Shown here: one piece after another, positions 1-64,000 of the stretch
How the letters are laid out: the number at the start of each line of letters is the position of its first letter
How positions within the stretch are numbered: position 1 is the first letter of the stretch
Origin: an uncultured Candidatus Saccharibacteria bacterium
Lineage (GTDB): Bacteria; Patescibacteriota; UBA1384; 2-12-FULL-50-11
NCBI GenBank assembly: GCA_964358205.1
Contig: CAYHNZ010000001.1
Coordinates: 3,168-67,167 of the forward strand
Reading direction: 5' to 3'
DNA length: 64,000 bases
The notes under the pieces: generated by a model
Database searches by the model: none
The model's input: only the letters and a program-made list of their open reading frames with translations
What the model was told of the DNA's origin: nothing
Program-made: the position numbers and the translations under genes

Positions 1-38
1 ACAATTATTCTTTTCGTGGTCAGCGTTCTGACGAAACG

Positions 39-512
39 GTGGCGTTAGTGACCAAGCAACATGTTTGGCTCTTAATGCCGATTGCGGCGGTTTGGTTAGT
101 GATCGCTTTAGTTGTCGGTGTGGCCTTACTCGGATTTGGCGCCTCAAAAATAACTTCAATCGTCATCGGCCTGACCGTAGTCATTGGTGCTCTCTATAGC
201 TTTTACTTTTGGTTTATGTGGAACGGCTGTGATTACATTGTCACCAATCAACGAGTGATAAAAATTGATCAGGTTGGTTTGTTTAACCGGATGATTTCCG
301 AGGCCGAAATTCATCGAATCCAAGAAATATCAACCGAGATTAAGGGGCCGATCAGAACCCTGCTTAATTTTGGCACCGTGCGGATTAAAACCGCTTCTGA
401 CGATTCAAAATTAGATCTTGAAGATGTCACTGACCCCTACGATGTCCAGCAAGCCATCGTCCAAATCCAGAAACAAGCTTTAGAGCCATCTCGAGCCCCA
501 AGGCAGGTTTAG
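39..512 (+). CDS. Membrane protein with bacterial PH-like (bPH_2/DUF304-type) domain; GTG start; frame is open to window start so 5' end may be truncated
   Basis: N-terminal 2 TM helices followed by 'YIVTNQRVIKID...' motif typical of YdbS/YdbT-like bPH domains; frame open from nt 3. Confidence 0.45.
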   Translation: MALVTKQHVWLLMPIAAVWLVIALVVGVALLGFGASKITSIVIGLTVVIGALYSFYFWFMWNGCDYIVTNQRVIKIDQVGLFNRMISEAEIHRIQEISTEIKGPIRTLLNFGTVRIKTASDDSKLDLEDVTDPYDVQQAIVQIQKQALEPSRAPRQV

Positions 513-514
513 GG

Positions 515-3500
515 CTAGTTACTGCCGAGAACCTGATTTAGCTGCTCGGTCAGTTCTGGGGAGGGTTTTACCAAGAGTTTGGTCGGGAATACTTTTAACT
601 TCTCGCCCTGCATCATTCGCAGTTCTACCGGCAGGGGGCCGGGGTGGGCTTCCAGAATATTCTTTAGTTCGGCGATCGTTTCTTTAGTAGCCGATTTAGG
701 GAGATGGACAACGAAGGTTGTAGGTACTAGGGACTGGGTACTAGGTACTAGCTTTTGATTGACATTGAAATCACCATTTTTTCTAGCTAGTGGCCAGTTG
801 CCAGTTGCTAGTTGCTTCTTCGGTAAATTCACCGGATTGAGGCCATTCAAGGCCCAGGCCCGGTCAACCAAAACTTTGACGGAATTATCTTTGTCGGAAA
901 TCTTACCTTCGATCAAAACTAGCGTATCCGGCTGCCAAAGATGAGTTAATTCCTGGAAATGCGACGGAAAAACGACCAATTCTAGCGTACCGGTCAGATC
1001 TTCAAGCTCAATAAAGCCCATCGTCTGGCCATTTTTAGTGGTGATTTTTTTTAGTGTATGGATGATGCCGCCGACCCGAACCACTTGGCCGGCTTGGCTG
1101 ATGTCCAGCTCGGCGATCGGAGTGGCCAGCTCGGCCAGCAGGGCCGAAAATTGTTTGAGCGGGTGGTCAGACAAATAAAGTCCGAGCAGTTCTTTCTCCC
1201 AAATTAGATAAGCGGCCTTATCGGCGGTCACTTGCGGTAGCGCCAGTGTCGGGGCGGCACCGTTCTTGGCTCCTTCACCAAAAATCGACAGCTGGCTGGC
1301 GTCAGTCTTGCCGCTAGCGCTGACAAACTTGGTTATCAACTCTAGTCCAGCGTTCAAACGAGCCCGCTCTTCAAACCGATCGAGCGCCCCAGCTTTGATC
1401 ATATTCTCCAACACTTTTTTATTGAGATGGGGGCTATTGCGAACCAAAAAATCGTTCAAATCGGCAAACGAGCCGTTCTTTTTTCGTTCAGTGACGATCG
1501 CTTGAGCGGGGATAGTGCCGACATTTTTTATTGCTCCTAAGCCAAAACGCAGGGCTTTTTTCTCTCGGACAACAGCAAAGTCGGTAAACGATTCGTTGAC
1601 ATCCGGCGGTAAAACCGTCAGCCCCAGTCGCTCGCATTCGCTAATCTCAATCGATAATCGATCGGTATCGCCGAGGTCACTCGTCATCACCGCCGCCATA
1701 AAGCAGTCAGGGTAGTGGGCTTTGAGGTAGGCGGTTTGGAAGGCGATTAGAGCGTAGCAAGTGGCGTGACTTTTGTTGAAAGCATAAGCAGCAAAATCCT
1801 CCAAGGAACGGAAAATGTCGGTCGCCTGGTCTTTGGTGACGCCATTTTTAACCGCCCCGTCGATAAACTTGGTTTTCATCTCTTTCATCAACTTGGGGAT
1901 TTTCTTACCCATCGCTTTACGGAGGGTGTCGGCTTCGGCGCCGGTAAAGCCACACATATCTTTAGACAAACGCATCACTTGTTCCTGGTAAACAGGAATA
2001 CCGTAAGTATCGCGAAGGGCGCTTTCGGCCAACGGATGGAGGTACTTAACCTCCTCTAAACCGTTTTTACGGTCGATAAAACTTTGGATCCACTGCATCG
2101 GCCCTGGTCGGTAGAGCGAGACCATAGCCGTAATATCTTCAAATTTGGTTGGGCGCAATTCTTTGATATAGCGCCGCATCCCGCTACTTTCGAGCTGAAA
2201 GATCGATGTCGTCTCGCCACGGGCGAGCAGCTCAAAGGTTTTCTTATCATCAAGCGGCAGGTTTTCGATATCGATCTTGTCCCCGTAAACGGCTTCAATG
2301 ATTTCGGTCGCCCGGTGCATCGTCGTCAGGTTGGAAAGTCCCAGCAAGTCCATTTTAAGCAAACCGATTTTTTCAATCGGCAACATCGAGTATTGAGTGA
2401 CTTGATGGACGTCACCGCCCTGTGACGGCTGGACGGCGACATAGTTTTCCAACGGCTCTTTGGAGATAACGATGGCGCAGGCGTGTTGAGAGGCATGCCT
2501 AATCGTCCCTTCAAGGTGGGTGGCGGCGTCAATCAACTGCTTGTTTTCTGGGTCAGCGTCGTAGGCCGCTTTCAATTCTGGAGCTTGAGCGACCATTTGG
2601 GCCAGCGGGGTGTGACGGCCTTGAACGGGAGGCGGAACCAGCTTGGCCAAGGCATCGACCTTGCCGTAGGGGATGCCTAGCACCCGGCCGACATCGCGAA
2701 TAGCCGCTCGCGCCATAATTGTCCCAAAAGTAATAATACCAGCGACATGATTAGCGCCGTATTTTTCTTTCAAGTAATCAATCACTTCACCGCGGCGGGT
2801 ATCCTCAAAGTCCATATCAATATCCGGCATCGAGATTCGATTTAAGTCTAGAAAGCGCTCAAAGAGCAGACCGTACTTGAGCGGATCGACATTTGTAATG
2901 CCGGTGACAAAAGCAATAATCGAGCCAGCGGCCGAGCCACGGCCCGGGCCGACATAAATACCTTTGGAGCGGGCAAATTTAATCATATCGGCGACAATCA
3001 GGAAATAACCTGGGAAACCGGTTTTCATGACTGTTTCCAGTTCGTAATCTAGTCGAGCCCGAATTTCGAGGGTAATTTCGCCGTAGCGTTGGTGTAAACC
3101 TTTCTCACACCAAGAGCGCAAATAAGATTCCTCTGTTTCGCCCTTCGGTAGCTGGAAATGGGGCAGAAGACTTTGGCCGAGCGGAATCTCTAAATTGACC
3201 ATGTCGGCAATTTTTAGGGTATTAGACAGCGCTTCCGGCACATCACTAAAGGCCTCGGCCAATTCCTGGGGAGTTTTGAGCGAGAAATCACCGCCGTAGA
3301 CCATCCGATCGGTATCGCTGACTAATTTGCCAGTTTGAATGCAAATCAATTGGTCGTGGGCGACGGAGTCGTTGGAGTTAACATAGTGAACATCGTTGGT
3401 GGCAATCAGCGGTAGGCCAGTTTTGACGGCCAAATCTTTGAGATGAGTGTTCAGAACTTGCTGTTCGGGAATCGACGGGTGATGCTGGAGTTCGAGATAG

Positions 3501-4048
3501 TAATTATCTTTACCAAAAATCTCGCTGTACTCGCCGACGGTTTCGTTCAAGCCCTTGAAATCTTTGTTTTCGATCAGACGAGAAGTTTCGCTGGCCAGGC
3601 AGGCGGTGGTGGCAATCAGTCCTTCGTGATGGCGGGAGAGTAAATCGCGATCGATTCGAGGTTTGTAGTAGTAGCCATCTAGGTGGGCGGCGGAAGTGAG
3701 CTTGATCAAGTTTTGGTAGCCCTGAAAATTTTTAGCCAGGAGTAAAAGGTGATAGGGCTTGATGTCCTCGCCAGCGGTTTTGTCAGACATTTTGCGCCTG
3801 GCCACATAGGCCTCTACGCCGATAATCGGCTTGATGTCTTGTTTCTGACACTCCAGATAAAACTCGATCGCCCCGTACATCACACCGTGATCGGTAATGG
3901 CCAGTGCCGGCATCTCCAGCTCCTTGGCGCGACCAACTAATTCCGGCACCTTCCCCAACCCATCAAGCAATGAGTAATGCGAGTGAACATGAAGATGGAC
4001 AAAATTAGGTTTATCCGTCGTAGCTTTAGCGAAGTCGGGCTTACTCAT
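515..4048 (-). CDS. dnaE: DNA polymerase III alpha subunit (PHP domain + Pol IIIa core + OB fold), with low-complexity C-terminal tail; alternative start at 4096
   Basis: N-terminal PHP motif 'FVHLHVHSHYSLLDG', length ~1,180 aa, conserved Pol IIIa core motifs ('GFPGYFLIVAD', 'KMDLLGL'). Confidence 0.9.
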   Translation of the reverse strand: MSKPDFAKATTDKPNFVHLHVHSHYSLLDGLGKVPELVGRAKELEMPALAITDHGVMYGAIEFYLECQKQDIKPIIGVEAYVARRKMSDKTAGEDIKPYHLLLLAKNFQGYQNLIKLTSAAHLDGYYYKPRIDRDLLSRHHEGLIATTACLASETSRLIENKDFKGLNETVGEYSEIFGKDNYYLELQHHPSIPEQQVLNTHLKDLAVKTGLPLIATNDVHYVNSNDSVAHDQLICIQTGKLVSDTDRMVYGGDFSLKTPQELAEAFSDVPEALSNTLKIADMVNLEIPLGQSLLPHFQLPKGETEESYLRSWCEKGLHQRYGEITLEIRARLDYELETVMKTGFPGYFLIVADMIKFARSKGIYVGPGRGSAAGSIIAFVTGITNVDPLKYGLLFERFLDLNRISMPDIDMDFEDTRRGEVIDYLKEKYGANHVAGIITFGTIMARAAIRDVGRVLGIPYGKVDALAKLVPPPVQGRHTPLAQMVAQAPELKAAYDADPENKQLIDAATHLEGTIRHASQHACAIVISKEPLENYVAVQPSQGGDVHQVTQYSMLPIEKIGLLKMDLLGLSNLTTMHRATEIIEAVYGDKIDIENLPLDDKKTFELLARGETTSIFQLESSGMRRYIKELRPTKFEDITAMVSLYRPGPMQWIQSFIDRKNGLEEVKYLHPLAESALRDTYGIPVYQEQVMRLSKDMCGFTGAEADTLRKAMGKKIPKLMKEMKTKFIDGAVKNGVTKDQATDIFRSLEDFAAYAFNKSHATCYALIAFQTAYLKAHYPDCFMAAVMTSDLGDTDRLSIEISECERLGLTVLPPDVNESFTDFAVVREKKALRFGLGAIKNVGTIPAQAIVTERKKNGSFADLNDFLVRNSPHLNKKVLENMIKAGALDRFEERARLNAGLELITKFVSASGKTDASQLSIFGEGAKNGAAPTLALPQVTADKAAYLIWEKELLGLYLSDHPLKQFSALLAELATPIAELDISQAGQVVRVGGIIHTLKKITTKNGQTMGFIELEDLTGTLELVVFPSHFQELTHLWQPDTLVLIEGKISDKDNSVKVLVDRAWALNGLNPVNLPKKQLATGNWPLARKNGDFNVNQKLVPSTQSLVPTTFVVHLPKSATKETIAELKNILEAHPGPLPVELRMMQGEKLKVFPTKLLVKPSPELTEQLNQVLGSN
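716..751. repeat. GGGACT/AGTCCC-type hexamer microsatellite at dnaE 3' end (GGTACTAGGGACTGGGTACTAGGTACTAG); related copies at 4821-4935 in rplS tail
   Basis: Read directly; encodes 'LVPSTQSLVPTT' in DnaE and '[11 protein letters not shown]...SPVP' in L19. Confidence 0.7.
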
Positions 4049-4162
4049 CGGCTTTCTTGTTGTAACAACAAGAGGGGTTTTTAGCAAAAAGCTCAATATC
4101 TTCAGAGCATCTTAACGTTCAATTGACGCTTCCCAAGAAATTCGATATAATTTTCTCTACAA

Positions 4163-4435
4163 ATGGCGCATACAAAGGCGAAAGGTTCTAGTAAGAATAA
4201 CCGAGACTCGCAGTCGAAACGACTGGGGGTAAAGATTTATGGTGGGGAGGTGGTCAAAAAAGGCATGATCATCCTTCGTCAGCGTGGCAGTAAATATTTT
4301 ATGGGCGAAGGTGTCCAGAACGGTAACGACGATACGATTTTTGCCGTTGCCGACGGCGAGGTTAAATTTACCGAGAAAAAAGTCGTTAATTTTGCTGGTA
4401 ATCGGTCGCTTAAAACTTTTGTATCAGTAAAATGA
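4163..4435 (+). CDS. rpmA: 50S ribosomal protein L27
   Basis: '[24 protein letters not shown]...' canonical L27 N-terminus; 90 aa. Confidence 0.9.
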
Positions 4436-5085
4436 GCTTGAACGTTATCGACAAATTTCAGGTCACTCAAATGAAAGCCAAGGTCGCCGATGTTCGACCG
4501 GGCGAAACGGTTAAGGTTCACTACAAAATTCGCGAAGGCGGTAAAGAGCGTATTCAGATTTTTGAAGGTCTGGTAATCGGGACGAAAGCCACCAAATCTT
4601 ACCAAGGCTCTTTTACTGTTCGCAAAGTCGTTGACAGTATCGGTGTCGAGCGAACATTTCCGTTTCATTCGCCGTGGGTCACTAAAGTTGAGCGAGTTAA
4701 ATCCGGTAAAGTTCGCCGAGCCAAACTCAATTTTGTTCGCGAATACGCCATGTCCCGCCGTTTCAAGCTCAAAGACACGGGCTTGGCCGGGACAACCTGG
4801 GAGGAACTAGAAAAACAGGAACTAGGAGCTAGGGACTCGGGACTAGATGGAAAACCAGTACCTAGTTCCCAGTCCCCAGTCCCAGTCAATGCCCAGTCCC
4901 CAGTACCAGCCGAAGCCGAGTCCCCAGTCCCAGCTACCGCCGAACTTGTCAAAGCGGACGAAGCCACGGACAATGGCTCTGATGTCATTTCAGGGCAAGC
5001 TATTAGGGGCGAAAGCGGAGAACTGGGCGACGCAGTATCTGAAGGAAAAGAAATTCCGGATTCTGAAACGAAACTTCCGAACTAA
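4432..5085 (+). CDS. rplS: 50S ribosomal protein L19 with ~100-aa low-complexity C-terminal extension (SPVP repeats); ATGA overlap with rpmA
   Basis: L19 core ('[26 protein letters not shown]...') for first ~117 aa; ORF continues through hexamer-repeat DNA to 5085. Confidence 0.75.
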
Positions 5086-5344
5086 ATACGGCGAGATCGA
5101 CATTCTGGCTGGAGACGGTAAAACGCTGGTAATTGTTGAGGTTAAAGCTAAAACTTCCGATCGCCAAGGTGCGGCAATTGAAATGATCACCCCACGCAAA
5201 CGGGAGAAATTAATTTTGCTCTCCCATGAATTAATGATGAAATATCAGACCAACAATATCCGGATCGACGTCGTCACGGTTGACAACGCCGAAGATCAAC
5301 CAGCGATGAAGCACCATAAAGGTATAATAGAAAGTAACTATTAG
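4973..5344 (+). CDS. yraN: YraN-family (UPF0102) predicted endonuclease; start overlaps rplS tail
   Basis: '...[26 protein letters not shown]...RIDVVTV' matches YraN/UPF0102 pattern (GEIDxI, VEVK, RxDV); internal ATG at 4973 chosen over spurious upstream low-complexity ORF start 4847. Confidence 0.6.
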   Translation: MALMSFQGKLLGAKAENWATQYLKEKKFRILKRNFRTKYGEIDILAGDGKTLVIVEVKAKTSDRQGAAIEMITPRKREKLILLSHELMMKYQTNNIRIDVVTVDNAEDQPAMKHHKGIIESNY

Positions 5345-5348
5345 TTAT

Positions 5349-5480
5349 GAAAATCCCAAATCCCAATAATACAAATCCCAAACAAATCACAATATTCAAA
5401 TGCTCCAAGTTTTTGAATAGTTGGGGTTTTGGTAATTTGAGTTTGTTTGGAGCTTGGGATTTGGGATTTGGGATTTGGGG
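5349..5480. repeat. Long imperfect inverted repeat (AAATCCCAAATCCCAA... / ...TTGGGATTTGGGATTTGGG) with nested 8-bp palindrome (TATTCAAA/TTTGAATA); right arm carries G3N4G3N4G3N4G4 quadruplex motif (5456-5480)
   Basis: Read directly: left arm 5349-5390, right arm 5437-5482, four G-tracts at 5456-58, 5463-65, 5470-72, 5477-80, 12 nt before gltX ATG. Confidence 0.7.
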
Positions 5481-5492
5481 TTTTACTTATTG

Positions 5493-6950
5493 ATGGCTGA
5501 AGAAATTAGAGTTCGGATTGCTCCCAGCCCCACCGGCCGGTTTCATATTGGTACCGCCAGAACGGCCTTGTTTAATTACCTATTTGCCAAAAAGTTCGGC
5601 GGTAAATTTATTGTCCGAGTTGAAGATACTGATCAGGAGCGTCACGACGATTCGTCGCTAAAAGATATTCTCGAAGGTCTGTTGTGGTTAGGCATGAGCT
5701 GGGACGAAGGACCGGAAGTTGGTGGGCCTTATGGGCCGTACTTCCAGCAAGAACGACTCGGATTATATCAGCCGTTTGTTGACCAGCTACTGGAGAAAAA
5801 AACGGCCTACCGCTGTTACTGCACTCCGGAAGAATTGACGGCCGAGCGCGAAAGCCAGCAGGGTCATCACGCCGCACCCAAATACTCCGGTCGCTGTCGT
5901 AATTTATCAGCCCAAGAAATCGATCAGTTCGAACAGGCCGGTCGCACCAGTGCCGTTCGCTTTGTCGTCGAGCCGCAAACAGTTGGCTTTGACGATCTTG
6001 TTAAAGGCAAGGTTGAATTTGACGCATCGCTGTTTGGGGATTTTGTCATTCAAAGATCAGACGGTATGCCGCTGTTTGTTTTCTCCAATGTTATTGACGA
6101 TAATTTGATGAAAATTAGCCACGTTCTGCGAGGCGAAGAACACTTAGTCAACACCGCTAAACAAATGCTACTTGCTAACGCTCTAAATTTCTTGAGTCCG
6201 CAATTCGGACATTTCCCGCTGATTTTAAACGCTGATCGGTCGAAGATGAGTAAGCGCAAGAATCCGGTTTCAATATCGGACGACTACAAGGCCAAAGGTT
6301 TCTTGCCCGATGCCCTAGTCAACTTCATCGCCCTTTTGGGCTGGAATTCCGGTACCGACCAGGAGATATTCTCGCTGGCGGAGCTGGTTGACGAGTTTGA
6401 GATCAAGCGTGTAGGTACCAGCCCGTCAATATTTGATCCTGAAAAATTGCTCTGGATGAACGGCTACTACATTCGTCAGAAATCAATCGGTGAGATCGCC
6501 TCCGAAGCCCAAAATTTTATTACCGACAAGGAGCTCTTTCAAAAAACCCTCGCTAAGCCCGATTATTTTTTGGAAGCAATCGGCTTAGTTCACGATCGGA
6601 TGAAAATCTTGAGCGAAACGGAGGGATTAATCAACTACTTTTTCACCGCTCCCGAATATGATCCAGCGCTCTTAATCGCTAAAAAATCGACCAAAGAAAA
6701 TACCTTGGCCGCCCTCAAAGCGGCTGCTACTGTGGTTGGCGGGCTCAAAACTATGGCGCTCGATGAAGTTGAGCCAGCTCTGCGCGGTGCCGCAACAGAT
6801 CTAAAAATTAAAGATGGCGAACTGCTCTGGGCCGTCCGAGTCGCTCTATCTGGTCGCGACGCTTCACCGGGGGCATTTGAATTATTATCTGTAATTGGCA
6901 GGGAAGAGTCTTTGAAGCGCCTTAATTCTGCTATCGCTAAATTCAGGTAA
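5493..6950 (+). CDS. gltX: Glutamyl-tRNA synthetase (class I, HIGH 'HIGTAR', KMSK 'KMSKRK')
   Basis: 'IRVRIAPSPTGRFHIGTARTALFNYLFA', 'KMSKRKNP'; start moved to internal ATG 5493 matching GluRS N-terminus. Confidence 0.9.
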   Translation: MAEEIRVRIAPSPTGRFHIGTARTALFNYLFAKKFGGKFIVRVEDTDQERHDDSSLKDILEGLLWLGMSWDEGPEVGGPYGPYFQQERLGLYQPFVDQLLEKKTAYRCYCTPEELTAERESQQGHHAAPKYSGRCRNLSAQEIDQFEQAGRTSAVRFVVEPQTVGFDDLVKGKVEFDASLFGDFVIQRSDGMPLFVFSNVIDDNLMKISHVLRGEEHLVNTAKQMLLANALNFLSPQFGHFPLILNADRSKMSKRKNPVSISDDYKAKGFLPDALVNFIALLGWNSGTDQEIFSLAELVDEFEIKRVGTSPSIFDPEKLLWMNGYYIRQKSIGEIASEAQNFITDKELFQKTLAKPDYFLEAIGLVHDRMKILSETEGLINYFFTAPEYDPALLIAKKSTKENTLAALKAAATVVGGLKTMALDEVEPALRGAATDLKIKDGELLWAVRVALSGRDASPGAFELLSVIGREESLKRLNSAIAKFR

Positions 6951-7042
6951 TTATTGTTGACGGCCACCCTGTTTTAACGCATTGTTAAAGCACATGGAGG
7001 GTTTGTTTATATCCACTTACATGGGAGAGGGGGTTTTAGAGT

Positions 7043-10000
7043 ATGGCTCCACAGATTCAACGTGCCAGACGGCGATTTGACGGAGTTTACCAAGCCACTA
7101 GGGGAAAAATCCTTTGCGAGTACAATCTCCACCCAGTCAGGTTCTTCTCGGTATTTTTTTCCGTAGTTGTGTTACTCGGAGTAATCGCCTTCTTTAAGCC
7201 GGTTAGTGCCAGTATCGGTCTGCATCTAGACCAACGGGAGCTACAAAACAAATACCCGAATTTTTGGACATTGGCCGAACAAAAGAAGATCTCTCCAAGC
7301 AGCGATAAATATTTTATTGGAGACGAGCCGGTAGTGCCAAGTTCAAGCCCAGTTGTACTGGCCGTGGCCAGCGATTCTACAAACATTGAAGTAACCGCCG
7401 ACAGCGCGCACGAAGATATTGGTCAAAATCCTAACCAGTTCACAAAAAGCGTTAGCGTCGAACAGGTTGAAAGGGGGACGAAAATCTCCCAAAAGGAGAC
7501 CGATGGGCAAGCTGGCCTGTACAGAATCAAAGCCCAAGACAGGGTGACCGGTGCTGTTACGGCTGAAGAAACCATCGCTTGGGGGGTATTGGCGTTCAAC
7601 CCAGACTATTCAATCTACCCGACTGATACATCCGCCACTTTGGCGATGGCGGTCCTTGATGACCGAGGCAAGATGATCTGTGACGCCTCGCTGACGATCG
7701 AGATTACCGATCCAAACGGCAACAAAAAAATCTTATCGACCGAAAATGAGCTAGTGCTGGTAAATAATGCGTGTCTAATCTACGGCCCTACTTCTGAACC
7801 AGATTATATTGCCAATTATCAAACCGGCACTGAAGGCGATTATCAAGTCACGATAAAGGCACGTGTAGGAAGCGGTGTACGAACGCTCCACGACAAGTTT
7901 TCAGTTAAAGATAATCAGCCGTTTTACTTGCAGCGAGTCGGGGCGACTCGGACTTTTCCGAACGCTGAATATGTCTACAAACTTAATTTTCAGCCCAAAG
8001 TTGACGGCCAATATCAACTCACCGAAACTGTGCCGGCCGAGTTCATTATTTCCGACACCAGCGCCAAGATTACAGAGGTCGGTGATGTCAAAAAATTAGT
8101 CTGGCAAGTTGACGCCAAAGCTAAAGCAGACCAAACGTTGATGTTCGGTTACAAAGGGCCGCTCAAATCACCGCATCTTTATACTTTCGGCCCCGCCGAA
8201 GTCAGCTATGTCGCTGACGCTCGCTCTTCGTCGATAACTCAAAGTCAGCAATCAGCCAGCCGCAAGCTGCAAGCTGAAAGCTGGACCGAACCTCGGGCCT
8301 GGCAGATCGCCTCCGATGCGCCCTCCACCGTCAACTGGGATGGCAGCTCAAGTGCCAACTGGTCAGATGGCGCCAACTGGTCAACCAATGCCATACCACA
8401 GGCTGGCGACAACTTAGTTTTCCCGGCTGGTGCTGCAAATAAATCCAATTCCAACGATCTCGGCGAAAATATGCTGTTTAACTCGATTACTTTTAATGAC
8501 AGTGGCTACACCCTGGCTGGCAACACAATTATTGTCGGCCAAGGATTAAACGGCATCACCGACGCCGTAGTTTCTGGCGGAAACACCATTAGTCTTAACT
8601 TGCGCGTTGATGTAACTCGTTGGTTAACTGTCACCAATAGCGGTGAAACGTTAACAATTTCGGGAACGATTGCTGGCGTTGGCGGTATCACCAAAGAAGG
8701 TCAAGGCAAGTTGGTTCTATCTGGCGCAAATACCTACGGCGGCGTCACCAAAATTAACGGCGGTGATATTAGCGCACGAAGCAACACGGCTCTCGGCACC
8801 ATCGCCACCGGCACGGAAGTTGTAGGAGAAGCGGCGTTAGAATTACAAGGCACAATCGCTATCGGTCGCGAGCCGCTAACGCTGCGTGGCTACGGCGAAT
8901 CGAGCGGCGGCGCGCTTAAGAACGTTTCGGATAGTAATAGTTTTGATGGGCTGATCACTATTGCCGGTATCGCTGAAATTCAATCTGATTCTGGCACACT
9001 CACGCTAAACGGCGGCGTCACTGGTGCGGCAATCCCACTTGTTCTTGATGGGGCTGGCAATATTACGTTTGCCAAAGCCCCGGTCGCAAACACCAGCGGC
9101 TTAATCACTAAAAACGGCGCCGGGACGCTAACGTACAATTTCCCTAACACCTATACTGGTTTGACAACCGTCAATGCCGGGACGCTGACCTACGGGGTCG
9201 ATAACGCGATACTGTCTGGTGGTATCACCGTTAACGGCGGGACTGTCGATATCGCCACGTTCTCCGATATGGTCGGAACGGTGACGCTCGGGACGCTGGC
9301 CGGTGGGAGCGGCATTATTACTGGCTCGACCGGTGTGTTGAGCAGTGCGTCGTATGTGGTGTATGTCGGAACGATTAGCGCCATTATCGCCGGTGACGGT
9401 GGCACTTTAGCGAAATCGACCCCGGGAACGGTGACCCTAACTCGTCCAAATCTATTCAGCGGTGCGACCACGGTCACCGTCGGCACCCTGAAGATTCAAG
9501 ACAGCTTGGCGCTGGGCGTGATCGACGGCATTACCACTGTTTCCGCCGGTGCGACGTTGCAAGTTGATGGCACTGGCTTGTCGATCCCCGAATTTATAAC
9601 TATCTCGGGTGTCGGCCTTTTAAACCAAGGTGTGATCTGGAATTCAACCGGCAGCAACACCGTTACTGGCCTGGTGACCATGGCGGCCGCTTCAACTATT
9701 AAGGCTGATGTTAGTACTACCATTACGTACGCGACGAACGGTTTCACTGGAGCGTTCGGCTTAACCGTCAACGGGGATGGAGACACGACAATTTCCGGGC
9801 CGATTGCGACGACGAGCGGTACGCTCTCAAAAAATGGCCCTGGCACGCTCACCCTCACCGCCTTCAATCCCTACACCGGGGCCACCACAATCAATACCGG
9901 CACGCTCACCTTGAACAGTAACGGCGCCATCACTATGTCAGCTTCGATCGCCATCAACTCAAACGGGAAACTAATCGCTGATAACAGCAGCGTGGTCACT

Positions 10001-13000
10001 GATCGCATTGGCGACGCTGTCGCCGTCTCCATGAACGGTGGCTCTTGGGACTTTTACGGTAGCTCCAGTACCAATACGCTCGCGACCGCCGGCACGCTCA
10101 CGATGACCGGCGGGAAGAATGCCATCACCGTTTTTGCCGGTACCGGCGGTTACACGATTATGCGGTTTGCTTCATTTTCCCGGACCGCTGGCGCCAGAGG
10201 CCTATTTCGAGGTGCTAGTCTGGGCGCGACCCCAGCGGCCAACGTGGCCACAATTTTGTTCACCACGGCTCCAACGCTGCTCGGCGACGATGGCGTGGCC
10301 GGGACCTCGGCCGTCAGTATTATGCAGGGCGTATTTGGTGACAACTCAACCTCCGGAACTGGGACCGACATGGTCACCTACGGTCGCGGCAACAATAATG
10401 GCTTACGGCTCTTGAACGGCGCTGGCTTCAGCAATGAATACACCACAAATTTCTTGACCACCAACGCTAATATTAAAATCTCGTCCGCTACCGCCGCTAT
10501 CACTTCGCAAATTAATTCGCTCATTCTCGATTCCGGCGCCAGTATCACTAACCCCGGTTCGGCCCAAACAATCACTTTTATGTCCGGCAATATTCTTAAC
10601 CTTGAGGCTAGCGGGTCGATTGCCGGTGCTAACACCACCCTGGCCGCCGGAGCGGTTGAGTTTAGTATTAGCACGCCCCAAAGCCTCACGATCTCGTCTC
10701 TCATTACTACCACGGGCGGACTGACCAAAGGCGGCACAGGCACACTAACCTTCTCTACCGCCAAGACGTACACCGGTCTGACTTCGGTTAACGATGGAAC
10801 CTTGATCTACGGCATTAACGATGCGATTAGCTCGGGTGCGGTTACAGTCAACGACGCCACCTTAGATATCGCTACTTTTACTGACACTGTTGGGGCGGTC
10901 GTGGTCCAAGGCGGCACCATTACCGGGACTAGCGGTGTCCTGACAGCAACCTCCTACGATCTTCGGGCCGCCACGATAAATGCAATTTTAGCAGGCTCAG
11001 GAACGCTAACCGTGGTAAACACCAACGAACGCACCGATGCCGTCACGACGCTATCTAGGGACAATACCTTTACTGGTTCGATTGCGCTGACGAGTGGAGT
11101 CTTAAAGCTTGGTGGTGCTGGCGGTGGATCAAACACCCCCTTGGGGACAACTGCGGCAGGCATTACGATGACGAGCGGGGCGATGTTAGATCTGAATGGC
11201 TACACGCTTGTAACGAGTGAAGCAATTTCAGCGACCGGCACTGGCATTGCTCTACAGGGCGCAATTATTAACAGCTCAGCGAGTACGGTCACATATAACG
11301 GTGTGATTACGCAAACCGCGGCTGCTCGGATTGGGGCAAATTATGGGAAGATTATCATCGGGACCGGCGGCATCACTGGCACCTTTAACCTAACTCTTGG
11401 TGGCTTTGGCGATATTGACGTGACGAGTGCTATCACTATTAGCACCGGCACGATCACCAAAGACGGTTTCGGAATTTACACACCTTCAAGTGCGAGTTCT
11501 ACATACACCGGTCTGACGACGGTTAGCGCCGGAACACTGAAGCTTGGAGTTTCGGGCGGTGCAACGAATACCCCGTTGGGGACTAATGCTGGCGGTGTGA
11601 CCGTTACCGCCGGTGCGACGCTTGATATGAATGGCTTCTCTTTGGCGACAGTCGCCGATACCTTAACGATAAATGGAACTGGTTCCGGGACCGGAGATTT
11701 TGCAGCTGGCGCATTGGTGAATTCATCTGGAACGGGCGTTACATATGTCGGGGCTATCGTTCTCGGCTCAGCGACAACCGTCAAATCAAACTCTGGAACA
11801 ATCACCCTAACAACCGGCGGTATTACGGGTGCGTTTGCCTTAACGCTGGGTGGTACGGCGAGTAGTACAATTTCTGGTGTGATCGCGACCGCTGCCGGGA
11901 CGATCATCAAGATTGATACCGGGACGTGGACGTTGTCGAGCGTAAATACCTACACGGGCGCAGCGACAATTTACCAAGGAACAATTAAGAATGGGATCGC
12001 CGCTGCGGCCGGCGGTGGTCCGCTAGGGACGGCTGCTGGGGCAACAACAATTTTTAGCGGCGGCGTACTAGACATGAATGGTTTTTCGCTTAGCGCCTTA
12101 GCAGAAGGGTTAACGATCAACGGCTTCGGCATCGAGAGCGGTGGCGCCATGGTCAATAACTCTGGAAGCGGCGTAACCTATTTGGGGACACGGGCCCTCG
12201 GGTCTGACACTCGAACCACCAACTCCGGCGCCGGCCTGTTAACCCTAAGTGGAATTCAGAGCGGCGCCTTTGAATCTCGCTACGGGGGAGCGGGCAATAT
12301 CACCATTTCGGTGGCGATTGCCGCGACCGCCTCATCATTCTGGAAAGATGGGGCCGGAACAGTCATCTTGAGCGCCGCTAACGGTCATACCGGGGTGACG
12401 ACGGTCGCGGCTGGGACCTTACAATACGGTATTCTCAACACGCTGGCAGCTGGCGCGGTGGTAGTGAACGGCGGAACGCTCAACATCGTTTCGTTTAGCG
12501 ATACGGTCGGTGCGGTGACGTTAGTTGACGGTATGATTTCAGGTACAACCGGAATATTAACAGCAACCGGATACACTTTTGAAAGTGGCACGATCAGCGG
12601 AATTATCGCTGGTGCGGTGGCCGTCAATAAGTACACGGCCGGTACGGTTGTCATCTCCGGCGTCGAAACGATCTCCAGTACCCTGACTATCCACGCCGGA
12701 ACAATCGAGATCAGCGGCTCTGGTTCGGCGGTCGGTGTCACGGCAATTACTATCAACCTCGGTGCGACCTTAACGCTTGATAATTCAACGACGGCTGTGG
12801 CCAGTCGTCTGCTTGATACGATTGTCCTGACCATGAACGGCGGTAATTTTAATTACAAGGGCAATACCGCCAGCACCGCCGCCGAGACGATCGGACAGCT
12901 CCTTTTTTCATCTGGTCACAACACGGTTACCGTGACGCCGGGCGCCGGCGGATCGACGACGCTGACGGCGGCGACTAACCCGGGCATCAATCGTACGGCC

Positions 13001-16000
13001 GGCGCGACAGTGTTGTTTCGTGGGACAAGTCTTGGCTCGACCCCGGCCGCCAACATCTCGACCTTAAAGTTTACAACGGCGCCGATCGTTGTCGGCGGCG
13101 GCGGCGGTACGGGTACCACCACCATCAGTATTATCAAAGGCGCGTATGGGGACAATTCCCTGACTGGAACAGGGACAGACATGGTGACCCATAACGTTGG
13201 GAACACCAACGGTTTGCGACTTCTGAACGGACCTGGGTTTTCCGGTGAGTATGCAGCGAACCTGGGTACCGCTAGTGCCAACGTGAAATTGACAGGGGAT
13301 ACGGCCGCCACGACGACCAATACCAATTCGATTGTTCTGAACGGTGGCGGCGTCACGAACGCCTCGGTGACGTTGCCGATCGCCGCCACCGCCTTAGCCG
13401 GAAACATTTTAATTGCGACCGCCCATAACATTGCCGGCGCGAATACGGTGCTTGGTATAACAACATTCGAACTCAATGTTTTAGCGAACGCGGCCTCAAC
13501 CGTTTCGGCCACCGTTGGTACGGCCACGACTGGGTCGCTTACCCTGAGCGGGAGCGGGAATGTGACCTTTAGCGCGGCGAATCCATATACCGGTACAACC
13601 TTTATTAATAATGCGACGTATACCTATGGCGTGGCTAACGCGATCAGTTCCGGTGCGGCAACGGTGATTGGCGGCACCTATAATCTTAACGGCAACTCCG
13701 ATACGATCGGCGCCCTGAACGCGACAGGTGGCACCATTGCCACCGGCGCGGGCACCTTAACGCTTGGCGGTACTGTCACTACCGTCGCCAACGCCAATGT
13801 AACCTCGATAATTACTGGGAACCTCGCGCTGGGGGCAAACCGAATCTTTAACGTTGGTGACGGCCTGGTCGATAACGACCTCGTTGTTTCGGCGACGGTC
13901 ACCGGCGCCTTTACCGTGACGAAAAGTACGGGCACTGGGGTCTTAGTATTATCGGCGACCGACAGTACCTATAGCGGTAGCACCACGATTAGCACCGGAA
14001 CGTTTCGGTTCGGCAGTGGGGGGAGTGGCGCTAACGGTCCGCTCGGGACGACGGCCGCGGCGACTATTATTTCTAGCGGTGCGTCTCTTGATCTGAATGG
14101 CTATTCGTTAGCGACTGCCGAAGGACTGACTATCAGCGGTACGGGTGTTGGGGCAAACGGGGCAATTATGAACACATCATCGGCCGCCGCAACTTACCAG
14201 GGTCTAATAATCCTCGGCGCGGCGGCAACGATTACGTCGAACTACGGCGATATTACCATTTCCAATACCGGCAGTATGACTGGTACCGGATTTGCGTTGA
14301 CCTTGCGCGGTGCCGGGAATGGTTCAATAGCCACTCAAGTCAATACTTCCACGGGTGGTTCAAGGGTTAAAAATGGCTTAGGCACCTGGACGGTTTCGGG
14401 CGATGGTGGCTACACCGGCGTAACGACAATTACTCTGGGCGTATTAAAACTGGGTGCGGCTGGTGGCGCGACTAATACGCCGCTCGGCACAACCGGTACC
14501 AATACGACGATTGCCAGCGGAGCGATGCTGGACTTAAATGGTTTTACTCTTGGTACGGCCGAGCCCTTATCGATACAAGGCACCGGTATCGCCAACGCCG
14601 GGGCGATTACAACCAGCTCGGGGATCGCGACGAGTTACTCGGGGGCAATTACGATTGCGACCGCTTCCCGTATAACGAACTATGGCAACGGGACATTCTC
14701 ACTCAGCGGTGCAATTGCAGGCGGTGCCGTGGCCTTAACGACCGTCAACGCGCCGGGAACAATTACCCAGACAAGCGCCAGCGTCTGGTCGGGTACGACA
14801 TCGTCTCTCACAAAAGAAGGCTGGGGGACGACGATTTTGGCGGGTCAAAACTCAATCACTGGCTCGATGACCGTCAGTTCCGGCACTCTCCAGCTCGGGG
14901 CAAACGGCGGCGCGGCGAATACTCCGACCGGGACTATTGCCGGAGGCGTGATTGTTTCGGCCGGTGCCGTGTTTGATTTGAGCACCTTCGTGTTGGGCGG
15001 CGCATCCACCTGGGAGCCACTAACCCTTAACGGTTCGGGCATCAAAAACGGCGGCGCCTTAATTAGTGCCGCCACCAGCGGTAATAACTTTGGCGTGGTG
15101 ACTTATGGATCGAGTGCCCGCGTCGTCAACAACGCTTCGGGGACGATTACCTTTGTCGGTGCGCCAACCGGAACCTTTAACTACGTTTTCGGCGGGACAG
15201 GTCCGATCACTATTACGGGTGTAATGCCGGCGGTGGCGATTACCATCACCAAATATGACTCTGGGATCCTGCTCTTAAATGGTGCACATCTCAGCACTGG
15301 ACTGATTCGTATTAACGGCGGGACGGTCAGATACGGCGTGGCCAATGCGATTCTGGTGAACGCCGTGACCATTGCCGGCGGGACGCTCGATATTAACGGT
15401 CAGACCGATGCCGTTGGTGCCATTATCCTGATGAGCGGCACGATTACCAACGGCGGCGCGGCCGCGACGCTAACTGGAACAGCCTATACGTTTTACGGGG
15501 GCGCCATTACCGCAGTGCTGGCCGGAACGGCAATCGCAATGGCGAAAAACACCGGCGCCACGCTGACGATCAACCAAGCTTTGACGAATACCGGTACCTT
15601 AACTATCAACGCCGGCACGGTCCAGTATTTGGCTAGCAACGTCGTGGCTAACACCGCCGCGGTCATCGTGGCTGGCGGCACGCTGGATATCGGCGCGCAA
15701 ACGGATACCGTGGCCGCCGTGACCCTGACCAGCGGAGCGATCACTGGCAGTACCGGAATTTTAACCGGCACTTCCTACGCCGTTGCCAGTGGCACGATCA
15801 GCGCGATTTTAGCCGGCGCGGTTACTCTGGCCAAAACCACGGCCGGTACGGTCACGCTCTCGGGTGTGAATACGTACTCGGGCGTTACGACGATCAGCGG
15901 TGGAGTCTTAAGTGTTGGCACTATTGGTAATGGTGGTGTGGCCGGGAACCTGGGAGCGGCGCCGGCCGCCGCATCCAATATTGTTTCCAATACCGGTACC

Positions 16001-19000
16001 GGGACATTGCAATATACCGGCACGACCTCGTCGACTGACCGCAGCATTACGACGACCGCGGCGATCACTTTAAATCTTGATATTACAAATCCTGCCGCAG
16101 CGCTAACCATTTCGGGGACGACGACTGTAACGACTGCGCCGTTCACGAAAGTTGGACCAGGGACACTGATCTTGTCGGGCACGAACGGTCATACGGGGCT
16201 AACCACGGTCCTGGCTGGGACGCTAAAAGAGGGCGTCGCCAGTGCACTCTCAACGGGAGCGTTAACTGTTACGAACGGGACATTCGATCTCAATAACTTC
16301 TCGGATAGTGTCGGGACAACCACTCTTACTAACGGTGGGCAGATGATCGATTCCGGCGGTACGACCGCGGTTTTGACTAGTACAGCAACTTACGCATTGC
16401 AAAGCGGTAAGATCAGCGCCCGACTGGGTAGCGCCGTTGCTGCCGGTATCTCTAAAACGACAACGGATCGGGTTATTCTTTCCGGCGACAATACGTTTAC
16501 CAGCACCTCTATAGCCTTGAGTGCCGGCGCCCTGAACCTTCAAAGCAACAACGCGCTCGGCGCTGCCGGTACGACCTTAACGACCACCATTACCTCGGGC
16601 GCGGCTCTGGAAACCCAAAATAATATTACGATTCCCAGCACCAAGCCAATTACGGCTAACTTGGGCGGCGTTAACAACAGTGGCGCAATTAGGAATATCG
16701 CCGATGCCAATACGATTCAAGCCAACATCGTGCTTGGTGTGACCAACACTCGGGTGAACTCGGACAGCGGCACCCTCACCTTCCCAACCGTCTCCGGTAA
16801 CACCAACAATTTAATTGTGGGCGGCGCCGGCAATACGACAGTTACCGGTATTATTAGCACTACATCTGGCACCTTAACCAAAGACGGTGCAGGCACATTG
16901 ACGCTTCAAGGCAATAACAGTTATACGGGTCTGACAACGATCAGCGCCGGTGTCGTGAATGTTCGGCATGCCGCAGGTCTTGGCACAATTGCGGCCGGTA
17001 CCTCCGTCGCCGCTGGCGCGGCCCTGCAAATACAAGGGATCGTCACCGTTGGCGCCGAAACGTTAACGCTCAATGGCACGGGCGTTGCCAGCGACGGAGC
17101 GTTAAGAAATATCACCAACAATAATACTTATCAGGGTAATATTACTCTCAATACTACCAGTTCGATTGGCTCCGATGCCAACACGCTCACTCTAAGCGGA
17201 ACAATAACTGGCGGTGCATCCATTGGCTTAACTAAAGTTGGTGCCGGCGAGGTGTCAGCTTCCAATACGGTCACGGTTGGTGGCGACCTAACGATTTCAG
17301 CGGGAACCTTAACTGCCTCCAGCAACACCATTACGGTTAGCGGTAACTGGTCTAATAGCGGCACATTTACGGCCGGCGCGAGTACGGTGGTATTAAATGG
17401 GGGCGCCACCCAGACTTTATCCGGAACCATGACCACCACCAGCGCATTTAACAACCTAACCGTGACTAACGCCTTCGGTACCAACGCCTCGGACTGCGAA
17501 CGAACCAGCTTTGTGGCCTCGATCGATTTCGATGCTGCGGCCACGGTGACAACAAACCTAGTCTTTACGACCGCCAGTACCAGGGTGGAATTCAACAGCG
17601 GGTCAACCTATGCTTTTACCAACATCAACTGGAACGGTCAGGCATCAGGTACGAAAATTTACTTCCGCAACTCGGACGCTTCCGGTACCTGGTTATTAAA
17701 AGTCACCGGCACCCAAACTGCGGTCTCGTTTATTAATGTCTCCCGCTCCGACGCATCGGTCGTCGGCGGTAACGCCATTGTCGCCAACGACGGCACCAAC
17801 ACCGATTGCACCAATAACACCAACTGGACATTCCCGAGTAGCAATACTGCCCCAAATGCGCCAACTAGCTTGGCCCAAAAGCGCACAACCGATGTGGCGC
17901 TCGCCACCGGTGATTGGACCAATGAAACATCCGTTAAGTTTACGGCAACCGCCAGCGACACCGATAATCCCGACACACTGAAGCTCTGTATTGAAGCAAT
18001 TGCGATTGCCAGCAATTTTACTAACACCGACACCGGCTGTGGAAGCTTAACCGCCTATAGCGGTACACCAATCACTGTTACCGTCACCTTGTCTGGCCTA
18101 GTTACCAGTACCGAGTACAAATGGCAGGCGAGAATCAAGGACACGGCTGATGCCGCTTCGGCCTGGAGCGATTACGCCGCCAATGGGTCTAGTCGCGATT
18201 TTGGTGTTGATACAACCGCTTGTACGACCGCCACCGTTTACGATGGCAGTTCCGCTGGTGTAGATGCCGACTTTAACGATAGCTCGCTAACGGCGCTATC
18301 AGGCAACTGGGATGCTTTTACTTGTACTGTTTCGGGTCTGCAGAAGTATGAGTACTCAATCGGCGTGACCGCCGGCGGTACGACAATCAAGGGCTGGACC
18401 GATAACTCGACGACAGCATCGGTCACCGCCGGTAGCTTGATTTTACACACTAATGAGCTCTATTTCATTAACATCCGAGCGACCGACAACGCCAGCAACG
18501 TTTCGTCAGTGGTGTCGTCTAATGGCCAACAGGTTTTACCGTCGTTAAGTTTTACTATGGGCAGTAACACGATTAGCTTTACTAATTTAAATAGCACCAA
18601 CAACCGACTCGACACTAAAACCGTTAGTCTAACCACCAGCACTAATGCTTTCGGCGGTTATATTATTCGCCAGTACGCCGGTGGCTTACTAACCGACGGT
18701 ACCAATACCATACCGATGTTCTCGGCTGGCTCGTACGCCGCACCAGCTTCGTGGGGGACAGGGTTTTGCTCGGGTACAACTTGTGGTTACGGCTATACAT
18801 CTAACGACACAACTATCCAAGGCAGCAACTTATTTAGTAGTGGCACGCTTTATGCCCCCTTTAGCCAAACTCCTTCTGGCGATATTGTGGCCGATCACAC
18901 CGCCGCCGTTGACGGTACGAGCGGTGCAGTTAGCAACGAGTCGTTCACTATTACCCATAAAGTCGCCGTAACCGCTCTACAAGCGGCCAAAACCTATCAA

Positions 19001-19036
19001 GCAACAGTCTACTTGATTGTCACTGGCACTTTTTAA
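7043..19036 (+). CDS. Giant (3,997 aa) cell-surface repeat protein: N-terminal TM/signal anchor, >30 autotransporter-associated beta-strand (PATR-like) repeats 'TxTGxTxVNxGTLxLG', C-terminal Ig/FN3-like region
   Basis: Single uninterrupted ORF; repeated units such as 'NTYTGLTTVNAGTLTYGV', 'NSYTGLTTISAGVVNV', 'NPYTGATTINTGTLTL' throughout. Confidence 0.85.
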   Translation: MAPQIQRARRRFDGVYQATRGKILCEYNLHPVRFFSVFFSVVVLLGVIAFFKPVSASIGLHLDQRELQNKYPNFWTLAEQKKISPSSDKYFIGDEPVVPSSSPVVLAVASDSTNIEVTADSAHEDIGQNPNQFTKSVSVEQVERGTKISQKETDGQAGLYRIKAQDRVTGAVTAEETIAWGVLAFNPDYSIYPTDTSATLAMAVLDDRGKMICDASLTIEITDPNGNKKILSTENELVLVNNACLIYGPTSEPDYIANYQTGTEGDYQVTIKARVGSGVRTLHDKFSVKDNQPFYLQRVGATRTFPNAEYVYKLNFQPKVDGQYQLTETVPAEFIISDTSAKITEVGDVKKLVWQVDAKAKADQTLMFGYKGPLKSPHLYTFGPAEVSYVADARSSSITQSQQSASRKLQAESWTEPRAWQIASDAPSTVNWDGSSSANWSDGANWSTNAIPQAGDNLVFPAGAANKSNSNDLGENMLFNSITFNDSGYTLAGNTIIVGQGLNGITDAVVSGGNTISLNLRVDVTRWLTVTNSGETLTISGTIAGVGGITKEGQGKLVLSGANTYGGVTKINGGDISARSNTALGTIATGTEVVGEAALELQGTIAIGREPLTLRGYGESSGGALKNVSDSNSFDGLITIAGIAEIQSDSGTLTLNGGVTGAAIPLVLDGAGNITFAKAPVANTSGLITKNGAGTLTYNFPNTYTGLTTVNAGTLTYGVDNAILSGGITVNGGTVDIATFSDMVGTVTLGTLAGGSGIITGSTGVLSSASYVVYVGTISAIIAGDGGTLAKSTPGTVTLTRPNLFSGATTVTVGTLKIQDSLALGVIDGITTVSAGATLQVDGTGLSIPEFITISGVGLLNQGVIWNSTGSNTVTGLVTMAAASTIKADVSTTITYATNGFTGAFGLTVNGDGDTTISGPIATTSGTLSKNGPGTLTLTAFNPYTGATTINTGTLTLNSNGAITMSASIAINSNGKLIADNSSVVTDRIGDAVAVSMNGGSWDFYGSSSTNTLATAGTLTMTGGKNAITVFAGTGGYTIMRFASFSRTAGARGLFRGASLGATPAANVATILFTTAPTLLGDDGVAGTSAVSIMQGVFGDNSTSGTGTDMVTYGRGNNNGLRLLNGAGFSNEYTTNFLTTNANIKISSATAAITSQINSLILDSGASITNPGSAQTITFMSGNILNLEASGSIAGANTTLAAGAVEFSISTPQSLTISSLITTTGGLTKGGTGTLTFSTAKTYTGLTSVNDGTLIYGINDAISSGAVTVNDATLDIATFTDTVGAVVVQGGTITGTSGVLTATSYDLRAATINAILAGSGTLTVVNTNERTDAVTTLSRDNTFTGSIALTSGVLKLGGAGGGSNTPLGTTAAGITMTSGAMLDLNGYTLVTSEAISATGTGIALQGAIINSSASTVTYNGVITQTAAARIGANYGKIIIGTGGITGTFNLTLGGFGDIDVTSAITISTGTITKDGFGIYTPSSASSTYTGLTTVSAGTLKLGVSGGATNTPLGTNAGGVTVTAGATLDMNGFSLATVADTLTINGTGSGTGDFAAGALVNSSGTGVTYVGAIVLGSATTVKSNSGTITLTTGGITGAFALTLGGTASSTISGVIATAAGTIIKIDTGTWTLSSVNTYTGAATIYQGTIKNGIAAAAGGGPLGTAAGATTIFSGGVLDMNGFSLSALAEGLTINGFGIESGGAMVNNSGSGVTYLGTRALGSDTRTTNSGAGLLTLSGIQSGAFESRYGGAGNITISVAIAATASSFWKDGAGTVILSAANGHTGVTTVAAGTLQYGILNTLAAGAVVVNGGTLNIVSFSDTVGAVTLVDGMISGTTGILTATGYTFESGTISGIIAGAVAVNKYTAGTVVISGVETISSTLTIHAGTIEISGSGSAVGVTAITINLGATLTLDNSTTAVASRLLDTIVLTMNGGNFNYKGNTASTAAETIGQLLFSSGHNTVTVTPGAGGSTTLTAATNPGINRTAGATVLFRGTSLGSTPAANISTLKFTTAPIVVGGGGGTGTTTISIIKGAYGDNSLTGTGTDMVTHNVGNTNGLRLLNGPGFSGEYAANLGTASANVKLTGDTAATTTNTNSIVLNGGGVTNASVTLPIAATALAGNILIATAHNIAGANTVLGITTFELNVLANAASTVSATVGTATTGSLTLSGSGNVTFSAANPYTGTTFINNATYTYGVANAISSGAATVIGGTYNLNGNSDTIGALNATGGTIATGAGTLTLGGTVTTVANANVTSIITGNLALGANRIFNVGDGLVDNDLVVSATVTGAFTVTKSTGTGVLVLSATDSTYSGSTTISTGTFRFGSGGSGANGPLGTTAAATIISSGASLDLNGYSLATAEGLTISGTGVGANGAIMNTSSAAATYQGLIILGAAATITSNYGDITISNTGSMTGTGFALTLRGAGNGSIATQVNTSTGGSRVKNGLGTWTVSGDGGYTGVTTITLGVLKLGAAGGATNTPLGTTGTNTTIASGAMLDLNGFTLGTAEPLSIQGTGIANAGAITTSSGIATSYSGAITIATASRITNYGNGTFSLSGAIAGGAVALTTVNAPGTITQTSASVWSGTTSSLTKEGWGTTILAGQNSITGSMTVSSGTLQLGANGGAANTPTGTIAGGVIVSAGAVFDLSTFVLGGASTWEPLTLNGSGIKNGGALISAATSGNNFGVVTYGSSARVVNNASGTITFVGAPTGTFNYVFGGTGPITITGVMPAVAITITKYDSGILLLNGAHLSTGLIRINGGTVRYGVANAILVNAVTIAGGTLDINGQTDAVGAIILMSGTITNGGAAATLTGTAYTFYGGAITAVLAGTAIAMAKNTGATLTINQALTNTGTLTINAGTVQYLASNVVANTAAVIVAGGTLDIGAQTDTVAAVTLTSGAITGSTGILTGTSYAVASGTISAILAGAVTLAKTTAGTVTLSGVNTYSGVTTISGGVLSVGTIGNGGVAGNLGAAPAAASNIVSNTGTGTLQYTGTTSSTDRSITTTAAITLNLDITNPAAALTISGTTTVTTAPFTKVGPGTLILSGTNGHTGLTTVLAGTLKEGVASALSTGALTVTNGTFDLNNFSDSVGTTTLTNGGQMIDSGGTTAVLTSTATYALQSGKISARLGSAVAAGISKTTTDRVILSGDNTFTSTSIALSAGALNLQSNNALGAAGTTLTTTITSGAALETQNNITIPSTKPITANLGGVNNSGAIRNIADANTIQANIVLGVTNTRVNSDSGTLTFPTVSGNTNNLIVGGAGNTTVTGIISTTSGTLTKDGAGTLTLQGNNSYTGLTTISAGVVNVRHAAGLGTIAAGTSVAAGAALQIQGIVTVGAETLTLNGTGVASDGALRNITNNNTYQGNITLNTTSSIGSDANTLTLSGTITGGASIGLTKVGAGEVSASNTVTVGGDLTISAGTLTASSNTITVSGNWSNSGTFTAGASTVVLNGGATQTLSGTMTTTSAFNNLTVTNAFGTNASDCERTSFVASIDFDAAATVTTNLVFTTASTRVEFNSGSTYAFTNINWNGQASGTKIYFRNSDASGTWLLKVTGTQTAVSFINVSRSDASVVGGNAIVANDGTNTDCTNNTNWTFPSSNTAPNAPTSLAQKRTTDVALATGDWTNETSVKFTATASDTDNPDTLKLCIEAIAIASNFTNTDTGCGSLTAYSGTPITVTVTLSGLVTSTEYKWQARIKDTADAASAWSDYAANGSSRDFGVDTTACTTATVYDGSSAGVDADFNDSSLTALSGNWDAFTCTVSGLQKYEYSIGVTAGGTTIKGWTDNSTTASVTAGSLILHTNELYFINIRATDNASNVSSVVSSNGQQVLPSLSFTMGSNTISFTNLNSTNNRLDTKTVSLTTSTNAFGGYIIRQYAGGLLTDGTNTIPMFSAGSYAAPASWGTGFCSGTTCGYGYTSNDTTIQGSNLFSSGTLYAPFSQTPSGDIVADHTAAVDGTSGAVSNESFTITHKVAVTALQAAKTYQATVYLIVTGTF

Positions 19037-19109
19037 TAACCAACGAAGCGACGCAAATCAACTCTAGCTTGACAGTTGCCAAAGAAAATAATTACAGTAA
19101 AGTTACAGC

Positions 19110-20207
19110 ATGAGGGGAACAACGCTGCGACGTTTCGGAATATATTTATCAATCACAGTTCTTTTAGTCGCCTTTAGCCCAATTCAGGATACGGCTTTGG
19201 CGGCGGCCATTAGTACTGCTTCCGACACAATGTCCACCATCAAGCAGAGCGTTAACGCTGACCACACCATTCAGTTCATCACTCCTACTGGTGTCGCGGC
19301 CGGCGAAACTATTACTTACGCCTTCCCAACCGGTTTTACCCTGCTGGCCGAAGCGGTTAATAACTTTGACTTTGCCGTCAGTGCCGCTGGCTCGTGTGCC
19401 AGCTTTACCGATAAAGCTCTGGCCCTAACCGCTTCTGGTGCAACCTGGGGGTTAGACGTCACCAGCCAAACCATCACCGTTACATCGGGAACAGATACCA
19501 TCGCTGCTGGTCGTTGCGTGCAGCTAGAAGCTGGCACAGTTGCCACCGACGGCACCACTGGTGCGGCTAACACCATTGTCAACCAGACGGCGGTCCAAAA
19601 TACCACCGACGCCAAAATAGTAATTGATGGTAGTATGGTCGATACCGGTACGATTGCCGTCGAAATTGTGACCGACAACACCTTGGCGGTCACTGCCACC
19701 GTTGACCCAAGCATTACTTGTGCCGTCGATGGTAACATCGCCCAATTTGGGACGTTTGTGACCAGCACGGTTGACACCGCCAGTCAAACGCCGATCTGGA
19801 CCATTAGCACTAACGCCAACACTGGCTACAACTTGTCGGTTAAATCGGCCGGCAATGCCACCAACGCTGGACTATATAGTTCCTCTGCCGCCTATGTAAT
19901 CAAGTCGGCTGACGGTTCTGAAAACTCAACGGCTGACTTAAGCGTGGCCGCGACGATCGGTTATGGTATGCAGGCAAGCAAAGCGAACGGCGACGCCGGC
20001 TCCGCCGCGTCCACTATTTCATCGCCTTACACGTCAACTAGCGATACGGTTGGTCGCTTACAGCTCACTGCGCAAACCGTCTCGTCAGCCGGTGGGCCAG
20101 TTTCCAACGCCACCGTTACCACGACACTTAAAGCCAAAGTCACTGGTTTAGTGCCACCCGGCGCCTACGTTGATACCCTTACTTACGTTTGCAGCGGAAT
20201 CTATTAA
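19110..20207 (+). CDS. Secreted Thr/Ala/Ser-rich beta-rich protein of unknown function (signal peptide)
   Basis: N-terminal signal 'LSITVLLVAFSPIQDTALAAA'; composition typical of surface beta-sandwich proteins. Confidence 0.5.
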   Translation: MRGTTLRRFGIYLSITVLLVAFSPIQDTALAAAISTASDTMSTIKQSVNADHTIQFITPTGVAAGETITYAFPTGFTLLAEAVNNFDFAVSAAGSCASFTDKALALTASGATWGLDVTSQTITVTSGTDTIAAGRCVQLEAGTVATDGTTGAANTIVNQTAVQNTTDAKIVIDGSMVDTGTIAVEIVTDNTLAVTATVDPSITCAVDGNIAQFGTFVTSTVDTASQTPIWTISTNANTGYNLSVKSAGNATNAGLYSSSAAYVIKSADGSENSTADLSVAATIGYGMQASKANGDAGSAASTISSPYTSTSDTVGRLQLTAQTVSSAGGPVSNATVTTTLKAKVTGLVPPGAYVDTLTYVCSGIY

Positions 20208-20211
20208 TCTG

Positions 20212-21222
20212 ATGAGGCAGCGTCTCCACCTGCTTACCAAACTCTTTTTGGCTCTTTTGGTGGGTGGCGTTATTTTTATTTCGGCTACTCGGGCACAAAC
20301 TGACACCGGCATTACTTTCGGTATAACGATTGCGCCAGTTATAGACGAATTTAGCTCTGAATCGGGAACAACAACGTCGCGAACAATCAAGATTACTAAT
20401 CCCATTCAGGAGGTGGTCACCCTTTATCCACAAGCGCTTAATATTTACTCCGATAACGACAAGGGTCAGCCAAAATTTTACAGCCTGAACGAACGTAACT
20501 CGCGCTACTCTGTTTCCGACTGGATTACATTCTCCAAGCCGTTAATAAGGATTGCGCCAGGTGAAGTTGAAGAATTTGCCTACAAGCTAACCGTCCCCAA
20601 GGATGCCGAGCCCGGTGGCCATTACGGTGCGGTGCTGTTTTCAACCAAACCGCCAGTTGTCCAAACACCAGACCCTAAAAATAGTCAAGTCAGCGTGGTT
20701 GGTCTAATCGGCACGCTCGTACTGCACACGGTTCCTGGAGCGGTCGTTCAGAAAGCAACTCTAACTAATTACTCTGCGCCAACAATTTTAATCCGGGCAC
20801 CAGCCAATTTTTCACTAACTTTCCAGAACACCGGTAATGTTCATATTAAACCAGTTGGCGAGATAAAGGTTCGCAATCTTTTTGGGGAAGTAACGACCAG
20901 CCTGAAGGTCAACGACGGCGGCGGTAGCGTTCTGCCGGAAAGCACTCGAAAATATGAAACCAGCTGGAAATTTAACTGGCAGCAGATCGGTAAATTTACC
21001 GCCTCTGCCGTCGTTACTTTTGGTACACCCGAGCAGCAAATAATCTCTGTTAGAACCTTTTACATCATTCCAGTTTGGTCGCTAGTGTTATCTGGCCTGA
21101 TTATATTAATAATTATTTGGTTGATTTTCCGGCGCCAACGCCGAGCGAAAACTATGCCACCGCCACCAACCTCACCACCGTCACCACCGGAACCAAAACG
21201 ACCAGGATTTGCGATGCGCTAA
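20212..21222 (+). CDS. Cell-surface protein with signal peptide, C-terminal TM anchor followed by RRQRR and Pro-rich tail; architecture resembles DUF916/DUF3324-type surface proteins
   Basis: 'LFLALLVGGVIFISATRAQT' signal; C-terminal 'IIPVWSLVLSGLIILIIIWLIFRRQRRAKTMPPPPTSPPSPPEP'; start set at internal ATG 20212. Confidence 0.45.
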   Translation: MRQRLHLLTKLFLALLVGGVIFISATRAQTDTGITFGITIAPVIDEFSSESGTTTSRTIKITNPIQEVVTLYPQALNIYSDNDKGQPKFYSLNERNSRYSVSDWITFSKPLIRIAPGEVEEFAYKLTVPKDAEPGGHYGAVLFSTKPPVVQTPDPKNSQVSVVGLIGTLVLHTVPGAVVQKATLTNYSAPTILIRAPANFSLTFQNTGNVHIKPVGEIKVRNLFGEVTTSLKVNDGGGSVLPESTRKYETSWKFNWQQIGKFTASAVVTFGTPEQQIISVRTFYIIPVWSLVLSGLIILIIIWLIFRRQRRAKTMPPPPTSPPSPPEPKRPGFAMR

Positions 21223-21612
21223 TTAAATAAACCAACGGCTAACGATTCTCCAGATCCGTTTTAATAGAGCGGGAATTGGTCGCTCGTCGCGTTGATAAAC
21301 CAAGCCGGGTTTGGAAAAATTAAGACTGGACTTGATTGACTGATATTGCTCGATAATTGATTGCGAATAAGGAACTTCTTTACCGTCGACTTCGCCCAAC
21401 ACTACTCGAGGTCGAGTTTCCTCGGCGGTATTGCTAATGATTTTTTGGATAGTCAAATTTTGATCGACCACAATTATTCGCTGGGGCAGAACTGTTGCAA
21501 CTACTGTGATTGTGCTTGAGGTGGTTTCGGTCGCCAACAGTAGTGCGTTAGCCAGTAGCACCGTCAATAAGGTGATGAGGCCGTAGCTAATTAGGTTGAG
21601 ACTCCTTTTCAT
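21223..21612 (-). CDS. Small signal-anchored protein, unknown function
   Basis: ORF with N-terminal hydrophobic segment 'LISYGLITLLTVLLANALLLA'. Confidence 0.35.
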   Translation of the reverse strand: MKRSLNLISYGLITLLTVLLANALLLATETTSSTITVVATVLPQRIIVVDQNLTIQKIISNTAEETRPRVVLGEVDGKEVPYSQSIIEQYQSIKSSLNFSKPGLVYQRDERPIPALLKRIWRIVSRWFI

Positions 21613-21614
21613 AG

Positions 21615-22061
21615 CTAAAATCTCACCACCTTAGCGTACACCAAATACCCGCTCGTGGAGTCATTTGGAAAGAATGGAAACATAATATAGAACCGATGAT
21701 CGATAAAGAGGCGATACGGCCGTAAGCGTTTTAACGACTGCTCGGGACTCTCATTGAGCACGCCAAGTGAAGACGCTCGTGAGATGCCAATGAAATTTGG
21801 TTGGGGTAAATCCTGACCGTTGCTGTAAGAAACCGTCAGGTTATCTATCTGCTGATAATACAGTTTAAATTGCTTGGCTATCGTGGCTATCTTAGCCGAA
21901 TCACCTTCAGTGAAAGCGGTAAAAATCTCTCTATTGCCTATAAGTTTTTGATACCGAGAATTAGCGCGCTCGCTGGCCAAGAACCAACTACCGACAAGTA
22001 AAAGCAGAAAAATAGTACCCAATAAAACCCACCGATCACGAATTGATCGTTTCTTCGTCAT
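21615..22061 (-). CDS. Membrane-anchored protein, unknown function
   Basis: ORF with N-terminal TM 'WVLLGTIFLLLLVGSWFLA'; 26-nt overlap with upstream gene. Confidence 0.35.
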   Translation of the reverse strand: MTKKRSIRDRWVLLGTIFLLLLVGSWFLASERANSRYQKLIGNREIFTAFTEGDSAKIATIAKQFKLYYQQIDNLTVSYSNGQDLPQPNFIGISRASSLGVLNESPEQSLKRLRPYRLFIDHRFYIMFPFFPNDSTSGYLVYAKVVRF

Positions 22062-23073
22062 GTTTGCGGATTACCCAGTAGATAACGGCAATGGCCAGGA
22101 TTGTTAACAACATTGAGCGGGTGCCGTTGCCGGTATTGATTCGATTCAGAGATGCGTCAAGCAGTTGCAACTCCTTGGTAGCTTCACTCTTTGGTAGATA
22201 GTAAATAATAAAAACGCCGCCACTATTGCCCAAATCAACTCGACTGGCCTCTACAAATGTTTCAGTCCCTTCGAAATTGATTTCTTCATCACGGAAGGTT
22301 TGGGCGCCGGCTATCAGCGCCGCGACCGCTCGATCCTCCTTAATATTAGTAGTTTTTGAGCGGACCCCATTGTTATCAAAGAGTATGTTGCCGTCGATAT
22401 CCGTTACAACAGATTTAAATGTTGCGTAGTCACTTTTTAGGGCGGCCGCTTGGAAATGATCATTGAGGGCGCTTAAACGGACGGCACTACAAACGATTGC
22501 TTGCAAATCTTGACCCTTTAAGAATGGGGCGCAATAATTGATTGACGCCGCGCCGTCCTTGAGAGTGTAGTAAACTTTACTAGCCGACCCTCTTTTCGTT
22601 TCGATTATATTTTTATAATACGGCTGACTAGAGGCGTTCGTCCCCAACAGCTGTTTTAGGGGGTCACTATCAAGATTTACCGCGATCACTACGCCAGTTT
22701 TATCTAGCACAAACAGCCCACTCCCGATCCCAGTCACGTCATGTTGTTGGTCGATAATTTTCGCAAGCGCCACTTTGTCGCCGCCGATCACGGCCGTCAC
22801 TGCCGGTCCGTAGTTAGTTAGACGAGAGGTGATATTGTAGACTTCGTTGAAGTAGTCGCTGACTACGGATACACTACCAGCGTGAAGAATATCCAATTCG
22901 GCCCAATATTTTTTCTCAAAGGCCTGTAAGTAATGAGTTTTAATTTTCTGACCGGTGTAACTATTATTGAGATATGTAGAAAAACCGAAAATAATAACCG
23001 CTACTAAGACCACCCTCATAATTATCCGGTGGCGTTTTAGTAGTTTTTTCCCCTTCCAAACCATGATATTCAT
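22036..23073 (-). CDS. Membrane protein with extracytoplasmic sensor-like (Cache-like) domain between two TM helices
   Basis: TM 'VVLVAVIIFGFSTYL' ... periplasmic ~280 aa ... C-terminal TM 'MLLTILAIAVIYWVI'; ORF-track start 23229 rejected because the extension overlaps tRNA-like sequence. Confidence 0.4.
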   Translation of the reverse strand: MNIMVWKGKKLLKRHRIIMRVVLVAVIIFGFSTYLNNSYTGQKIKTHYLQAFEKKYWAELDILHAGSVSVVSDYFNEVYNITSRLTNYGPAVTAVIGGDKVALAKIIDQQHDVTGIGSGLFVLDKTGVVIAVNLDSDPLKQLLGTNASSQPYYKNIIETKRGSASKVYYTLKDGAASINYCAPFLKGQDLQAIVCSAVRLSALNDHFQAAALKSDYATFKSVVTDIDGNILFDNNGVRSKTTNIKEDRAVAALIAGAQTFRDEEINFEGTETFVEASRVDLGNSGGVFIIYYLPKSEATKELQLLDASLNRINTGNGTRSMLLTILAIAVIYWVIRKHDEETINS

Positions 23074-23165
23074 ATTCACTTTACCACATTGCCGGGTAGT
23101 ATTTTCCTCACCCAAGAGACGGGTAATTGACTCTGGTTTATGATAAAATTGCAGAAGTATTTTCG

Positions 23166-23217
23166 CTCCGGGATCGGCTAAGGGCAGGCCTGCAGAATCT
23201 GGATCTGCCAACCTTGG
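23166..23217 (+). other. tRNA-Gln(CUG)-like 5' fragment (acceptor 5', D arm, anticodon arm, variable loop and T-stem 5' strand; lacks T loop and 3' acceptor)
   Basis: 'CTCCGGGATCGGCTAAGGGCAGGCCTGCAGAATCTGGATCTGCCAACCTTGG' aligns to the full tRNA-Gln at 23281. Confidence 0.55.
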
Positions 23218-23245
23218 CCCGCCCCGCACTTTACAGTCGTTATGC

Positions 23246-23453
23246 TCCCGAGTCGTCTACTACGAACTGACACTTTCTGTTCCGGGATCGTCTAGCGGTA
23301 GGACTGCAGATTCTGGATCTGCCAACCTTGGTTCGAATCCAAGTCCCGGAACAAAGTGTGTCAGTGAGAAGCGAGTCCGCCAACAAGCGGACGACAATGG
23401 TAGGACGCTAGGTTCTGGTCCTAGTAACCGGGGTTCGAATCCCTGCTCGGGAA
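23246..23453 (+). other. Interrupted 'outer' tRNA-Gln(CUG)-like gene: 5' piece 23246-23259 (acceptor + D-stem + first D-loop nt) and 3' piece 23397-23453 (rest of D loop to acceptor), separated by a 137-nt insert that contains the complete tRNA-Gln
   Basis: TCCCGAG...CTCGGGA acceptor pairing; 3' piece has anticodon stem CTAGG/CCTAG, loop TTCTGGT (CUG), T arm CGGGG-TTCGAAT-CCCTG. Confidence 0.5.
23281..23351 (+). tRNA. tRNA-Gln (anticodon CUG), complete cloverleaf, no encoded CCA; flanked by 12-13-bp inverted repeats (CTGACACTTTCTG / CAAAGTGTGTCAG)
   Basis: TCCGGGA-TC-GTCT-AGCGGTA-GGAC-T-GCAGA-TTCTGGA-TCTGC-CAAC-CTTGG-TTCGAAT-CCAAG-TCCCGGA-A; close to E. coli tRNA-Gln. Confidence 0.85.
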
Positions 23454-23711
23454 CAGTTTAGGGTTGGTAACGATTGCCTCCTTTAACGATGAGCGTTGCT
23501 TCCTTTGCCAATCTTTTTGTGATGTACTACACTTAATGAAGGTACGATCAGGGAAATTAAATGTGGCAAATTGGCCTAATGACTCTTGCTCGGACAGCAA
23601 TTTTCAAGTAGAGTGTGACTTGCACGTTAGGTTATAGGCTGTTGCGGAGTTGAAAAGCAGAAAGGCTCTACTGCGGAGTGTTATTAGACTGGCTTGCCGG
23701 TATCGAACGCA

Positions 23712-24188
23712 CTACGATGAAGGAATGTCGCCCTTCCAACTCCACAATAGCTCATAACCCTTGAGATAATTCTCGTCTCGTACCCGAAGGCAAGTGACAA
23801 CGTAATTCATTTCTTCAATTACACCGTCCTCAAGGTCGGTCATTTTTGTTTCAATCGAGCAAAGGTACATAAATTTCCCAATCATTTTGAAGAAGCAAAG
23901 GCTGCCTCGCTTGCTGGTTTTATTAAGATAAACTCGATCAGGGAAACGCACAATTTTAGCCATATTTTTCAAAACTACATCAAACTCCTCGGCAGGCTTT
24001 CGGTCGTATAGGTGTTTGATAACTCTGGTTGTAATGTGCACTTTAGCGATAGTTAAATTGCAGCCTTGCCTGGTAGCGAGGGTCAAATTAGTAAGATAAA
24101 GAGTCAAATCGACAACAATGGCCTCTGGGTCTGTTCCTTCAATACGTTCCGAGAAGGCTTTATCGAGACTGCTTTCCATCTCGTCCAT
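23712..24188 (-). CDS. Hypothetical protein (158 aa)
   Basis: ORF only. Confidence 0.3.
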   Translation of the reverse strand: MDEMESSLDKAFSERIEGTDPEAIVVDLTLYLTNLTLATRQGCNLTIAKVHITTRVIKHLYDRKPAEEFDVVLKNMAKIVRFPDRVYLNKTSKRGSLCFFKMIGKFMYLCSIETKMTDLEDGVIEEMNYVVTCLRVRDENYLKGYELLWSWKGDIPSS

Positions 24189-24329
24189 AATAAGTCAAAA
24201 GTTGAACCCTGTCTTCAGGGCTGGCTGAAACAGCTCTAACTCCTGCTGAAACGAAAATTTGCTTCGTACGAGAAGCCAGCTCGGCGGATAGTTAGTACAA
24301 ATCAATGAAATTACGTTAAGATAAAAACT

Positions 24330-27300
24330 ATGATGGGTGGGAGGGGTTTTATAGGAGGGCGATTAATCCATTCCGGTCAAAAGTTTTGGCGAAGATTGTC
24401 GAGCCGACGGCGGGTAAATATTTTAATCGTAGTTGGAGTTTTAACACTGATTGTCGGTGGCTTACTTCGTAATGATTTTACGGCTCAAGAGATTGGCTCG
24501 AACGAAGCCCATAACGGTTTACCGCAACTACCGGCCGAACAAGGTGGACCGGTTATCTATCGCCCGAGCGAGAGCGTTTTGCCAGGCGAAACCCTTAACC
24601 TGACTGGCGGTAACTTTAGTGCCCAAGCGACGGCCGTGATCCAGTTGATCAACAACAACGGCACACGCGCCGCTAGCCGCGCCTTGACCCTCGAGAATCA
24701 GAGCGCTTTCTTAATTCAAGCCACCGTTCCTGCCGATTTGACACCCGGCCTCTGGTCGGTTTGGGTCGAACAAATTGTCGACAAGACATTGGTGGCCAGT
24801 AACGAAGTTTATATTAACGCCCCCGATGTGAGCCACTACCCAACTCCCGACGTTGCTCCGGGCGAGAGCCTTGCTATTTACGGTCGGAACCTCACAAAAG
24901 ATAAAAACGACGCTAACGGTTACCGGCAAAGTGCGGTGGTTTTCAAACATAATGGAACAAGCCTGACGGCATCGGTAACGGGTGGCGATTGGTTCCATTT
25001 GGTTGTCAAAGCCCCAGCGGGATTGCAACCGGGTACCGACTACGATGTCTATGTCTCGAATGGTTTGGGTGGTGAGCTAGGCTTGATTAAAGCCCAAAGC
25101 GATAAGCCGCTCAAAGTGGTGGCCGCCGGGACAGCCGATACCTTGGGACTTGGCGTCAACTGGGCTCGCAAACTGGATTTCGTCAACGATGCATCCCGAA
25201 CCTACAACGTTAAAACCGACCCGCGCCTTGCTCGTAAAGCCGTTGGTGACGGAGTAACCAACGATCGGCAAGCGATTCAAGAAGCCATTGACGCGGCCGC
25301 CGCTGGAGGTGGTGGAGTAGTCTACCTGCCGCAAAGTACCTACTACGTTAGTATTGGCACAAACGACACTATTGTTCTTCGTAGCAAGGTGGTTCTCAAG
25401 GGTGAAGGTACCGACAAGACGACGATTAAATACGGCGTGCGGGATGTGAAGGACTTAAGCTATTTCTTGCGTTTTCAGGATATCGATAATGGTGCTGGTG
25501 GTTTAGCCGGTATTACAAGTTTGACAATTACCAATATTAATCACGACAATAGTGATCCAAACTTAGATTTTGTCGGTGGCTCGGCTGGTATTAGTTTTGG
25601 TAACGCCGGTCAGACATTTATGACCAAAGTCAAATACGATATGGGCCCGCATGATTTCGTCGGAAGCGAGTACTCAAGCCAGCTACTAATTAGTGACTCG
25701 GAGATGACCAGCCTCTACAGCTGGATCGGCCCAGCTTTTCGTTTTTCTGGGAAAAAGCCAAATGCCGAGATGTCGGCCGAGCGGAGTGCAAACTCCGGTT
25801 ATTACAACCGATACAGCGGCAATACATTTACATACCTTAACGGCCGATTTTCTTTGTTTGAACAACAAGACTCGACTTTTGAAAATAATCAAGTCATTAG
25901 CGATGTCCGGGCCCAGCCGAACCTCCAAACCCATAACACATGTTGTAGCGGAGGCGTCACCTTTAATTTTAGTAACTTCACCGCCCTGATCGGCAATACC
26001 GTCAAGACCGTCAACGGTATCAATCGGTTCGGTGTAAACGACAGAGAAGCCTTTGTGACCGAGAACCCCCTCGAAGGCTTGTGGCATATGGGTAGCGTCA
26101 CCGACAGTACCGAAACCACCCTGACGGACAATACCCAACAGTGGGAAGATGTCATCAACGGTCGTTGGCCAACCTATAATAACGGCCTTAGTTTCGGCCA
26201 GCCGCATAAACGTGGTGACGCTGCATACAATGCTAGTACCAACACCAACGGTGACGACTGGGACGGTGATGTCCCGCTTAAGCCGGGTAGCCGGCTTCAG
26301 CCGTGGGACCCGATCAGCATTCAGCGTTTGGTGGTGGCGATTACCGATGGAACTGGGCAGGGACAGTGGCGTTACATTACGGCCAACACCCCCACCACCC
26401 TTACTATTGACCGACCCTGGGACTTAAAGCCAGACAGCACTAGCCAGTATAAAATTACCGTCCCGGTGACGATAGACGTGGTCATTGCCAAAAACACGAT
26501 TGAGAACGCTAACGCCGGAATTATCCTTTATGATGGGGGTATTCGAAACCTCATCGCTGACAACCGTGTCATTAATGCCGGCGAAGTGAGTATCTACGCT
26601 AAAGATATTCACAGCGGCTACAATCAACCCTCGTGCGATTTTATGGGGCGGATTATTGGCGATGACCCCTACTCGCCAACACGCGAATCTTTTCCTCGGG
26701 TGGAAAGCAATAACGTGCCGGCCGCTTTCCACGACTGTTATCGCCTCGGCTTAGCCTGGGATAACGAGATAGTCGACAACACCAACGAGAATACCAACGG
26801 CAATTACCCGGCCCAGTTCTACGTCATAAATAATAACTTTATTAACGGTAGCGACCATGACGAGCAGGATTATCTTACGGATGATTGCAACGGTGACGGT
26901 AAAGTTGATAGTGCTGACGCGGCTTGCAATAATGATTACCGCAAAAATCTTCGGGCACCTTTCCATAACAATTCCATGTTTAATACGGTCTTGCGAGACA
27001 ACAAAATCGTTGCCGGAGACAGATTGATGGACGGTAATTACTTATCTAAATTGCCAAATCGTTTTAATTATTTTAGTTTCGACTTCAGTTCCAAGGAACG
27101 TTACTACGTGTTGGCTGGTGGATCAGCTCAAGGACTACTCCAGGAGACTGATGCCGCCAACAAGGCCGTCATCGGGACGATCTTAGACAATAATACCATC
27201 AGTAATATGGGTAACGGTTCAGATGATCAACCTTATATTTTCTCGTTGGGTACGAGCCAAACTACGCTCAAAAGTCTCGGTCAACCTTCGACCGCCTGCT

Positions 27301-27896
27301 ACCGGATCAATCTCACCAAACCCCGTGGCGATCAATCGGCTGGAGGCCTAAATCTACTTTTCTTGGACGCGAATCGTCAAACCACAAACTACAAAACAAA
27401 CCAACAGTATGTAGCTAGTCTGGGTAGCGAGCAAACCGATGCCATCGGTCGAGCAACAATTAACGATGCCGCTGCCAATTTCCTTTTGCGCTATCGTTAC
27501 ACAATTACCCAACGAGCTGATAACGGGGTAATCTGGCAGCAACATCACTGGGTACCAATTGACGCCAACCAGAAGTACACCACTTGGTATAAAGTGCCTG
27601 GCTATCTAGGCAAGAGAACCAACGGGGTATTGGCGAGCGCTCTTTTTGACCCGACTAAATGCGGCACAACCGGCGTTCTCGATTTGACTAAAGCAATTTT
27701 GGGAGACTTCAATAATGATAATCAAATCACCGAGGCCGACATCACGGTCGCCATCCAAGCCTACAACGGCACGACGGATAGCGCCGCTGCAAAAACAGCC
27801 CTCGGTGCCTACAACGACCTTTTGACAATTAAGGATTTGGCGGCGCTTATCAAAACCTTCAACACCTCCTCTAAAGGCGATCCTAACTCGCCGTAA
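24330..27896 (+). CDS. Large secreted right-handed parallel beta-helix (pectate-lyase-fold) protein with Ca-binding DxDxDG-like loops and C-terminal dockerin-like module
   Basis: N-terminal TM/signal; beta-helix-style repeats; 'DDCNGDGKVDSADAA'; C-terminal 'LGDFNNDNQITEADITVAIQAY...AYNDLLTIKDLAALIK' dockerin-like duplicated segment. Confidence 0.6.
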   Translation: MMGGRGFIGGRLIHSGQKFWRRLSSRRRVNILIVVGVLTLIVGGLLRNDFTAQEIGSNEAHNGLPQLPAEQGGPVIYRPSESVLPGETLNLTGGNFSAQATAVIQLINNNGTRAASRALTLENQSAFLIQATVPADLTPGLWSVWVEQIVDKTLVASNEVYINAPDVSHYPTPDVAPGESLAIYGRNLTKDKNDANGYRQSAVVFKHNGTSLTASVTGGDWFHLVVKAPAGLQPGTDYDVYVSNGLGGELGLIKAQSDKPLKVVAAGTADTLGLGVNWARKLDFVNDASRTYNVKTDPRLARKAVGDGVTNDRQAIQEAIDAAAAGGGGVVYLPQSTYYVSIGTNDTIVLRSKVVLKGEGTDKTTIKYGVRDVKDLSYFLRFQDIDNGAGGLAGITSLTITNINHDNSDPNLDFVGGSAGISFGNAGQTFMTKVKYDMGPHDFVGSEYSSQLLISDSEMTSLYSWIGPAFRFSGKKPNAEMSAERSANSGYYNRYSGNTFTYLNGRFSLFEQQDSTFENNQVISDVRAQPNLQTHNTCCSGGVTFNFSNFTALIGNTVKTVNGINRFGVNDREAFVTENPLEGLWHMGSVTDSTETTLTDNTQQWEDVINGRWPTYNNGLSFGQPHKRGDAAYNASTNTNGDDWDGDVPLKPGSRLQPWDPISIQRLVVAITDGTGQGQWRYITANTPTTLTIDRPWDLKPDSTSQYKITVPVTIDVVIAKNTIENANAGIILYDGGIRNLIADNRVINAGEVSIYAKDIHSGYNQPSCDFMGRIIGDDPYSPTRESFPRVESNNVPAAFHDCYRLGLAWDNEIVDNTNENTNGNYPAQFYVINNNFINGSDHDEQDYLTDDCNGDGKVDSADAACNNDYRKNLRAPFHNNSMFNTVLRDNKIVAGDRLMDGNYLSKLPNRFNYFSFDFSSKERYYVLAGGSAQGLLQETDAANKAVIGTILDNNTISNMGNGSDDQPYIFSLGTSQTTLKSLGQPSTACYRINLTKPRGDQSAGGLNLLFLDANRQTTNYKTNQQYVASLGSEQTDAIGRATINDAAANFLLRYRYTITQRADNGVIWQQHHWVPIDANQKYTTWYKVPGYLGKRTNGVLASALFDPTKCGTTGVLDLTKAILGDFNNDNQITEADITVAIQAYNGTTDSAAAKTALGAYNDLLTIKDLAALIKTFNTSSKGDPNSP

Positions 27897-27898
27897 TA

Positions 27899-29113
27899 AT
27901 GCTACTCGGCGGAAAACGGCTAATTACATTGGGCTGTCTGCTAATTTTGGCGGTAGCTTACTCCGGCGACAGACTCTTAGCCAAAGATCTTCCCGGAGCG
28001 GGCGGCAATCAACAAGCCACCGTTAACGCTATTCTCGGTTTTAGCCAGGCCAGCTATACTGGCGCCGTTGGAACAAACACCTCAATCGATCTGGTTGTCA
28101 ACAGCGGCAGTAACGGCTTGAGTATTGTCTCCGTCGCTATTAGCTATCCGGCCAACCTGCTCCGATTTATCGGTGCGGACTATGGAGGTTCCGCTTTTCC
28201 GACTACTGTTAGGGAGGCCGAAGACACCGCTGGAACGATCACTCTTTCCCGAGCCAATTTGAATAACGGAGGGTTTAGTGGTAGTCAGGGTTTGATAGCC
28301 CATCTTAACTTTACCCTCATTGCCCAAGGCTCGACCTTAATCCAAATAAATCAAAATGCCTCCGATGTTCGCGACTATATCTTTGCCGAGAACGTTTTGG
28401 CCAGCGTCACTAGCGCCGCGGTAACTGTTACCCAGGCTGGCGGCGGTACGAGTAAAGGTCCGGGTGGCGGCACCGGCGGTGGAGGAGGGGGTGGTGGTAA
28501 TGGTGGCGGAGGAAGTGGATCTGGTGGCAGTGGTGGAACCGGCAGTGGTAACACCGGTGGGAGTAGCGGTAGTACCACCACCGAAGAAGGCTCGTCAATA
28601 TCAACGGACGGAAGTCAGTCAAACCCAGGCAACCAGAGCAATCAAACCCAGAGCAATAAGAGAGCGACCAAGCCGGTCGTTACCACCTATCCCGACACCG
28701 ATAACTTCCGCAATTTAGTAGTGAAGGCTCTGACCAACCAGGCCATTATTAGCTGGGAAAGTCCGACTGCTTACACTTACGAGCTGAAGTATCAGCTAAC
28801 GAACGGTCAAGCGATTGACGCCCAAACAATTCGCTCCGACCAACCCAACACTCTTTTCCAGGCGGTCATCTCCAATCTAGAAAGCTGTCGAAATTATGGT
28901 TTTACCATCACTCTTTTTGAGGAAAAAAAGACCGTCGAAATGCGCAACGACAGCTTCACCACCCTTGGTTGTAAATTTCTACTACCCGTCGATCCCGTGA
29001 CTGGTCGACTGTCCTCTGTCACCAGCCTACTGATTGCCATCGGTATAACGGCTCTAATAGGTCTAATCAGCTTTTTTACCATCTGGGCTGTCAAAATCTT
29101 TCACGGTCGATAA
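27899..29113 (+). CDS. Membrane-anchored scaffold-like protein: signal peptide, cohesin-like domain, Gly-rich linker, FN3-like domain, C-terminal TM anchor
   Basis: Cohesin-like ~150 aa ('TSIDLVVNSGSNGLSIVSVAISYPANLLRFIGADYG...'); GGT-repeat linker; C-terminal 'LLIAIGITALIGLISFFTIWAV'. Confidence 0.5.
   Translation: MLLGGKRLITLGCLLILAVAYSGDRLLAKDLPGAGGNQQATVNAILGFSQASYTGAVGTNTSIDLVVNSGSNGLSIVSVAISYPANLLRFIGADYGGSAFPTTVREAEDTAGTITLSRANLNNGGFSGSQGLIAHLNFTLIAQGSTLIQINQNASDVRDYIFAENVLASVTSAAVTVTQAGGGTSKGPGGGTGGGGGGGGNGGGGSGSGGSGGTGSGNTGGSSGSTTTEEGSSISTDGSQSNPGNQSNQTQSNKRATKPVVTTYPDTDNFRNLVVKALTNQAIISWESPTAYTYELKYQLTNGQAIDAQTIRSDQPNTLFQAVISNLESCRNYGFTITLFEEKKTVEMRNDSFTTLGCKFLLPVDPVTGRLSSVTSLLIAIGITALIGLISFFTIWAVKIFHGR
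28441..28600. repeat. GGT/GGC-rich low-complexity DNA encoding poly-Gly/Ser linker
   Basis: 'GGCGGCGGTACGAGTAAAGGTCCGGGTGGCGGCACCGGCGGTGGAGGAGGGGGTGGTGGTAATGGTGGC...'. Confidence 0.8.
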
Positions 29114-29612
29114 GATGTACAAAGTATTTTATGGCTTGGCAGTTTTGGTGGCGTTGGCGCTGATAATTATCGGCGTCGTGGCTAGTCGCAAAAACGATAG
29201 CCCAACCAACGGCGACTCCTTTAACACCGACCAACTCCAAGACGCTGAACAGAAAACCCCTTAGAGCCTGACAATAATCTAACCGCAACATCCAAACTAA
29301 TAACAATACTACTTGCCGGTTAAAACAGCCCCATTTCGTCTGCAAACCACTCATCCTTCCTCACCGTATCTCAATATGGTTCGTCGGTCTTCGTGGTTTT
29401 CGCTTGAAATGGGACAGTTTTTCCTCGGCATTAGATTTTGTCAGGCTCTTAAGGGCAAGGCTAAAGTTATAAGGCTAAAGTCTGAAGTAAGTGACAACTT
29501 TCAAGTATTAAGTAATTAGAACTTATTACCTATTACTTACTTTGAACGGACCGCCATCCGCCAGCGGCGGTGAAAAGCGAGGGATAGCGACAAATAACTA
29601 ATTGATCAGGTA

Positions 29613-30023
29613 TCAGGCGATTTGCTCAATATGTAGAGCGTGAGCTTGTTTTAGCAATTTCTTGTCATAGCTGAATAATTTAGAAATACCTGCGTCCAAC
29701 ATTAGCTGTAGTATCAATGCATCATTCACGCCGGTGTTTAATTTTTGGCCCAGGTCAGCATAGCGTAAAGCGAAATCAATACTCGGTGAAGGCTCAACTA
29801 GGATTAGGCCTGGTAGTTTAGCGATTCTTTCCACGGCCCTAACGATATCAGCATCGGGAGAGAGCTTTGATAAGACAAATAATACTTCCTCGATAATATG
29901 GTGCGAGGTTACAAGTTGCTCGTCATCATCTACCAGTTTTTGAAGGAGTCCAATGGTTTGGGAATGGTTATCAGATGTTTCATCTAAGTAATAGACCAGC
30001 ACATTAGCGTCTAGCAAAACCAT
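29613..30023 (-). CDS. vapC: PIN-domain ribonuclease toxin (VapC-like)
   Basis: 'MVLLDANVLVYYLDE...' with conserved acidic residues of PIN fold; 136 aa. Confidence 0.7.
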   Translation of the reverse strand: MVLLDANVLVYYLDETSDNHSQTIGLLQKLVDDDEQLVTSHHIIEEVLFVLSKLSPDADIVRAVERIAKLPGLILVEPSPSIDFALRYADLGQKLNTGVNDALILQLMLDAGISKLFSYDKKLLKQAHALHIEQIA

Positions 30024-30198
30024 TGGACTTCTTTCATAACCCCTATTTGACAGCTTAACTGGGAGCGATTTTGAGCGAAAGGCACGATCTTGTGAGAAGG
30101 CATAGACACATCTACGCTGACGAGCAAATCGTGACTTGTAGCCAAAGTCGCCAGTTGAGTTTGATCAATGGGGTTATGAAAGAAGTCCATTATTTGAG

Positions 30199-30438
30199 CT
30201 ACTCGTATTTACTCTCGGCAAGCTCGTTGAGATATTCCGGGGTTAATGGCCGACCGGCTTTTTCCTGCAGACGAAAGCCTCCGCCAATAACCTTGCGACT
30301 TTTAGCTGTAATAGAAAGCGGTTCAAGACGAGCAATGGGTCTGCCCGCCTTGCCAATGACAATCCGCTCTCCATTAGCCGCCCTCTCAAGTAGCTTGGAA
30401 AAGTTTGTTTTCGCTTCGTGTACATTGATTACATTCAT
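30199..30438 (-). CDS. Phd/YefM-family type II antitoxin
   Basis: 'MNVINVHEAKTNFSKLLERAANGERIVIGKAGRPIARLEPL' canonical Phd/YefM N-terminus; 79 aa. Confidence 0.75.
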   Translation of the reverse strand: MNVINVHEAKTNFSKLLERAANGERIVIGKAGRPIARLEPLSITAKSRKVIGGGFRLQEKAGRPLTPEYLNELAESKYE

Positions 30439-30539
30439 AACACTAGTCTAGTCGACTAAGTGGACTCTGTCAACAGCGACATTCAGTAATTTCGTAATTC
30501 TGTAATTCCCCGCTGTGACTGATTTAGGTTATTCTGGTA

Positions 30540-33254
30540 TTGATGGTATCAACTCACCCAACCCATACTCGTCCAGTGTCGAAAGATTTTTGGTCGCAAT
30601 CGAAGACCCAAGTCTTAACCGACTTGCGCAGTAACGAGCATCACGGCTTAACCAACCAGGAGGCTCGCCGTCGGCTACTAACTCACGGCTACAATGAGCT
30701 TAATAAACCCGATCGACCGTCGCCGGTCAAACTGTTAATTCGCCAGTTTATTAGCCCGTTCGTCTATATATTACTAGCCGCCTCGGCAATCTCGTTCTAC
30801 GAACGGCAGTGGACCGAGCTAGGGGTGATTCTGGTTGTTATCGTTGCCAACGGCATTATCGGTTTTTTGGAAGAATACCGAGCCGAACAAACCATCGGCA
30901 AATTACGGAGTATCCTTGCCCCCCAAGCCCGGGTTATTCGTGAATCGGTTGAGCAAAAAATTCCCGCCCGTTATTTAGTACCGGGCGACATTATTATCGT
31001 TGAAGCTGGTGATCGTGTTCCGGCCGATGCCCGGATACTTGAAGCTAGAAGTATGCGAGTTAATCAAGCGCCGTTAACGGGCGAATCGTTACCAGCTCAC
31101 AAACGCGACACGATTATTGCGAGTGCCTCGGCTCTGCTCGATCGGGACAATATGCTTTATCTGGCCACCCTAGTTGTCTCCGGTCGAGGGGTGGCGGTGG
31201 TTTGTGCCACCGGTATGGGAACGGAATTGGGCAGTATCGCCCGGGAAGTTTCGGGTGTTAAAGAAGCGCCGAGCGATCTGCAAAAAAAGTTACAGGTCTT
31301 GGGTTCTGCCCTACTACTGGCCTCGGTTGTTCTGTCGGTAATTTCTTTTGTCATCGGCTTTGCCAACGGCGTGCCGATTCTTCAGATGTTTCGGACGACG
31401 CTCGCCCTGTTGGTTTCGGTCGTACCAGAAGGTCTGCCGATTGCCCTAACGGTAACGCTCTCGATCGGTTTAACTAGATTGTTTCATCGCCACAGTTTGA
31501 TTCGCCAGCTCTCGGCCACCGAAACGCTGGGGAGTATCACAGTGCTGTGTGTCGACAAAACCGGCACCCTGACCGAAGGGGCAATGATGGTTGAAAAAAT
31601 AGTTCTGCCCTCGGGCGAGTATTCCGTTTCGGGTCGAGGTTTCGATTTGTCGGGCTCGTTCTTTGAAGCTGAAAACAAGATCACGGCGACCAAAGTGCCC
31701 CAGCTAGATTTGATTTTGAAACTAGCTAGCCTGGCGACGATGTCATCGATTTCCAAGGACGACTTGCTGAAAAATCGGGCCAAACAATTAACCGATCCGA
31801 CCGAAACAGCCTTGGCAGTGGTGGCGGCCAAAGCCGGATACTATGCCTTTGAGGAGGAGCGAGATTACCCAGAATTGCTGGAAATCCCTTTCGATCAAGA
31901 GCTTCGCTACTCGGCTTCAATTCATCAATTCGATCATCACCACCGAATCATCGTTAAGGGCTCGCCAGAGCGATTAATCGCTCTTTGCGATTATGTGGCC
32001 GGGACCAAAAAACGGCGATTGCTAAAAACCGACCGAGACAATTTATTGCGACAAGTCGACGAACTGGCAGGGGCGGGCTACCGGCTAGTGGCGCTCTCTT
32101 ACGCTGATTACCCGGCCTCGGCCAGCATTAATGCCAGCCTGGCGAAAAATCTCACCTGGGTTGGCCTGCTAGCGCTGGCTGACCCGATTCGTCCCGAAGC
32201 CAAAAAAGCTATTAGCAACGCCCTAGATGCGGGCATCCGAACAGTGATGATTACTGGCGACCACCTCTTAACCGCCGCTCACATCGCCCGTAAACTTGGT
32301 CTGGATCTTCAGGGCGAGATCGTTCACGCCCAAGACCTGGCTGGACACGATTTGCCTAAGGTGGCAGTCATTGCGCGGGCGACCCCTAAAGACAAACTGC
32401 TGATTGTTGAACGACTTCAACGGCACGGAGATCGGGTGGCAATGACCGGCGACGGGGTAAACGACGCTCCGGCCTTGAAGAAATCTGACATCGGCGTTTC
32501 TATGGGTCGAGGCGGTAGCGACATCGCCGTTGAGGCATCGCATATGGTTCTGCTCGATGATAACATCACCGGCATCGTCTTCGCCGTCGCTGAAGGGCGG
32601 CTAATTTGGGAGAACATCAAAAAAGTGGTTTACTACCTCGTTTCCACTAGTCTGGGGGAAATTCTAACGATTATTGGCGCCGTCTTACTCGGCTGGCCTC
32701 TACCTGTCCTGGCAGTGCAAATATTGTGGATGAATTTGGTCACGGACGGGGTGACTTCGATGGCGCTCGCCGTAGAACCGGCCGAGGAGGATCTGATGAA
32801 GCGACCGCCCAGAAACCTGAAAGAGCCGATTCTGTCGAGCTCAACTTTTGGTCGAATGATGCTGGTATCGGTGGTGATGGCGTTGGGGGCGTTGTTTATT
32901 TTTGAGCGCTTCGCCAGTGACCTGGTTTACGCTCGGTCAGCGACACTGACGACGCTGGTCTTTTTTCAGCTCTTTAATTTATTTAACAGTCGTTCGGCGA
33001 CGGCGTCCGTTTTCAAGATTAACTGGTTTGATAATCGATGGCTTCTATTAATGTTTGGTGTCGCGACAACCTTGCAATTGGGCGTCCTTTACTGGCCGAG
33101 CGTCAGCGGTGTTTTGGGCTTGACGGCCCTGGATTTACCGACGCTCGCTCTCTGTCTGGTGGTCTCTCTCTCGATTGTCTTAGTGGACGAGTTGCGTAAA
33201 TTAGGGCGTATAATGATGCTGTCTTGGGCTAAAACCCAAGCGGTGTTTAACTGA
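30540..33254 (+). CDS. Cation-transporting P-type ATPase (type IIA Ca2+-ATPase-like)
   Basis: 'CVDKTGTLTEG' phosphorylation site, 'MTGDGVNDAPALKKSDIGVSMG' hinge, 10 TM layout, 904 aa. Confidence 0.85.
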   Translation: MMVSTHPTHTRPVSKDFWSQSKTQVLTDLRSNEHHGLTNQEARRRLLTHGYNELNKPDRPSPVKLLIRQFISPFVYILLAASAISFYERQWTELGVILVVIVANGIIGFLEEYRAEQTIGKLRSILAPQARVIRESVEQKIPARYLVPGDIIIVEAGDRVPADARILEARSMRVNQAPLTGESLPAHKRDTIIASASALLDRDNMLYLATLVVSGRGVAVVCATGMGTELGSIAREVSGVKEAPSDLQKKLQVLGSALLLASVVLSVISFVIGFANGVPILQMFRTTLALLVSVVPEGLPIALTVTLSIGLTRLFHRHSLIRQLSATETLGSITVLCVDKTGTLTEGAMMVEKIVLPSGEYSVSGRGFDLSGSFFEAENKITATKVPQLDLILKLASLATMSSISKDDLLKNRAKQLTDPTETALAVVAAKAGYYAFEEERDYPELLEIPFDQELRYSASIHQFDHHHRIIVKGSPERLIALCDYVAGTKKRRLLKTDRDNLLRQVDELAGAGYRLVALSYADYPASASINASLAKNLTWVGLLALADPIRPEAKKAISNALDAGIRTVMITGDHLLTAAHIARKLGLDLQGEIVHAQDLAGHDLPKVAVIARATPKDKLLIVERLQRHGDRVAMTGDGVNDAPALKKSDIGVSMGRGGSDIAVEASHMVLLDDNITGIVFAVAEGRLIWENIKKVVYYLVSTSLGEILTIIGAVLLGWPLPVLAVQILWMNLVTDGVTSMALAVEPAEEDLMKRPPRNLKEPILSSSTFGRMMLVSVVMALGALFIFERFASDLVYARSATLTTLVFFQLFNLFNSRSATASVFKINWFDNRWLLLMFGVATTLQLGVLYWPSVSGVLGLTALDLPTLALCLVVSLSIVLVDELRKLGRIMMLSWAKTQAVFN

Positions 33255-33628
33255 TGAAACAGAAAAAGATTTTATTGGTCGAGGACAACGAGGAGCTCCG
33301 CCGACTCTACAAAGAGGCTTTTAGTCATCACGACTTCGCCGTTTTTGAATCTGGCGACGGCCAGTCAGCCATCGATTCCGCCTTACTTCATGCCCCGGAT
33401 ATTATCTTGCTGGATTTGATGTTACCTCGCCAGGGGGGACTGGGGGCGCTCAAAATTTTTCGCACCCTACCGGAGTGCAAGCACATCCCGATTATTATTC
33501 TGACGGCTCTGCCTAACCCCGAGTACAAAGAACAGGCCGAAGGTCGGGTTCAGGGCTACTACCTAAAAACCGAGATCACCCCGAAGGAACTGATTGAAAA
33601 AATCGAAACGTTGCTAGCACCCAGCTAA
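33254..33628 (+). CDS. Stand-alone response-regulator receiver domain (CheY-like); start overlaps ATPase stop (TGATG)
   Basis: 'KILLVEDNEELRRLY...DIILLDLMLP...IPIIILTA' receiver signature; 124 aa. Confidence 0.8.
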   Translation: MKQKKILLVEDNEELRRLYKEAFSHHDFAVFESGDGQSAIDSALLHAPDIILLDLMLPRQGGLGALKIFRTLPECKHIPIIILTALPNPEYKEQAEGRVQGYYLKTEITPKELIEKIETLLAPS

Positions 33629-33657
33629 ACTGACGAATCCTTGCTAGGGAAAGGGTA

Positions 33658-33720
33658 TTGACAAGCCGTGGTAGGTGTATATAATACACTTATATAGTGT
33701 AGAAAATACACTATTGTAGC
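33658..33720 (+). promoter_or_regulatory. Sigma-70-like promoter TTGACA-16nt-TATAAT (33658-33685) followed by operator-like palindromes (TACACT...AGTGTA) upstream of the SPFH operon
   Basis: Read directly: 'TTGACAagccgtggtaggtgtaTATAATacacttatatagtgtagaaaatacactattgtag'. Confidence 0.5.
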
Positions 33721-33766
33721 TTCACATTCATGTGTGCAAAGCGGAAAGAGCCTTCAGGAGACTAGA

Positions 33767-34642
33767 ATGTTTGGTATCTCACTGTTTCACTCGGCCGGTG
33801 CTACTGGCCACGTTTTCACTCTGAGTCGAGGAACGTTCCAGGACCGAGGTATCGGCTGGAGCGGACTGATCGGCCCGATGACCGCCGTGGCCGTCGTCCC
33901 CACAATCGCACAGGTGATCAACTTTTCTGTCGAAGCGTACACGCAAGACAGACAGCAGATCACCGTTAGCGGCAGTATTCAGGCCAGACTGAACGGCCAG
34001 GATGCTAAGAACAGTTTCGACTTCACCGTCGACAAACACAGCGGCGGCTACCGTAGCAGATGGGAGGCGCTACTCCAGCAGAGCATCGTCGAGCAGATTC
34101 TTGGTCCGATCCGGACCCAGGCGCTTAAACTCGATATCTCGACGGCCGTCACCTCGCAACCGCAATTTGAGGAAGCGATCCGTCAGGCGATCGCTGACAA
34201 GACCAACCCGCTCGTAGCCCGTGGCGTCACAATCGAAAGCTGCTCGGTCTCGACGGTCGAACCATCTGACGACGAAGTTAGCGAAGCGATCGGTTCCAAG
34301 GAGCGCGAAGATCTGCTCTCGGCGGCGGATACCGCCCGGCACGAACGTCGCTCCAAAGCGGCTAATCACGAGCGAGATATCAGAACTTTTGAGGCCGAAA
34401 CCAACCTCAAACTCGAAATGGATCGTTCCAAGCTAGTCGCCGAGCAGGGCAAGAACATGGTCGCGCTTGCCAAGTCGGAAGCCGAAGCCACCCAAGCTCG
34501 TCTCGAGCCGTTGACCAATATCGACCCCGGCAAATTGATGGCCGCGGCGCTGATGGTCGCTGCCGAGAAAGGAAAACTTGGCTCGCTTAACCTGACAACT
34601 GAGCTTCTCGCCGCAGTCACAGCGACTGAAAAAGGCGGCTAA
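33767..34642 (+). CDS. SPFH/band-7 (flotillin/stomatin-like) domain protein
   Basis: SPFH-like core followed by coiled-coil 'EAE..Q' region; start at 33767 has AGGAG 6 nt upstream. Confidence 0.55.
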   Translation: MFGISLFHSAGATGHVFTLSRGTFQDRGIGWSGLIGPMTAVAVVPTIAQVINFSVEAYTQDRQQITVSGSIQARLNGQDAKNSFDFTVDKHSGGYRSRWEALLQQSIVEQILGPIRTQALKLDISTAVTSQPQFEEAIRQAIADKTNPLVARGVTIESCSVSTVEPSDDEVSEAIGSKEREDLLSAADTARHERRSKAANHERDIRTFEAETNLKLEMDRSKLVAEQGKNMVALAKSEAEATQARLEPLTNIDPGKLMAAALMVAAEKGKLGSLNLTTELLAAVTATEKGG

Positions 34643-34644
34643 CG

Positions 34645-35556
34645 ATGGATCGCGTCGTCGTGGTTACTAAGCCAACTCGGCTCGAGGAGCTGATCCGGGA
34701 ACATCTCACTGAAGGGATGGCCCAGTTCTTCCTCGAATCGAAGGACGACTCCATCGCTCCGTATCGGGATGAACATACGACCTATCAAGACGCCTTGACC
34801 GCGGTTCGCCGCCAGATCCCCAACGATCTGGTAGTCACCACTGTCTCGCGGAGCGACTTACCGACGTTTCTCTTTCGAGACGACGATCTGGTGATCGTCT
34901 GCGGGCCAGACGGCCTGTTTGTCAACCTGGCTCAATACGTCACGAACCAGTTGGTGCTCGGAGTCAATCCCGATCCCGACAGCATCGCTGGCAACCTGAT
35001 GCCATTTGAGCCAACCCAGGTTGGCGACGTCATTACTCGCGTCAAGAACGACAAGTACCTCGTCGAGGATCTGCCGTTTGTCAAAGCGACGACGAGCGAC
35101 GACAAAGTCGTCTGGGGCATCAACGACATCTTTATCGGCCGCCGGGATCACATTTCGGCCCGATACAAGATTGCCTTTGGTAGTCGGGAGGAACGACACT
35201 CGTCGGACGGCGTGATCGTCTCAACTGGCGTCGGGACCAACGGCTGGTTACGTTCAATCGTGGCGATGGTCGATGGTCTAATCCCAGAACGGGGGCGCCA
35301 TCTTTTGACGCAGCTACCGGGTCCGACCGACTTAGAGCTAGTCTTCGTCGTTCGCGATCCGTTCCCCTCGCCGGTGACCGGCGCGACAATCGTGACCGGA
35401 CGAGTTGTCGTCGGGTCCTTGCTGAAACTAACCTCTGAGATGCCCAGGGGCGGCGTCATCTTCTCAGATGGCATTATCGAAAAGGGTGTCGACTGGCCGG
35501 CCGGTAGCACCGTGACCGTTACCGTTGGTGAACGTGTTGTTCACCGAGTTGTTTGA
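34645..35556 (+). CDS. ATP-NAD kinase / DAG-kinase-fold protein (divergent: GPDG instead of GGDG)
   Basis: 'VIVCGPDGLF' and 'DGVIVSTGVGTNGWLRSI' resemble NAD kinase GGDGT and DGxxVSTPTGSTAYS motifs. Confidence 0.45.
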   Translation: MDRVVVVTKPTRLEELIREHLTEGMAQFFLESKDDSIAPYRDEHTTYQDALTAVRRQIPNDLVVTTVSRSDLPTFLFRDDDLVIVCGPDGLFVNLAQYVTNQLVLGVNPDPDSIAGNLMPFEPTQVGDVITRVKNDKYLVEDLPFVKATTSDDKVVWGINDIFIGRRDHISARYKIAFGSREERHSSDGVIVSTGVGTNGWLRSIVAMVDGLIPERGRHLLTQLPGPTDLELVFVVRDPFPSPVTGATIVTGRVVVGSLLKLTSEMPRGGVIFSDGIIEKGVDWPAGSTVTVTVGERVVHRVV

Positions 35557-35619
35557 TAGAAAACCTTAGGGGGGCGAATAGCCCCCCTGTTCTTATAAAT
35601 GATATATTTCAATTAAACG

Positions 35620-36309
35620 ATGACAAAACAATCAAAAGAATCTTTCGTTGAGACTGTAGCTCGACTCAGGGTGGCAATCGCCGCCGTCGATGTCGTGCTT
35701 TTAAGTGTGCTCAAAAATAAAGTCCAAGTTTTTCTGATGCCGGTTCACCGGCCGCCGCACTACCGACATCAACATGGCGTACCAGGTGGGGTTATTCGTT
35801 CTGACGAATCGGCTGAGGCCTCGGCCAGGCGCCATCTCAGTGAAAAAGTAGGGGTCAAAGATGTTCATATTGAACAATTCCACACCTTCAGCGATCCCGA
35901 TCGTGATAAACGGAGCCGGGCGATTTCCGTCGCCTTTCTGGCCCTGGTCCCTGCTGTAGCCACTGATATAAATTCAACAGAAAGCGGCCAGTGGTTTCCG
36001 GTTTCCGCCTTGCCGGAGTTAGCCTTTGACCATAAAGATATGATTAAAGTCGCGGTCGAACGCTTGAAACTGAAATTGATAAACACCACTATCATTTCGA
36101 GCTTACTACCCGGGCAATTTACCTTGCCGCAGCTCCAAGAGCTCTACGAAATTATTCTCGCTCGACCGCTCGATAAGCGGAACTTCCGTCGCAAGATTAT
36201 TGCGCTTGATGTCGTTGAGACAGTCGGTCGACAGAAGGACAGTATTTATCGGCCAGCCAAACTCTTCTCCTTTAAGAAAAAGGGTACTCTTAGCAGTGAC
36301 GTTTTATAG
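35620..36309 (+). CDS. nrtR: NrtR-like regulator: N-terminal Nudix hydrolase-like domain + C-terminal winged-helix DNA-binding domain
   Basis: Nudix-box-like 'GGVIRSDESAEASARRHLSEKVGV'; C-terminal 'FTLPQLQELYEIILARPLDKRNFRRKI' typical of NrtR wHTH. Confidence 0.55.
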   Translation: MTKQSKESFVETVARLRVAIAAVDVVLLSVLKNKVQVFLMPVHRPPHYRHQHGVPGGVIRSDESAEASARRHLSEKVGVKDVHIEQFHTFSDPDRDKRSRAISVAFLALVPAVATDINSTESGQWFPVSALPELAFDHKDMIKVAVERLKLKLINTTIISSLLPGQFTLPQLQELYEIILARPLDKRNFRRKIIALDVVETVGRQKDSIYRPAKLFSFKKKGTLSSDVL

Positions 36310-36496
36310 CTCCTGACGTCGCCACAATCAGATCCAGGGTTACTACTTAAAAGCGGGATTAAGCCCGAGTAGCTGATTGGGGAGCACTAATCATCACCAG
36401 CTGCGTCAAGTAGTCGACTTAGGCCGGTTTTTTCGCTAAAATATCAGAGCTAAAAGGTTTTTTGGTCCATCGTCTACTTGGAGCAACAGAGCGACA

Positions 36497-36596
36497 AGCG
36501 AGCCCGAGCTTACGAGGGCGACAATGGCCTAGGACGCCTGGTTCTCACTTCGACCCGCCGGCTGGCGGGGAGAAGCGAGCTGATACTTACAAACTT
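36497..36596 (+). other. tRNA-Glu-like fragments upstream of the complete tRNA-Glu: D-arm piece 'TCGTCTA' + 47-nt insert + 'ATGGCCTAGGACGCCTGGTTCTCA' (D loop to anticodon CUC), then a second insert carrying the CCGCCGGCTGGCGG hairpin
   Basis: Aligns with inner tRNA-Glu 'TCGTCTAGTGGCCTAGGACACCTGGTTCTCAT'. Confidence 0.5.
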
Positions 36597-36673
36597 GGCG
36601 TGTTCGTCTAGTGGCCTAGGACACCTGGTTCTCATCCAGGAGATCACGGGTTCGACTCCCGTACACGCCGCCA
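36597..36673 (+). tRNA. tRNA-Glu (anticodon CUC), complete cloverleaf with encoded CCA; flanked by a perfect 9-bp inverted repeat GCTGATACT (36579-36587) / AGTATCAGC (36678-36686)
   Basis: GGCGTGT-TC-GTCT-AGTGGCCTA-GGAC-A-CCTGG-TTCTCAT-CCAGG-AGATC-ACGGG-TTCGACT-CCCGT-ACACGCC-G-CCA; matches bacterial tRNA-Glu D-loop signature. Confidence 0.85.
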
Positions 36674-36686
36674 AATCAGTATCAGC

Positions 36687-36775
36687 GACATCCAGGAGAT
36701 CACGGGCCTTCGCCCGCCGAAGCGGGGCTACTGCCCGCGAAGGCGGGGGTTCGACTCCTTCGTCACTGACTCGGT
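36687..36775 (+). other. tRNA-Glu-like 3' fragment ('ATCCAGGAGATCACGGG' anticodon-stem 3' strand + variable loop + T-stem 5' strand) continuing the upstream outer copy, followed by GC-rich hairpins and 'GGGGGTTCGACTCC' T-loop-like sequence
   Basis: Read directly; resumes the inner-tRNA sequence from anticodon-loop position 38 onward, then diverges. Confidence 0.45.
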
Positions 36776-36832
36776 TGATTTTTGTCATCAAGAGATATAC
36801 ACTAGCGCAGTATTCGTACCTAAGGAGTTGTT

Positions 36833-37636
36833 ATGGAAGAACCGATTGAAGAACAATTGTCATCGCTTCTTCGGCGACCGCTTCTAACGGTCGAGGAAGA
36901 ACGCTATCTAGCTCGTCAGATGCGCCTCGGTGGTTCGGAGGGAGCCGAGGCCCGAATTCGATTAATTGAGGGTAACATTCGTTTGGTAAATTCAATTGCC
37001 CATTCCTTCAACCGTCAGGAATACGTGAGCGACCTCATCGCCGAAGGAATGATTGGATTAGTGAGGGCTGTTGATGGATTTGATCCCGATAAAGGGTTCA
37101 GGCTCTCCACTTACGCCACTCCGTCCATTCGAAAAGCTATTTCGAAGTCGCTGGCTAATTTTCACAACAATCGCAATGTGGCCCGATTGCCAGATTATGC
37201 GGTTTGGGCACTTCGTCAGCTTCGCCAACTTATCGAGGAATCGCCGCAATTGCTGGGTGATATTGAGACTTTGGCGACAAGAATGGGAACGACACGAGAG
37301 ACGACGGTACTGTTGCTTTTTGCCCACCACGGTGGCCTGACGGCTCTATCGCTCGATGTGCCCGTCACGGGAGATTCCAGCACATCCTTCCTGGAAGTAG
37401 TTCCAGAGCTGAAAGTTGAGGATGCGAGCGTAGAATTGGTCGGTATTTTACTCGAACATTTAACAGAAAGAGAAGCTAAGATTTTCCGGCTTCATTATCT
37501 GGAGGGAGAGTTACTAGTTGAAATCGCGGCCAAAATGAATATCTCGATTACTGGGTTGGGAAGGATTATGTCTAGGGCCAAAGACAAGCTCCGCAGTAAA
37601 TATCCGACACTGACTGAATTAATCCTCGATTCCTGA
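36833..37636 (+). CDS. Sigma-70 family RNA polymerase sigma factor (regions 2-4)
   Basis: 'LIEGNIRLVNSIAHSF...DLIAEGMIGLVRAVDGFDPDKGFRLSTYATPSIRKAI' region 2; C-terminal HTH region 4; 267 aa. Confidence 0.8.
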   Translation: MEEPIEEQLSSLLRRPLLTVEEERYLARQMRLGGSEGAEARIRLIEGNIRLVNSIAHSFNRQEYVSDLIAEGMIGLVRAVDGFDPDKGFRLSTYATPSIRKAISKSLANFHNNRNVARLPDYAVWALRQLRQLIEESPQLLGDIETLATRMGTTRETTVLLLFAHHGGLTALSLDVPVTGDSSTSFLEVVPELKVEDASVELVGILLEHLTEREAKIFRLHYLEGELLVEIAAKMNISITGLGRIMSRAKDKLRSKYPTLTELILDS

Positions 37637-37725
37637 CCGTCACTAATGTGGCGGTCGTTTTTTAAAGGTAGGTATACTAAAGCTATGCTCATGTCAGTAT
37701 TGGTTTTAACACCTAATATTTCGAA

Positions 37726-38613
37726 ATGTCGTTAATTATTTTCTGGCTGATGCCAGTTGTGCTGTTATTGGTTTTAATTCTCTTGGTCCTGCCAATTATT
37801 AAGCCCCACCGAAACGGCCGTCTTTATGTCATCGAGCCGCTCGGCTGGTTGGTTACAACCTGGCAAGTAGCGCGGTTTGAGCCAAACACACAGTCGCTCG
37901 CCCGACTTTTTAAAGTGCTCGCTAGTAGCAATCTTTCGAAAGGCACACTGCTGGAGCAAATCATCGTCTCGGCGGCTGGAGCGCTTCGCATAAAATCCCA
38001 AACTACTTCTGCGACATTGATCGAACATCAGTCGATCGGACCGTTGGCCGAACGGTTTGTCCTGGAAATTAGCACCAAAACCCAATCGGTCATCGTTGGG
38101 CCGCTGGAGCAAATCGGAAGCTTGGTTGAGGATGAAAATATGGCCAAATACCGTATTTTGTCCCAAAAGTCCGCCGACCACGGCTACTTGGCGCTAACAA
38201 TTGCCACTGCTTTTGTTCACGGCGACAAACCCAAAAGAACCAAACATCGAATTGAGGGGCTAGTAGTGATTGAACCTAAGGTCGCCGTCGACCGAGCGGC
38301 AACATTGCAGAAACTTGGCCAAGACTCGGTTCGGTTTCTGTCTGTCGCGCCAGTTGGCTTTACCAGACATTTATATCAACAAATCTTTCCTGACCAAGCC
38401 CCCTTTGGTCTCGATGCCAAAGAGCTAGAAACAGTTCTGCCACCGAAATTTGCCGAAGCCGATTTGGAGAAGGCCGTCGTCGTCGGCGGAGCCGATATCG
38501 TCGCCCGCCATCAAGCCCTGCGAACTTGGCAACGTCGCTTTGACTGCGTCGTTGTCAGTATTAATCCTGAAGACCGAGATTTACCTATTACCCCCAAGAC
38601 CAACATTATCTAA
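37726..38613 (+). CDS. Hypothetical membrane-anchored protein (N-terminal TM)
   Basis: 'LIIFWLMPVVLLLVLILLVLPII' then soluble domain, no recognised motifs. Confidence 0.35.
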   Translation: MSLIIFWLMPVVLLLVLILLVLPIIKPHRNGRLYVIEPLGWLVTTWQVARFEPNTQSLARLFKVLASSNLSKGTLLEQIIVSAAGALRIKSQTTSATLIEHQSIGPLAERFVLEISTKTQSVIVGPLEQIGSLVEDENMAKYRILSQKSADHGYLALTIATAFVHGDKPKRTKHRIEGLVVIEPKVAVDRAATLQKLGQDSVRFLSVAPVGFTRHLYQQIFPDQAPFGLDAKELETVLPPKFAEADLEKAVVVGGADIVARHQALRTWQRRFDCVVVSINPEDRDLPITPKTNII

Positions 38614-38766
38614 ACACAGAATACCAACTTTCCCAGAATATTTCGTTAAACCCTGCGTATGTCATATAGGACATATTCGGTATTAGGGTCTTTGGGCTAT
38701 ACCTGTCTTCAAGCCCTCCCCATAGTTTGCTTTGGCTAAAACTCTCTGGTCGGGTAGAATACGGTA

Positions 38767-39993
38767 ATGAATCGAGACAATTTACTACCGTTATCGGGGT
38801 TTCGCGATCAGCTTGAGCCGAGTAAATCGGCCATATTAGACGAACTGAAGAAAATCTTTCAAAGCTACGGTTATCAGGAGTTGGAAACGCCGGTAATTGA
38901 GCGTCAGGAGATACTGCTCGGTAAGATGGGAGACGAAGCCCAGAAATTACTTTATCTATTCGAAGACAATGGGAAGCGGAAAGTCGGCTTGCGTTACGAT
39001 CTAACGGTGCCTTTGAGCCGATATGTGGCCGGCAATTACCAGAGTATGGCCTTGCCGTTCAAGCGCTTTGAGATCGGGCCGGTTTTTCGAGCCGAAAAGC
39101 CCCAGGCCGGTCGCTTCCGCCAATTTACCCAGGCCGATATCGATATTGTTGGCTCCGACGGAGGGGAGAGGGAAATTCTTGAGATAGTCGCCTCGGTTGC
39201 CCAAAACTTCGGCTTAAAAATCACCTGTGTTATTAACGATCGACGAATAGTTGAAGCGGTGTTTGAAGACCTGAAAGTCAAAACGGATATCCGTCAGTCG
39301 CTCCTGCGCCTGCTCGACAAAAAAGACAAGATTGCCGCCGAGCGGCTGGCTCGTGAGTTAGATGACTTAGGCATGACGACTGTTCAGAAGAAAGCCGTCA
39401 GCGGCCTGTTTCTGGGTGACGACGAGCCATTTGACGAGCTCGAAGGCCTACTTGGCAAGTCCGAAGCCCTAGCCGAACTTAAAAACCTGGTTAAATACGG
39501 CAAATCGATCGGCTTGAAGATGAAGTTTGATTTATCGATGGTTCGGGGGCTCGATTACTACACCGGCACGATTTTTGAATGCGTTGAAAAAAGTTACGGC
39601 GGCGGCACGCTGATGGGTGGCGGTCGCTATGACGGTTTGGTTGAGAGTTTGATCGGTCAGAAGCTACCAGCCGTCGGTATCTCTTTTGGGGTTGACCGGA
39701 TCGGCGAAGTGATGCAACTCAAAACTTCCGAGCAGTTGTTTGTCGTCTGCTTGCCGGAGAACGAAGTTGAAACTCGTCGCTGGGCAACCGAATTGCGCGA
39801 GCAGGGGAAGAGAGTTGAGGTTTATCTGGACTCGGCCGTCGAACTCGGCAAGCAGATTAAATATGCCGACAAGCGGGGCTATAAAACAATTATCATTCCA
39901 CTGGAAGAAGCCTGGAAAAAGGGCTGTGTTGAGGTGAAAGATCTTGAATCCGGCAAGCAGGAAGCAGTTGAGCGAAATCAAATAAGTAAATAG
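38767..39993 (+). CDS. hisS: Histidyl-tRNA synthetase (class II) with C-terminal anticodon-binding domain
   Basis: Motif 1/2 region 'KRFEIGPVFRAEKPQAGRFRQFTQADIDIVG'; 'GGGRYD' motif 3; 408 aa. Confidence 0.85.
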   Translation: MNRDNLLPLSGFRDQLEPSKSAILDELKKIFQSYGYQELETPVIERQEILLGKMGDEAQKLLYLFEDNGKRKVGLRYDLTVPLSRYVAGNYQSMALPFKRFEIGPVFRAEKPQAGRFRQFTQADIDIVGSDGGEREILEIVASVAQNFGLKITCVINDRRIVEAVFEDLKVKTDIRQSLLRLLDKKDKIAAERLARELDDLGMTTVQKKAVSGLFLGDDEPFDELEGLLGKSEALAELKNLVKYGKSIGLKMKFDLSMVRGLDYYTGTIFECVEKSYGGGTLMGGGRYDGLVESLIGQKLPAVGISFGVDRIGEVMQLKTSEQLFVVCLPENEVETRRWATELREQGKRVEVYLDSAVELGKQIKYADKRGYKTIIIPLEEAWKKGCVEVKDLESGKQEAVERNQISK

Positions 39994-40089
39994 CGTTCCA
40001 GCGAAAAACCGCGAGCCATGACCCATCAAAAGCAGGTCAGTGAGCGGTTTTTCACTTCTCCCCGAAGGGTAGCGTGCGGGGTAGGGAGT

Positions 40090-40135
40090 GTGAGGGTGTA
40101 GGGGCTGCTCCGCCACTAAGCCCCTCCACCCTCAC
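40090..40135. promoter_or_regulatory. Strong 17-bp-stem hairpin (GTGAGGGTGTAGGGGCT / AGCCCCTCCACCCTCAC, 1 mismatch) in hisS-ileS intergenic region / ileS leader; followed by A6 on + strand, so not a canonical intrinsic terminator in either orientation
   Basis: Read directly from sequence. Confidence 0.5.
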
Positions 40136-40192
40136 AAAAAAGCCAGCGACGCAGTCGCAAACCAATGTCTTTCGAGGTAAAATCAAACAACA

Positions 40193-43051
40193 ATGCCAAA
40201 GCCAGATTTTTCCGCAGAAACAAAATCGCTTTTTGAAGTAGAAGAAAAAGTCCTGAAGTTTTGGGACGAACAGAAGATTTTTCAGAAATCCCTCGATAAG
40301 AACCCTAAAGAGAATATCTTTTCTTTCTACGACGGCCCGCCGTTTATTACCGGCATTCCTCATTACGCCACGCTTTTGCCGTCTATCGCCAAAGACATTA
40401 TTCCCCGCTATCAAACGATGCGGGGTAAATACGTTCGGCGGATTTGGGGCTGGGATACCCACGGCTTGCCGGCCGAAAACCAAGTCGAAAAACAGCTCGG
40501 CCTGAAGGTAAAAAAAGACATCGAAACGCTGGGAGTCGATAAGTTTATCGCTGCTTGTCGCAACTATGTTGGCGAAGTCTCGGATGCTTGGAAGTGGTAC
40601 ATCGACCACATCGGTCGCTGGGTCGATATGGAGGGCGCCTATCGAACGGACAGCCTATCTTATATGGAGTCGGTGCTTTCTGTGTTCAAACAGCTTTACG
40701 ACAAAAACCTGATTTACCGTGGTCGCCGGACATCGCTCTATTGTCCGCGTTGTGCCACGCCGCTCTCGAAGTTTGAAGTGACGATGGACGACGATTCGTA
40801 TCGTGATGTTGAGGACCCGGCAGTTACAATTGCTTTCCCCCTTTTGGCCGACGACGTTTCACTCTTGGCCTGGACTACCACACCCTGGACTCTGCCTGCA
40901 AACCTTAGCTTGGCAGTCGATGAATTGGCCGAGTACGTCAAAGTAACCGACGGCAAGAAGCAGTACATTCTGGCGCATGAGGCCTTGTCACGTTACTCGG
41001 ATTGCGACTTTGAGATTCTTGAAACATTTAAAGGTAAGAAATTGATTGGTCAGAAATATGAACCGCTTTACAGTTTCCTACCAACCAATCCGGCCACTGA
41101 CTACCAAGTCTATCCAGCCGACTTCGTCTCGATGGATGAAGGCACGGGAATTGTCCATATTGCTCCAGGCTTTGGCGAGGACGATACCAAACTCGGGGAG
41201 AAGGTCGGTTTGTCACTGCACGAAACGATTGACGAAGCCGGGCATTTTATTCCCGAGGTCAAACCCTGGGCCGGTCAGTATTATAAAAAATCCAACTCCC
41301 AAATTTCCGCCGATTTACAAAAACGGGAGCTGTTATTTAAGGAAGAAACGATCACTCACTCCTACCCCCACTGCTACCGTTGCAGTACGCCGCTCATCTA
41401 CAAAGCCCAGGTTTCTTGGTACTTATCGATTGAACCGTTGCGAGCGCAGTTGCTCTCCAGCAATAAAAAAATAAACTGGATGCCCCAACATTTTGGCGAC
41501 AAGCGATTTGCCCACAATATTACTAATGCACCCGATTGGTCGATCAGTCGCACCCGTTATTGGGGGACGCTACTACCGGTTTGGGAGACCGAAGATGGTG
41601 AGATCTTTGTGCCCGAATCAATTACCGAACTGGAAAAATTAAGCGGTCAGAAAATAGACGATTTACATCGCCCCAAGATTGACGAGGTTGTCTTGACCCT
41701 ACCCAGCGGCAAAAAAGCTCGCCGAGTCAAAGACGTGCTCGATGTTTGGTTTGAATCCGGCTCGATGCCCTACGCCCAGGACCATTATCCGTTTGAGCAT
41801 CAAAAAGAATTTGACCAGCACTTCCCGACAGATTTCATTATTGAATACACCGGCCAGCTTCGGGGCTGGTTTTATTATTTACATGTTTTGGCCACTGCCC
41901 TCAAAAAAAGCATCGCTTTTAAAAATGTGGCTGTAACGGGAGTGCTGATGGGCAACGACGGTCGAAAAATGAGCAAATCCTACGGCAACTACCCCGATCC
42001 CCGTGGGACGATTGAGAAGTACGGCGCCGAGTCGCTCCGGCTCTATTTCATGGGATCGAAGATAATGGCTGGCGAGGATCTGGTGATTGCCGAGGAGGAT
42101 ATTCGCGAACAATCCCGCTTGCTTAATGTTTGGCACAACGCCCTAAAGTACTACTCAACCTACGCCGGAATCCACCCTTCTCCCACCCGGCGGGTGGGAG
42201 AAGGGGGAAACAAAGATAATAAGGGCGAAAAAAATGTGCTCGATCGGTGGGTTGAAGCCCGGCTCGAAGAGGCGATTAGGGACTACAGTCAGGGGTTGGA
42301 TAACTTCGATTTTCAATGCTCGACCAAAGCCATCCGGCCTTTTATTGAAGATTTATCGACGTGGTATATTCGACGGTCACGGGATCGTTTTGTCACGGGC
42401 GACCAAGCGGCGCTGGCGACTTTAGGGGCAGTTTTACAACGAGCGGCCATCGCTTTTGCCCCAACTCTGCCTTTTACCGGCGAGTATTTTTATCAGGTCC
42501 TCGGTGGTACGAAAGAGTCAGTTCACCTGGAAGATTATCCGACTGTTGACGAGGTAGTACTGAAAACTGAAAAAGAAACTATTGCCGTCATGGCAACTGT
42601 GCGAACCGTGGCTTCAGTAGCCCATATGCAACGCGCCGAGGCCAAAATGCCCCTGCGCCAACCGCTATCAAACTTGACCGTTGGCGGATCGCCAGATCTA
42701 GCCAATCGGGAAGATCTGATTGAGATTTTACGGGACGAGATGAATGTCGAGAGCGTTGAATTTGGTCAAGAGACCAGGATAGATACCGAGCTGACGCCAG
42801 AGCTGAAAGCCGAAGGCCGCACCCGAGAGTTAGCTCGCAAGCTTCAGGAGGCTCGCAAAAAATCTGGCTTAAAAGTGGGCGAATTGGCCAGTTTCCACTA
42901 CTTTACTCGTGACGACGAATTACGAGAGCTGATTGAAAAACATTCGACCGAATTAGCGAAAACTGCTTCACTGCGCTCCATCGAGCCGATCGCCGATTCT
43001 CCTGGCTTAACTAAACTCGACGGCGAAGAGCTGGCCTACAAATTTGAGTAG
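40193..43051 (+). CDS. ileS: Isoleucyl-tRNA synthetase, eukaryote-like type 2 (KMSKS intact; HIGH region reads 'PHYAT')
   Basis: 'DGPPFITGIPHYATLLPSIAKDIIPRY...WGWDTHGLPAE' matches type-2 IleRS N-terminus; 'KMSKSYGNYPDP'; 952 aa. Confidence 0.8.
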   Translation: MPKPDFSAETKSLFEVEEKVLKFWDEQKIFQKSLDKNPKENIFSFYDGPPFITGIPHYATLLPSIAKDIIPRYQTMRGKYVRRIWGWDTHGLPAENQVEKQLGLKVKKDIETLGVDKFIAACRNYVGEVSDAWKWYIDHIGRWVDMEGAYRTDSLSYMESVLSVFKQLYDKNLIYRGRRTSLYCPRCATPLSKFEVTMDDDSYRDVEDPAVTIAFPLLADDVSLLAWTTTPWTLPANLSLAVDELAEYVKVTDGKKQYILAHEALSRYSDCDFEILETFKGKKLIGQKYEPLYSFLPTNPATDYQVYPADFVSMDEGTGIVHIAPGFGEDDTKLGEKVGLSLHETIDEAGHFIPEVKPWAGQYYKKSNSQISADLQKRELLFKEETITHSYPHCYRCSTPLIYKAQVSWYLSIEPLRAQLLSSNKKINWMPQHFGDKRFAHNITNAPDWSISRTRYWGTLLPVWETEDGEIFVPESITELEKLSGQKIDDLHRPKIDEVVLTLPSGKKARRVKDVLDVWFESGSMPYAQDHYPFEHQKEFDQHFPTDFIIEYTGQLRGWFYYLHVLATALKKSIAFKNVAVTGVLMGNDGRKMSKSYGNYPDPRGTIEKYGAESLRLYFMGSKIMAGEDLVIAEEDIREQSRLLNVWHNALKYYSTYAGIHPSPTRRVGEGGNKDNKGEKNVLDRWVEARLEEAIRDYSQGLDNFDFQCSTKAIRPFIEDLSTWYIRRSRDRFVTGDQAALATLGAVLQRAAIAFAPTLPFTGEYFYQVLGGTKESVHLEDYPTVDEVVLKTEKETIAVMATVRTVASVAHMQRAEAKMPLRQPLSNLTVGGSPDLANREDLIEILRDEMNVESVEFGQETRIDTELTPELKAEGRTRELARKLQEARKKSGLKVGELASFHYFTRDDELRELIEKHSTELAKTASLRSIEPIADSPGLTKLDGEELAYKFE

Positions 43052-43402
43052 GGGCTTGACAGCCATCTCTAGCCTGGAGTAGCCTAGTTAGGCAGGTATC
43101 ATGCCTGCGGGTCTTCCAAAGACCAATGACGTGTTACAAGGAATAGTCCGTATGATGCGTACGAGGGAAATAGAAGGCAAGCAAGAAAAAAAATCGGCGG
43201 AGTTATAACTTCCGCCACGGCTTAGGCAAATGTTCTGTTCGGATGTTGAACTTCGGTTCAAATCAGTCTAGAAATAAGCTCTAGCCAAAAGTAGGGCTGC
43301 GATCGGTTCAATCTTGATTCGATCCAGCCGGCAATCATCCCGTTCTTTCATGAGAACACTTCCAACCGCCGGCCTCCTTCTGGAGGCCGGTACATTCATA
43401 TG

Positions 43403-43437
43403 AAAAAATGCCCGCTTCAATTGTTGAAGCGGGCATT
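43403..43437 (-). terminator. Rho-independent terminator (12-bp perfect stem GCCCGCTTCAAC... followed by T6 on minus strand) downstream of the lipase gene
   Basis: 'AATGCCCGCTTCAATTGTTGAAGCGGGCATT' with A6 upstream on + strand. Confidence 0.7.
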
Positions 43438-43449
43438 GAAGGGAAGTGA

Positions 43450-45162
43450 TTACTTCCGACGAATTGCGATAGATGATGGTGCGGATTGGCCGCGAGGGGC
43501 GCGAGTCGATGGTTCGGTTGGCGAAATGCCGTTGTAGGTCATATGCAGGACGAACCTTCGGTCGTAACGCTTACCATTCGTGTCGTGAGCCAGAACAATG
43601 ATATTCGAGGTCCGGGCTTTCCGTCGCTCGGGTGCGTTCCAGACGGGAGTTTCAGACTCATCGGGCCAGTAATCGATACCCAAAGTTTTGGAGGCACTGG
43701 GACTCATTTGATAGTTCCAGTCGTACCTTTGGTGAGGGAAGAAGACCCCCGGCGGGTAGCTGGGGTTGTACCAATAATTGCCCTGCCAAGCTCCGTATCG
43801 GTCGAACTCCTCAAACTGCACGTTCTCGATCGTCAGCTCGGTCGGTGAGTTGTTAGCGATCGTCACATCGACAGTCCAGTTTCCGTAGTAGCTGGACGCT
43901 TCACACGGCTCGGGGATTACGTTAAGCGACAGCCCGTTTTCGAGGGTCTGGATCCTCTGGTAGACTTCCGTGATAACAACCGGCTCATCCATAGTCAGGT
44001 GTCCGCTGTTTGGGAGGGTTTCTCGGTAGATGGTACCGTTGGTCATGTCGCCTATGCCGAATTGCTGGGCAAGGGCGCTGTTCGAGTTAACGACGTTGTC
44101 ACCGTTACTAGCAAAGAAGAGGTAGTCAACCTGCCCTCTCTGAACATGCTGATAGGCATTGAGACTGGTCAAGGCGGCACTGTTTGGCAGGAGCTCCGCG
44201 ATGGAATCATCGCCGATCGCTACCAACGGAATGCCAACTGGGCTAGTCAAAAATACACTCAAGTAGAAGCCGTACAAAAGCGTTAAGCTCAAGTTGCAGC
44301 CAGAGTTAGGAACAGCCAAAAAGATGGCTCTTTTGACTTTCTTCGTTTCTCCGCTGACCTCGAGGGCGTAGCGAGTAACCAATCCACCCTTGGAATAACC
44401 GATGATGTCGACCGACTTGTCGGCAAAACCGCCTTCGCGGATGGCCCTAGCTAGCTCGGCTCCGGCTTTTGCAAACGGGACCCGGTCGTCGTAACGGAAC
44501 GAGTACGAAGCGTCGTAACCGCCGACAGAAAAGGCTCTGTTGATGGCAGGTTTCATTTCGTCGGCGGTTTGAGAGACGCCGTGAACGATTATGACTGGTC
44601 GGTTTTTAGCTCCAAGGTCTAGGCTAATTCTCGTCAGGCCGTAGTCCGCATCTGGTGAGTTGAATACTGTCGAGATGCCAAGTACGAGCCGAGAAGCGAT
44701 AGTCGGCGACCGCCCGCGATCAAACATTTCCGGGCTGACCGTGATGACGATTTTGCCGTTTTGGCGCTTGACTTCGTACGCTCCGACAGGAGAGTTTCCG
44801 TCAAGCGAAGCGACAAATAGCGTGCCCGGTTGAGTGGTGTCAGGATATTCGACTTGAATGGTCTGGAGAGGAGCAGAGGGCATCTCAATATTGAGTGTTG
44901 GCTGTAAAGCCTTTTCGCCCGGTTGAGCGAAATTTGGCGCCGTCTGCTCAGTGACGGGCAAACTGGTAGGGCCGCCGAAGGTTCCGGCGGGAATGGTGAT
45001 CCTGGCCTGGCCGATGTCGCCAGTGGCAACTTGGTTGGCCGGAATATCGATCGCGATACGGTTAAAGGTGTTGGATCCGCCCGATTCTCCACCTCCACCA
45101 CCACAACCGACGAGTGTCAAAATTAGAACGCTAACAAGCGCCCAAGAACGGATTTCTGTCAT
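43450..45162 (-). CDS. Secreted alpha/beta-hydrolase lipase-family protein (lipoprotein-type signal; GYSKGG nucleophile elbow) with C-terminal beta domain
   Basis: 'VIIVHGVSQTADEM...DIIGYSKGGLVTRYAL' lipase class-2/PGAP1-like motif; signal 'ALVSVLILTLVGCGGGG'; start at 45162 preceded by GAGGA. Confidence 0.6.
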   Translation of the reverse strand: MTEIRSWALVSVLILTLVGCGGGGGESGGSNTFNRIAIDIPANQVATGDIGQARITIPAGTFGGPTSLPVTEQTAPNFAQPGEKALQPTLNIEMPSAPLQTIQVEYPDTTQPGTLFVASLDGNSPVGAYEVKRQNGKIVITVSPEMFDRGRSPTIASRLVLGISTVFNSPDADYGLTRISLDLGAKNRPVIIVHGVSQTADEMKPAINRAFSVGGYDASYSFRYDDRVPFAKAGAELARAIREGGFADKSVDIIGYSKGGLVTRYALEVSGETKKVKRAIFLAVPNSGCNLSLTLLYGFYLSVFLTSPVGIPLVAIGDDSIAELLPNSAALTSLNAYQHVQRGQVDYLFFASNGDNVVNSNSALAQQFGIGDMTNGTIYRETLPNSGHLTMDEPVVITEVYQRIQTLENGLSLNVIPEPCEASSYYGNWTVDVTIANNSPTELTIENVQFEEFDRYGAWQGNYWYNPSYPPGVFFPHQRYDWNYQMSPSASKTLGIDYWPDESETPVWNAPERRKARTSNIIVLAHDTNGKRYDRRFVLHMTYNGISPTEPSTRAPRGQSAPSSIAIRRK

Positions 45163-45267
45163 ATTATCCTCATTGTGAAAGTTCGAAACCTTCACTATCA
45201 GCTTTACAGTACCTAAAAAAACGGCCGGATTGAAATTAATCAATCCGGCCAGGGGATTCGGGGCGAT

Positions 45268-45864
45268 TTAGTTACCGATGATAGGATAGGGCTTGAGCCA
45301 GTCTTTGAGTAGATCACGCAGACCGTTAGCGACGGCGATTATTTGACGATCACTCCCCTTATCGAGACCAGCAAAGACACCGCCACCAGATTTGCCCTTA
45401 ATGGTTTTGGCGCTGACTATTGGCTCCTTCTTTTTGGCGTCAACCATCCAGACTTTCAGAGTTGCTGTGCCTTCGCGTTTGGCGACCAGAAACTGCTGGA
45501 TTAAACGTTGGTCGGTATCGGTGATAACGACGAAAATAACCAAATCAGCTTGGAGTAGGTTGCCGAGTGCGTAAAGTGTCTCTCTCTTCCACACTTCTTC
45601 GTCAGCAAAGTCAATTTTCAAGTTTTGAATCGCTTGAGCGACGGTTTCGGCGTCAATAACGACAAAATTCCGTTTCTCAAACTCCTCCTTCAGAAACTTG
45701 CCACCATGCGCAATTTGCTTATCAGTCAGTGCTTGCCACTTTTCACCAGTGATGCTCCTGACCGGCACTATCGCGACCTTGGTTTCCTTGGGAATGTAGG
45801 TCTGGGCTGAAGCTATATTGGCCACCAGCAGAACAACGATTATCAACAATTTTTTCATGTTCAT
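45268..45864 (-). CDS. Secreted/lipoprotein-like protein of unknown function (paralog of 51588-52299)
   Basis: Signal 'KKLLIIVVLLVANIASAQT'; shared motifs with the 51588-52299 gene. Confidence 0.4.
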   Translation of the reverse strand: MNMKKLLIIVVLLVANIASAQTYIPKETKVAIVPVRSITGEKWQALTDKQIAHGGKFLKEEFEKRNFVVIDAETVAQAIQNLKIDFADEEVWKRETLYALGNLLQADLVIFVVITDTDQRLIQQFLVAKREGTATLKVWMVDAKKKEPIVSAKTIKGKSGGGVFAGLDKGSDRQIIAVANGLRDLLKDWLKPYPIIGN

Positions 45865-45977
45865 TTCCCTCCAATGAGGATGCGCAAATTATACCGAAAA
45901 ATCAGCCAGACTTCCACCCATCCCAGACCAATTTCCGGTGGCTGTCGGTTTAGCCTTACTTCAAGTAGAATCAGGTC

Positions 45978-46625
45978 ATGTTGTTTGCTATTGCTCAATA
46001 TTTTTCGGCCGGGATGTCGTTAATTTTATTGCGGTTATTTACGAATTTACAGATCAAGGGACTCAAAAATCTCCAAGAGGTATCGAAGCCGTTTATTGTC
46101 GTGACCAACCACGAAAGTCACCTTGACCCCCAGCTAACTGGTGTCGCTCTCTTATGGCGACCGTCGTTGTTTCCCCTGCGCTATATGACCAAAAATGAGT
46201 TTTTTCGAATTCCGGTCTTTAATCTTTTTATATGGTTATTGGGTGCTTTTAAGGCGCACCGTAAGCAGGGTATCGGCCGATCGCTGTTGACGCCCATTCG
46301 GATATTGGAGCGCGGCGGCGCCGTGATTATGTTTCCCGAGGGTCGAATTATACCTGAACGCCCTCACCTCGGTGAAGGTCGTCGAGGCGCCGCTATTTTA
46401 GCTTTGAGTACTAGAGCGGCACTGGTACCGATGTCGCTCCACACTCCAGCCGGTTTCAGTTTGGTTGATTTCTTTTTCAAGCGAAAAACGGTGGTGATCA
46501 ATATCGGCTCTCCGTTTTATCTTAATAATTTAGACTATCCCGACTTGACTGATCAGTTTACCTACGCCGCCACCCAGGTGATTATGCAAAAAATATCCGA
46601 TCTGTATTACCAGCACGGGTATTGA
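45978..46625 (+). CDS. plsC: 1-acyl-sn-glycerol-3-phosphate acyltransferase (PlsC family)
   Basis: HX4D motif 'NHESHLD', 'MFPEGRI' motif; 215 aa. Confidence 0.75.
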   Translation: MLFAIAQYFSAGMSLILLRLFTNLQIKGLKNLQEVSKPFIVVTNHESHLDPQLTGVALLWRPSLFPLRYMTKNEFFRIPVFNLFIWLLGAFKAHRKQGIGRSLLTPIRILERGGAVIMFPEGRIIPERPHLGEGRRGAAILALSTRAALVPMSLHTPAGFSLVDFFFKRKTVVINIGSPFYLNNLDYPDLTDQFTYAATQVIMQKISDLYYQHGY

Positions 46626-46692
46626 GAACAGCCCAACTAAAAAACTCCCCGCCTGGTAGGGCGGGGAGCGGGTGGCCGGCGTTCAGCAGAAC

Positions 46693-47139
46693 TTATAGTT
46701 TCTCTATGCCGACACCGACGGCACCGATTGCTTGTCTGCACGGCTTACCATCACAACCGATGTTTGTCGGCGTCCAACCGAACTCATGGTCGAGACACCA
46801 GCCCAGGAAAGTCTTCACCCCTGTTTCCTGGTTAACACAGAAGACTTTGCGCCATAAGGCGTCGAGAGTCTTGCGCATGTTGCATTTCTTCCATGGGTTA
46901 GAGCACTTCCTGCTGTGGGTGACACAGAAGTCTTCCTGTGTCCTGACGGAATCGGTATCGACTTCGATAAGGTCGTAAACCCCACCGCAGCTTCCCCGAC
47001 CATGCTCATTAGAAACACCATCCGGGCAGGGAGGGCGACGTGGCGTCCAGCAAGAGCTGTCGGCGGCCCAGGCTAGAGAAGCGTAAGTGACGAAGACGGC
47101 CACTAGGGCCATCAGTTTTGTTAGAGTCCTACTTTTCAT
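46693..47139 (-). CDS. Small secreted cysteine-rich protein (148 aa, ~12 Cys); start overlaps pilin gene stop by 11 nt
   Basis: Signal 'LMALVAVFVTYASLAWA'; ORF-track 233-aa version rejected because its N-terminal half is out-of-frame overlap with pilin gene. Confidence 0.5.
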   Translation of the reverse strand: MKSRTLTKLMALVAVFVTYASLAWAADSSCWTPRRPPCPDGVSNEHGRGSCGGVYDLIEVDTDSVRTQEDFCVTHSRKCSNPWKKCNMRKTLDALWRKVFCVNQETGVKTFLGWCLDHEFGWTPTNIGCDGKPCRQAIGAVGVGIEKL

Positions 47140-47764
47140 TGGATTGCTCCGTTTTGAAGATGTGGTCAAGTTCCCACTTCTCGGTGGAATCGAACCATCT
47201 GACCGATCCTTGAGCGTTGACGCCCCGGACCTTGTACTTAACGGGGTGGTCGGTGGGGTTGGGGATCGAGTAGGTATAGAGCTTCTTGCCAAACTCGTGG
47301 CTTTGAGCTTTGCACTGCCCGCTACCCAAACCGCAGTTGAAGTTGTGCCACTCCATGTCTTTGATGATCGAGTTCTGCCCCTCTTGAAACTCAACTATGA
47401 GTTCTGGAAGACAAACTTCCACTTGCAGTTGAGCGTAACTCAAGGGGTAATAGAACGAAAAACCGCTGACAATCGAGTGGAGAATCCGAGCATCTTTGCC
47501 CGTCCGCTTGTCGTAGAGTTCCCGATCTTCGTTAATGACACCGACGTCGATCAAGGACTTGAGTCTGGGCGGGAAGTACTGATCGTTATCAGTCCGATAG
47601 ATCTCAATGGCCTTCGCCACTTGGCCTAAACCGGCAATTTCCGGCTGTTTACGAGCTTCGCCGATAGCGCTGCTGAAAACAGGGGAAAGAAGTGCTGCCA
47701 GCACCCCAAGAATGGCGATGACGACGATGATTTCAACGAGCGTGAAACCGATGAGGCGTTTCAT
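47129..47764 (-). CDS. Type IV pilin-like / pseudopilin protein (class III signal peptide, N-methylation site)
   Basis: 'MKRLIGFTLVEIIVVIAILGVLAALL' prepilin leader with G-F-T-L-V-E. Confidence 0.8.
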   Translation of the reverse strand: MKRLIGFTLVEIIVVIAILGVLAALLSPVFSSAIGEARKQPEIAGLGQVAKAIEIYRTDNDQYFPPRLKSLIDVGVINEDRELYDKRTGKDARILHSIVSGFSFYYPLSYAQLQVEVCLPELIVEFQEGQNSIIKDMEWHNFNCGLGSGQCKAQSHEFGKKLYTYSIPNPTDHPVKYKVRGVNAQGSVRWFDSTEKWELDHIFKTEQSNEK

Positions 47765-47767
47765 TGT

Positions 47768-48619
47768 TTATTTTTTCCCCAGCGTTGTTACCGCTGTGTT
47801 GGCGACGATTCGCCGGTCTTGGACCTCAAGAATGAAGTGCGGTTGGTCGGGCGAGAAGTTCCAACTTTGGAGGTCGTCTCGATTGATGATGACTACTGGA
47901 CTTTTGGGAGCCCATTCGGCCATCTGCGGTTCGAGACCCAGAGCCAGAATAATCGGGCTCTTGCCTTGTTGGTGAAGTAGTTTGAGGGCTGTTTGTAACC
48001 CGTTAATGGGGCAACCACACTGGGTCCAGACGAGGATAGTCGAAGTGGACGTCAAGAGCGGTCGCGAAGGCAGGGTACTGCCAACTTCTGGACCGCTGTT
48101 GGTGGCGCTGGATCGTAAACCCAGGCTCAAGAGCAAGCCCTTGGCGGCAATATTGGTACTTGGTAGAGCCCTAATCGCCACCGCCAGAATCAGACTCAAA
48201 GCCCAAGCCCCCAGAGCGAATTGGCCAAGCCGTTCTTTACTGCTGAAGGTAACTTGGAGAAAGAGGGCGATGACACCAGCCCAGACGACGCCACAGAGCC
48301 AGCAAGGGTGATACCCGAGCTGCATTAGCCCGAGCGGAAGTGGGCTTAGCACTCCGGCGACGAGAACCGCCGCCTCGATGTTCTTTCGGAGCAGTTGGTT
48401 CTTACTGAACCCAGCCAGCAGTAGGGTTAGGCCGAAACCAACTCCCATAATGGGTAGGCCAACCTGCTCTAGCCAATTGCGAGAGTGGCACGTCGGGCAC
48501 CACTGCAACAATAGAGCCAGAGAACTTATGGCGATGACGATTGAGCCCAGCGACCACCATACTGTCTTGACAGACAACGGCGAAGCTAGGCGTGAGCGTA
48601 ACGAACTATTTGATGTCAT
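47768..48619 (-). CDS. VKOR-like integral membrane thiol oxidoreductase with CXXC motifs and C-terminal thioredoxin-like soluble domain
   Basis: Multiple TM helices; 'CPTCHS', 'CWLC' in/near membrane segments; C-terminal 'WTQCGCP' region. Confidence 0.45.
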   Translation of the reverse strand: MTSNSSLRSRLASPLSVKTVWWSLGSIVIAISSLALLLQWCPTCHSRNWLEQVGLPIMGVGFGLTLLLAGFSKNQLLRKNIEAAVLVAGVLSPLPLGLMQLGYHPCWLCGVVWAGVIALFLQVTFSSKERLGQFALGAWALSLILAVAIRALPSTNIAAKGLLLSLGLRSSATNSGPEVGSTLPSRPLLTSTSTILVWTQCGCPINGLQTALKLLHQQGKSPIILALGLEPQMAEWAPKSPVVIINRDDLQSWNFSPDQPHFILEVQDRRIVANTAVTTLGKK

Positions 48620-48801
48620 AAGACCTCGTTCGGTGAAGTTTCGATTTCCCTTGATGTCAAGGAACCTCTGAATCCCCGATATTCTGCGCCGAATCAGCCC
48701 CTATGTCAATAGCCTTGTCAGCATTTTGCAATTATTGCTTTTAATACCCCGACGGCTTGTCGGAGATATTAATTTACTGCAAATGTTGTTAGCATAATTA
48801 T

Positions 48802-49644
48802 ATGCAACCAGATACTACCAACGAGCCGAATTCACCACCTGTCCCACCAGTCCAAACGGTGGCGGTCGATCCAGAGAAAAAATCCAAAATTGTCCGTTGG
48901 TTCGGTTGGTTTTTACTGGCTTTCGGTTTGGTAAGTCTTTTTGCGATGTTGAGTGATGCCTCGGACCCGAAAACCGCTCTGGGCACCGACGATCAGACTG
49001 GCTCTGATATCGGATCCTTTTGGCTTAACTTTGGCTTCATTTCAATTCTATTGATTGGAGGATCATTCTTGATTGAAAGCGGTAAACCAGTCATCAAAAT
49101 TCTGCGCAAGTTCTTTATTGTCATCCCAGTACTTTTCATTATTATCTTTGCCGCCACCATTCAAGGCACATTTAATGGCCTGGTTTTTCTCGACCAAGAA
49201 ATTGAGTCACAGCTCGGAGATATTCGGGTTGCCTATCAACAGCGAGCCGATCTCGTTGAACCGCTCCTGACTATCGCCCGTGAACCGCTTCAGCAAGAAA
49301 AGGATATTCAACTGACTTTAGCAAGCGCCCGAGGGAAAATTGCCACCAGCAAAAGTGTTGATGAAACCATCCAGGGTGCCAACCAATTCGAACAAACCTT
49401 GAGCAAACTAGTTTTTCTAGTCGAGCAGTACCCAACCTTACGGGAGACGAAAGAGTACCAAAATGCTCAAGTGGCTCTTGTCGATAGCACTAAATCCTTA
49501 ACACTGGAGAGAAAGATATATAACGAGCGAGTAAAACAATACAATCTAATGGTCAAGTCGTTTCCGACTGTCTTACTCGCCCGAACATTTAGCTATTCGC
49601 CGCACGAGTTCTGGAACGCTACTACCAATCTTGACAGCCAGTAA
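48802..49644 (+). CDS. LemA-family protein with extended N-terminal membrane region
   Basis: C-terminal 'RVAYQQRADLVEPLLTIAR...EQYPTLRETKEYQNAQVALVDSTKSLTLERKIYNERVKQYN...FPTVLLARTF' matches LemA pattern. Confidence 0.65.
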   Translation: MQPDTTNEPNSPPVPPVQTVAVDPEKKSKIVRWFGWFLLAFGLVSLFAMLSDASDPKTALGTDDQTGSDIGSFWLNFGFISILLIGGSFLIESGKPVIKILRKFFIVIPVLFIIIFAATIQGTFNGLVFLDQEIESQLGDIRVAYQQRADLVEPLLTIAREPLQQEKDIQLTLASARGKIATSKSVDETIQGANQFEQTLSKLVFLVEQYPTLRETKEYQNAQVALVDSTKSLTLERKIYNERVKQYNLMVKSFPTVLLARTFSYSPHEFWNATTNLDSQ

Positions 49645-49681
49645 GTCCAGCCAAAATTAACCTAGAAAATATTGGCTGGCG

Positions 49682-51397
49682 TCAACGAGCAACCGAGTAA
49701 ATCATATTCATTAAGCGCCAGCTCTTTTGTTCGCTATAGAGAGTGGGGTCGTATACACCAACCGAATTGCGTTCAAAATATTTGTAGCGGTGCTCGACGG
49801 TGGCCGGATCGGTGCTCAAAGCTAGTTTGTAGAGGGCGTCGGCGATTATTAGTAGGTCGGGATTTAGAGCCGACAGGCTTAACACCCCGCCAGTGAAAGC
49901 CGATGGCGATCCCAAAGCAAAGGGCGGGTCGCCGTAGGCCGGATTACCGCCGTAATTGACTCGATACCAACCGTTGGCGTTAGCGTAGTTAGTAAAAAGC
50001 GGTCGATCAAAGTTGCCGTTAAAAGTGCTGTAGGCGAACTGATTAGTAAACCCCCTCATCTGATTGTCGCTGGGAAATTGGCTACCGACCAGCGAGCGAG
50101 CGCTGTAAAGGGCTTGCAACATAAAAAGATAGCGACGGTTGTGGCTACTGTCGCCACTAACGCCCGCAACCGGCGATTTTTGGTTATCGTTTGGTTTCGT
50201 TTCGCTGGTGTAGCCGGCATAGGCAAAGTCCGGGTGGTCGGTCCAAATACCGGCATCAAAAAACATTCCGGCTACTGTTGCCCCGGTTAAATTTCGTAAG
50301 CTCGTGACGGTTATACGAGTTTCTAAGAGTCGAGACGCCAGGCTGGTGAAATCGAGAAGTTTTTGACGGTCGGGAGCGCTAAGACTGACGAAAGCGGCAT
50401 CATCAGCTTGAGCTTGCAAAAGGAGGGCGTTGCTAGCGACCATCCAAACTAATCGATCAAGAATCGCCCGACGGTAACTAGGAGAAGTGCCTTGAGTTTT
50501 GTTGATTAAGCACTGGCTGTAATTAAAGTAGTTATCGGGATGGGGACAGACAGTGAAGGGGTAATCAAAAACTTTAGGACCGTATTCCCAACGGAGTAAT
50601 TGATCTTGAACGATGATCGGTAAAAAACGCTGGACATAATTGGTCATCACTGCAGTACGTTGGGCTGGTGGAGTGTCGGCAATTAGACTGATGACTTTGG
50701 CGTGAACATAGGTAAATTGAGTCGTGTCAATAATTTGCTCGTTATACGGAGCGTTATACGGCGTGCCGTTAGCGACATTTTTCCAGACCCGAAAACCGTC
50801 GATGCTGGTCAGTCCTTTTTCGCTTTCCATTAGCACCCGGGCCAGATAGTCGAGTTTGCCGTAATCACGACAGGCACCGATCATACTAAGGGTATTATCA
50901 ACTAACGGTTCAAACTGGTAGAGCAGAGCAGAATTATAAGTTTTATTGTAAAGACGAATCGTATTATTCAAATAACTGGTTCCCGGAGTACCGAACTGCT
51001 CTTGTTGGTAATAATTCCAGATGGCGTCAGCCTTCGCTCTGGCTGTTGGCGGTAGACAAGTGGCAAAGTTGAAAGATGAGAATACCTTATCATTAGAACC
51101 ACCGCCTCCAGAACCACCACCGTTTTCATTACCCGAATCGTTTCCCGAGCCACCATTATTTCCACCGGTTGAATTATCTGTCGATTGATTTTTATTAGTC
51201 TTGGAGTTATTACCCGAACTAGTAGAATCTGGGGATGATTCGGAAAGAGCTGGCTGATCAAAGGTCAACGGGTCGAGTACGACATTGCTTGGGCTATCGT
51301 CCTTTTTCCAGCCGAAAACACCGACCGCGACAACGGTTAAGATCAGCAGCCAACCCAGCGCTGTTCCCACGACTAGGCGGCGAACTCTATGCTTCAT
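49682..51397 (-). CDS. Secreted hypothetical protein (571 aa) with N-terminal TM/signal and Gly/Asn/Ser-rich linker
   Basis: ORF; 'GNNSKTNKNQSTDNSTGGNNGGSGNDSGNENGGGSGGGG' linker. Confidence 0.4.
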   Translation of the reverse strand: MKHRVRRLVVGTALGWLLILTVVAVGVFGWKKDDSPSNVVLDPLTFDQPALSESSPDSTSSGNNSKTNKNQSTDNSTGGNNGGSGNDSGNENGGGSGGGGSNDKVFSSFNFATCLPPTARAKADAIWNYYQQEQFGTPGTSYLNNTIRLYNKTYNSALLYQFEPLVDNTLSMIGACRDYGKLDYLARVLMESEKGLTSIDGFRVWKNVANGTPYNAPYNEQIIDTTQFTYVHAKVISLIADTPPAQRTAVMTNYVQRFLPIIVQDQLLRWEYGPKVFDYPFTVCPHPDNYFNYSQCLINKTQGTSPSYRRAILDRLVWMVASNALLLQAQADDAAFVSLSAPDRQKLLDFTSLASRLLETRITVTSLRNLTGATVAGMFFDAGIWTDHPDFAYAGYTSETKPNDNQKSPVAGVSGDSSHNRRYLFMLQALYSARSLVGSQFPSDNQMRGFTNQFAYSTFNGNFDRPLFTNYANANGWYRVNYGGNPAYGDPPFALGSPSAFTGGVLSLSALNPDLLIIADALYKLALSTDPATVEHRYKYFERNSVGVYDPTLYSEQKSWRLMNMIYSVAR

Positions 51398-51544
51398 TTC
51401 GGAGAAAACGAGCTAATATGATGAGAGGCATGTCTCAATTGTAAATGGCTTCATCCCTGATGGCAAAAAAGAACCATGGGGTTTTTTAACTTAAATAAAT
51501 ATCCTCGCGGCCAGCCGCCGAGGTTTCTTGCAAAAAATCAAATT

Positions 51545-51580
51545 AAAAAAAGCGGCTCAATTACAGGGTAATCGAGCCGC
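51545..51580 (-). terminator. Rho-independent terminator (GCGGCTC/GAGCCGC stem, 15-nt loop, T7 on minus strand) downstream of 51588 gene
   Basis: 'AAAAAAAGCGGCTCAATTACAGGGTAATCGAGCCGC' on + strand. Confidence 0.65.
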
Positions 51581-51587
51581 GAGACAT

Positions 51588-52299
51588 TCACTTGCCAATC
51601 TTATTCATGTTAGGTTGAGCTGTTAGCCAAGTCTCCAGGGCCTTGGACAGCGACAGTTGACCAGAGCGCTCCATGTGGGGAGTTTTGGGTCCGCCAGAGA
51701 AGACGCTGATGGGCACAATCAAAAGAGTTACCGCCGTTTTCCAGCCAGGTTCTTTCTCTGTGCTGTCGGACCTAACCTTGTCGGCTTTGAGGGAAAACTC
51801 GGATTTAGCGACATCGACGATCCAGAGGTCGACCGTACTGTGGGCTTTCGTCTTTGGCCCCAAGAAGATCCACTGGGGAACGGATGTTCCAATGGCAACG
51901 AGAGACAGCCACATAATCAACATCCAGCTTCTTGCCTAAGGCTACCAGTTGGGTGGCATCGGGCATGATGAAAGCCTCGGTGTTGAAAACAGCGCCTCCT
52001 AACATCTGCCAGCTAGCGTTTACCTTGGCCTGGTCGACGGTGACGATGCCGAGCTTCTCGAAGGCACCGAAGAGCGCCTTGTGATAGGTCTCGACGGCCT
52101 TGTTGTCAGTGCCAACTTCTCTTTCTTGTCCTTTGTCTGTTTCTTGAAACATTAAGGGCAGAACGGCGACGGTCTTGATCTTAGCGGCTTCTCCCTTAGC
52201 TGGAGTGCCGATTTTCTGGGCCGATGCCGAAGTTGCGAGCAACAGGGTGCCGAGCAACGCCACGGCCAGTGTGAAACAAGTTTTTCTGATCATAGTCAT
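51588..52299 (-). pseudogene. Frameshifted lipoprotein-like gene (paralog of 45268-45864): N-terminal 164-aa ORF and C-terminal 111-aa ORF in different frames
   Basis: ORFs 51805-52299 and 51588-51923 overlap; both halves align to successive parts of the 45268-45864 protein ('KTVAVLPL'~'KVAIVPV'; 'WIVDVAKSEF'~'VWMVDAKKKE'; 'SGGP...LSKALETWL'~'SGGG...ANGLRDLLKDWL'). Confidence 0.5.
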
Positions 52300-52373
52300 G
52301 TGAGATACGCTCCTTAAAAAGGATCAGGATTATCTTAATGCTCTTTGCAATATTAAGCAAGGGTTCTCTTGGT

Positions 52374-52440
52374 ACTTTTCTGGCAATCTGGGGGTAAGAT
52401 GTTTCCGCCGTCCGCCAGCCAGCGGAGGAGGACGGCAGAG
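52374..52440. repeat. Leader repeat copy 1 (ACTTTTCTGG.AATCTGGGGGTAAGATGTTTCCGCCG... with GC hairpin)
   Basis: Near-identical to copies at 52914 and 55961. Confidence 0.8.
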
Positions 52441-52456
52441 TCTAACCTTACTTTCG

Positions 52457-52771
52457 CTAAGCTAGTGGCAAACCGGTGCGTTTAATTTCCGTAGCGAAGA
52501 AATTTAGACGGTCGTCAAAATCCGTGCTTCGAATCGGATGAGGCTCGATCATATCGGTCTGGTCATTGCGAAGATTCATTAACCGAACTCTTTCGGCTTG
52601 ACGGTCATCGCTGAAATCCGCCGAGACGACACAAAGATCGATGTCACTGTCTATGTGTTCAGTGCCCTTGGTTCGTGAGCCGAAAATATAAGCTCGTTCC
52701 GGGTTGATGCCCGAGTTTCGAACCAGTTGCAGATAGAGTTCGGCTGTTTTTAAAGTCTCTGATTTAGTCAT
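52457..52771 (-). CDS. Minimal nucleotidyltransferase (MNT) domain protein (type VII TA antitoxin-like / Pol-beta superfamily)
   Basis: 'AYIFGSRTKGTEHIDSDIDLCVV' GS..(11)..DxD motif; 104 aa. Confidence 0.65.
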   Translation of the reverse strand: MTKSETLKTAELYLQLVRNSGINPERAYIFGSRTKGTEHIDSDIDLCVVSADFSDDRQAERVRLMNLRNDQTDMIEPHPIRSTDFDDRLNFFATEIKRTGLPLA

Positions 52772-52913
52772 TAATCTTTTGGGCGAAGGAAAGGTAGAAT
52801 TCCTCCACCACCTTCAGCCATTTTTCAGCGTACTGCTCGGTTGCTTTCAGGAAGACATCCCATTCTGTCATTTTCTAATTTGAGTTTAACAAAAGGGGTC
52901 GCCCAAAGCCAGT

Positions 52914-52984
52914 CATTTTCTGGTAATCTGGGGGTAAGATGTTTCCGCCGGCTGGCGGAGTGATTTTTGAAGGCGAAAGTTGAG
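52914..52984. repeat. Leader repeat copy 2 (contains CCGCCGGCTGGCGG hairpin and 'GAAGGCGAAAG')
   Basis: ~95% identical to copy 3 over ~70 nt. Confidence 0.8.
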
Positions 52985-53049
52985 AGGGTTGCGAATCTTC
53001 AGGGAAAAAGAGAACCGCCCCCTAACGCCTAACGGTCCTTAAGTATTGT

Positions 53050-53619
53050 CTATTTCTTCTTGCCCGTGACAAAATATAAACCACGCTGGATACCGTCATA
53101 TTTACTAGAAATTGCAGTGAAGACTTCTTCTGTAGAAAGGACTCGGAAAAAAGGCAACTCGGGGTTGCCAACAGTGAATGTGTCTTTTTCGCTGTTGTAG
53201 GCTATTAATAGTGAAAAATGTCCGTAACCTTTTTCGGAACCGTAGATACCCGTGTGATAGCGAAGGATGACGTCATAGTTCGATTCTTGTCCAAAAAGGA
53301 ATCTACTAATTAGATTCTCCCTATCCTTAGGAATAATTTGCCCCGAAATTGATAGAGGGATGCTATGGGATCGAAAAAAGTTATTTATTGAGTATTTTTT
53401 CTTCTCAATCTGGGTGCCATAACCCTCCCTGGGCTCGGAGGCAAGAAACTTAATCTGGGGGTGCTTGAACCTAGAGCGTCCTTTTTCGGGCAAACGTAAA
53501 CCCAGTTCAGCACCAATCGTCTCTTGGTCGAGAATGTCCAGCTTCCGTCGGTAGAGTATCCACTGAAGGGTGGCTGGGACGCAACAATACGGCAGTTGAT
53601 AAAATGGGCGGTAGTCCAT
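53050..53619 (-). CDS. Putative papain-like cysteine peptidase (C39-like fold)
   Basis: Candidate catalytic Cys in 'YCCVPATLQWIL' and His in 'GYGHFSLLIAY'; 189 aa. Confidence 0.35.
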   Translation of the reverse strand: MDYRPFYQLPYCCVPATLQWILYRRKLDILDQETIGAELGLRLPEKGRSRFKHPQIKFLASEPREGYGTQIEKKKYSINNFFRSHSIPLSISGQIIPKDRENLISRFLFGQESNYDVILRYHTGIYGSEKGYGHFSLLIAYNSEKDTFTVGNPELPFFRVLSTEEVFTAISSKYDGIQRGLYFVTGKKK

Positions 53620-53786
53620 ACATACGTATTATACGAAAAAGAGGGACGCTACCACGGAGGAGCGTCCCTTGTCGATGCTGGCCGAGCTTAGCCCATGTCG
53701 CCTTCGGAGCCACCTTCGCAGCTTGTCCGGCTGTTTAGTGCGCTTTGCCCCGATCGCCAATACGGGTGTCCCAAGAGGGATGCCCG

Positions 53787-54608
53787 CTATTTTATAAGAC
53801 GGCCAATTACGCAGGCCTCTTGCCCGATTTCGGTATTTGGTCGAGGGAAAATTATGTACTCGCCCTCTCTGGCTACATATTTAATCTCGCCATCAGTGGC
53901 AAAGATCTTGCCCGTTTCGAGTTTATCGAAGTTTTGGTACTCCTTGTCGAACGCGAATCGAGAGCTAGTTTTTTTAATAAAACGGTCCACGTTAATGTGT
54001 AGCCGACTCCTAAGTGTATCTTCGGGAAGTGAAGCGATGATACCGAAATAGCCCAAAAACTGCAGGATGGTTTTTTCGGCCAAGCCGATATATTTTTCTG
54101 GGTAGAAATTGGACCCACATTCGGCGCAGATGGCTATTTTATTCTGCGCGTGCATATATCCGTCGGTCCCGCCTGGTTCTGATACAGACCAACCAGAGGA
54201 AATGATCTCAAAATTAAATTTGCAGGCTAAATCAAACGACTCTTTCTCGCAGATAAGGAATGGTCGATCTTCCGGACCGTTGTAACCATGTAGATCTAGT
54301 AATGCGTCGCAGCCGTCGAGTAGTTTCATCAGCTCTCGAGCCAAGCCGTCCTCATAGACGGCTCCAGTATTTCCATTAATGAAACAACGATTGAGATTTT
54401 TTTCGGTAAAACGAACGTTCTGCTCGACAGCTTTAGGGTTAGCAATGACGAAATGAACAGTACCCGCATCAATTCGCAGGGCTCCTATTAGTTTCGTGAC
54501 AGCCAGTACGCCTGCTGGCTCATTCCCATGGATACCAGCAAAAACGGCAACGGTTCGGCCAGGTAGTTTTCCACGAACCGTCGTAATCTCAGGATTCATA
54601 GTACGCAT
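53787..54608 (-). CDS. Succinylglutamate desuccinylase/aspartoacylase (AstE/AspA, M14-like) family zinc deacylase
   Basis: 'TVAVFAGIHGNEPAGVLAV...DLHG' zinc-ligand motifs of AstE/AspA family; 273 aa. Confidence 0.6.
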   Translation of the reverse strand: MRTMNPEITTVRGKLPGRTVAVFAGIHGNEPAGVLAVTKLIGALRIDAGTVHFVIANPKAVEQNVRFTEKNLNRCFINGNTGAVYEDGLARELMKLLDGCDALLDLHGYNGPEDRPFLICEKESFDLACKFNFEIISSGWSVSEPGGTDGYMHAQNKIAICAECGSNFYPEKYIGLAEKTILQFLGYFGIIASLPEDTLRSRLHINVDRFIKKTSSRFAFDKEYQNFDKLETGKIFATDGEIKYVAREGEYIIFPRPNTEIGQEACVIGRLIK

Positions 54609-54725
54609 TCTAGCCCCTCGAGTAATTCTTTTCCAGCCCAGTACTAACGAGCTATCAAGCCCTGCTTGTGATTCCGCGCAATCTTATGCCCAAGCTCGTG
54701 GTATTCAGGTAATCTGAGAATCATA

Positions 54726-55199
54726 ATGTTACCAGCCCTCTACATAATGTGCGGCCTGCCCTACTCCGGAAAAACGGTACTCGCCAAGAAATTAAGTAAG
54801 AAATACGGCTGGAAACTGGTGGAAATCGATGGAATCAAGGCACGACATGGTTTTGCTGGCATATGGCAAGATATGAAGATGAAAGATTGGGATGAGATTT
54901 TTAGTGAATCATTCGAAGTCGTCCGAAACGAACTAGGAGCAGGTAGAAGTATTATTTATGACTCGGCTAATCTAACCAGGGAAAGCCGGGACAGACTGAA
55001 GAATATAGCGAAGGAGTCTAGTGCTGAGGCGAGACTGATTTTTCTTGATATTCCAACGGAAGAAGCCATCTCTCGATGGCGGGAGAATGAAAAAGCAAAG
55101 TTTCGACATCACCTACCGGAGTGGGCTTTGAAGGCCGCAATTAAAACATATCAGCCACCGACTACTGATGAGATGCCTGTTTCTCTTGACCTGCCTTAG
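54726..55199 (+). CDS. P-loop kinase (AAA_33/zeta-toxin-like small kinase)
   Basis: Walker A 'GLPYSGKTVLAKKL'; 157 aa. Confidence 0.55.
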   Translation: MLPALYIMCGLPYSGKTVLAKKLSKKYGWKLVEIDGIKARHGFAGIWQDMKMKDWDEIFSESFEVVRNELGAGRSIIYDSANLTRESRDRLKNIAKESSAEARLIFLDIPTEEAISRWRENEKAKFRHHLPEWALKAAIKTYQPPTTDEMPVSLDLP

Positions 55200-55218
55200 T
55201 CCTGGACAAAATCCTTTT

Positions 55219-55899
55219 TTACACCAAGGCAAGCCCTTTTTCTATGAAGACATTGATATCAGAGTAATGCGGGGTCAGCTTTTTCTGTAGATCGACTAGG
55301 TTCGGATAGTTGTGGTCGGTGTACGCGCCGGAGCGATTCCATGGCCAAAAAGTTTTCATGATGGGATCGAGGCCGGTGATGGCGAAAGCATAGACTTCCG
55401 CTAGTTTCCAAATTATTTGATCTGAAACTCCAGGATTCTTAGTGCGCATCCGCGAAAAGAAATGCGAAATGATTAGTTCGTGAGCAGTGATGCGTCGCTG
55501 TTCTCGAGCGTCTTTGTCCCAAATCCGCACCACTTTGTTACCGCCCCAGTTACTGATCCCGGGGTGGAAAAGACTGACGACACATTCGTAATGTTTGTGG
55601 GCGAGCGGAAACCTGGTTAGTTCAGCCAAGCGCTCGAAAAACTTCTGGTCAATCTCGTCCCAACCGCGTTGATACGTCCCAATAACTTCGTCGAGCTTAT
55701 TCCCGATTTCGAGATATCGCTTATTGGCGACTGTCTTGGCGAGTAATTTGTCACCATTAGCGATTTTCTTAGAGTCTTCTGCTGAAATTTTCATAGTTTC
55801 GGCGTACTCCAAAACACCTTGCTCGCTCCGCCCTTTAAGCATCACAACAATCATCTCCGTATCGTATTTTTGGTCTTTGATAAACCGCAGTAGCGACAT
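55219..55899 (-). CDS. Hypothetical protein (226 aa)
   Basis: ORF with AAGGAG RBS upstream of ATG 55899. Confidence 0.4.
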   Translation of the reverse strand: MSLLRFIKDQKYDTEMIVVMLKGRSEQGVLEYAETMKISAEDSKKIANGDKLLAKTVANKRYLEIGNKLDEVIGTYQRGWDEIDQKFFERLAELTRFPLAHKHYECVVSLFHPGISNWGGNKVVRIWDKDAREQRRITAHELIISHFFSRMRTKNPGVSDQIIWKLAEVYAFAITGLDPIMKTFWPWNRSGAYTDHNYPNLVDLQKKLTPHYSDINVFIEKGLALV

Positions 55900-55960
55900 A
55901 TAGCAATCTTACTCCTTAGGGCTTCACGGATAAACCCATTTCTTTTTAAGCCAATTCGGT

Positions 55961-56113
55961 ACTTTTCTGGTAATCTGGGGGTAAGATGTTTCCGCCGGCT
56001 GGCGGAGTCATTATTGAAGGCGAAAGTTGACTTGTCCTCCGAAGCCTCGGCGAAGGTGGGGAAAGCTGTTAACCGTTCCGCCGGCTGGCGGAGACAAGAT
56101 GGCGGGAACGGGT
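55961..56113. repeat. Leader repeat copy 3 (55961-56030) plus adjacent partial copy/hairpin CCGTTCCGCCGGCTGGCGGAG...GGCGGGAACGG (56073-56111)
   Basis: Read directly. Confidence 0.8.
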
Positions 56114-56170
56114 TAGAAGGTTCGGGAGTATGAGGGTGTAATTTTGTATTGATAAAATTAGATCACGGCT

Positions 56171-56590
56171 ATGGATACTATTAAGATATATCGAGCTAAG
56201 ACTGGGCGATGGGGCGGAACGAGCTTTGACGAACTAATTAAAAAAACTCGTCGCTTGTTTAAGGAGATTGAAAGTAATCCGAGACGAAAGCTACATATCC
56301 GTTCGGCGTATTTCAAGAAGGAGAAAATATTCTTTGATTATTTCTGGCCACACCTTAATCAAAAACCACCTCGCCAGCGCCAGAAAAGATTAGCCTACTT
56401 GGAATGTGGTATTGAGTTACTCCAAAATTCTCATCACGCTCCGACATCAAAAGCAAATCCCAATAGGAAGTCTGAACTTTTGCACCGCTTTGCGGGAGTA
56501 ACCAAAGACGACGAACTATTTTTTGTGCAAGTCAAAGAAGATACTAAAACCAAGAAAAAGTTTCTAATGTCAGTTTTTCCACCAGACTAA
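56171..56590 (+). CDS. Hypothetical protein (139 aa)
   Basis: ORF only. Confidence 0.3.
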   Translation: MDTIKIYRAKTGRWGGTSFDELIKKTRRLFKEIESNPRRKLHIRSAYFKKEKIFFDYFWPHLNQKPPRQRQKRLAYLECGIELLQNSHHAPTSKANPNRKSELLHRFAGVTKDDELFFVQVKEDTKTKKKFLMSVFPPD

Positions 56591-56655
56591 CAAAAAATCC
56601 CCCGCAAGTGAGGTATATCAACCTCGTGCCGGAGATTCTTCTTGAACCAAAGATA

Positions 56656-57789
56656 TCATTTACCTGGCAGGCTGTCAATAGTCACAGACCCCAATTTCTC
56701 GGCGACTAATTCCCAGGGGTTAGTAAAGCGGTGATTGCCAACACATTTTTGGAGCTCCCGAAAATTTTCAAAGTTACACTCGCTTTTTAGATAGTCGCCC
56801 AGATCTTTGTTGGTGCTACTTATATAGGCCAGAGTTTGTTTGCAAGAAACAGACTCCGCAAAGGCTTTTCTGAATTCACTCTCATTTTGGCAGTTGTCCT
56901 TTAGGATGATTGAACCCAGGATCAAATCTCGAGTCAGAGACGGCGGGCCGAGATTACCAGTTGCAATAATAGAATCGACACTGGAGGCTTTCTCCATTTT
57001 CTCAAGCAGAGAATCTCTGATCTCTAGGTCTTCTTCATCTTGAGAGACAATGGTTTGGTTGAGGGCTTTAATTACATCGTAGGAGGATGAGTGTTTCTCC
57101 TCCATCTCTTCTTCTTCGATGACTGAAAAAACTTTTTCGGCGATCTTTTCGGCAGTGGTGAAACCCATAAAGGCAGTGAGAATTGCCAGCTCATTATAGG
57201 TGTAATCGCCGTTTTCCCCACCATCGGAAGTGACGACTTTCACTCCGTCCAAGCTCTTTTTCGTAAAACTATCTTGGAAAATCGCGAGACCAGGCTTAAT
57301 TTCGGAAACCTTGTGGTTATTATCGCCGAAGGATCGAGAGAGCAGGGTTAACAAGATCGTGCATATGCCCGCATACGAGGCTTTGTAAAATAGGGGTAGA
57401 TTGCTAAGTTTCTCCCCGTGACTAAATGGTACATTCATTCCCATTCCACCAGACCCGGTTGTTCCAACCTGAATATAGTGAACTTCCTTCAACTTTTTCA
57501 GAACTGGATAGAGGCCTACGTGAAATTTGGTGATGTCAGTTAGATTGTCGTGTGATTTGCGGAAAAATATCGTGGCGATATTTAAGCAGTTGACGATCAC
57601 ATTTGGAGTGATTTTATCGACTATTTCTGCTAAGCTGTCGAGATTTAAAACATCAAGTTGTATGGAATCAATATCTTGTGAGCTGAACTTCTTAAGATCA
57701 GCTCCGGTTACCTCGTAACCTTTTTCCAATCCAATCTCGCAAATCTTTCTGCCAACAGATCCCGCTCCACCCAAGACCAGTATTTTCAT
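56656..57789 (-). CDS. NAD(P)-binding Rossmann-fold dehydrogenase (saccharopine-dehydrogenase-like)
   Basis: 'MKILVLGGAGSVGRKICE' N-terminal GxGxxG; 377 aa. Confidence 0.4.
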   Translation of the reverse strand: MKILVLGGAGSVGRKICEIGLEKGYEVTGADLKKFSSQDIDSIQLDVLNLDSLAEIVDKITPNVIVNCLNIATIFFRKSHDNLTDITKFHVGLYPVLKKLKEVHYIQVGTTGSGGMGMNVPFSHGEKLSNLPLFYKASYAGICTILLTLLSRSFGDNNHKVSEIKPGLAIFQDSFTKKSLDGVKVVTSDGGENGDYTYNELAILTAFMGFTTAEKIAEKVFSVIEEEEMEEKHSSSYDVIKALNQTIVSQDEEDLEIRDSLLEKMEKASSVDSIIATGNLGPPSLTRDLILGSIILKDNCQNESEFRKAFAESVSCKQTLAYISSTNKDLGDYLKSECNFENFRELQKCVGNHRFTNPWELVAEKLGSVTIDSLPGK

Positions 57790-57842
57790 CGGCCTAATTG
57801 TACATCTTGTTAGATAGGGGTAAAAATAATAAAGTCAAGGTA

Positions 57843-59312
57843 ATGAAACTAAAGACCATTACGGGGGAAGCAAAGATTCAAACCCATGAGACCGAGGGGA
57901 TAATTCCCGGGTTTCAACATGCTTTGACTTTATTCAAGCAAGCGTCAATCAATGTCCCGGCATATAAGGCTTTTTTGAAAAGTCACGGAGTGGATCCTAA
58001 AAAAATCAACACTCCAACTGACTTTTCCCGACTCCCCATAATTACCAAGGAGAATTACCTAAAGAAGTATCCGCTACAGGAATTGATGTGGCAGAGAGGA
58101 GTTAGCGACGCTCGGATGATATCGGCTAGTTCAGGGTCGAGCGGACAACCGTTTTTTTGGCCAAGAGGCAATCAAAGCGTTGAAGACTCGGTCGTGATAC
58201 TGGACGAGCTGTTAGACAAGACCTTTCAGACCAAAACCAAAGAGACACTGTGTATCAACGCCTTTGCCATGGGGACATGGATTGCCGGTACTTATATGAA
58301 TTCGGCAATGTGGCGATTGGCTGATTTAGGGCATCGGATAGTCACCATTACGCCCGGAATTACCAAAGAGGAAATTGCTCGCGAACTTGAAGTGTTGGGA
58401 CCAACTTTTCAGCAGGTTCTAATTATGGGTTATCCACCTTTCGTCAAAGATGTCGTCGATTATGCGAAAACCCGTAATATTAAACTCGCTCGACTCGATA
58501 TAAAGTGCTTATTGGCCGGTGAGAACTTTTCCGAGCAATGGCGAGACTACATTCTAGCGAGGATTGGCAAGAAGAACCAACCAGAATCAACTCTGGGGAT
58601 GTATGGAACTGCGGATGCGGGAATAGTTGGTACAGAAACACCCTTATCGATATTTATCAGAAGACTCTCTGCCGATGACCGCCGACTGTACGAAGCTCTT
58701 TTCGGTAACGACTCTATTTTGCCAACTCTGGTTCAATACAATCCCGATCTTCGTTATGCAGAAGAGATCGACGGTAAAATCATCTTCACAACCGACAACT
58801 CCTTGCCCCTGATAAGATATGAGATATTAGACGAAGGCAGAGTCTTGACACCGAGTATGGTTAATAACGTACTTGGCCGGTTTGGAAAGAGAATCCCAGC
58901 TGAAATGAAACCATTTTCTGACAACCCATACATTGCCCTCTATGGAAGACAGGATGTGGCGGCGACATTCTACGCCCTAAATATTTATCCAGAGAATGTT
59001 AAATATGGGCTAGAGATTCCAGCTCTTCAAGCAATTGTGACGGGGAAATTCGTCATTAAGGCCGAATTCGACGACACAACACAAACGCAGGCGTTAGACT
59101 TAAGTGTCGAGCTCCAGCCGGGAGTAAAACCAGACCAAAAGATCGAGAGGAAAATATTTAAAGCGGTTGTCGACAGTTTAGTGCAGAACAACAGCGAATA
59201 CAGCAAGTTATACCAGGAGATTGGCAAGAAGGCGGAGCCGATCGTGCATCTGATGGAGCAAGGGAATCCGGATTTCAAGCCAGGAATTAAGCACCGTTGG
59301 TTTAAGAAATGA
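57843..59312 (+). CDS. Adenylate-forming enzyme of the PaaK / coenzyme F390 synthetase-like family
   Basis: 'SASSGSSGQPFFWPR' (cf. PaaK SSGTTGKP); ~490 aa; start set at 57843 because 57798 would sit 8 nt from divergent gene start. Confidence 0.55.
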   Translation: MKLKTITGEAKIQTHETEGIIPGFQHALTLFKQASINVPAYKAFLKSHGVDPKKINTPTDFSRLPIITKENYLKKYPLQELMWQRGVSDARMISASSGSSGQPFFWPRGNQSVEDSVVILDELLDKTFQTKTKETLCINAFAMGTWIAGTYMNSAMWRLADLGHRIVTITPGITKEEIARELEVLGPTFQQVLIMGYPPFVKDVVDYAKTRNIKLARLDIKCLLAGENFSEQWRDYILARIGKKNQPESTLGMYGTADAGIVGTETPLSIFIRRLSADDRRLYEALFGNDSILPTLVQYNPDLRYAEEIDGKIIFTTDNSLPLIRYEILDEGRVLTPSMVNNVLGRFGKRIPAEMKPFSDNPYIALYGRQDVAATFYALNIYPENVKYGLEIPALQAIVTGKFVIKAEFDDTTQTQALDLSVELQPGVKPDQKIERKIFKAVVDSLVQNNSEYSKLYQEIGKKAEPIVHLMEQGNPDFKPGIKHRWFKK

Positions 59313-59338
59313 ACGAGGAATACGAGCCGATATTCTTC
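59268..59338 (+). repeat. Direct repeat DR1 (~71 nt) spanning the 3' end of the adenylate-forming gene and a 10-codon relic 'MNEEYEPIFF*' of the E1-like gene start
   Basis: ~88% identical to 60593-60663. Confidence 0.8.
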
Positions 59339-59350
59339 TAAATAAAACGA

Positions 59351-59920
59351 ATGAATAAGCCTCAATTACAAATAATTAATTCCAAAGTTTACAATAATAC
59401 TATCCGCCTCTGGCTGGGTCGAGACGATTATTTAAGTCACGACGAGCTCGATGAGTATTGCGTCGCGCTCAAGACAGAGTGGAACAAGGGCGGCGATACA
59501 TTTATAGAGTTAATGATAAAGTGCTTGGGATGGCCGTGGGCTGAAGATGTAGTTAAATGTTATGTCACCGGCACTCGAGCCAGCTTTTCTAGTCCGTTGA
59601 CCGTCGGGTACAAGAAAAATATTAATTTAGCGCTGAATGTATTAACTCACGAGCTTATCCATTGCTATATCAGTCAGCACATTCCCGAGCTTCGGAAGAA
59701 AATTGACGATTTCTACGCTGAATATTCGAACGAAAATCGATTGACCCAAAATCATATTATGGTTCATGCTATTCACGAATATATTTACCGTAACACAAGC
59801 AGAGTTGAAGAATTGGAAGCAGATATTAAGAGTTGCCAGTCAGCACCAGACTACGCCAAATCTTGGGAGATTGTTGGTCGAGTCGGCTATCAAGAGGTTG
59901 TAAAGAAAATAGCCCGCTGA
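59351..59920 (+). CDS. Hypothetical protein with HExxH motif ('LTHELIHCY'), possible metallopeptidase-like
   Basis: ORF; motif only. Confidence 0.3.
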   Translation: MNKPQLQIINSKVYNNTIRLWLGRDDYLSHDELDEYCVALKTEWNKGGDTFIELMIKCLGWPWAEDVVKCYVTGTRASFSSPLTVGYKKNINLALNVLTHELIHCYISQHIPELRKKIDDFYAEYSNENRLTQNHIMVHAIHEYIYRNTSRVEELEADIKSCQSAPDYAKSWEIVGRVGYQEVVKKIAR

Positions 59921-59964
59921 GATTTTGGTCTCAAGGGGCTAAGGGTGTTCGGAGCGGGTTGTTG

Positions 59965-60441
59965 CTACGCTCCCGTGCAACGACTGGTGCAACCGCCTTC
60001 GCCGCTACCACCGTCACCGCCGCATTCGCTGGGAGTGCTACAGTCACCGGCCTTGCCTTGTGGCCAGTAGATTGGATTCAGTTTGCCGAAGCGTAGGCGG
60101 AGTGCGGTCAGAGTCCGTTTGTAAGCGGACTTAGCTGGTTCATCGCTCGGAGAGTGGTGGATGAACTGGCTGAAGTGTTGCGTACAGAACTTGGCGTATT
60201 CCTGCGTGTGGAGGACGAAGCTGTGCCACATCTCGTCAATGATGAGAGATGGCGCATGTGTCTTGTCGGGCTTTTCAGCACAAACGATGAGGAATTTCTT
60301 GCACTCCTCGAACTGCTGGCGTGCTTCTGGTTCGGAAACTTCATATTTCCGACAAAAGTTCATGATGAGTAGGGGAGGAGGTTGATAAGCCATCACCTCC
60401 TCTGCGTTGACGATGTTAACGGTGCTTAATACAGTAGCCAT
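59965..60441 (-). CDS. Hypothetical protein with structured N-terminal domain and Cys/Gly-rich C-terminal tail (CSTPSECGGDGGSGEGGCTSRCTGA)
   Basis: ORF; tail composition. Confidence 0.35.
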   Translation of the reverse strand: MATVLSTVNIVNAEEVMAYQPPPLLIMNFCRKYEVSEPEARQQFEECKKFLIVCAEKPDKTHAPSLIIDEMWHSFVLHTQEYAKFCTQHFSQFIHHSPSDEPAKSAYKRTLTALRLRFGKLNPIYWPQGKAGDCSTPSECGGDGGSGEGGCTSRCTGA

Positions 60442-60592
60442 TTAGGTATCCTCGTATTTTTTCTCAAAGAAGGATCCTTGAGAAGCTCAAGATACAACTT
60501 TATTAATTCATAATCAATAGTTTAACCCCAAGTCAGCCATTTTATGCTAGTCTAAAGGCAAGATGTCGTCATTTCTAAAGGAAATTCTCTTC

Positions 60593-60663
60593 CCGGATTT
60601 TAAGCCAGGAGTTAAGCATCGTTGGTTTAAGCGATGAACGAGGAATATGAGCCGAGATTTTTT
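60593..60663 (+). repeat. Direct repeat DR2: relic 3' end of an adenylate-forming gene ('...FPDFKPGVKHRWFKR*') fused to the true start of the E1-like gene
   Basis: Aligns to 59268-59338 with ~8 mismatches. Confidence 0.8.
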
Positions 60664-61797
60664 CAGTCTCGTGAACATTCTGATGTCAAGGAGCTTATTA
60701 AGGAAGGAAAAATTCGTGAGGTTATTGATAATCTTTCAGAAGAGCTGGAGAATCTATTTCGCATAAACTTTCCCTTCATAACCCCCGCTACCCCAGAGTA
60801 CATCACTACTTTTCAGAAGTTTCTCGGTAGATATCTGAACGGGAAGAAAGAAGCTGAGGTTGGGGTTTGGGCTTACTATCCTTGGAAGCAAACTTTGGTT
60901 CACTTACCCGAAAGTGCAGACTTCTTTAAACTAAGAACTTCCAGAAACAAATTTTTAATAAATAATGAAGAACAGCAGAAGTTCTATAGCTCAAAGATAG
61001 GTATAGCTGGTCTCAGTGTTGGACTCGCAGCCGTAAACTCACTCGTGTTATCAGGCGGTGGTGGGCAAATGAGAATCGCGGATTTTGATAATCTATCCAT
61101 TACAAATTTGAATAGATTGCACTCATCGGTATGTGATTTGAACAGAAGTAAAGCAGCTATTGCCGCAAGAAAGGTTTACGAAATAAATCCTTTTCAAGTT
61201 CTCGAAGTCTTCCGGGATGGAATAACAACAAAGAACATAAGCAAGTTTTTTGGGAGGGGGAGTGATAAACTCGACATTTTTATTGAGGAGATAGATGATA
61301 TTAAGCTGAAAATAGACACGCGAATCTGGGCTAGAAAACTAAAGATACCTGTCGTTATGGCTACAGACAACGGAGATAATGCAATCATTGATGTGGAAAG
61401 ATTTGATTTGGAGCCTAATCGGAAGTTGTTTCACGGTAGAATTGAGGAATCAAAGCTCCTAAGCGTTGGGGAGAACCTTGGAATGACGGAGAGAATAAGG
61501 CTAGCTAGCGCAATCGTTGGAGCAGATATTACTCCGAGGACACGCATGTCGCTCACTATGGTGGGAACAAAAATACCAGCATGGCCCCAGTTAGGCAATG
61601 CAGCAACCCTCTCTGGTGTGGCGGTGAGCTACGTTTCAAGAAGAATACTTACGGGGTTAAGTATGCCCTCTGGTAGGTATGAAGTATCGCTTGACGAGAA
61701 ACTTGATCCCACCTACTTCAGAGGTTCATCTGTACAAGAGAGGGAAATAGACAGAAAAGAGTTCATTTTTACGCTTGGTAAAATATTCGGGAGTTAA
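60634..61797 (+). CDS. E1-like ThiF/MoeB-family adenylyltransferase with ~110-aa N-terminal extension
   Basis: 'KIGIAGLSVGLAAVNSLVLSGGGGQMRIADFDNLSITNLNRL' (GxGxxG + DxDx5NLNRQ-like). Confidence 0.7.
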   Translation: MNEEYEPRFFQSREHSDVKELIKEGKIREVIDNLSEELENLFRINFPFITPATPEYITTFQKFLGRYLNGKKEAEVGVWAYYPWKQTLVHLPESADFFKLRTSRNKFLINNEEQQKFYSSKIGIAGLSVGLAAVNSLVLSGGGGQMRIADFDNLSITNLNRLHSSVCDLNRSKAAIAARKVYEINPFQVLEVFRDGITTKNISKFFGRGSDKLDIFIEEIDDIKLKIDTRIWARKLKIPVVMATDNGDNAIIDVERFDLEPNRKLFHGRIEESKLLSVGENLGMTERIRLASAIVGADITPRTRMSLTMVGTKIPAWPQLGNAATLSGVAVSYVSRRILTGLSMPSGRYEVSLDEKLDPTYFRGSSVQEREIDRKEFIFTLGKIFGS

Positions 61798-61803
61798 TAA
61801 AAG

Positions 61804-62820
61804 ATGTCAATTATAAATCCCTGGTTGATCGAAGAGAAGGATTTCGCAGCGGCTAAAGATCTTAGGAGCCAGATAAACTTCTGGTTGAAATACGCCGTAT
61901 TAGCGGCATCTGCGCACAATACCCAACCTTGGGGCTGTATCTTTAGAGACAACTCCCTAATTGTATATAGGGACGAAGATCGAACTCTTGGAAGCGATCA
62001 AACTACTAGATTGGCTCATATAGGTATAGGAGCGTTTATCGAAAATCTATCCATCGCATCAAAAAGCTGGGGGTATGAACCCAAAATACACATTACTGCT
62101 TTCTATCCTAATGAGTTAGAGATAGCTCATATTTCATTCGAGAAGGCCGTAGAAACTACAGGGAGAGATGATCTCGAGTTGTTCAAAGCAATAACCTCTA
62201 GACACACCAACAGGGGTCTCTATGTGCCAGGAAAGCTAGATGAATCCCTACTAAATAAAATTGCAACTGACAAAGAAGGTACCGCCAAATCTTTTGTAAT
62301 TACTGAGGAAAGTGGGAGAAAACGGATCGGAGAGCTGGTAGCAAAAGGCACCGACATAGCGCTATCGCTGCCCTTTATGAAAAGAGAGTTGGCAAGTTTT
62401 ATTTATTCCTCAAGCAAGCCTAGGGAAATAGGAATGCCAATAGAGTCAATGATTCCGGGTCAACTCAAGAACTTTATAAGACCAGAAACTGCAATAAAAT
62501 ATATGAATCCCGAATCGCTTGCTAGGGAAAATTTGAAAAAATATTCCCAAGCCCCCGCATTAGTAATAGTGGGAACTTATGAGGATGACCCTACGGCATG
62601 GATTGATGCGGGCAGACTCATGCAACGAACCTTACTTAGAGCAGCTGCAAAGGGCTACAGCCATGATATAGCAGCGGGACCTATTGAGATACCTACACTC
62701 CTTCCCATTCTCAGACAAGAGATACAACCCGATACAAGGCCTCAATTACTATTCAGAATCGGTCGAGCCGAAAAGTCTTCGTTATCAGTTAGCTCTGGTA
62801 GGAAAGCCGTAATAGTTTAA
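61804..62820 (+). CDS. Nitroreductase-family protein with tandem/extended nitroreductase fold (SagB-type dehydrogenase-like)
   Basis: 'AASAHNTQPW' nitroreductase signature; second half 'TSRHTNRGLYV'; 338 aa. Confidence 0.55.
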   Translation: MSIINPWLIEEKDFAAAKDLRSQINFWLKYAVLAASAHNTQPWGCIFRDNSLIVYRDEDRTLGSDQTTRLAHIGIGAFIENLSIASKSWGYEPKIHITAFYPNELEIAHISFEKAVETTGRDDLELFKAITSRHTNRGLYVPGKLDESLLNKIATDKEGTAKSFVITEESGRKRIGELVAKGTDIALSLPFMKRELASFIYSSSKPREIGMPIESMIPGQLKNFIRPETAIKYMNPESLARENLKKYSQAPALVIVGTYEDDPTAWIDAGRLMQRTLLRAAAKGYSHDIAAGPIEIPTLLPILRQEIQPDTRPQLLFRIGRAEKSSLSVSSGRKAVIV

Positions 62821-62871
62821 CTTATTGCCAGTTCTTAGATCTGTCGGGTTCGTATGTGGTAGGCTAATCTT

Positions 62872-64000
62872 ATGGAGCTTGTTGTCTTAACTCTCTCAAC
62901 CTTGGCTAACTTGGTAGTAGGGACATTTATCTTAGTGAAGGATAGAGGGAGCCATACGAATCGTTTTTTCTGGGCATTTACGGTTTTTTCCGCTATCTGG
63001 GGAGTGTCTAACTACTTTTCTCTGCACCAAACAAATCCTGAGGCAAGTCTTGGATCAATCAGGATCGTGATGTTCTTCGCTGTTTACTATTCGCTTACTC
63101 TATTTTTAACAATACACACCTTCCCCTCAAGAACTATTTTATTGAAACGGTGGTTGTTTATTATCATAACTCTCGGGAGTGTATTTGTATCAATCTTAAC
63201 TCAAACATCATTGATATTTTCCGGTATAGAAGGCTCTGGATCGAACGCAGCGCCCATTGCCGGTCCGGGGATATTCCTATTTGCTCTAACAACTGGTTCA
63301 TTAATACTATCGTCAATAATTCTGTTGGTTACGCGATATATCAAATCTCGCGACACTCTAAGGGCTCAACTCAAGATGCTATTAATCGGAGTGACTGGAA
63401 GTGCGCTACTCATATTCTTGAGCAATTTTCTGCTCGTAGTTGTGTTTAAATTTAATCTCTTGTTAAATTTTGGGCCGTCGTTTACGTTGATTTTCATTAT
63501 TGCAACCGCTTACGCGATCACCCAACATGGTTTGTTTAATGTTAAGGTCGTTGTAGCAGAAATCGGTGCTGCGGCAATAGTGTTAGTGAACTTCACGCAA
63601 CTCTTTGGCTCAGAGGGAGTTGCAGATTTAGTATTCAGGTTGATTATTTTTGGGATGGTAACTATCTTCGGCTTTCTACTCGTCAGATCTGTCCAAAACG
63701 AGGTCTCCCGTCGTGAGGAAGTCGAGATTTTGGCCAAGGAGAAGACGGCGGCGTTGGGGGAGGTTGAGGAGCGCAACAAGAATCTAGCGACACTGCAGAG
63801 GATTTCCGACATCGTGTTGAACGAAAGTGAGATGCGACCGATGACCCAGAAGATTCTCGATGAGATTCCCAAACAACTGGAATCGTGCGCTGGGGCACTA
63901 CTGTCCGTCGTCAAGGATAGTCAGCTAGTGGCTTACGGCCTGTCGGAGCATCAGTTTGCTCATAAGATCCTGTCGTTGGTCGGTGGAGACTTGGAAAAAT
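62872..64000 (+). CDS. Partial (3'-truncated by window) polytopic membrane sensor protein: ~7 TM helices then coiled-coil and GAF-like start, probably the N-terminus of a sensor histidine kinase
   Basis: Frame from ATG 62872 is open to window end (manually translated); not in ORF track because no stop. Confidence 0.5.
   Translation, partial: MELVVLTLSTLANLVVGTFILVKDRGSHTNRFFWAFTVFSAIWGVSNYFSLHQTNPEASLGSIRIVMFFAVYYSLTLFLTIHTFPSRTILLKRWLFIIITLGSVFVSILTQTSLIFSGIEGSGSNAAPIAGPGIFLFALTTGSLILSSIILLVTRYIKSRDTLRAQLKMLLIGVTGSALLIFLSNFLLVVVFKFNLLLNFGPSFTLIFIIATAYAITQHGLFNVKVVVAEIGAAAIVLVNFTQLFGSEGVADLVFRLIIFGMVTIFGFLLVRSVQNEVSRREEVEILAKEKTAALGEVEERNKNLATLQRISDIVLNESEMRPMTQKILDEIPKQLESCAGALLSVVKDSQLVAYGLSEHQFAHKILSLVGGDLEK

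What the first reader, a model, noticed from the sequence alone, without database searches (positions are those of the whole stretch)
24330..29113. Cohesin-dockerin pair: dockerin-bearing giant beta-helix protein next to membrane-anchored cohesin-like scaffold
The 1,188-aa secreted beta-helix protein ends in a duplicated Ca-binding dockerin-like segment (GDFNNDNQITEADITVAIQAY ... YNDLLTIKDLAALIK). The adjacent 404-aa protein has a signal peptide, a cohesin-like ~150-aa beta domain, a poly-Gly linker, an FN3-like domain and a C-terminal TM anchor. This is the architecture expected for tethering an enzyme or adhesin to the cell surface, outside a classical cellulosome context. A 49-codon single-TM ORF follows immediately at 29115-29264.
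Basis: partly seen in the sequence, partly recalled or inferred. Interest (0 to 1): 0.65.

Follow-up and report, generated by a model that had tools for sequence, protein, structure and literature searches.

The report
Surface-anchoring cohesin–dockerin gene pair
An ultra-small groundwater bacterium (Patescibacteria/CPR) carries two adjacent genes, one for a large beta-helix protein ending in a dockerin 'plug' and one for a membrane-anchored cohesin 'socket'; this probably fastens the big protein to the cell surface, using cellulosome parts that standard annotation does not detect.

Summary

**Cohesin.** Residues ~42-180 of the 404-aa protein form a genuine cohesin.
- Pfam gives no direct hit.
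- 44 of 91 remote relatives carry PF00963.
- The family profile hits solved cohesins (E 2e-6).
- The AlphaFold model has pLDDT 95, and its 44 best PDB matches are all cohesins.

**Dockerin.** The C-terminus of the 1,188-aa protein is an X-module + dockerin dyad of the type II kind.
- The profile hits CipA/ScaA XDoc structures (E 3e-7).
- Only the first Ca-binding loop is intact. The second repeat keeps its helix but has lost the Ca ligands.

**Conservation and context.**
- The two genes are 2 nt apart.
- The same pair, with the same architecture, sits 6 nt apart in an unrelated MAG (45% and 26% identity).
- The window holds exactly one cohesin and one XDoc.
- The host is a Patescibacteria bacterium from Hainich groundwater.

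**Not shown.**
- Binding between the two modules was not tested.
- It is unknown whether the beta-helix is an enzyme or an adhesin.

**Verdict.** This is a new variant of a known kind (non-cellulosomal cohesin-dockerin anchoring). Interest is moderate.

The parts
24330..27896 (+). Gene for the 1,188-aa surface protein: N-terminal hydrophobic helix, two IPT/TIG-like Ig domains, right-handed beta-helix, X module, dockerin
   Evidence: ORF. PF12708 at 41 bits against a cutoff of 27. 45% identical over its full length to the syntenic orthologue L090:6533-9994.
24408..24479 (+). N-terminal hydrophobic helix (res 27-50) after RRLSSRRR; either a signal peptide or an uncleaved signal anchor
   Evidence: Kyte-Doolittle 2.29 over 19 residues. 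The same feature is present in the L090 orthologue. Cleavage was not predicted here.
24546..25124 (+). Two tandem IPT/TIG-like Ig domains (res ~73-265)
   Evidence: The family profile hits the IPT/TIG chain 8co1_Q2 at E 3.9e-5. Weak MG2 hit. Conserved in the Bacteroidota-type homologues.
25215..27284 (+). Right-handed beta-helix core of the pectate-lyase-3 superfamily (res ~296-985), with lineage-specific insertions
   Evidence: PF12708. PDB hits AlgE4/AlgE6 epimerases, PfbA adhesin, Sf6 tailspike and a beta-1,3-glucanase, to the N-terminal cap only. Homologues P0002-P0004 carry PF13229 Beta_helix.
26880..26927 (+). Cys-flanked EF-hand-like loop DDCNGDGKVDSADAAC (res 851-866), inserted in the beta-helix
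   Evidence: Regex hit. Conserved as DCNSDGRVDWADVPC in the L090 orthologue and absent from the Bacteroidota-type homologues.
27297..27698 (+). X module: beta-sandwich preceding the dockerin (res ~990-1123), with the conserved Y-x-V-x-x-K-V-P-G-Y-L motif
27699..27872 (+). Dockerin (res 1124-1181): intact first Ca loop D1126-D1137 with helix, linker helix, and a degenerate second repeat with helix
   Evidence: Pfam Dockerin_1 at 21.7 bits against 22.9. AF2 pLDDT is about 90 or above for model residues 141-200, with three helices. The same single-loop variant occurs in L090 and in P0018, P0024, P0077, P0081, P0120 and P0150.
27899..29113 (+). Gene for the 404-aa type I membrane protein: signal peptide, cohesin, Gly/Ser/Thr linker, FN3-like domain, TM anchor
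   Evidence: ORF. Same architecture as P0013, which follows the orthologous beta-helix gene in L090.
28022..28438 (+). Cohesin domain (res ~42-180)
   Evidence: The family HMM scores it at E 1e-42, and it is the only such domain in the window.
28439..28684 (+). Flexible low-complexity linker rich in Gly, Ser, Thr and Asn (res 181-262)
   Evidence: Composition: 32 Gly, 15 Ser and 12 Thr in 85 residues. Its only PDB hits are engineered Gly-Ser linkers.
28691..28972 (+). FN3-like domain (res ~265-358) with a conserved Cys pair
   Evidence: Pfam fn3 at 20.9 bits against 25. P0013 gives 21.1 bits. The two align, Cys residues included.
29015..29092 (+). C-terminal transmembrane anchor followed by the basic tail KIFHGR
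   Evidence: Kyte-Doolittle 2.55. 45 of 145 cohesin relatives also end in a TM helix.
29115..29264 (+). 49-codon single-TM ORF; its membership of the unit is uncertain
   Evidence: It starts 1 nt after the cohesin gene's stop codon and scores Kyte-Doolittle 2.94. Gene calls on the public contigs prefer an antisense 87-aa ORF, and L090 has no counterpart.

Best explanation
This is a two-gene, possibly three-gene, operon of a Patescibacteria (CPR) bacterium. It encodes a dedicated cohesin-dockerin anchoring pair.

**Gene 2** makes a type I membrane protein.
- Its cohesin is held away from the membrane by an FN3-like domain.
- A flexible Gly/Ser/Thr-rich linker of about 80 residues adds further reach.

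**Gene 1** makes a large exported protein.
- It has two Ig-like domains and a right-handed beta-helix of the pectate-lyase-3 superfamily.
- It ends in an X-module-dockerin dyad.

**Proposed mechanism.** After Sec export, the Ca-loaded dockerin, stabilised by its X module, plugs into the cohesin. The beta-helix protein is thereby displayed non-covalently on the surface of a cell that has no outer membrane. No SLH or sortase-type wall-anchoring domain was found on either protein.

**Likely role of the cargo.** The beta-helix is most likely a glycan-degrading enzyme or a glycan-binding adhesin. It would act on the envelope of a host cell or on environmental polymers.

**Shown here.**
- The domain identities.
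- The membrane topology, from hydropathy.
- The tight gene linkage and its conservation.

**Inferred.**
- The physical cohesin-XDoc interaction.
- Its Ca dependence.
- The activity of the cargo.
For: **Cohesin identity.**
- 187 relatives were found by exhaustive phmmer.
- 44 of 91 of them hit Pfam Cohesin.
- The family profile hits PDB cohesins at E 2e-6.
- The AF2 model has pLDDT 95.2.
- The top 44 Foldseek PDB hits are all cohesins.

**XDoc identity.**
- Pfam Dockerin_1 scores 21.7 bits against a cutoff of 22.9.
- The module profile hits type II XDoc chains 2b59_B, 4u3s_B, 3kcp_A, 4wi0_B and 5g5d_B at E 2.8e-7 to 1e-5, spanning the X module and the first dockerin repeat.
- Foldseek's top 10 hits are all XDoc dyads.

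**Pairing.**
- The two genes are 2 nt apart.
- The window holds exactly one cohesin and one XDoc.
- MAG GCA_022843855.1 has the same pair 6 nt apart, with the same architectures at 45% and 26% identity and different flanking genes.
- The cohesin's nearest relatives are TM-anchored single cohesins and proteins carrying the same single-loop XDoc. None of the 25 nearest cohesin domains belongs to a protein with a two-loop dockerin.

**Topology.** Hydropathy scan.

**Cargo.**
- The beta-helix core is 28-30% identical to proteins in polysaccharide-utilisation-type loci. These sit next to a hybrid two-component sensor, a SusC-like transporter, GH31 and a fucosidase.

**Organism.**
- The contigs come from Hainich groundwater, some from the 0.1 um filter fraction.
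- The best DnaE matches are Patescibacteria MAGs at 46-58% identity.
Against: - No binding data or complex model could be obtained with these tools.
- The 404-aa protein gives no Pfam Cohesin match at E <= 10, and the dockerin scores just below Pfam's gathering threshold.
- The second dockerin Ca loop is degenerate, so affinity and binding mode cannot be assumed from canonical dockerins.
- The cohesin resembles type I cohesins more than type II, although the dockerin dyad is type II-like. The pairing therefore has no exact structural precedent.
- The beta-helix protein may keep its N-terminal helix as a membrane anchor. That would make a second tether less obviously needed.
- Only one independent syntenic example was found. 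Scans of GTDB genomes and JGI metagenomes found no more.
- The enzymatic nature of the beta-helix is unproven. The same superfamily includes pure adhesins such as PfbA.
Confidence: 0.7

Rival explanations
1. Both modules are genuine but are not each other's partners. The TM-anchored cohesin receives a different dockerin protein, and the XDoc plugs into another cohesin encoded elsewhere. That other cohesin could belong to one of the 'cohesin + X + single-loop dockerin' adaptor-type proteins seen among relatives. The system would then be a larger multi-component surface assembly.
For: - Relatives include many multi-cohesin proteins with 2-4 copies.
- At least 18 proteins carry cohesin and dockerin on one chain, so networks exist in this family.
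- Only 64 kb of the genome was examined.
Against: - The gene pair is adjacent and translationally coupled, and it is conserved as a pair in a second genome whose flanks differ.
- The ratio is 1:1 in both loci.
Confidence: 0.15
2. The beta-helix protein stays anchored by its own N-terminal helix. The cohesin-XDoc contact would then serve another purpose: pinning the C-terminus in cis to orient or rigidify the protein, or bridging in trans to a neighbouring cell of the same species (cell-cell adhesion).
For: - One strong N-terminal hydrophobic helix follows a poly-Arg stretch with no obvious Ala-x-Ala cleavage motif. This is true in both the window protein and the L090 orthologue.
Against: - No signal-peptidase prediction could be run.
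- Arg-rich n-regions followed by a hydrophobic core are also typical of cleaved Sec signals.
- Nothing in the data distinguishes cis from trans.
Confidence: 0.1
3. The dockerin-like tail is a vestigial or structural Ca-binding module, or a glycan-binding one, that no longer binds any cohesin. Its adjacency to a cohesin gene would then have no connection to binding.
For: - The second Ca loop is lost.
- The Pfam score is sub-threshold.
- Non-cellulosomal dockerins have been proposed to act as adhesins in other ultra-small bacteria (PMC10066038).
Against: - The single-loop form is conserved as a distinct subfamily, with both helices preserved (DLxxAIRAYN and NLVxLIxxYN).
- It always sits behind the same X module.
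- It recurs specifically with cohesins of this clade and in the syntenic pair.
Confidence: 0.05

Closest known systems
Type II cohesin / X-dockerin anchoring of the Clostridium (Acetivibrio) thermocellum cellulosome: CipA XDoc binding SdbA, OlpB or ScaC cohesins (PDB 2B59, 3KCP, 5G5D)
   Same: - The partner cohesin sits on a cell-bound protein, so the role is anchoring rather than enzyme integration.
   Different: - The dockerin has only one intact Ca loop.
- The cohesin looks more like type I, and the model shows no helix between strands 6 and 7.
- The anchor is a single TM helix rather than SLH repeats.
- The cargo is one beta-helix protein, not a multi-cohesin scaffoldin.
- There is no CBM and no cellulases.
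- The host is a CPR bacterium from oligotrophic groundwater.
Non-cellulosomal cohesin- and dockerin-like modules (Peer et al. 2009, cited in PMC10066038 ref 42); solved examples include the Archaeoglobus fulgidus cohesin 2XDH and the Clostridium perfringens GH33 and NagJ cohesins (2VO8, 2OZN)
   Same: - Single-copy cohesin and dockerin on non-cellulolytic proteins.
- 2XDH and 2VO8 are among the structural matches.
- The NagJ chains (2jh2, 2o4e, 2ozn, 2w1n) appear only as weak hits (E 0.07-0.35) in the cohesin profile search.
   Different: - Here the two partners are adjacent, co-conserved genes.
- The dockerin is an XDoc with one Ca loop.
- Both modules fall below Pfam thresholds, so they are not annotated in the public records.
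Ruminococcus flavefaciens type III system (CttA or ScaB XDoc binding the cell-wall-anchored ScaE cohesin) and its naturally truncated dockerins (PMC12270676)
   Same: - An XDoc-bearing non-scaffoldin protein is attached to a cell-surface cohesin.
- Atypical or truncated dockerins exist in that system. This rests on my own knowledge and the paper's title and abstract only.
   Different: - ScaE is sortase-anchored.
- Those cohesins are weaker structural matches (ranks 28-43).
- The X modules differ.
- No sequence-level match was found to them.
Dockerin-domain envelope protein SEML1_0315 of the cultivated Patescibacterium Southlakia epibionticum (PMC10633639)
   Same: A dockerin-containing cell-envelope protein in a CPR epibiont. 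It was reported as essential and speculated to target host glycans.
   Different: - No cohesin partner is described there.

Membership tests
Cohesin (Pfam PF00963) | Nine-stranded beta-sandwich (jelly-roll) fold of about 140 residues | tested here: met
   AF2 model with pLDDT 95.2, all-beta. Foldseek PDB ranks 1-44 are all cohesins, with E down to 2.6e-10 and TM-scores of 0.75-0.81.
Cohesin (Pfam PF00963) | The sequence passes the Pfam gathering threshold on its own | tested here: not met
   No PF00963 hit, even at E <= 10.
Cohesin (Pfam PF00963) | Sequence homology to accepted cohesins through intermediates or a profile | tested here: met
   44 of 91 phmmer relatives hit PF00963, best E 4.6e-36. 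The 35-sequence family profile hits solved cohesins 5nrm, 6kgc, 5m2o, 2vn5, 1g1k and 2xdh.
Cohesin (Pfam PF00963) | Binds a dockerin | not testable with these tools
   No multimer prediction or experiment was available.
Dockerin (Pfam PF00404) | Two ~22-residue repeats, each with an EF-hand-like Ca loop (D-x-N/D-x-D-x-x-hydrophobic-x-x-x-D) followed by a helix | tested here: not met
   The first repeat is canonical (DFNNDNQITEAD). The second keeps the helix but lacks ligands at loop positions 1 and 3 (LGAYNDLLTIKD). The same holds across the subfamily.
Dockerin (Pfam PF00404) | Passes the Pfam gathering threshold (22.9 bits) | tested here: not met
   19.4 bits on the whole protein and 21.7 bits on the isolated tail, E 2.3e-4.
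Dockerin (Pfam PF00404) | Compact three-helix dockerin fold | tested here: met
   AF2 predicts helices at model residues 151-161, 168-176 and 183-195, with pLDDT about 90 or above. The best structural matches are dockerin-containing XDoc chains.
Type II X-module-dockerin dyad | An Ig-like X module immediately N-terminal to, and packed against, the dockerin | tested here: met
   [not shown]
Type II X-module-dockerin dyad | The partner is a type II cohesin (helix between strands 6 and 7, beta-flaps) | tested here: inconclusive
   The best cohesin matches are type I (6kgc, 2vn5, 1g1k, 5nrm). Type II cohesins rank 26-34. The model has no helix between strands 6 and 7. Whether this cohesin is the partner at all is not shown.
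Cellulosome | A multi-cohesin scaffoldin with a CBM that integrates several dockerin-bearing glycoside hydrolases | tested here: not met
   There is one cohesin and one dockerin protein in 64 kb, with no CBM and no cellulase. The rest of the genome was not examined.
Pectate-lyase-3 / right-handed beta-helix superfamily (PF12708) | Passes the Pfam threshold, with an N-terminal cap motif shared with epimerases, rhamnogalacturonases and tailspikes | tested here: met
   41 bits against a cutoff of 27. PDB hits 5lw3, 2pyg, 3zpp and 4mr0.
Pectate-lyase-3 / right-handed beta-helix superfamily (PF12708) | An identifiable catalytic apparatus (defined GH, PL or epimerase family) | not tested
   Only the cap region aligns to solved structures. 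Acidic residues conserved with the polysaccharide-locus homologues (for example D525, E573) are noted but were not mapped to a mechanism.

The most novel reading that the evidence does not exclude
The pair may be one visible instance of a widespread modular surface-display system in Patescibacteria that standard annotation does not detect.
- It would combine a clade of sub-threshold cohesins, often TM-anchored, with a dedicated X-module + single-Ca-loop dockerin.
- Ultra-small epibionts would use it to mount glycan-attacking or adhesive beta-helix proteins on their surface.
- Proteins carrying both cohesin and XDoc would build head-to-tail surface chains for host attachment and feeding.
Probability: 0.3. 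Interest if true: 0.7.

Novelty: new variant of a known kind. Interest (0 to 1): 0.5.

Why it matters
CPR/Patescibacteria make up a large share of bacterial diversity and mostly live attached to other cells. How they display surface enzymes and adhesins is poorly known.

This locus gives a concrete, testable pair: a membrane-anchored cohesin and the X-dockerin tail of a large beta-helix protein. The pair is conserved as neighbouring genes in two divergent genomes.

It also shows that both modules fall below Pfam thresholds in this lineage. Cohesin-dockerin systems are therefore probably under-counted in CPR genomes.

The single-Ca-loop XDoc is a natural minimal variant. It could inform how much of the dockerin duplication is needed for binding, and it could serve as a compact orthogonal tag for protein engineering.

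Tried and rejected
**Searches that returned nothing useful.**
- Direct Pfam, NCBIfam and PDB sequence searches of the cohesin region gave nothing.
- The whole-protein PDB search returned only engineered Gly-Ser linkers, which are artefacts of the poly-Gly linker.
- The word-index homologue search of the cohesin domain found nothing.
- The same search with the XDoc profile returned only a sequence already in the query.
- The search for related loci failed or came back empty four times: the cohesin alignment was too divergent, and scans with the 404-aa protein in GTDB genomes and with the beta-helix alignments in JGI metagenomes found nothing. Only one independent syntenic locus is therefore known.

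**Questions left open.**
- The source organism of L090 could not be named. The cluster look-up and an accession search in the literature gave nothing.
- The AFDB fold library was unavailable.
- A cohesin-dockerin complex model was not attempted. The predictor is monomer-only and returns no contacts.

**Readings considered and rejected.**
- *A cellulosome.* There is a single cohesin, no CBM and no cellulases.
- *A recently transferred island.* The GC content is 0.50 for the cassette and 0.50 for the window. A tRNA-Gln and a toxin-antitoxin pair do flank the cassette.

**The 49-aa ORF.** It could neither be confirmed nor dismissed.


Full report
**1. What is there**

- The stop codon of the first gene is followed by two bases and then the ATG of the second.
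- The stop codon of the second is followed by one base and then the ATG of the 49-codon ORF.

A hydropathy scan gives the topology.
- The 1,188-aa protein has one N-terminal hydrophobic helix (res 27-50) behind an Arg-rich stretch.
- The 404-aa protein has a signal-like N-terminus and a strong C-terminal TM helix followed by KIFHGR.
- The small ORF has one TM segment.

Residues 181-265 of the 404-aa protein form a low-complexity linker rich in Gly, Ser, Thr and Asn. This linker alone accounts for the spurious hits to engineered scFv linkers in the whole-protein PDB search.

**2. The cohesin**

Direct searches failed.
- Pfam, NCBIfam and PDB sequence searches gave no hit.
- The word-index homologue search found nothing.

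An exhaustive phmmer search of 1.84 billion representative proteins found 187 relatives at E <= 1e-3.
- Many carry 2-4 tandem copies of the ~136-residue domain.
- Of the 91 best, 44 hit Pfam Cohesin PF00963 (best E 4.6e-36) and 9 hit Dockerin_1.

A 35-sequence alignment of the domain (A2) was used as a profile. It hits solved cohesins 5nrm, 6kgc, 5m2o, 2vn5, 1g1k and 2xdh at E 2e-6 to 1e-2.

AlphaFold2 on that alignment gives an all-beta model with mean pLDDT 95.2.
- Its 44 best Foldseek matches in the PDB are all cohesins (E down to 2.6e-10, TM-scores up to 0.81).
- They include the non-cellulosomal cohesins of Archaeoglobus fulgidus and Clostridium perfringens.
- The closest matches are type I cohesins.

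**3. The dockerin is an X-dockerin dyad with one calcium loop**

Pfam Dockerin_1 scores the tail just under its cutoff of 22.9 bits: 19.4 bits on the whole protein and 21.7 bits on the isolated tail.

The two repeats differ.
- The first repeat, GDFNNDNQITEAD followed by a helix, is canonical.
- The second, LGAYNDLLTIKD followed by a helix, has lost the ligands at loop positions 1 and 3.

The same single-loop variant ends six cohesin-bearing relatives (P0018, P0024, P0077, P0081, P0120, P0150). In every case it follows a beta-sandwich with the motif Y-x-V-x-x-x-V-P-G-Y-L.

Three independent comparisons identify this two-domain module as an X-dockerin dyad.
- Its profile (A5) hits the type II X-module-dockerin dyads of the C. 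thermocellum and A. cellulolyticus scaffoldins (2b59_B, 4u3s_B, 3kcp_A, 4wi0_B, 5g5d_B) at E 2.8e-7 to 1e-5. The alignments run from the X module into the first dockerin repeat.
- The AF2 model of residues 985-1188 has mean pLDDT 77, about 90 or above in the dockerin. It shows a beta-sandwich followed by three helices. Its ten best Foldseek PDB hits are all XDoc dyads.

**4. The pair is conserved**

P0013 (360 aa) has the same architecture as the 404-aa protein: signal peptide, cohesin, Gly/Ser linker, FN3-like domain with the same Cys pair, and TM anchor.
- On contig JALHMV010000002.1 (GCA_022843855.1), P0013 lies 6 nt downstream of a 1,153-aa protein.
- That protein is 45% identical to the window's 1,188-aa protein over its whole length.
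- The shared features include the N-terminal helix, the Ig domains, the beta-helix, an internal Cys-flanked Ca loop, the X module and the single-loop dockerin.
- The flanking genes differ between the two loci.

Custom HMMs find exactly one cohesin and one XDoc in the 64-kb window, and one of each in the 21-kb syntenic locus.

Among 145 relatives with a good cohesin domain, 45 end in a TM helix, 12 carry a two-loop dockerin and 6 carry the single-loop XDoc.
- The window cohesin's nearest neighbours are TM-anchored single cohesins and single-loop XDoc proteins.
- No two-loop-dockerin protein is among its 25 nearest cohesin domains.

**5. The cargo**

The core has two IPT/TIG-like domains and a PF12708 beta-helix.
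- It is 28-30% identical to proteins that lack the XDoc.
- Those proteins sit in polysaccharide-utilisation-type loci, beside a hybrid two-component sensor, a SusC-like transporter, GH31 and a fucosidase.

This favours a glycan-active enzyme. Only the cap region aligns to solved structures (alginate epimerases, the PfbA adhesin, tailspikes), so an adhesin role is not excluded.

**6. Organism**

- Identical contigs come from Hainich groundwater well H43, including the 0.1 um filter fraction.
- The best DnaE matches among GTDB species are Patescibacteria MAGs at 46-58% identity.
- A neighbouring gene weakly matches the CPR-specific Pam pilin model.
- The cassette's GC content equals that of the window.

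**7. Mechanism and rivals**

The best-supported reading (confidence about 0.7) is a dedicated anchoring pair. The TM-anchored cohesin is held out on an FN3-like domain and a flexible linker. It captures the Ca-loaded XDoc of the exported beta-helix protein and so displays that protein on the surface.

The rivals are:
- the two modules bind other partners elsewhere in the genome;
- the beta-helix protein keeps its own N-terminal anchor, and the contact orients it or bridges cells;
- the degenerate dockerin no longer binds any cohesin.

None of these could be excluded without binding data or a complex model.

**8. Known or new**

Non-cellulosomal cohesin and dockerin modules are well known (Peer et al. 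2009, cited in PMC10066038). A dockerin-domain envelope protein was reported as essential in a cultivated Patescibacterium (PMC10633639).

Searches of the held literature found no description of a cohesin-dockerin pair in CPR bacteria.

What differs from known systems:
- the single-Ca-loop XDoc subfamily;
- its pairing with a type I-like, TM-anchored cohesin;
- the conserved two-gene cassette;
- the fact that both modules escape Pfam thresholds, so the public records show only PF12708 for the beta-helix protein and nothing for the cohesin protein.

I rate it a new variant of a known kind, of moderate interest.

Noticed in passing
window 7043-21222 (+): A 3,997-aa ORF with 12 PATR repeats is followed by two smaller ORFs. 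The first (365 aa) weakly matches the NCBIfam CPR Pam-pilin C-terminal domain, at 24.3 bits against a cutoff of 55. The second (350 aa) has a WxL-interacting/fn3_5-like domain and a hydrophobic, TM-like stretch near its C-terminus. This may be a Pam-pilus-like surface-appendage locus (preprint 10.64898/2026.03.03.709456).
   Followed up: partly
window 26880-26927 (+), res 851-866 of the 1,188-aa protein: A Cys-flanked EF-hand/dockerin-like loop, DDCNGDGKVDSADAAC, is inserted in the beta-helix. It is conserved in the L090 orthologue (DCNSDGRVDWADVPC) and absent from the Bacteroidota-type homologues. Probably a disulfide-stapled Ca site.
   Followed up: partly
proteins P0018, P0024, P0077, P0081, P0120, P0150 (relatives; e.g. 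L089:4985-6007): These proteins of about 330-390 aa carry an N-terminal hydrophobic helix, one cohesin, the X module and the single-loop dockerin on one chain. In principle they could polymerise head-to-tail or act as adaptors. In L089 the neighbouring genes are GH130 and GT4.
   Followed up: partly
window 29115-29264 (+) versus 29091-29354 (-): The 49-codon single-TM ORF starts 1 nt after the cohesin gene's stop codon. Public gene calls instead annotate an antisense 87-aa ORF. Neither has homologues, and the syntenic locus L090 has no counterpart.
   Followed up: partly
window 23281-24188: A tRNA-Gln(CTG) gene lies at 23281-23352. A 158-aa ORF on the - strand (23712-24188) gives a sub-threshold PBECR3 nuclease-like hit. 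Both sit directly upstream of the cassette.
   Followed up: no
window 29613-30438 (-): A PIN-domain toxin and PhdYeFM antitoxin pair lies directly downstream of the cassette.
   Followed up: no
L090:3118-4437 and L090:11624-12955: In the syntenic MAG the cassette is bracketed by two BNR/Sortilin-Vps10-type beta-propeller proteins. They are absent from the window.
   Followed up: no
P0004 (L007:2946-6398): One polysaccharide-locus homologue of the beta-helix core has a C-terminal extension of about 400 residues. By eye its motifs look SGNH/GDSL-esterase-like, but Pfam did not confirm this.
   Followed up: partly

What the first reader, a model, noticed from the sequence alone, without database searches (positions are those of the whole stretch)
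29551..56113. Genome-specific GC-hairpin repeat family (CCGCC-N3-4-GGCGG + GAGAAGCGAG / GAAGGCGAAAG / GCGACAAT) present in tRNA inserts, an intergenic site and three gene leaders
Related short elements occur at seven places. Three are the tRNA inserts: 23352-23396 (Gln locus), 36497-36543 and 36547-36596 (Glu locus). One is intergenic at 29551-29595, between the cohesin-like gene and the PIN toxin gene. The other three are the ~70-nt leader repeats at 52374, 52914 and 55961, plus a partial copy at 56073. Each of the three leader copies lies 40-75 nt upstream of the start codon of a different minus-strand gene: the frameshifted lipoprotein paralog, a 35-codon mini-ORF preceding the MNT gene, and the 226-aa hypothetical. 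They could be REP-like elements, a miniature mobile element, or a shared cis-regulatory or structured leader RNA defining a small regulon.
Basis: seen in the sequence. Interest (0 to 1): 0.7.

Follow-up and report, generated by a model that had tools for sequence, protein, structure and literature searches.

The report
Small GC palindromes, promoter modules, nested tRNAs
The seven sites are not one repeat family: they combine a copied promoter and short-gene module, a tiny GC-rich palindrome that gets inserted into other sequences, and a roughly 50-base two-hairpin insert that has broken two old tRNA genes, each of which now holds an intact replacement tRNA inside it.

Summary
The repeats are real, but they are not one family, not genome-specific, and not leaders of the minus-strand genes. 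The window comes from a groundwater Patescibacteria (CPR) MAG.

1. **Class A (52376, 52916, 55963).** These are plus-strand copies of a promoter-like box plus the start of a short ORF (M-L-L-SFLKAKVEK...). Related CPR assemblies carry the same module 159-251 nt upstream of unrelated co-directional genes. GAAGGCGAAAG is coding sequence.

2. **GC palindrome.** TCCGCC-GGCT-GGCGGA is present or absent at homologous positions. It usually breaks the short ORF. It recurs at 56077 and inside a tRNA insert at 36554.

3. **E elements.** Four two-hairpin inserts of about 50 nt (CTTN..N'AAG-CGAG-hairpin-CGACAA) lie without target duplication at tRNA loop positions 16/17 (twice) and 37/38, and at one intergenic site.
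   - The broken tRNA-Glu, and a truncated tRNA-Gln fragment upstream, are the ancestral syntenic genes; relatives have them uninterrupted.
   - A second tRNA-Gln is split by an E insert but otherwise intact.
   - An intact tRNA-Gln and an intact tRNA-Glu sit inside hairpins of two E elements.

My best reading is miniature palindromic mobile DNA (REP/RPE/SDR-like) plus tRNA gene replacement, with moderate confidence. No transposase was found in the window, and the rest of the genome could not be searched.

The parts
52376..52443 (+). Class A copy w5: M1 box (TTTTCTGGCAATCTGGGGGTAAG) plus ATG, followed by a longer nested GC hairpin (CCGCCG[TCCGCCAGCCAGCGGA]GGAGGACGGCAG). It is an orphan: no plus-strand gene follows, and the MNT gene (nucleotidyltransferase domain) ends 81 nt downstream on the other strand.
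52916..52983 (+). Class A copy w6: M1, ATG, the 16-nt palindrome TCCGCCGGCTGGCGGA, then the remnant of the short ORF (..FLKAKVE..). It is an orphan. Its right flank is homologous to the copy upstream of a DUF2268 gene in the Uhrbacteria MAG.
55963..56133 (+). Class A copy w7: M1, ATG, the palindrome, then a degenerate short ORF (SLLKAKVD...) that carries further insertions. It lies 208 nt upstream of the conserved 139-aa gene (56171-56590), as in locus L014.
56077..56092 (.). A second copy of the palindrome TCCGCCGGCTGGCGGA inside w7. It is absent at the homologous position (..AATCG..GACAAGATG) in L004, L014 and L030.
36554..36569 (.). The same palindrome with a compensated closing pair (CCCGCC GGCT GGCGGG). 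It forms hairpin A of insert E3.
23167..23217 (+). Truncated 5' part (positions 1 to about 52) of the ancestral, syntenic tRNA-Gln, with its TGATAAAAT promoter just upstream. It aligns, promoter included, to the intact tRNA-Gln of relative L017.
23246..23259 (+). 5' piece (acceptor strand plus 5' strand of the D stem) of the outer tRNA-Gln2 (CUG).
23260..23280 (+). E1, left part: CTAC-GAA followed by the 5' arm of the stem that encloses the inner tRNA.
23281..23352 (+). Intact inner tRNA-Gln (CUG), nested in hairpin A of E1.
23353..23398 (+). E1, right part: 3' arm of the stem, TGA-GAAG-CGAG, hairpin GTCCGC-CAACAA-GCGGAC, then CGACAAT.
23399..23453 (+). 3' piece of the outer tRNA-Gln2. Joined to 23246-23259 it gives a tRNA-Gln (CUG) that ARAGORN recognises.
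29540..29595 (+). E4, an intergenic copy of the E element: CTTT-GAACGG, hairpin ACCGCC..GGCGGT, GA-AAAG-CGAG, GGATAG, CGACAAAT. It lies 17 nt beyond the stop codon of the PIN gene.
36464..36476 (+). Outer (ancestral) tRNA-Glu, piece A: GGTCCA-TC-GTCT-A. It corresponds to GGTCCCATCGTCTA of the uninterrupted tRNA-Glu in relative L013, which has the same promoter.
36477..36525 (+). E2, an empty E element in the D loop (position 16/17) of the outer tRNA-Glu.
36526..36547 (+). Outer tRNA-Glu, piece B (D loop to anticodon-loop position 37).
36548..36596 (+). E3, left part, inserted at position 37/38: CTTC-GA, GC palindrome, GA-GAAG-CGAG, then the 5' arm CTGATACT.
36597..36673 (+). Intact inner tRNA-Glu (CUC) with encoded CCA, nested in hairpin B of E3. 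Its body is about 98% identical to the outer pieces, but its acceptor stem differs (GGCGTGT against GGTCC(C)A).
36674..36690 (+). E3, right part: 3' arm AGTATCAG followed by CGACA.
36691..36706 (+). Outer tRNA-Glu, piece C (position 38 to the 5' strand of the T stem).
36707..36746 (+). A third insert of a different type: a small three-helix GC-rich structure at position 53/54 of the outer tRNA-Glu.
36747..36758 (+). Outer tRNA-Glu, piece D (GGGTTCGACTCC). The 3' strand of the acceptor stem is missing or degenerate downstream, so the outer gene is a pseudogene.

Best explanation
Three different things are superimposed at these sites.

**(A) A portable plus-strand module.** It consists of an extended -10-like box (TGGTAATCT), then 9 nt, then ATG, then a short ORF beginning M-(L/I)-L-S-F-L-K-A-K-V-E-K. 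In this CPR lineage it sits 159-251 nt upstream of unrelated genes. The window holds three decayed copies.

**(B) A 16-nt GC palindrome, TCCGCC-GGCT-GGCGGA.** It is an insertion. Some homologous copies of the module have it right after codon 2 and others do not. It normally shifts the reading frame. With the T-rich tail that follows, it looks like an intrinsic terminator. The same palindrome has also landed a second time in copy w7 and in a tRNA insert.

**(C) A two-hairpin element of about 50 nt (E).** Its layout is CTTN-GA-[hairpin A]-GA-N'AAG-CGAG-[hairpin B]-CGACAA(T). It has inserted without target duplication after YTYA at loop positions of two tRNA genes and at one intergenic site.

I infer that B and C are miniature non-autonomous palindromic DNA elements that insert into exposed or hairpin-loop DNA, which would explain the nesting. 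I also infer that the hit tRNA genes were disabled.

The working tRNA-Gln and tRNA-Glu are complete copies sitting in a hairpin of E1 and of E3. They are presumably transcribed from the ancestral promoter and released by RNase P and RNase Z.

**Shown:** the anatomy, the orientation, the presence/absence at homologous sites, and that the broken tRNA-Glu and the truncated tRNA-Gln fragment are the ancestral genes.
**Inferred:** mobility, the insertion mechanism, and expression.
For: **Class A**
- The orientation and the co-directional downstream genes hold for w7 and for six copies in relatives. The extra copies were found.
- Third-codon-position (synonymous) variation over SFLKAKVEK shows that the tail is coding.
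- The MFPPAGG reading frame is broken by a 1-nt indel in L014, and one L004 copy has no ATG.

**Palindrome**
- Hairpin-less alleles read ATGTTGTTGTCGTTTTTG. Hairpin alleles read ATGTT-TCCGCCGGCTGGCGGA-GTCGTTTTTG.
- The second site, 56077, is empty in L004, L014 and L030.
- There are four exact 14-mers in 64 kb, and the relaxed hairpin pattern occurs 6 times against 0.4 expected.
- The match between E3 and the 56078 copy is 19 of 21 bases, and 0 of 300 shuffles reach that score.
- The hairpin plus its tail scores as a plus-strand terminator.

**E elements**
- The ordered motif occurs 3 times against 0.24 expected.
- The flanking tRNA pieces rejoin into continuous tRNA sequence, so there is no target-site duplication.
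- The spliced outer Gln2 is called a tRNA by ARAGORN.
- The base at N/N' in helix P1 co-varies: CTTC/GAAG, CTTG/CAAG, CTTT/AAAG (read directly; the pairs appear in the folds).

**Ancestry**
- L013 and L050 have an uninterrupted tRNA-Glu at the same place, and L013 also shows the same promoter.
- L017 has an intact tRNA-Gln that aligns to the truncated fragment and its promoter.
- No Rfam family matches any of these sequences.
Against: - No transposase, RAYT or integrase gene is in the window or in the flanks I held.
- Copy numbers are small. Only 64 kb of this genome, plus about 2.6 kb from an overlapping contig, could be searched, so genome-wide dispersal is unproven.
- No additional E element turned up in about 340 kb of window and fetched loci.
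- The palindrome copies in w6, w7, L004, L014 and L030 descend from one old insertion that was then duplicated with the module. That leaves only about three or four independent insertion events.
- A palindrome can also arise or be lost through template switching or deletion, without any transposition.
- GAGAAGC is also the 5' arm of the native terminator behind tRNA-Glu in relatives. Part of the E motif may therefore be carried-over tRNA flank rather than a transposon end.
- The outer tRNA-Gln2 is still perfect, which would also fit an RNA-level intron.
Confidence: 0.5

Rival explanations
1. The class A module is a shared cis-regulatory leader (promoter plus leader peptide or attenuator), and the GC hairpin with its T-rich tail is a regulated promoter-proximal terminator. 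On this reading the repeats define a small regulon of plus-strand genes, and the hairpin is a functional part of the module rather than a parasite.
For: - The module lies at a constant 159-251 nt upstream of co-directional genes in seven copies.
- The first 9-12 codons of the short ORF are conserved with synonymous changes.
- The hairpin plus tail scores as a terminator.
- A related promoter and start precedes the precursor-like peptide of the ThiF cluster.
Against: - The downstream genes are functionally unrelated: a 139-aa unknown protein, DUF2268, an acyltransferase, a MurA-like enzyme, a secreted protein and a 500-aa protein of unknown family.
- The hairpin is absent from three otherwise intact modules and shifts the reading frame in most others.
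- Two window copies have no downstream gene.
- Folding energies are no better than those of shuffled sequence: z = -0.1 to -1.3.
- This reading does not explain the same palindrome inside a tRNA insert.
Confidence: 0.2
2. The inserts in the tRNA genes are RNA-level intervening sequences: a bacterial, non-group-I kind of tRNA intron, or an intervening sequence of the type excised from rRNA. The composite gene would be transcribed, the inner tRNA released by RNase P and RNase Z, and the outer exons spliced or kept together by base pairing.
For: - All insertion points are tRNA loop positions, including the canonical 37/38.
- The exons of Gln2 rejoin into a perfect cloverleaf.
- E has a conserved helix with a co-varying base pair and tandem G.A motifs, as a structured RNA would.
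- Patescibacteria are known to be rich in introns (PMC13011429).
Against: - The outer tRNA-Glu lacks a base in its 5' acceptor strand and has no usable 3' acceptor strand, so it cannot mature.
- One E copy is intergenic, with no tRNA around it.
- I saw no consistent bulge-helix-bulge (BHB) pairing; this was checked by eye only.
- There is no group I or group II intron match.
- The inner tRNA has the same anticodon as the outer one, so the outer one is dispensable.
Confidence: 0.12
3. The repeats are recombination scars. The class A copies would be att-like junctions that flank serially integrated gene cassettes next to the conserved 139-aa gene. The tRNA fragments would be attL/attR remnants of integrative elements whose bodies were later deleted.
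For: - The three class A copies are direct repeats that bracket variable cargo: MNT (a nucleotidyltransferase-domain gene) in one segment, and four genes in the other (AstE/AspA, an AAA kinase and two hypothetical genes). In relatives, AbiE toxin-antitoxin genes lie next to the module.
- The right flank of w6 is homologous to the flank of a different cargo gene in L004.
- L017 has an intact tRNA-Gln followed 110 nt later by a duplicated 3' tRNA fragment, the classical signature of integration.
- Synteny ends at the tRNA-Gln locus.
Against: - There is no integrase in the window or its flanks.
- In L030, L032 and L040 the module sits between ordinary housekeeping genes.
- Precise insertions of 47-137 nt into the D loop and anticodon loop, with the tRNA pieces still contiguous, are not what crossover at a tRNA 3' end produces.
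- It does not fit integron attC features: no integrase, and mixed gene orientation.
Confidence: 0.15

Closest known systems
REP / REPIN elements and IS200/IS605-derived palindrome-associated elements (PATEs)
   Same: Both are short GC-rich palindromes with conserved flanking bases, lack terminal inverted repeats and lack target-site duplication. E inserts right after a short pyrimidine-rich target (TCTA, TCTA, CTCA, CTTA) and has hairpins near both ends.
   Different: The palindrome here is only 16 nt. It is not arranged in inverted doublets. Some copies lie inside a short ORF or inside tRNA sequence rather than in extragenic DNA. No RAYT or TnpA gene was found in the sequence I held, and the genome-wide copy number is unknown. 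(REPIN background: PMC3116915.)
Rickettsia palindromic elements, cyanobacterial small dispersed repeats and mitochondrial GC clusters (recalled from my own knowledge: Ogata 2000; Elhai 2008)
   Same: These are selfish palindromic inserts in a reduced genome. They land inside protein-coding and RNA genes and nest within one another. In L014 the palindrome is in frame and adds PPAGG to the short ORF.
   Different: The palindrome here is much shorter than Rickettsia palindromic elements. No sequence relationship to any of these families could be tested. In most copies the insertion breaks the reading frame instead of being tolerated.
Archaeal multi-intron, split and disrupted tRNA genes (for example the Caldiarchaeum tRNA-Thr locus, PMC3293823)
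   Same: Several short inserts sit at D-loop, 37/38 and T-arm positions of one tRNA gene, tRNA fragments lie next to the gene, and a mobile element is the suspected cause.
   Different: The organism here is a bacterium. No bulge-helix-bulge motif or splicing endonuclease is evident. One outer gene is clearly dead. A complete replacement tRNA sits inside the insert, which to my knowledge has not been described.
Group I introns in Patescibacteria tRNA genes (PMC13011429)
   Same: Same phylum, and the tRNA genes are likewise interrupted and missed or mis-called by standard tools.
   Different: The inserts here are 47-56 nt without their tRNA cargo. They have no group I core and no Rfam match, and they include D-loop sites.
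Mobile or propagated promoters (recalled from my own knowledge: Matus-Garcia et al. 2012)
   Same: Near-identical upstream modules stand in front of non-homologous genes, both within a genome and between related genomes.
   Different: The module here also carries the start of a conserved short ORF. Promoter activity has not been tested.

Membership tests
REP/REPIN (RAYT-associated) | An imperfect palindrome of 20-40 nt, repeated many times, mostly in extragenic DNA. | tested here: inconclusive
   The palindrome is 16 nt. The window has four exact copies of the 14-nt core and three variants. Several copies lie inside a short ORF or a tRNA remnant. The genome-wide count could not be made, because the single genome-contig scan found only a relative.
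REP/REPIN (RAYT-associated) | A cognate RAYT (Y1/HUH transposase) gene, usually flanked by REPs. | tested here: not met
   No Y1_Tnp-like or other transposase domain was found among the window ORFs scanned or in the precomputed annotations. The adjacent 139-aa protein has no known family, and its predicted fold has no significant match to a solved structure. This covers only 64 kb of the genome.
IS200/IS605-derived miniature elements (PATE) | No target-site duplication, no terminal inverted repeats, and insertion 3' of a fixed short target. | tested here: met
   tRNA pieces B+C and A+B rejoin into continuous tRNA sequence. The ends CTTNGA and CGACAA are not inverted repeats of each other. The targets are TCTA, TCTA, CTCA and CTTA. 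With only four copies this is suggestive, not proof.
IS200/IS605-derived miniature elements (PATE) | Ends shared with an autonomous element that encodes TnpA or TnpB. | not testable with these tools
There is none in the window.
Archaeal-type BHB tRNA introns | The exons form a functional tRNA once the insert is removed. | tested here: inconclusive
   Met for Gln2. Not met for the outer tRNA-Glu, whose 3' acceptor strand is missing.
Archaeal-type BHB tRNA introns | A bulge-helix-bulge (BHB) motif at both splice sites, and an EndA-type endonuclease. | tested here: not met
   By eye, and in the minimum-free-energy folds, there is no consistent arrangement of 3-nt bulge, 4-bp helix and 3-nt bulge across E1-E3. 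The organism is bacterial, with a sigma-70 gene. EndA could not be searched genome-wide.
Group I intron | A conserved P3-P9 core, normally more than 200 nt. | tested here: not met
   No Intron_gpI match, even at E <= 10. The inserts are 47-56 nt.
Integron attC / cassette array | An IntI integrase next to the array, and attC sites downstream of promoterless ORFs that share one orientation. | tested here: not met
   There is no integrase. The cargo genes have mixed orientation. In relatives the module lies between housekeeping genes.
Intrinsic terminator | A GC-rich hairpin followed by a T run. | tested here: met
   52943-52960 and 55990-56007 are called plus-strand terminator-like sites. Function was not tested. 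The copy in E3 has no T run.
Known Rfam RNA families (ribozymes, riboswitches, leaders) | A covariance-model match. | tested here: not met
   Only the tRNAs reach threshold. Nothing relevant appears at E <= 10.

The most novel reading that the evidence does not exclude
E is a previously undescribed bacterial tRNA-targeting element that inserts into tRNA loop positions and can carry a complete tRNA of the same identity in one of its hairpins. It would destroy the resident gene while supplying the replacement, so the host cannot afford to lose it. Alternatively, it is a true non-group-I tRNA intron in bacteria. Either reading would make tRNA-within-tRNA genes a real feature of Patescibacteria.
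Probability: 0.12. Interest if true: 0.85.

Novelty: new variant of a known kind. Interest (0 to 1): 0.5.

Why it matters
**Selfish DNA in tiny genomes.** Patescibacteria genomes are very small and are usually thought to carry few repeats. Very short palindromic inserts that break short ORFs and pile up in tRNA genes would show that selfish DNA still shapes them.

**tRNA annotation.** The two tRNA loci matter for annotation. The working tRNA-Gln and tRNA-Glu sit inside the wreck of the ancestral genes. Standard tools see only the inner genes and miss this history. Similar nesting could also hide real tRNAs elsewhere.

**tRNA gene turnover.** If the inserts turn out to be spliced, or to deliver their own tRNA, that would be a new mode of tRNA gene turnover in bacteria.

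**Gene calling.** The promoter plus short-ORF module is a useful marker for transcription units and leaderless starts in this uncultured lineage.

Tried and rejected
- **Known RNA families.** Rfam at gathering threshold over the whole window, and at E <= 10 over all five regions, gave nothing except the tRNAs.
- **The mini-ORF MFPPAGGVIFEGES as a real peptide.** Rejected. L014 has a 1-nt indel, one L004 copy has no ATG, and the conserved reading frame is the other one, SFLKAKVEK.
- **The hairpin as a DNA-uptake-type, highly over-represented word.** No 7- to 10-mer enrichment of that kind was found.
- **The 139-aa neighbouring gene as the transposase or recombinase.** It has no Pfam or PDB sequence hit. 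The model is confident, but the fold has no significant match beyond a weak RelE/HigB-like resemblance.
- **An inversion with breakpoints at E4 and the tRNA-Gln locus.** Rejected, because the L017 genes upstream of its tRNA have no homologue in the window.
- **CGACAAT as a transposon end seen elsewhere.** In a Saccharimonadales relative, CTCGACAAT is simply a -35 box 16-17 nt before TACAAT. This is a caution against reading too much into short motifs.
- **Homology between the E motifs and the class A tail.** Only the hairpin aligns significantly.
- **More E copies.** None was found in about 340 kb of window and fetched loci. No relatives of insert 3, insert 4 or the Gln spacer were found.
- **Collection scans.** Viral contigs: 0 hits for both patterns. 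First metagenome pattern: 0 hits.
- **The palindrome at 42175-42205 in the IleRS gene as an in-gene insertion.** It lies in a variable loop of similar length in solved IleRS structures, so there is no evidence of insertion.
- **TCCGCCAGCTGGCGGA in L017.** It lies within a called gene (L017 11794-12816, minus strand). This shows that such palindromes can also occur inside ordinary genes.

Full report
**Source and setting**

The window is bacterial: it has a sigma-70 gene. It matches contigs assembled from the 0.1 and 0.2 um filter fractions of Hainich groundwater well H43 at 99.9-100% identity.

Its only close genomic relative in the species-representative collection is a Candidatus Uhrbacteria MAG (L004). 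The 139-aa ORF at 56171-56590 belongs to a family that the sources' names tie to Patescibacteria. GC content is 49.6%.

The two tRNA loci are identical in independent assemblies. Glu is covered by L001-L003 and Gln by L051. They are therefore not assembly artefacts.

**Checking the observation**

- The three "leader" repeats are real. 52916-52983 and 55963-56030 are 97% identical over 68 nt. 52376-52443 shares only the first 34 nt and then has a different, longer hairpin.
- CCGCCGGCTGGCGG occurs four times exactly, at 36555, 52945, 55992 and 56078. The relaxed hairpin pattern occurs 6 times against 0.4 expected.
- The single short motifs are not significant.
- The ordered pair A[AG]GCGAG..CGACAA is significant. 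It occurs three times, all on the plus strand, against 0.24 expected; 1 of 300 dinucleotide shuffles reaches three. A fourth copy has a whole tRNA between the two halves.

**Class A: the "leader" repeats read on the plus strand**

*More copies in relatives.* A scan of representative genomes with 19 nt of the repeat hit the Uhrbacteria MAG. Protein-anchored look-ups and a metagenome scan added copies in L014, L030 (three copies), L032 and L040.

*What the alignment shows.*
- Box M1 is TTTTCTGGTAATCTGGGGGTAAG. It contains an extended -10-like TGGTAATCT, comparable to TGATAAAAT in front of the ancestral tRNA genes and of the 139-aa gene. That comparison is my inference.
- An ATG follows 9 nt later.
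- The rest is a short ORF. In copies without the hairpin it reads M-(L/I)-L-S-F-L-K-A-K-V-E-K... and is 19-44 aa long.
- Across ten copies the nine codons SFLKAKVEK vary mainly at third positions: TCG/TCA, TTG/CTG, AAG/AAA, GCG/GCA, GTT/GTG, GAG/GAA.

*Gene context.*
- In w7 and in six copies in relatives, a co-directional gene starts 159-251 nt downstream.
- Five of these copies lie between two co-directional genes, with no real divergent gene.
- The downstream genes are unrelated to one another: the 139-aa protein, DUF2268, an acyltransferase, a MurA-like enzyme, a secreted protein and a 500-aa protein of unknown family.
- In the window only copy w7 has such a gene. Copies w5 and w6 face the 3' ends of convergent genes and are orphans.
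- The 45-77 nt spacing to the minus-strand start codons is real, but it is not conserved in relatives.

**The GC palindrome is an insertion**

*First site.* Copies in L030b, L032 and L040 read ATG-TTG-TTG-TCG-TTT-TTG. Copies w6, w7, L004 (two copies), L014 and L030a read ATGTT-TCCGCC(G/A)GC(T/A)GGCGGA-GTCGTTTTTG. That is a net gain of 13 nt, or 12 nt in L014.
- Only in L014 does the ATG stay in frame, adding PPAGG.
- In the other M1-bearing copies the ATG is out of frame.
- The apparent peptide MFPPAGGV... is an artefact of the hairpin sequence.

*Second site.* An identical copy lies at 56077-56092 inside w7. The homologous position is empty in L004, L014 and L030.

*Third site.* A copy with a compensated closing pair (CCCGCC..GGCGGG) forms one hairpin of tRNA insert E3. 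It matches the 56078 copy at 19 of 21 bases, and 0 of 300 shuffles reach that score.

*Other points.*
- Variants occur in w5 as a hairpin nested within a hairpin, and in E1 and E4.
- With the T-rich tail, the class A hairpins are called plus-strand terminator-like sites.
- The predicted folds of whole modules are no more stable than shuffled sequence.

**The tRNA loci**

*Glu locus.* Relatives L013 and L050 have an uninterrupted tRNA-Glu (CUC) directly upstream of the orthologous sigma-factor gene. In L013 the same TAAA(A/C)T promoter is also visible. Both are followed by a terminator whose 5' arm is GAGAAGCC or GAGAAACC.

In the window this ancestral gene is split into four pieces (36464-76, 36526-47, 36691-706 and 36747-58) by three inserts:
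- E2, in the D loop at position 16/17.
- E3, at position 37/38.
- A different three-helix GC-rich insert at position 53/54.

Further sequence follows, the 3' acceptor strand is missing, and one base of the 5' acceptor strand is lost. The outer gene is therefore a pseudogene.

The only intact tRNA-Glu, at 36597-36673 (62 bits), sits inside hairpin B of E3. An 8-bp stem (CTGATACT/AGTATCAG) brackets it.

*Gln locus.* The truncated fragment 23167-23217 and its promoter align to the intact tRNA-Gln of the syntenic relative L017, so this fragment is the ancestral gene.

Downstream lies a second tRNA-Gln (CUG), called Gln2, which is split at D-loop position 16/17 by a 139-nt insert, E1 (23260-23398). 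Joining 23246-23259 to 23399-23453 gives a tRNA that ARAGORN accepts, and the fold keeps all of its arms.

The intact tRNA-Gln at 23281-23352 (59 bits) sits in hairpin A of E1, inside a stem of about 12 bp.

L017 also shows a duplicated 3' tRNA-Gln fragment whose T loop is interrupted by an insert carrying GTGAAGCGAG.

**The E element**

The four copies are E1 (23260-80 plus 23353-98), E2 (36477-36525), E3 (36548-96 plus 36674-90) and E4 (29540-29595, intergenic).

- They share the order CTTN - GA - [hairpin A] - GA - N'AAG - CGAG - [hairpin B] - CGACA(AT).
- The fourth base of the left end pairs with the base before AAG, and it co-varies: CTTC/GAAG, CTTG/CAAG, CTTT/AAAG. E1 has CTAC/GAAG with one mismatch. 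I read this directly. The helix also appears in the minimum-free-energy folds of E2 and E3.
- Each copy follows a pyrimidine-rich tetramer ending in A: TCTA, TCTA, CTCA, CTTA.
- The flanking tRNA pieces are contiguous, so there is no target duplication. The two ends are not inverted repeats of each other.
- No Rfam family matches.
- No further copy was found in about 340 kb of window and fetched loci.

**Interpretation**

The anatomy fits small non-autonomous palindromic DNA that inserts into exposed or loop DNA and nests within itself. The known families it works like are REP/PATE elements, Rickettsia palindromic elements and cyanobacterial small dispersed repeats.

The weak points are these:
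- No transposase was found in the 64 kb.
- There are only three or four independent palindrome insertions and four E copies.
- Part of the E motif (GAGAAGC) may be inherited tRNA trailer sequence.

An RNA-level intron remains possible for Gln2. It is contradicted for Glu and for the intergenic copy. A recombination-scar reading explains the variable cargo between class A copies and the L017 fragment, but it does not explain the precise loop insertions.

Nesting the only intact tRNA of each kind inside the insert that broke an older copy, twice and with matching identity, is the most unusual feature. I read it as tRNA gene replacement that reuses the ancestral promoter. How the tRNA got there is unknown.

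**Verdict**

The finding is real but mis-grouped and placed on the wrong strand. It is a new variant of known kinds of miniature palindromic repeats, combined with an unusual tRNA-within-tRNA-remnant architecture that deserves follow-up with the full genome and with RNA data.

Noticed in passing
window 60563-60637 (+), with 60634-61797, 61804-62820 and 59268-59337: A 24-aa ORF (MSSFLKEILFPDFKPGVKHRWFKR) overlaps the start of a ThiF-like gene, which is followed by a gene with a faint nitroreductase-family (PF00881) hit. This looks like a RiPP-type cluster. Its promoter and start resemble the class A M1 box and the SFLK start. The last 14 codons of the peptide plus the first ThiF codons are duplicated at the end of the 504-aa ORF (57798-59312).
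   Followed up: partly
window 56171-56590 (+): This 139-aa protein belongs to a family with 69 cluster hits, and every one that a source names is Patescibacteria. It has no Pfam or PDB sequence match. The AlphaFold model is confident (pLDDT 92.6), but the fold has no significant match to solved structures beyond a weak RelE/HigB-like resemblance. It looks leaderless, with TGATAAAAT about 12 nt before the ATG.
   Followed up: partly
L017 9860-9945: In the syntenic relative, an intact tRNA-Gln is followed 110 nt later by a duplicated 3' tRNA-Gln fragment. The T loop of that fragment is split by a roughly 46-nt insert containing GTGAAGCGAG. The intact tRNA looks like a hybrid: its 5' part resembles the window's ancestral fragment, and its T arm resembles Gln2.
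   Followed up: partly
window 36597-36673 compared with 36526-36547, 36691-36706 and 36747-36758: The inner tRNA-Glu has almost the same body as the broken outer gene (1 mismatch in about 50 nt) but a completely different acceptor stem, and it encodes CCA. Its origin is unexplained: a local copy with a new acceptor stem, or gene conversion.
   Followed up: no
window 42175-42205: A 31-nt perfect palindrome (14-bp arms) lies inside the IleRS gene, in a surface loop that is variable in solved IleRS structures. There is no evidence that it is an insertion.
   Followed up: partly
window 52764-52871 and 52457-52771 (-): A 35-codon ORF overlaps the start of the MNT nucleotidyltransferase gene. It may be the remnant of a partner gene.
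   Followed up: no
L010 1652, 9968, 11800 and 13812: In a Saccharimonadales genome, CTCGACAAT recurs 16-17 nt before TACAAT-like boxes upstream of four genes. It is a lineage-typical -35 element (TCGACA) with very short leaders.
   Followed up: partly
window 35979: Two independent ENA assemblies (L001, L002) both end exactly at this position, inside the NrtR-like gene. This suggests a strain-variable or repeated boundary.
   Followed up: no
window 5454-6950 (+): A class I Glu/Gln-type tRNA synthetase gene lies in the same window as the rearranged tRNA-Gln and tRNA-Glu loci. This may be coincidence.
   Followed up: no

Follow-up and report, generated by a model that had tools for sequence, protein, structure and literature searches.

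The closest described counterpart of the present locus is a predicted regulon in Table 1 of Rodionov et al. (2008; NAR 36:2047, PMC2330246), which reads "nrtR<#>nrtX-nrtY, pathway ?" and whose function was given as unknown. The nrtX-nrtY hosts named there are Proteus mirabilis, Hahella, Streptomyces, Kineococcus and Frankia, and in Hahella #nrtX-nrtY is listed beside salvage genes. In the literature searched, no characterisation since 2008 was found either of nrtX/nrtY or of an SPFH protein associated with a NAD kinase, NrtR or Nudix protein. Canonical NrtR regulons (Shewanella prs-nadV, Synechocystis nadM-nadV and Mycobacterium nadABC) have in common with the stretch of DNA analysed here (64 kb in total, hereafter the window) a repressor composed of a Nudix domain and a winged helix, a 21-bp GT-N7-AC palindrome, a degenerate Nudix box and ADP-ribose contact residues. 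Unlike theirs, however, the predicted targets in the window are an SPFH gene and a NADK-like kinase gene, rather than enzymes of NAD biosynthesis or salvage.

The window locus was compared with 37 related loci, which span at least seven phyla and include 26 genome loci. Like the nrtR/nrtX-nrtY regulon, it carries an nrtR gene and NrtR-type sites before a two-gene operon, and gene order suggests that nrtX corresponds to the SPFH gene and nrtY to the kinase gene. In Proteus mirabilis, NrtR is divergent with three sites between, and the kinase is 38% identical to that of the window; indeed, NrtR genes divergent from the SPFH-kinase pair, with operator sites between, were found in Proteus (L036), Providencia (L034) and Moraxella (L035). 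Streptomyces (L038) has the overlapping pair with no nrtR adjacent to it, in line with the published table (PMC2330246). As Proteus mirabilis and Streptomyces thus display the arrangements of Rodionov et al., the window locus is a new, Patescibacterial member of this predicted NrtR regulon. It differs from the published members in its host, in its half-site (AGTGTA, as against AGTGTC in the predicted nrtX-nrtY regulon) and, when compared with Proteus mirabilis, in the position of nrtR, which lies downstream on the same strand and behind a hairpin.

Predicted promoter and tandem palindromes ahead of the SPFH gene

A promoter scan located TTGACA at 33658-33663 and TATAAT at 33680-33685 on the forward strand, with 16 nt between. 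This element (33658-33685) matches the consensus at 12 of 12 positions and is the sole perfect match in the 10 kb scanned (30000-40000), so that the textbook promoter proposed in an earlier, sequence-only reading of this DNA stands. It would constitute a strong sigma-70-type promoter. In relatives, a -35-like TTGAC is accompanied by a -10-like TATAAT or TATATT embedded within the first operator site.

Two predicted NrtR-type operator sites, each a 21-bp inverted repeat and hence listed without strand, are superimposed on this region. Site 1 (TAGGTGTATATAATACACTTA, 33672-33692) has its dyad centre on the -10 hexamer, and site 2 (ATAGTGTAGAAAATACACTAT, 33694-33714), with perfect 8-nt arms and a 5-nt gap, spans approximately +2 to +22 of the predicted transcript. 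Their centres are 22 bp apart, the pair forming a 22-nt direct repeat, and the operator consensus is the 21-bp palindrome TAAGTGTA-N5-TACACTTA. The sequence-only reading had described TACACT/AGTGTA palindromes following the promoter: the palindromes are confirmed, but TACACT-N5-AGTGTA is the junction of two 21-bp units, and site 1 overlaps the -10 element instead of following it. Most NrtR groups have been described with a 21-bp palindrome having a GT-N7-AC core, and comparison with published NrtR operators revealed this same geometry in the window.

The conservation of these sites argues for their function. A matrix built from the relatives scored them at 30.1 bits (site 1) and 26.1 bits (site 2), with no other site reaching 12 bits in the 64 kb. 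The 21-bp operators upstream of SPFH or nrtR were kept in relatives: sites above 20 bits were confined to the region 5' of SPFH (in the window and in 18 of 26 genome loci) or to the surroundings of nrtR (L004, L022 and L025), and the matrix scan found none elsewhere in the genome loci or in the window. Tandem sites spaced by 21-24 bp recurred in L001, L002, L003, L006, L009, L019, L024, L028, L032 and L033, and kindred sites were present in Verrucomicrobia, Rhizobium, Providencia, Moraxella and Proteus. Promoter and palindromes could in principle be chance AT-rich sequence devoid of regulatory function, in line with the 17-mer core, of which two copies with at most two mismatches were found for 1.19 expected. 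Yet the two sites are adjacent, only 0.09 copies of the 21-mer pattern with at most three mismatches are expected per window, and across dozens of loci in several phyla the motif recurs at one and the same place, and nowhere else in those loci. Such conservation effectively refutes a chance origin, whose probability we regard as negligible. In an Rfam search of 33500-36900, tRNA-Glu alone reached threshold, and neither the leader nor the kinase-nrtR spacer contained a known RNA element.

The NrtR-type regulator and its proposed effector

The third gene (35620-36309, forward strand) encodes a 229-aa NrtR-family regulator, made up of a degenerate Nudix-fold domain (PF00293, residues 26-142, E = 2.7e-11) and an NrtR winged helix (PF21906, residues 161-218, E = 1.4e-21). 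It aligned over its full length with the arabinose regulator BtAraR of Bacteroides thetaiotaomicron (5BS6; 2e-30) and with Shewanella SoNrtR (3GZ5; 1.5e-26), in agreement with the Nudix plus winged-helix NrtR-like protein read earlier from the sequence; its C-terminal domain is indeed of the NrtR type. With 133.5 bits on the NCBIfam equivalog NF050029, below the cut-off of 400, this protein is by sequence a member of the NrtR family outside that curated equivalog. Its Nudix box (G-X5-E-X7-R-H-L-S-E-K) is similar to that of MsNrtR, R-Q-U-X-E-K, which is inactive. The recognition helix, DKRNFRR, is almost the same as its counterpart in BtAraR (DKRNFRK), which in the crystal complex (PDB 5BS6/5DD4) reads GTGT, a target that matches the AGTGTA half-sites of the window. 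A covariation between recognition helix and half-site (DKRNFRK with GTGTA, QKKSFRR with GTGTC) was considered and is not claimed, because the DKRNFRK-type loci L030, L012 and L016 also carry GTGTC half-sites.

The residues of the effector pocket suggest that ADP-ribose releases this regulator from DNA. The ADP-ribose contacts of SoNrtR, Lys76 and Arg98, are lost in arabinose-binding AraR, where Leu67 and Gly89 fill the nucleotide pocket, whereas both are kept in the window protein and in most NrtRs linked to the module (L030 having Arg for Lys). The ribose contacts R95 and H(FDH) of SoNrtR are also kept; its phosphate-binding Arg41 aligns with Val42 of the window protein, with a conserved Arg44 two residues on. 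The effector might instead be something other than a NAD-derived nucleotide, for example a sugar as for AraR, in which case NrtR would still bind the palindromes and the module would be untied from NAD turnover. The best PDB match of the regulator is indeed the sugar sensor BtAraR, and effectors are known to vary within the NrtR family; however, the retention of the ADP-contacting pair, the NAD kinase fold of the regulated enzyme and the location of some loci within NAD-salvage clusters make this quite improbable. Such clustering was seen in L032, where an ADP-ribosylglycohydrolase, a NadM-type Nudix, NadE and PncB precede SPFH and kinase, while L030 has PncB close by and an additional operator site.

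Between the kinase gene and nrtR lies a GC-rich, terminator-like hairpin with a weak T-tract (35567-35589, forward strand; spacer fold -20.9 kcal/mol), and in L002, L006, L008 and L018 the corresponding spacer holds a clear intrinsic terminator. Neither an operator nor a convincing promoter specific to nrtR was found in the window spacer. The nrtR gene may therefore lie outside the SPFH-kinase transcript, and autoregulation in the window hinges on read-through of the hairpin. Of the three-gene operon under a perhaps autoregulatory NrtR site that had been proposed from the sequence, the operator and the tight SPFH-kinase pair are thus retained; co-transcription of nrtR becomes doubtful, given the intervening hairpin, and autoregulation conditional.

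The SPFH protein and the NADK2-like kinase

The first gene (33767-34642, forward strand) encodes a 291-aa SPFH/Band-7 protein, as anticipated from the sequence (Pfam Band_7, E = 2.3e-13). Translation probably starts at ATG 33767, preceded at 6 nt by a Shine-Dalgarno-like AGGAG (33756-33760, forward strand), rather than at GTG 33734; in line with this, all 25 orthologues aligned start near M-x-x-x-LF-x-x-AGATGHVF. The AF2 model (pLDDT 84) comprises an SPFH domain whose beta strands begin at residue ~5, a helix of about 80 residues (169-250) and C-terminal helices. The same succession of SPFH domain, very long helix and C-terminal helices characterises HflK/C, QmcA, prohibitin, erlin, flotillin, stomatin and the shoulder and cap helix of the major vault protein, among which HflK/C, prohibitin, erlin, flotillin and the major vault protein were Foldseek matches of the model. 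The window protein differs from these cage- and ring-forming proteins in that it has no N-terminal transmembrane segment, a membrane anchor being present there in HflK/C, QmcA, stomatin and prohibitin, and in that its partner gene encodes a predicted soluble kinase. A membrane-spanning reading was indeed rejected on the basis of the model and of hydropathy, the highest peak (1.71; family range 0.96-1.74) falling within beta strands and being well below that of a P-type ATPase control (2.59); the protein may still bind membranes peripherally. The window contains neither an NfeD nor an FtsH gene as partner.

The second gene (34645-35556, forward strand; 303 aa) begins 2 nt past the SPFH stop codon and is translationally coupled to it. 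In relatives, the two genes are likewise 2 nt apart or overlapping, and SPFH lies directly 5' of the kinase gene in every one of the related loci with readable upstream sequence (25/25 for genome loci), including Rhizobium, Providencia, Moraxella and Streptomyces. The NrtR gene adjoins in 16 of the 37. The SPFH-kinase cassette is widespread, its homologues numbering in the thousands and ranging from Patescibacteria to Rhizobium and Proteus. One SPFH-kinase fusion was found (P0127), devoid of the first ~20 kinase residues, including K9. As Rosetta-stone evidence it was down-weighted, since the junction removes the first strand of the kinase and resembles a deletion between similar short motifs; this fusion may be a deletion artefact.

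The kinase model (AF2, pLDDT 94) has the two-domain NAD kinase fold, and its best Foldseek match was human mitochondrial NADK2 (C5orf33; 7r4j, TM 0.76, E = 5e-20), which together with plant NADK3 represents the closest known type of kinase. The best 50 Foldseek matches in the PDB were all NAD kinases, with lipid kinases absent among those 50, and a PDB sequence search found NADK2 alone, at an identity of only ~18%. Pfam gave neither NAD_kinase (PF01513) nor DAGK_cat at E <= 0.1, and NCBIfam NAD kinase models gave weak scores, the best being 28.8 bits against curated cut-offs of 211-470. The suggestion, made from the sequence, of an ATP-NAD kinase-fold protein with GPDG is borne out by these folds and weak matches, and a lipid kinase identity (DAGK_cat, YegS/BmrU) was rejected.

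The recognisable motifs are G87-P-D89-G, N108-P-D-P, N160-D161, D188-G and W201. The NADK2 residues that contact NAD, namely K76 (diphosphate), D161 (catalytic) and W319 (stacking on nicotinamide), correspond to K9, D89 and W201, which are invariant in the family. Both proteins carry N-x-D-P, the nicotinamide-stacking Trp, the catalytic Asp and the Lys near the N-terminus. N160 (nearly invariant) and D161 (invariant) make up the N-E/D motif. In region II, where Ppnk has Asp189, Thr200 and Tyr202, the window kinase has D188, where NADK2 and most relatives have Ser; N199, where most relatives have Thr; and W201, with Trp instead of Tyr as in NADK2. NADK2 motif 1, PX-GXN(T/S)DP, reads LVLGVNPDP here, with Pro where NADK2 carries Thr/Ser. 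The window kinase also differs from NADK2 in its SPFH gene partner, in its predicted NrtR control and in having GPDG for GGDG. In this last motif, the Asp and outer glycines are invariant, whereas the position of the second Gly is taken by P in the window kinase and by Q, R, S or A in wider relatives; GPDG is a hallmark of the family rather than a lesion.

In our reading, the kinase would phosphorylate the 2'-OH of NAD(H). As GGDG has become G-x-DG family-wide and the NAD kinase scores are below threshold, another substrate is possible: under the same NrtR circuit, the kinase could act on ADP-ribose (yielding 2'-phospho-ADP-ribose), NaAD or another adenine dinucleotide, and the module would then process or signal a NAD breakdown product, and not synthesise NADP. 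Apart from the replaced glycine and the rejection by curated models, this would be in line with the fact that the kinase was never seen without SPFH where upstream sequence was readable, with the coexistence in Proteus of a canonical, housekeeping nadK besides the nrtY-type kinase, and with the binding of phospho-ADP-ribose, too, to NrtR in vitro. However, the equivalents of W319, K76 and the catalytic Asp are invariant and the N-E/D motif is kept, and strict GGDG is missing from 7 of 65 NADK2 homologues themselves; we thus consider such a substrate unlikely, though worth keeping in view.

Proposed mechanism and meaning for the family

From a mechanistic point of view, we favour, as the probable reading, a Patescibacterial NrtR-controlled nrtX-nrtY module with an ADP-ribose-released repressor, an accessory NAD(H) kinase and an SPFH oligomer as partner. 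NrtR dimers would bind the two tandem 21-bp palindromes over the -10 hexamer and transcription start and, because these elements are covered, would keep the SPFH and kinase genes off. During NAD consumption, ADP-ribose or a close NAD-derived nucleotide would accumulate and bind the catalytically dead Nudix domain, and NrtR would leave the DNA, allowing expression of the two translationally coupled genes. The NADK2-type kinase would then turn NAD(H) into NADP(H), as an inducible accessory to any housekeeping NadK, in line with the presence of both kinases in Proteus. The TM-less SPFH protein may oligomerise into a ring- or cage-like assembly by which the kinase is scaffolded, localised or gated, perhaps through direct contact.

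A role in conflict or defence may also be envisaged, in which ADP-ribose released by NADase-type immunity or toxins would induce the SPFH cage and the kinase, which would either serve as an effector or protect the pyridine-nucleotide pool (by converting NAD to NADP, which NADases would not reach). The SPFH-kinase pair of one Planctomycetota contig has a SEFIR/TIR-AAA protein on one side and BREX genes on the other; the cassette is patchily distributed across phyla at ~60% identity; the window SPFH and kinase genes have 58% GC against a background of ~50%; and Nudix-HTH regulators have been proposed as ADP-ribose sensors in conflict systems. By contrast, PADLOC, like PHROGs, gave no match for SPFH or kinase and only generic Nudix matches for NrtR, no kinase relative was found in IMG/VR viral contigs, and the window neighbourhood is of the housekeeping type (DnaE, GltX, HisS, IleS, a P-type ATPase and a sigma factor). 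Defence-island context was seen at just one of the 37 loci. A defence role is accordingly rated as improbable.

For the window itself, these results provide a well-supported annotation, and not a new kind of system. For the family, the two genes of the nrtX-nrtY unit are assigned, by gene order, to a TM-less SPFH protein of the cage type and a NADK2-type kinase, which are strictly linked, widespread and carried with a recognisable tandem operator. Cultured organisms thereby offer direct access to the question of why bacteria already possessing NadK retain a further NAD-kinase-like enzyme, predicted to be inducible by ADP-ribose and associated with an SPFH scaffold. The results also point to bacteria as a possible source of relatives of the mitochondrial NAD kinase. 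As a speculation to which we give little weight, nrtY kinases could represent the prokaryotic stock of eukaryotic NADK2/NADK3, and their SPFH partner a soluble vault- or prohibitin-like cage enclosing or gating the kinase, the whole being a device, induced by ADP-ribose, to shelter or rebuild the pool of pyridine nucleotides during NAD destruction, for example by NADase immunity or toxins. If true, this would add both a new type of enzyme-SPFH compartment and a new branch to NAD-centred conflict biology.

The promoter and its operators

The TTGACA-16-TATAAT promoter proposed in the sequence-only reading is perfect (33658-33685, plus strand) and is the sole 12/12 match in the 10 kb scanned. The TACACT/AGTGTA palindromes reported behind it are present too, but were read out of phase: TACACT ... 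AGTGTA is the junction between two 21-bp inverted repeats, TAGGTGTATATAATACACTTA (site 1, 33672-33692) and ATAGTGTAGAAAATACACTAT (site 2, 33694-33714), whose true half-sites are AGTGTA-N5-TACACT and which together make up a 22-nt direct repeat. Site 1 has its dyad centre on the -10 hexamer, and site 2 lies within the predicted transcript, at about +2 to +22; because of these positions, NrtR may be expected to repress by promoter occlusion. The operator motif of the locus shares the 21-bp palindromic symmetry and the GT-N7-AC core described for most NrtR groups (Rodionov et al., 2008; PMC2330246).

The comparison covered 37 related loci, which come from Patescibacteria, Verrucomicrobiota, Planctomycetota, Armatimonadota, Chloroflexota, Pseudomonadota and Actinomycetota. 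Operator sites above 20 bits were found about 150 nt or less 5' of the SPFH gene in the window and in 18 of 26 genome loci, 5' of nrtR in two loci (L004, L025), and next to nrtR and a second Nudix gene in another (L022). With a position matrix built from the palindrome, no site above 20 bits was found outside these three kinds of place, either in the examined loci or in the 64-kb window. Many loci carry tandem sites 21-24 bp apart, and in Rhizobium, Providencia, Moraxella and Proteus two to four related sites (TTAGTGTC-N5-GACACTAA or variants) occupy the gap between divergent nrtR and SPFH genes.

A separate leader element, (C/T)TC(T/A)TTGAAA(G/A) with the core palindrome CTTT-G-AAAG, follows the operators in about 12 of the 26 loci, 32-68 nt 5' of the SPFH start (L002 to L008, L010, L013, L015, L017 and L024). 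The window and L001, a related MAG contig, lack this element and have CACATTCATGTG in its place (33723-33734 in the window).

Gene layout and the place of nrtR

The SPFH gene (33767-34642, plus strand) begins with an ATG preceded by AGGAG; a longer reading from a GTG at 33734 has no support from the alignment of orthologues. The kinase-like gene (34645-35556, plus strand) starts 2 nt past the SPFH stop, and nrtR (35620-36309, plus strand) follows after a 63-nt spacer that contains a GC-rich hairpin (35567-35589). The SPFH and kinase genes have a GC content of about 58%, against about 50% for nrtR and the flanks. In both the window and L001, the spacer has no operator and contains a strong hairpin whose T-tract is poor, whereas a clear intrinsic terminator stands at that position in L002, L006, L008 and L018, and a weak operator-like sequence lies between the terminator position and nrtR in L002, L006 and L003. 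On account of these hairpins or terminators, and of the operator-like sequences before nrtR, the regulator gene is probably a partly separate transcription unit. The caveat on the three-gene operon concerns nrtR, whose autoregulation in the window would require read-through of the hairpin.

Other features of the region may be recorded here. A tRNA-Glu(CTC) gene (36597-36673) lies about 290 bp 3' of nrtR and, together with the GC contrast, hints at acquisition beside a tRNA gene. A stretch of about 800 bp (35086-35885) that takes in the 3' half of the kinase gene, all of the hairpin spacer and the beginning of nrtR is 100% identical in DNA to L001. The alignment is 5.9 kb long, and over the remainder of its first 4.6 kb the identity is 72-90%; this contrast suggests recent inter-lineage recombination or a shared or chimeric assembly. 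A giant protein of 3,997 aa is encoded by a single ORF at 7043-19036.

An SPFH protein, an NADK2-like kinase and their proposed regulator

The three protein assignments were well founded. The first gene product matches Pfam Band_7 (E = 2.3e-13), and its AlphaFold model (pLDDT 84) comprises an SPFH domain from residue ~5, a helix of about 80 residues (169-250) and C-terminal helices. Foldseek relates it to HflK/C, prohibitin, erlin, flotillin and stomatin, as well as to the shoulder/cap-helix region of the major vault protein. Neither the model nor hydropathy revealed an N-terminal transmembrane segment, the hydropathy maximum lying within beta strands and not above the level of the soluble kinase family. 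The protein has the architecture of ring- or cage-forming members of the family, without their anchor.

The kinase-like protein had no match in a Pfam search and gave only weak matches to NCBIfam NAD kinases. Its model (pLDDT 94) retrieved NAD kinases as all 50 of the top 50 Foldseek matches in the PDB, in agreement with the NAD kinase fold proposed earlier, the best being human mitochondrial NADK2 (TM 0.76, E = 5e-20). NADK2 was also the sole match when PDB sequences were searched with the window protein (E = 5.5e-5), and a family profile preferred it (4e-14) to canonical bacterial NADKs (1e-5 or worse), while E. coli NadK as query conversely ranked NADK2 last among NADKs (E = 0.004). The invariant or, for N160, nearly invariant residues of the family agree with those described for NADK2 and NADKs: K9 (NADK2 K76) near the NAD diphosphate, the catalytic D89 in G-P-D-G (NADK2 D161), N108-P-D-P corresponding to the NADK2 motif N(T/S)DP, a family hallmark, N160-D161 as the N-E/D motif of NAD binding, and W201 (NADK2 W319), which stacks on nicotinamide. 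Owing to this agreement, the GPDG motif, correctly noted but taken for a divergence, is a hallmark of the family rather than a defect; wider relatives have G-x-DG at this position, with x = P, Q, R, S or A.

A substrate other than NAD(H) is plausible, in that the GGDG motif is altered and curated NADK models reject the protein. NAD(H) is nevertheless the most likely substrate of the regulated kinase, since the NAD-contact residues are kept and the genomic context in two relatives is in line with this substrate: in one, the pair directly follows ADP-ribosylglycohydrolase, NadM-type NMNAT/Nudix, NadE and PncB, and in the other PncB is nearby with an extra operator site. Proteus carries a canonical nadK as well, so that there, at least, the NADK2-like enzyme is accessory and not the housekeeping NAD kinase.

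The third gene product combines a Nudix domain with the winged helix of NrtR (PF21906, E = 1.4e-21), and can be aligned over its full length with AraR of Bacteroides (2e-30) and NrtR of Shewanella (SoNrtR, 1.5e-26). Its Nudix box, G-X5-E-X7-R-H-L-S-E-K, is degenerate like that of the enzymatically inactive Mycobacterium NrtR. The recognition helix, DKRNFRR, is nearly the same as that of AraR (DKRNFRK), which reads GTGT in the AraR-DNA crystal structure. Lys76 and Arg98, which touch the ADP moiety in SoNrtR and are both replaced in the arabinose-binding AraR, are kept here and in most NrtRs linked to the module (L030 has Arg for Lys). The window protein also retains R95 and the His of FDH, which contact the ribose. 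Less clean is the counterpart of Arg41, the phosphate-binding residue, which is displaced by two positions. Given the conserved Lys76, Arg98 and ribose contacts, ADP-ribose or a closely related compound is the most likely effector.

Distribution of the pair and its relation to nrtX-nrtY

The kinase family is large: clustering at 90% identity leaves more than 6,000 clusters, whose identity across phyla is typically about 60%, and 1,633 clusters reach E <= 1e-3 at 50% clustering. The window belongs to a genome of the Patescibacteria (candidate phyla radiation), and the same locus is present on a related contig, JBBUAP010000001.1. Wherever the upstream sequence could be read (25 genome loci), an SPFH gene lies directly 5' of the kinase gene, the order is the same in the other loci checked, and the two genes are mostly a few bases apart or overlapping. 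This strict linkage and translational coupling suggest that the SPFH protein may work physically with the kinase. NrtR adjoins the pair in 16 of the 37 loci, as a divergent gene, as one upstream of the pair or as one that follows it on the same strand.

As an alternative, the patchy but high-identity distribution suggests a role in defence. So does one Planctomycetota contig (L027; 1248-3338, 9171-12915), on which the pair has the setting of a defence island, between a SEFIR/TIR-AAA protein and BrxA/BrxB/BrxC of a BREX system. Negative results with PADLOC, PHROGs and IMG/VR speak against such a role, as does the housekeeping neighbourhood in the window.

Further arrangements were observed in single lineages. 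In L030, a perfect-consensus operator, TTAGTGTATACTTGACACTAA (11017-11037), stands 3' of the kinase gene and 5' of a gene string running from a PP2C phosphatase and a protein kinase to NAPRTase, which suggests that the NrtR regulon of this genome has additional members. The kinase gene of Moraxella and Proteus adjoins tetR(H)-tet(H) or tet(J) (L035 7927-9841, L036 5635-6828), and small plasmids of Pasteurella, Actinobacillus, Psychrobacter and Wohlfahrtiimonas (H51-H55) carry C-terminal fragments of it (about residues 160-287), apparently a remnant mobilised with tetracycline-resistance genes. A metagenomic protein, P0127 (574 aa), joins an SPFH domain to the kinase at …PEALEELLRRHHS…, dropping the SPFH tail and the first ~20 kinase residues; as the first strand of the kinase is thereby missing, it was not counted as strong evidence, and it may have arisen by deletion between two short motifs that resemble each other, and not be a functional fusion.

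Among the NrtR regulons of pathway "?", Table 1 of Rodionov et al. (2008; PMC2330246) lists "Proteus mirabilis nrtR<#>nrtX-nrtY" and "Streptomyces (2) #nrtR2; #nrtX-nrtY", as well as Hahella, Kineococcus and Frankia, nrtX and nrtY being genes of unknown function. The Proteus mirabilis locus indeed has NrtR divergent from the SPFH-kinase pair with three sites between them, and that of Streptomyces has an overlapping pair with no adjacent nrtR. As both match the published arrangements, we infer from gene order that nrtX encodes the SPFH protein and nrtY the NADK2-like kinase. In the literature searched, we found no later paper on nrtX or nrtY, and none tying SPFH to NAD kinase or NrtR.

The sequence-only reading was therefore confirmed in its observation and supported in its interpretation, once phasing, hairpin and GPDG were corrected. 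The annotation is solid and this kind of system was already on record; what the locus adds is a Patescibacterial member of an NrtR regulon that was predicted earlier and is uncharacterised.
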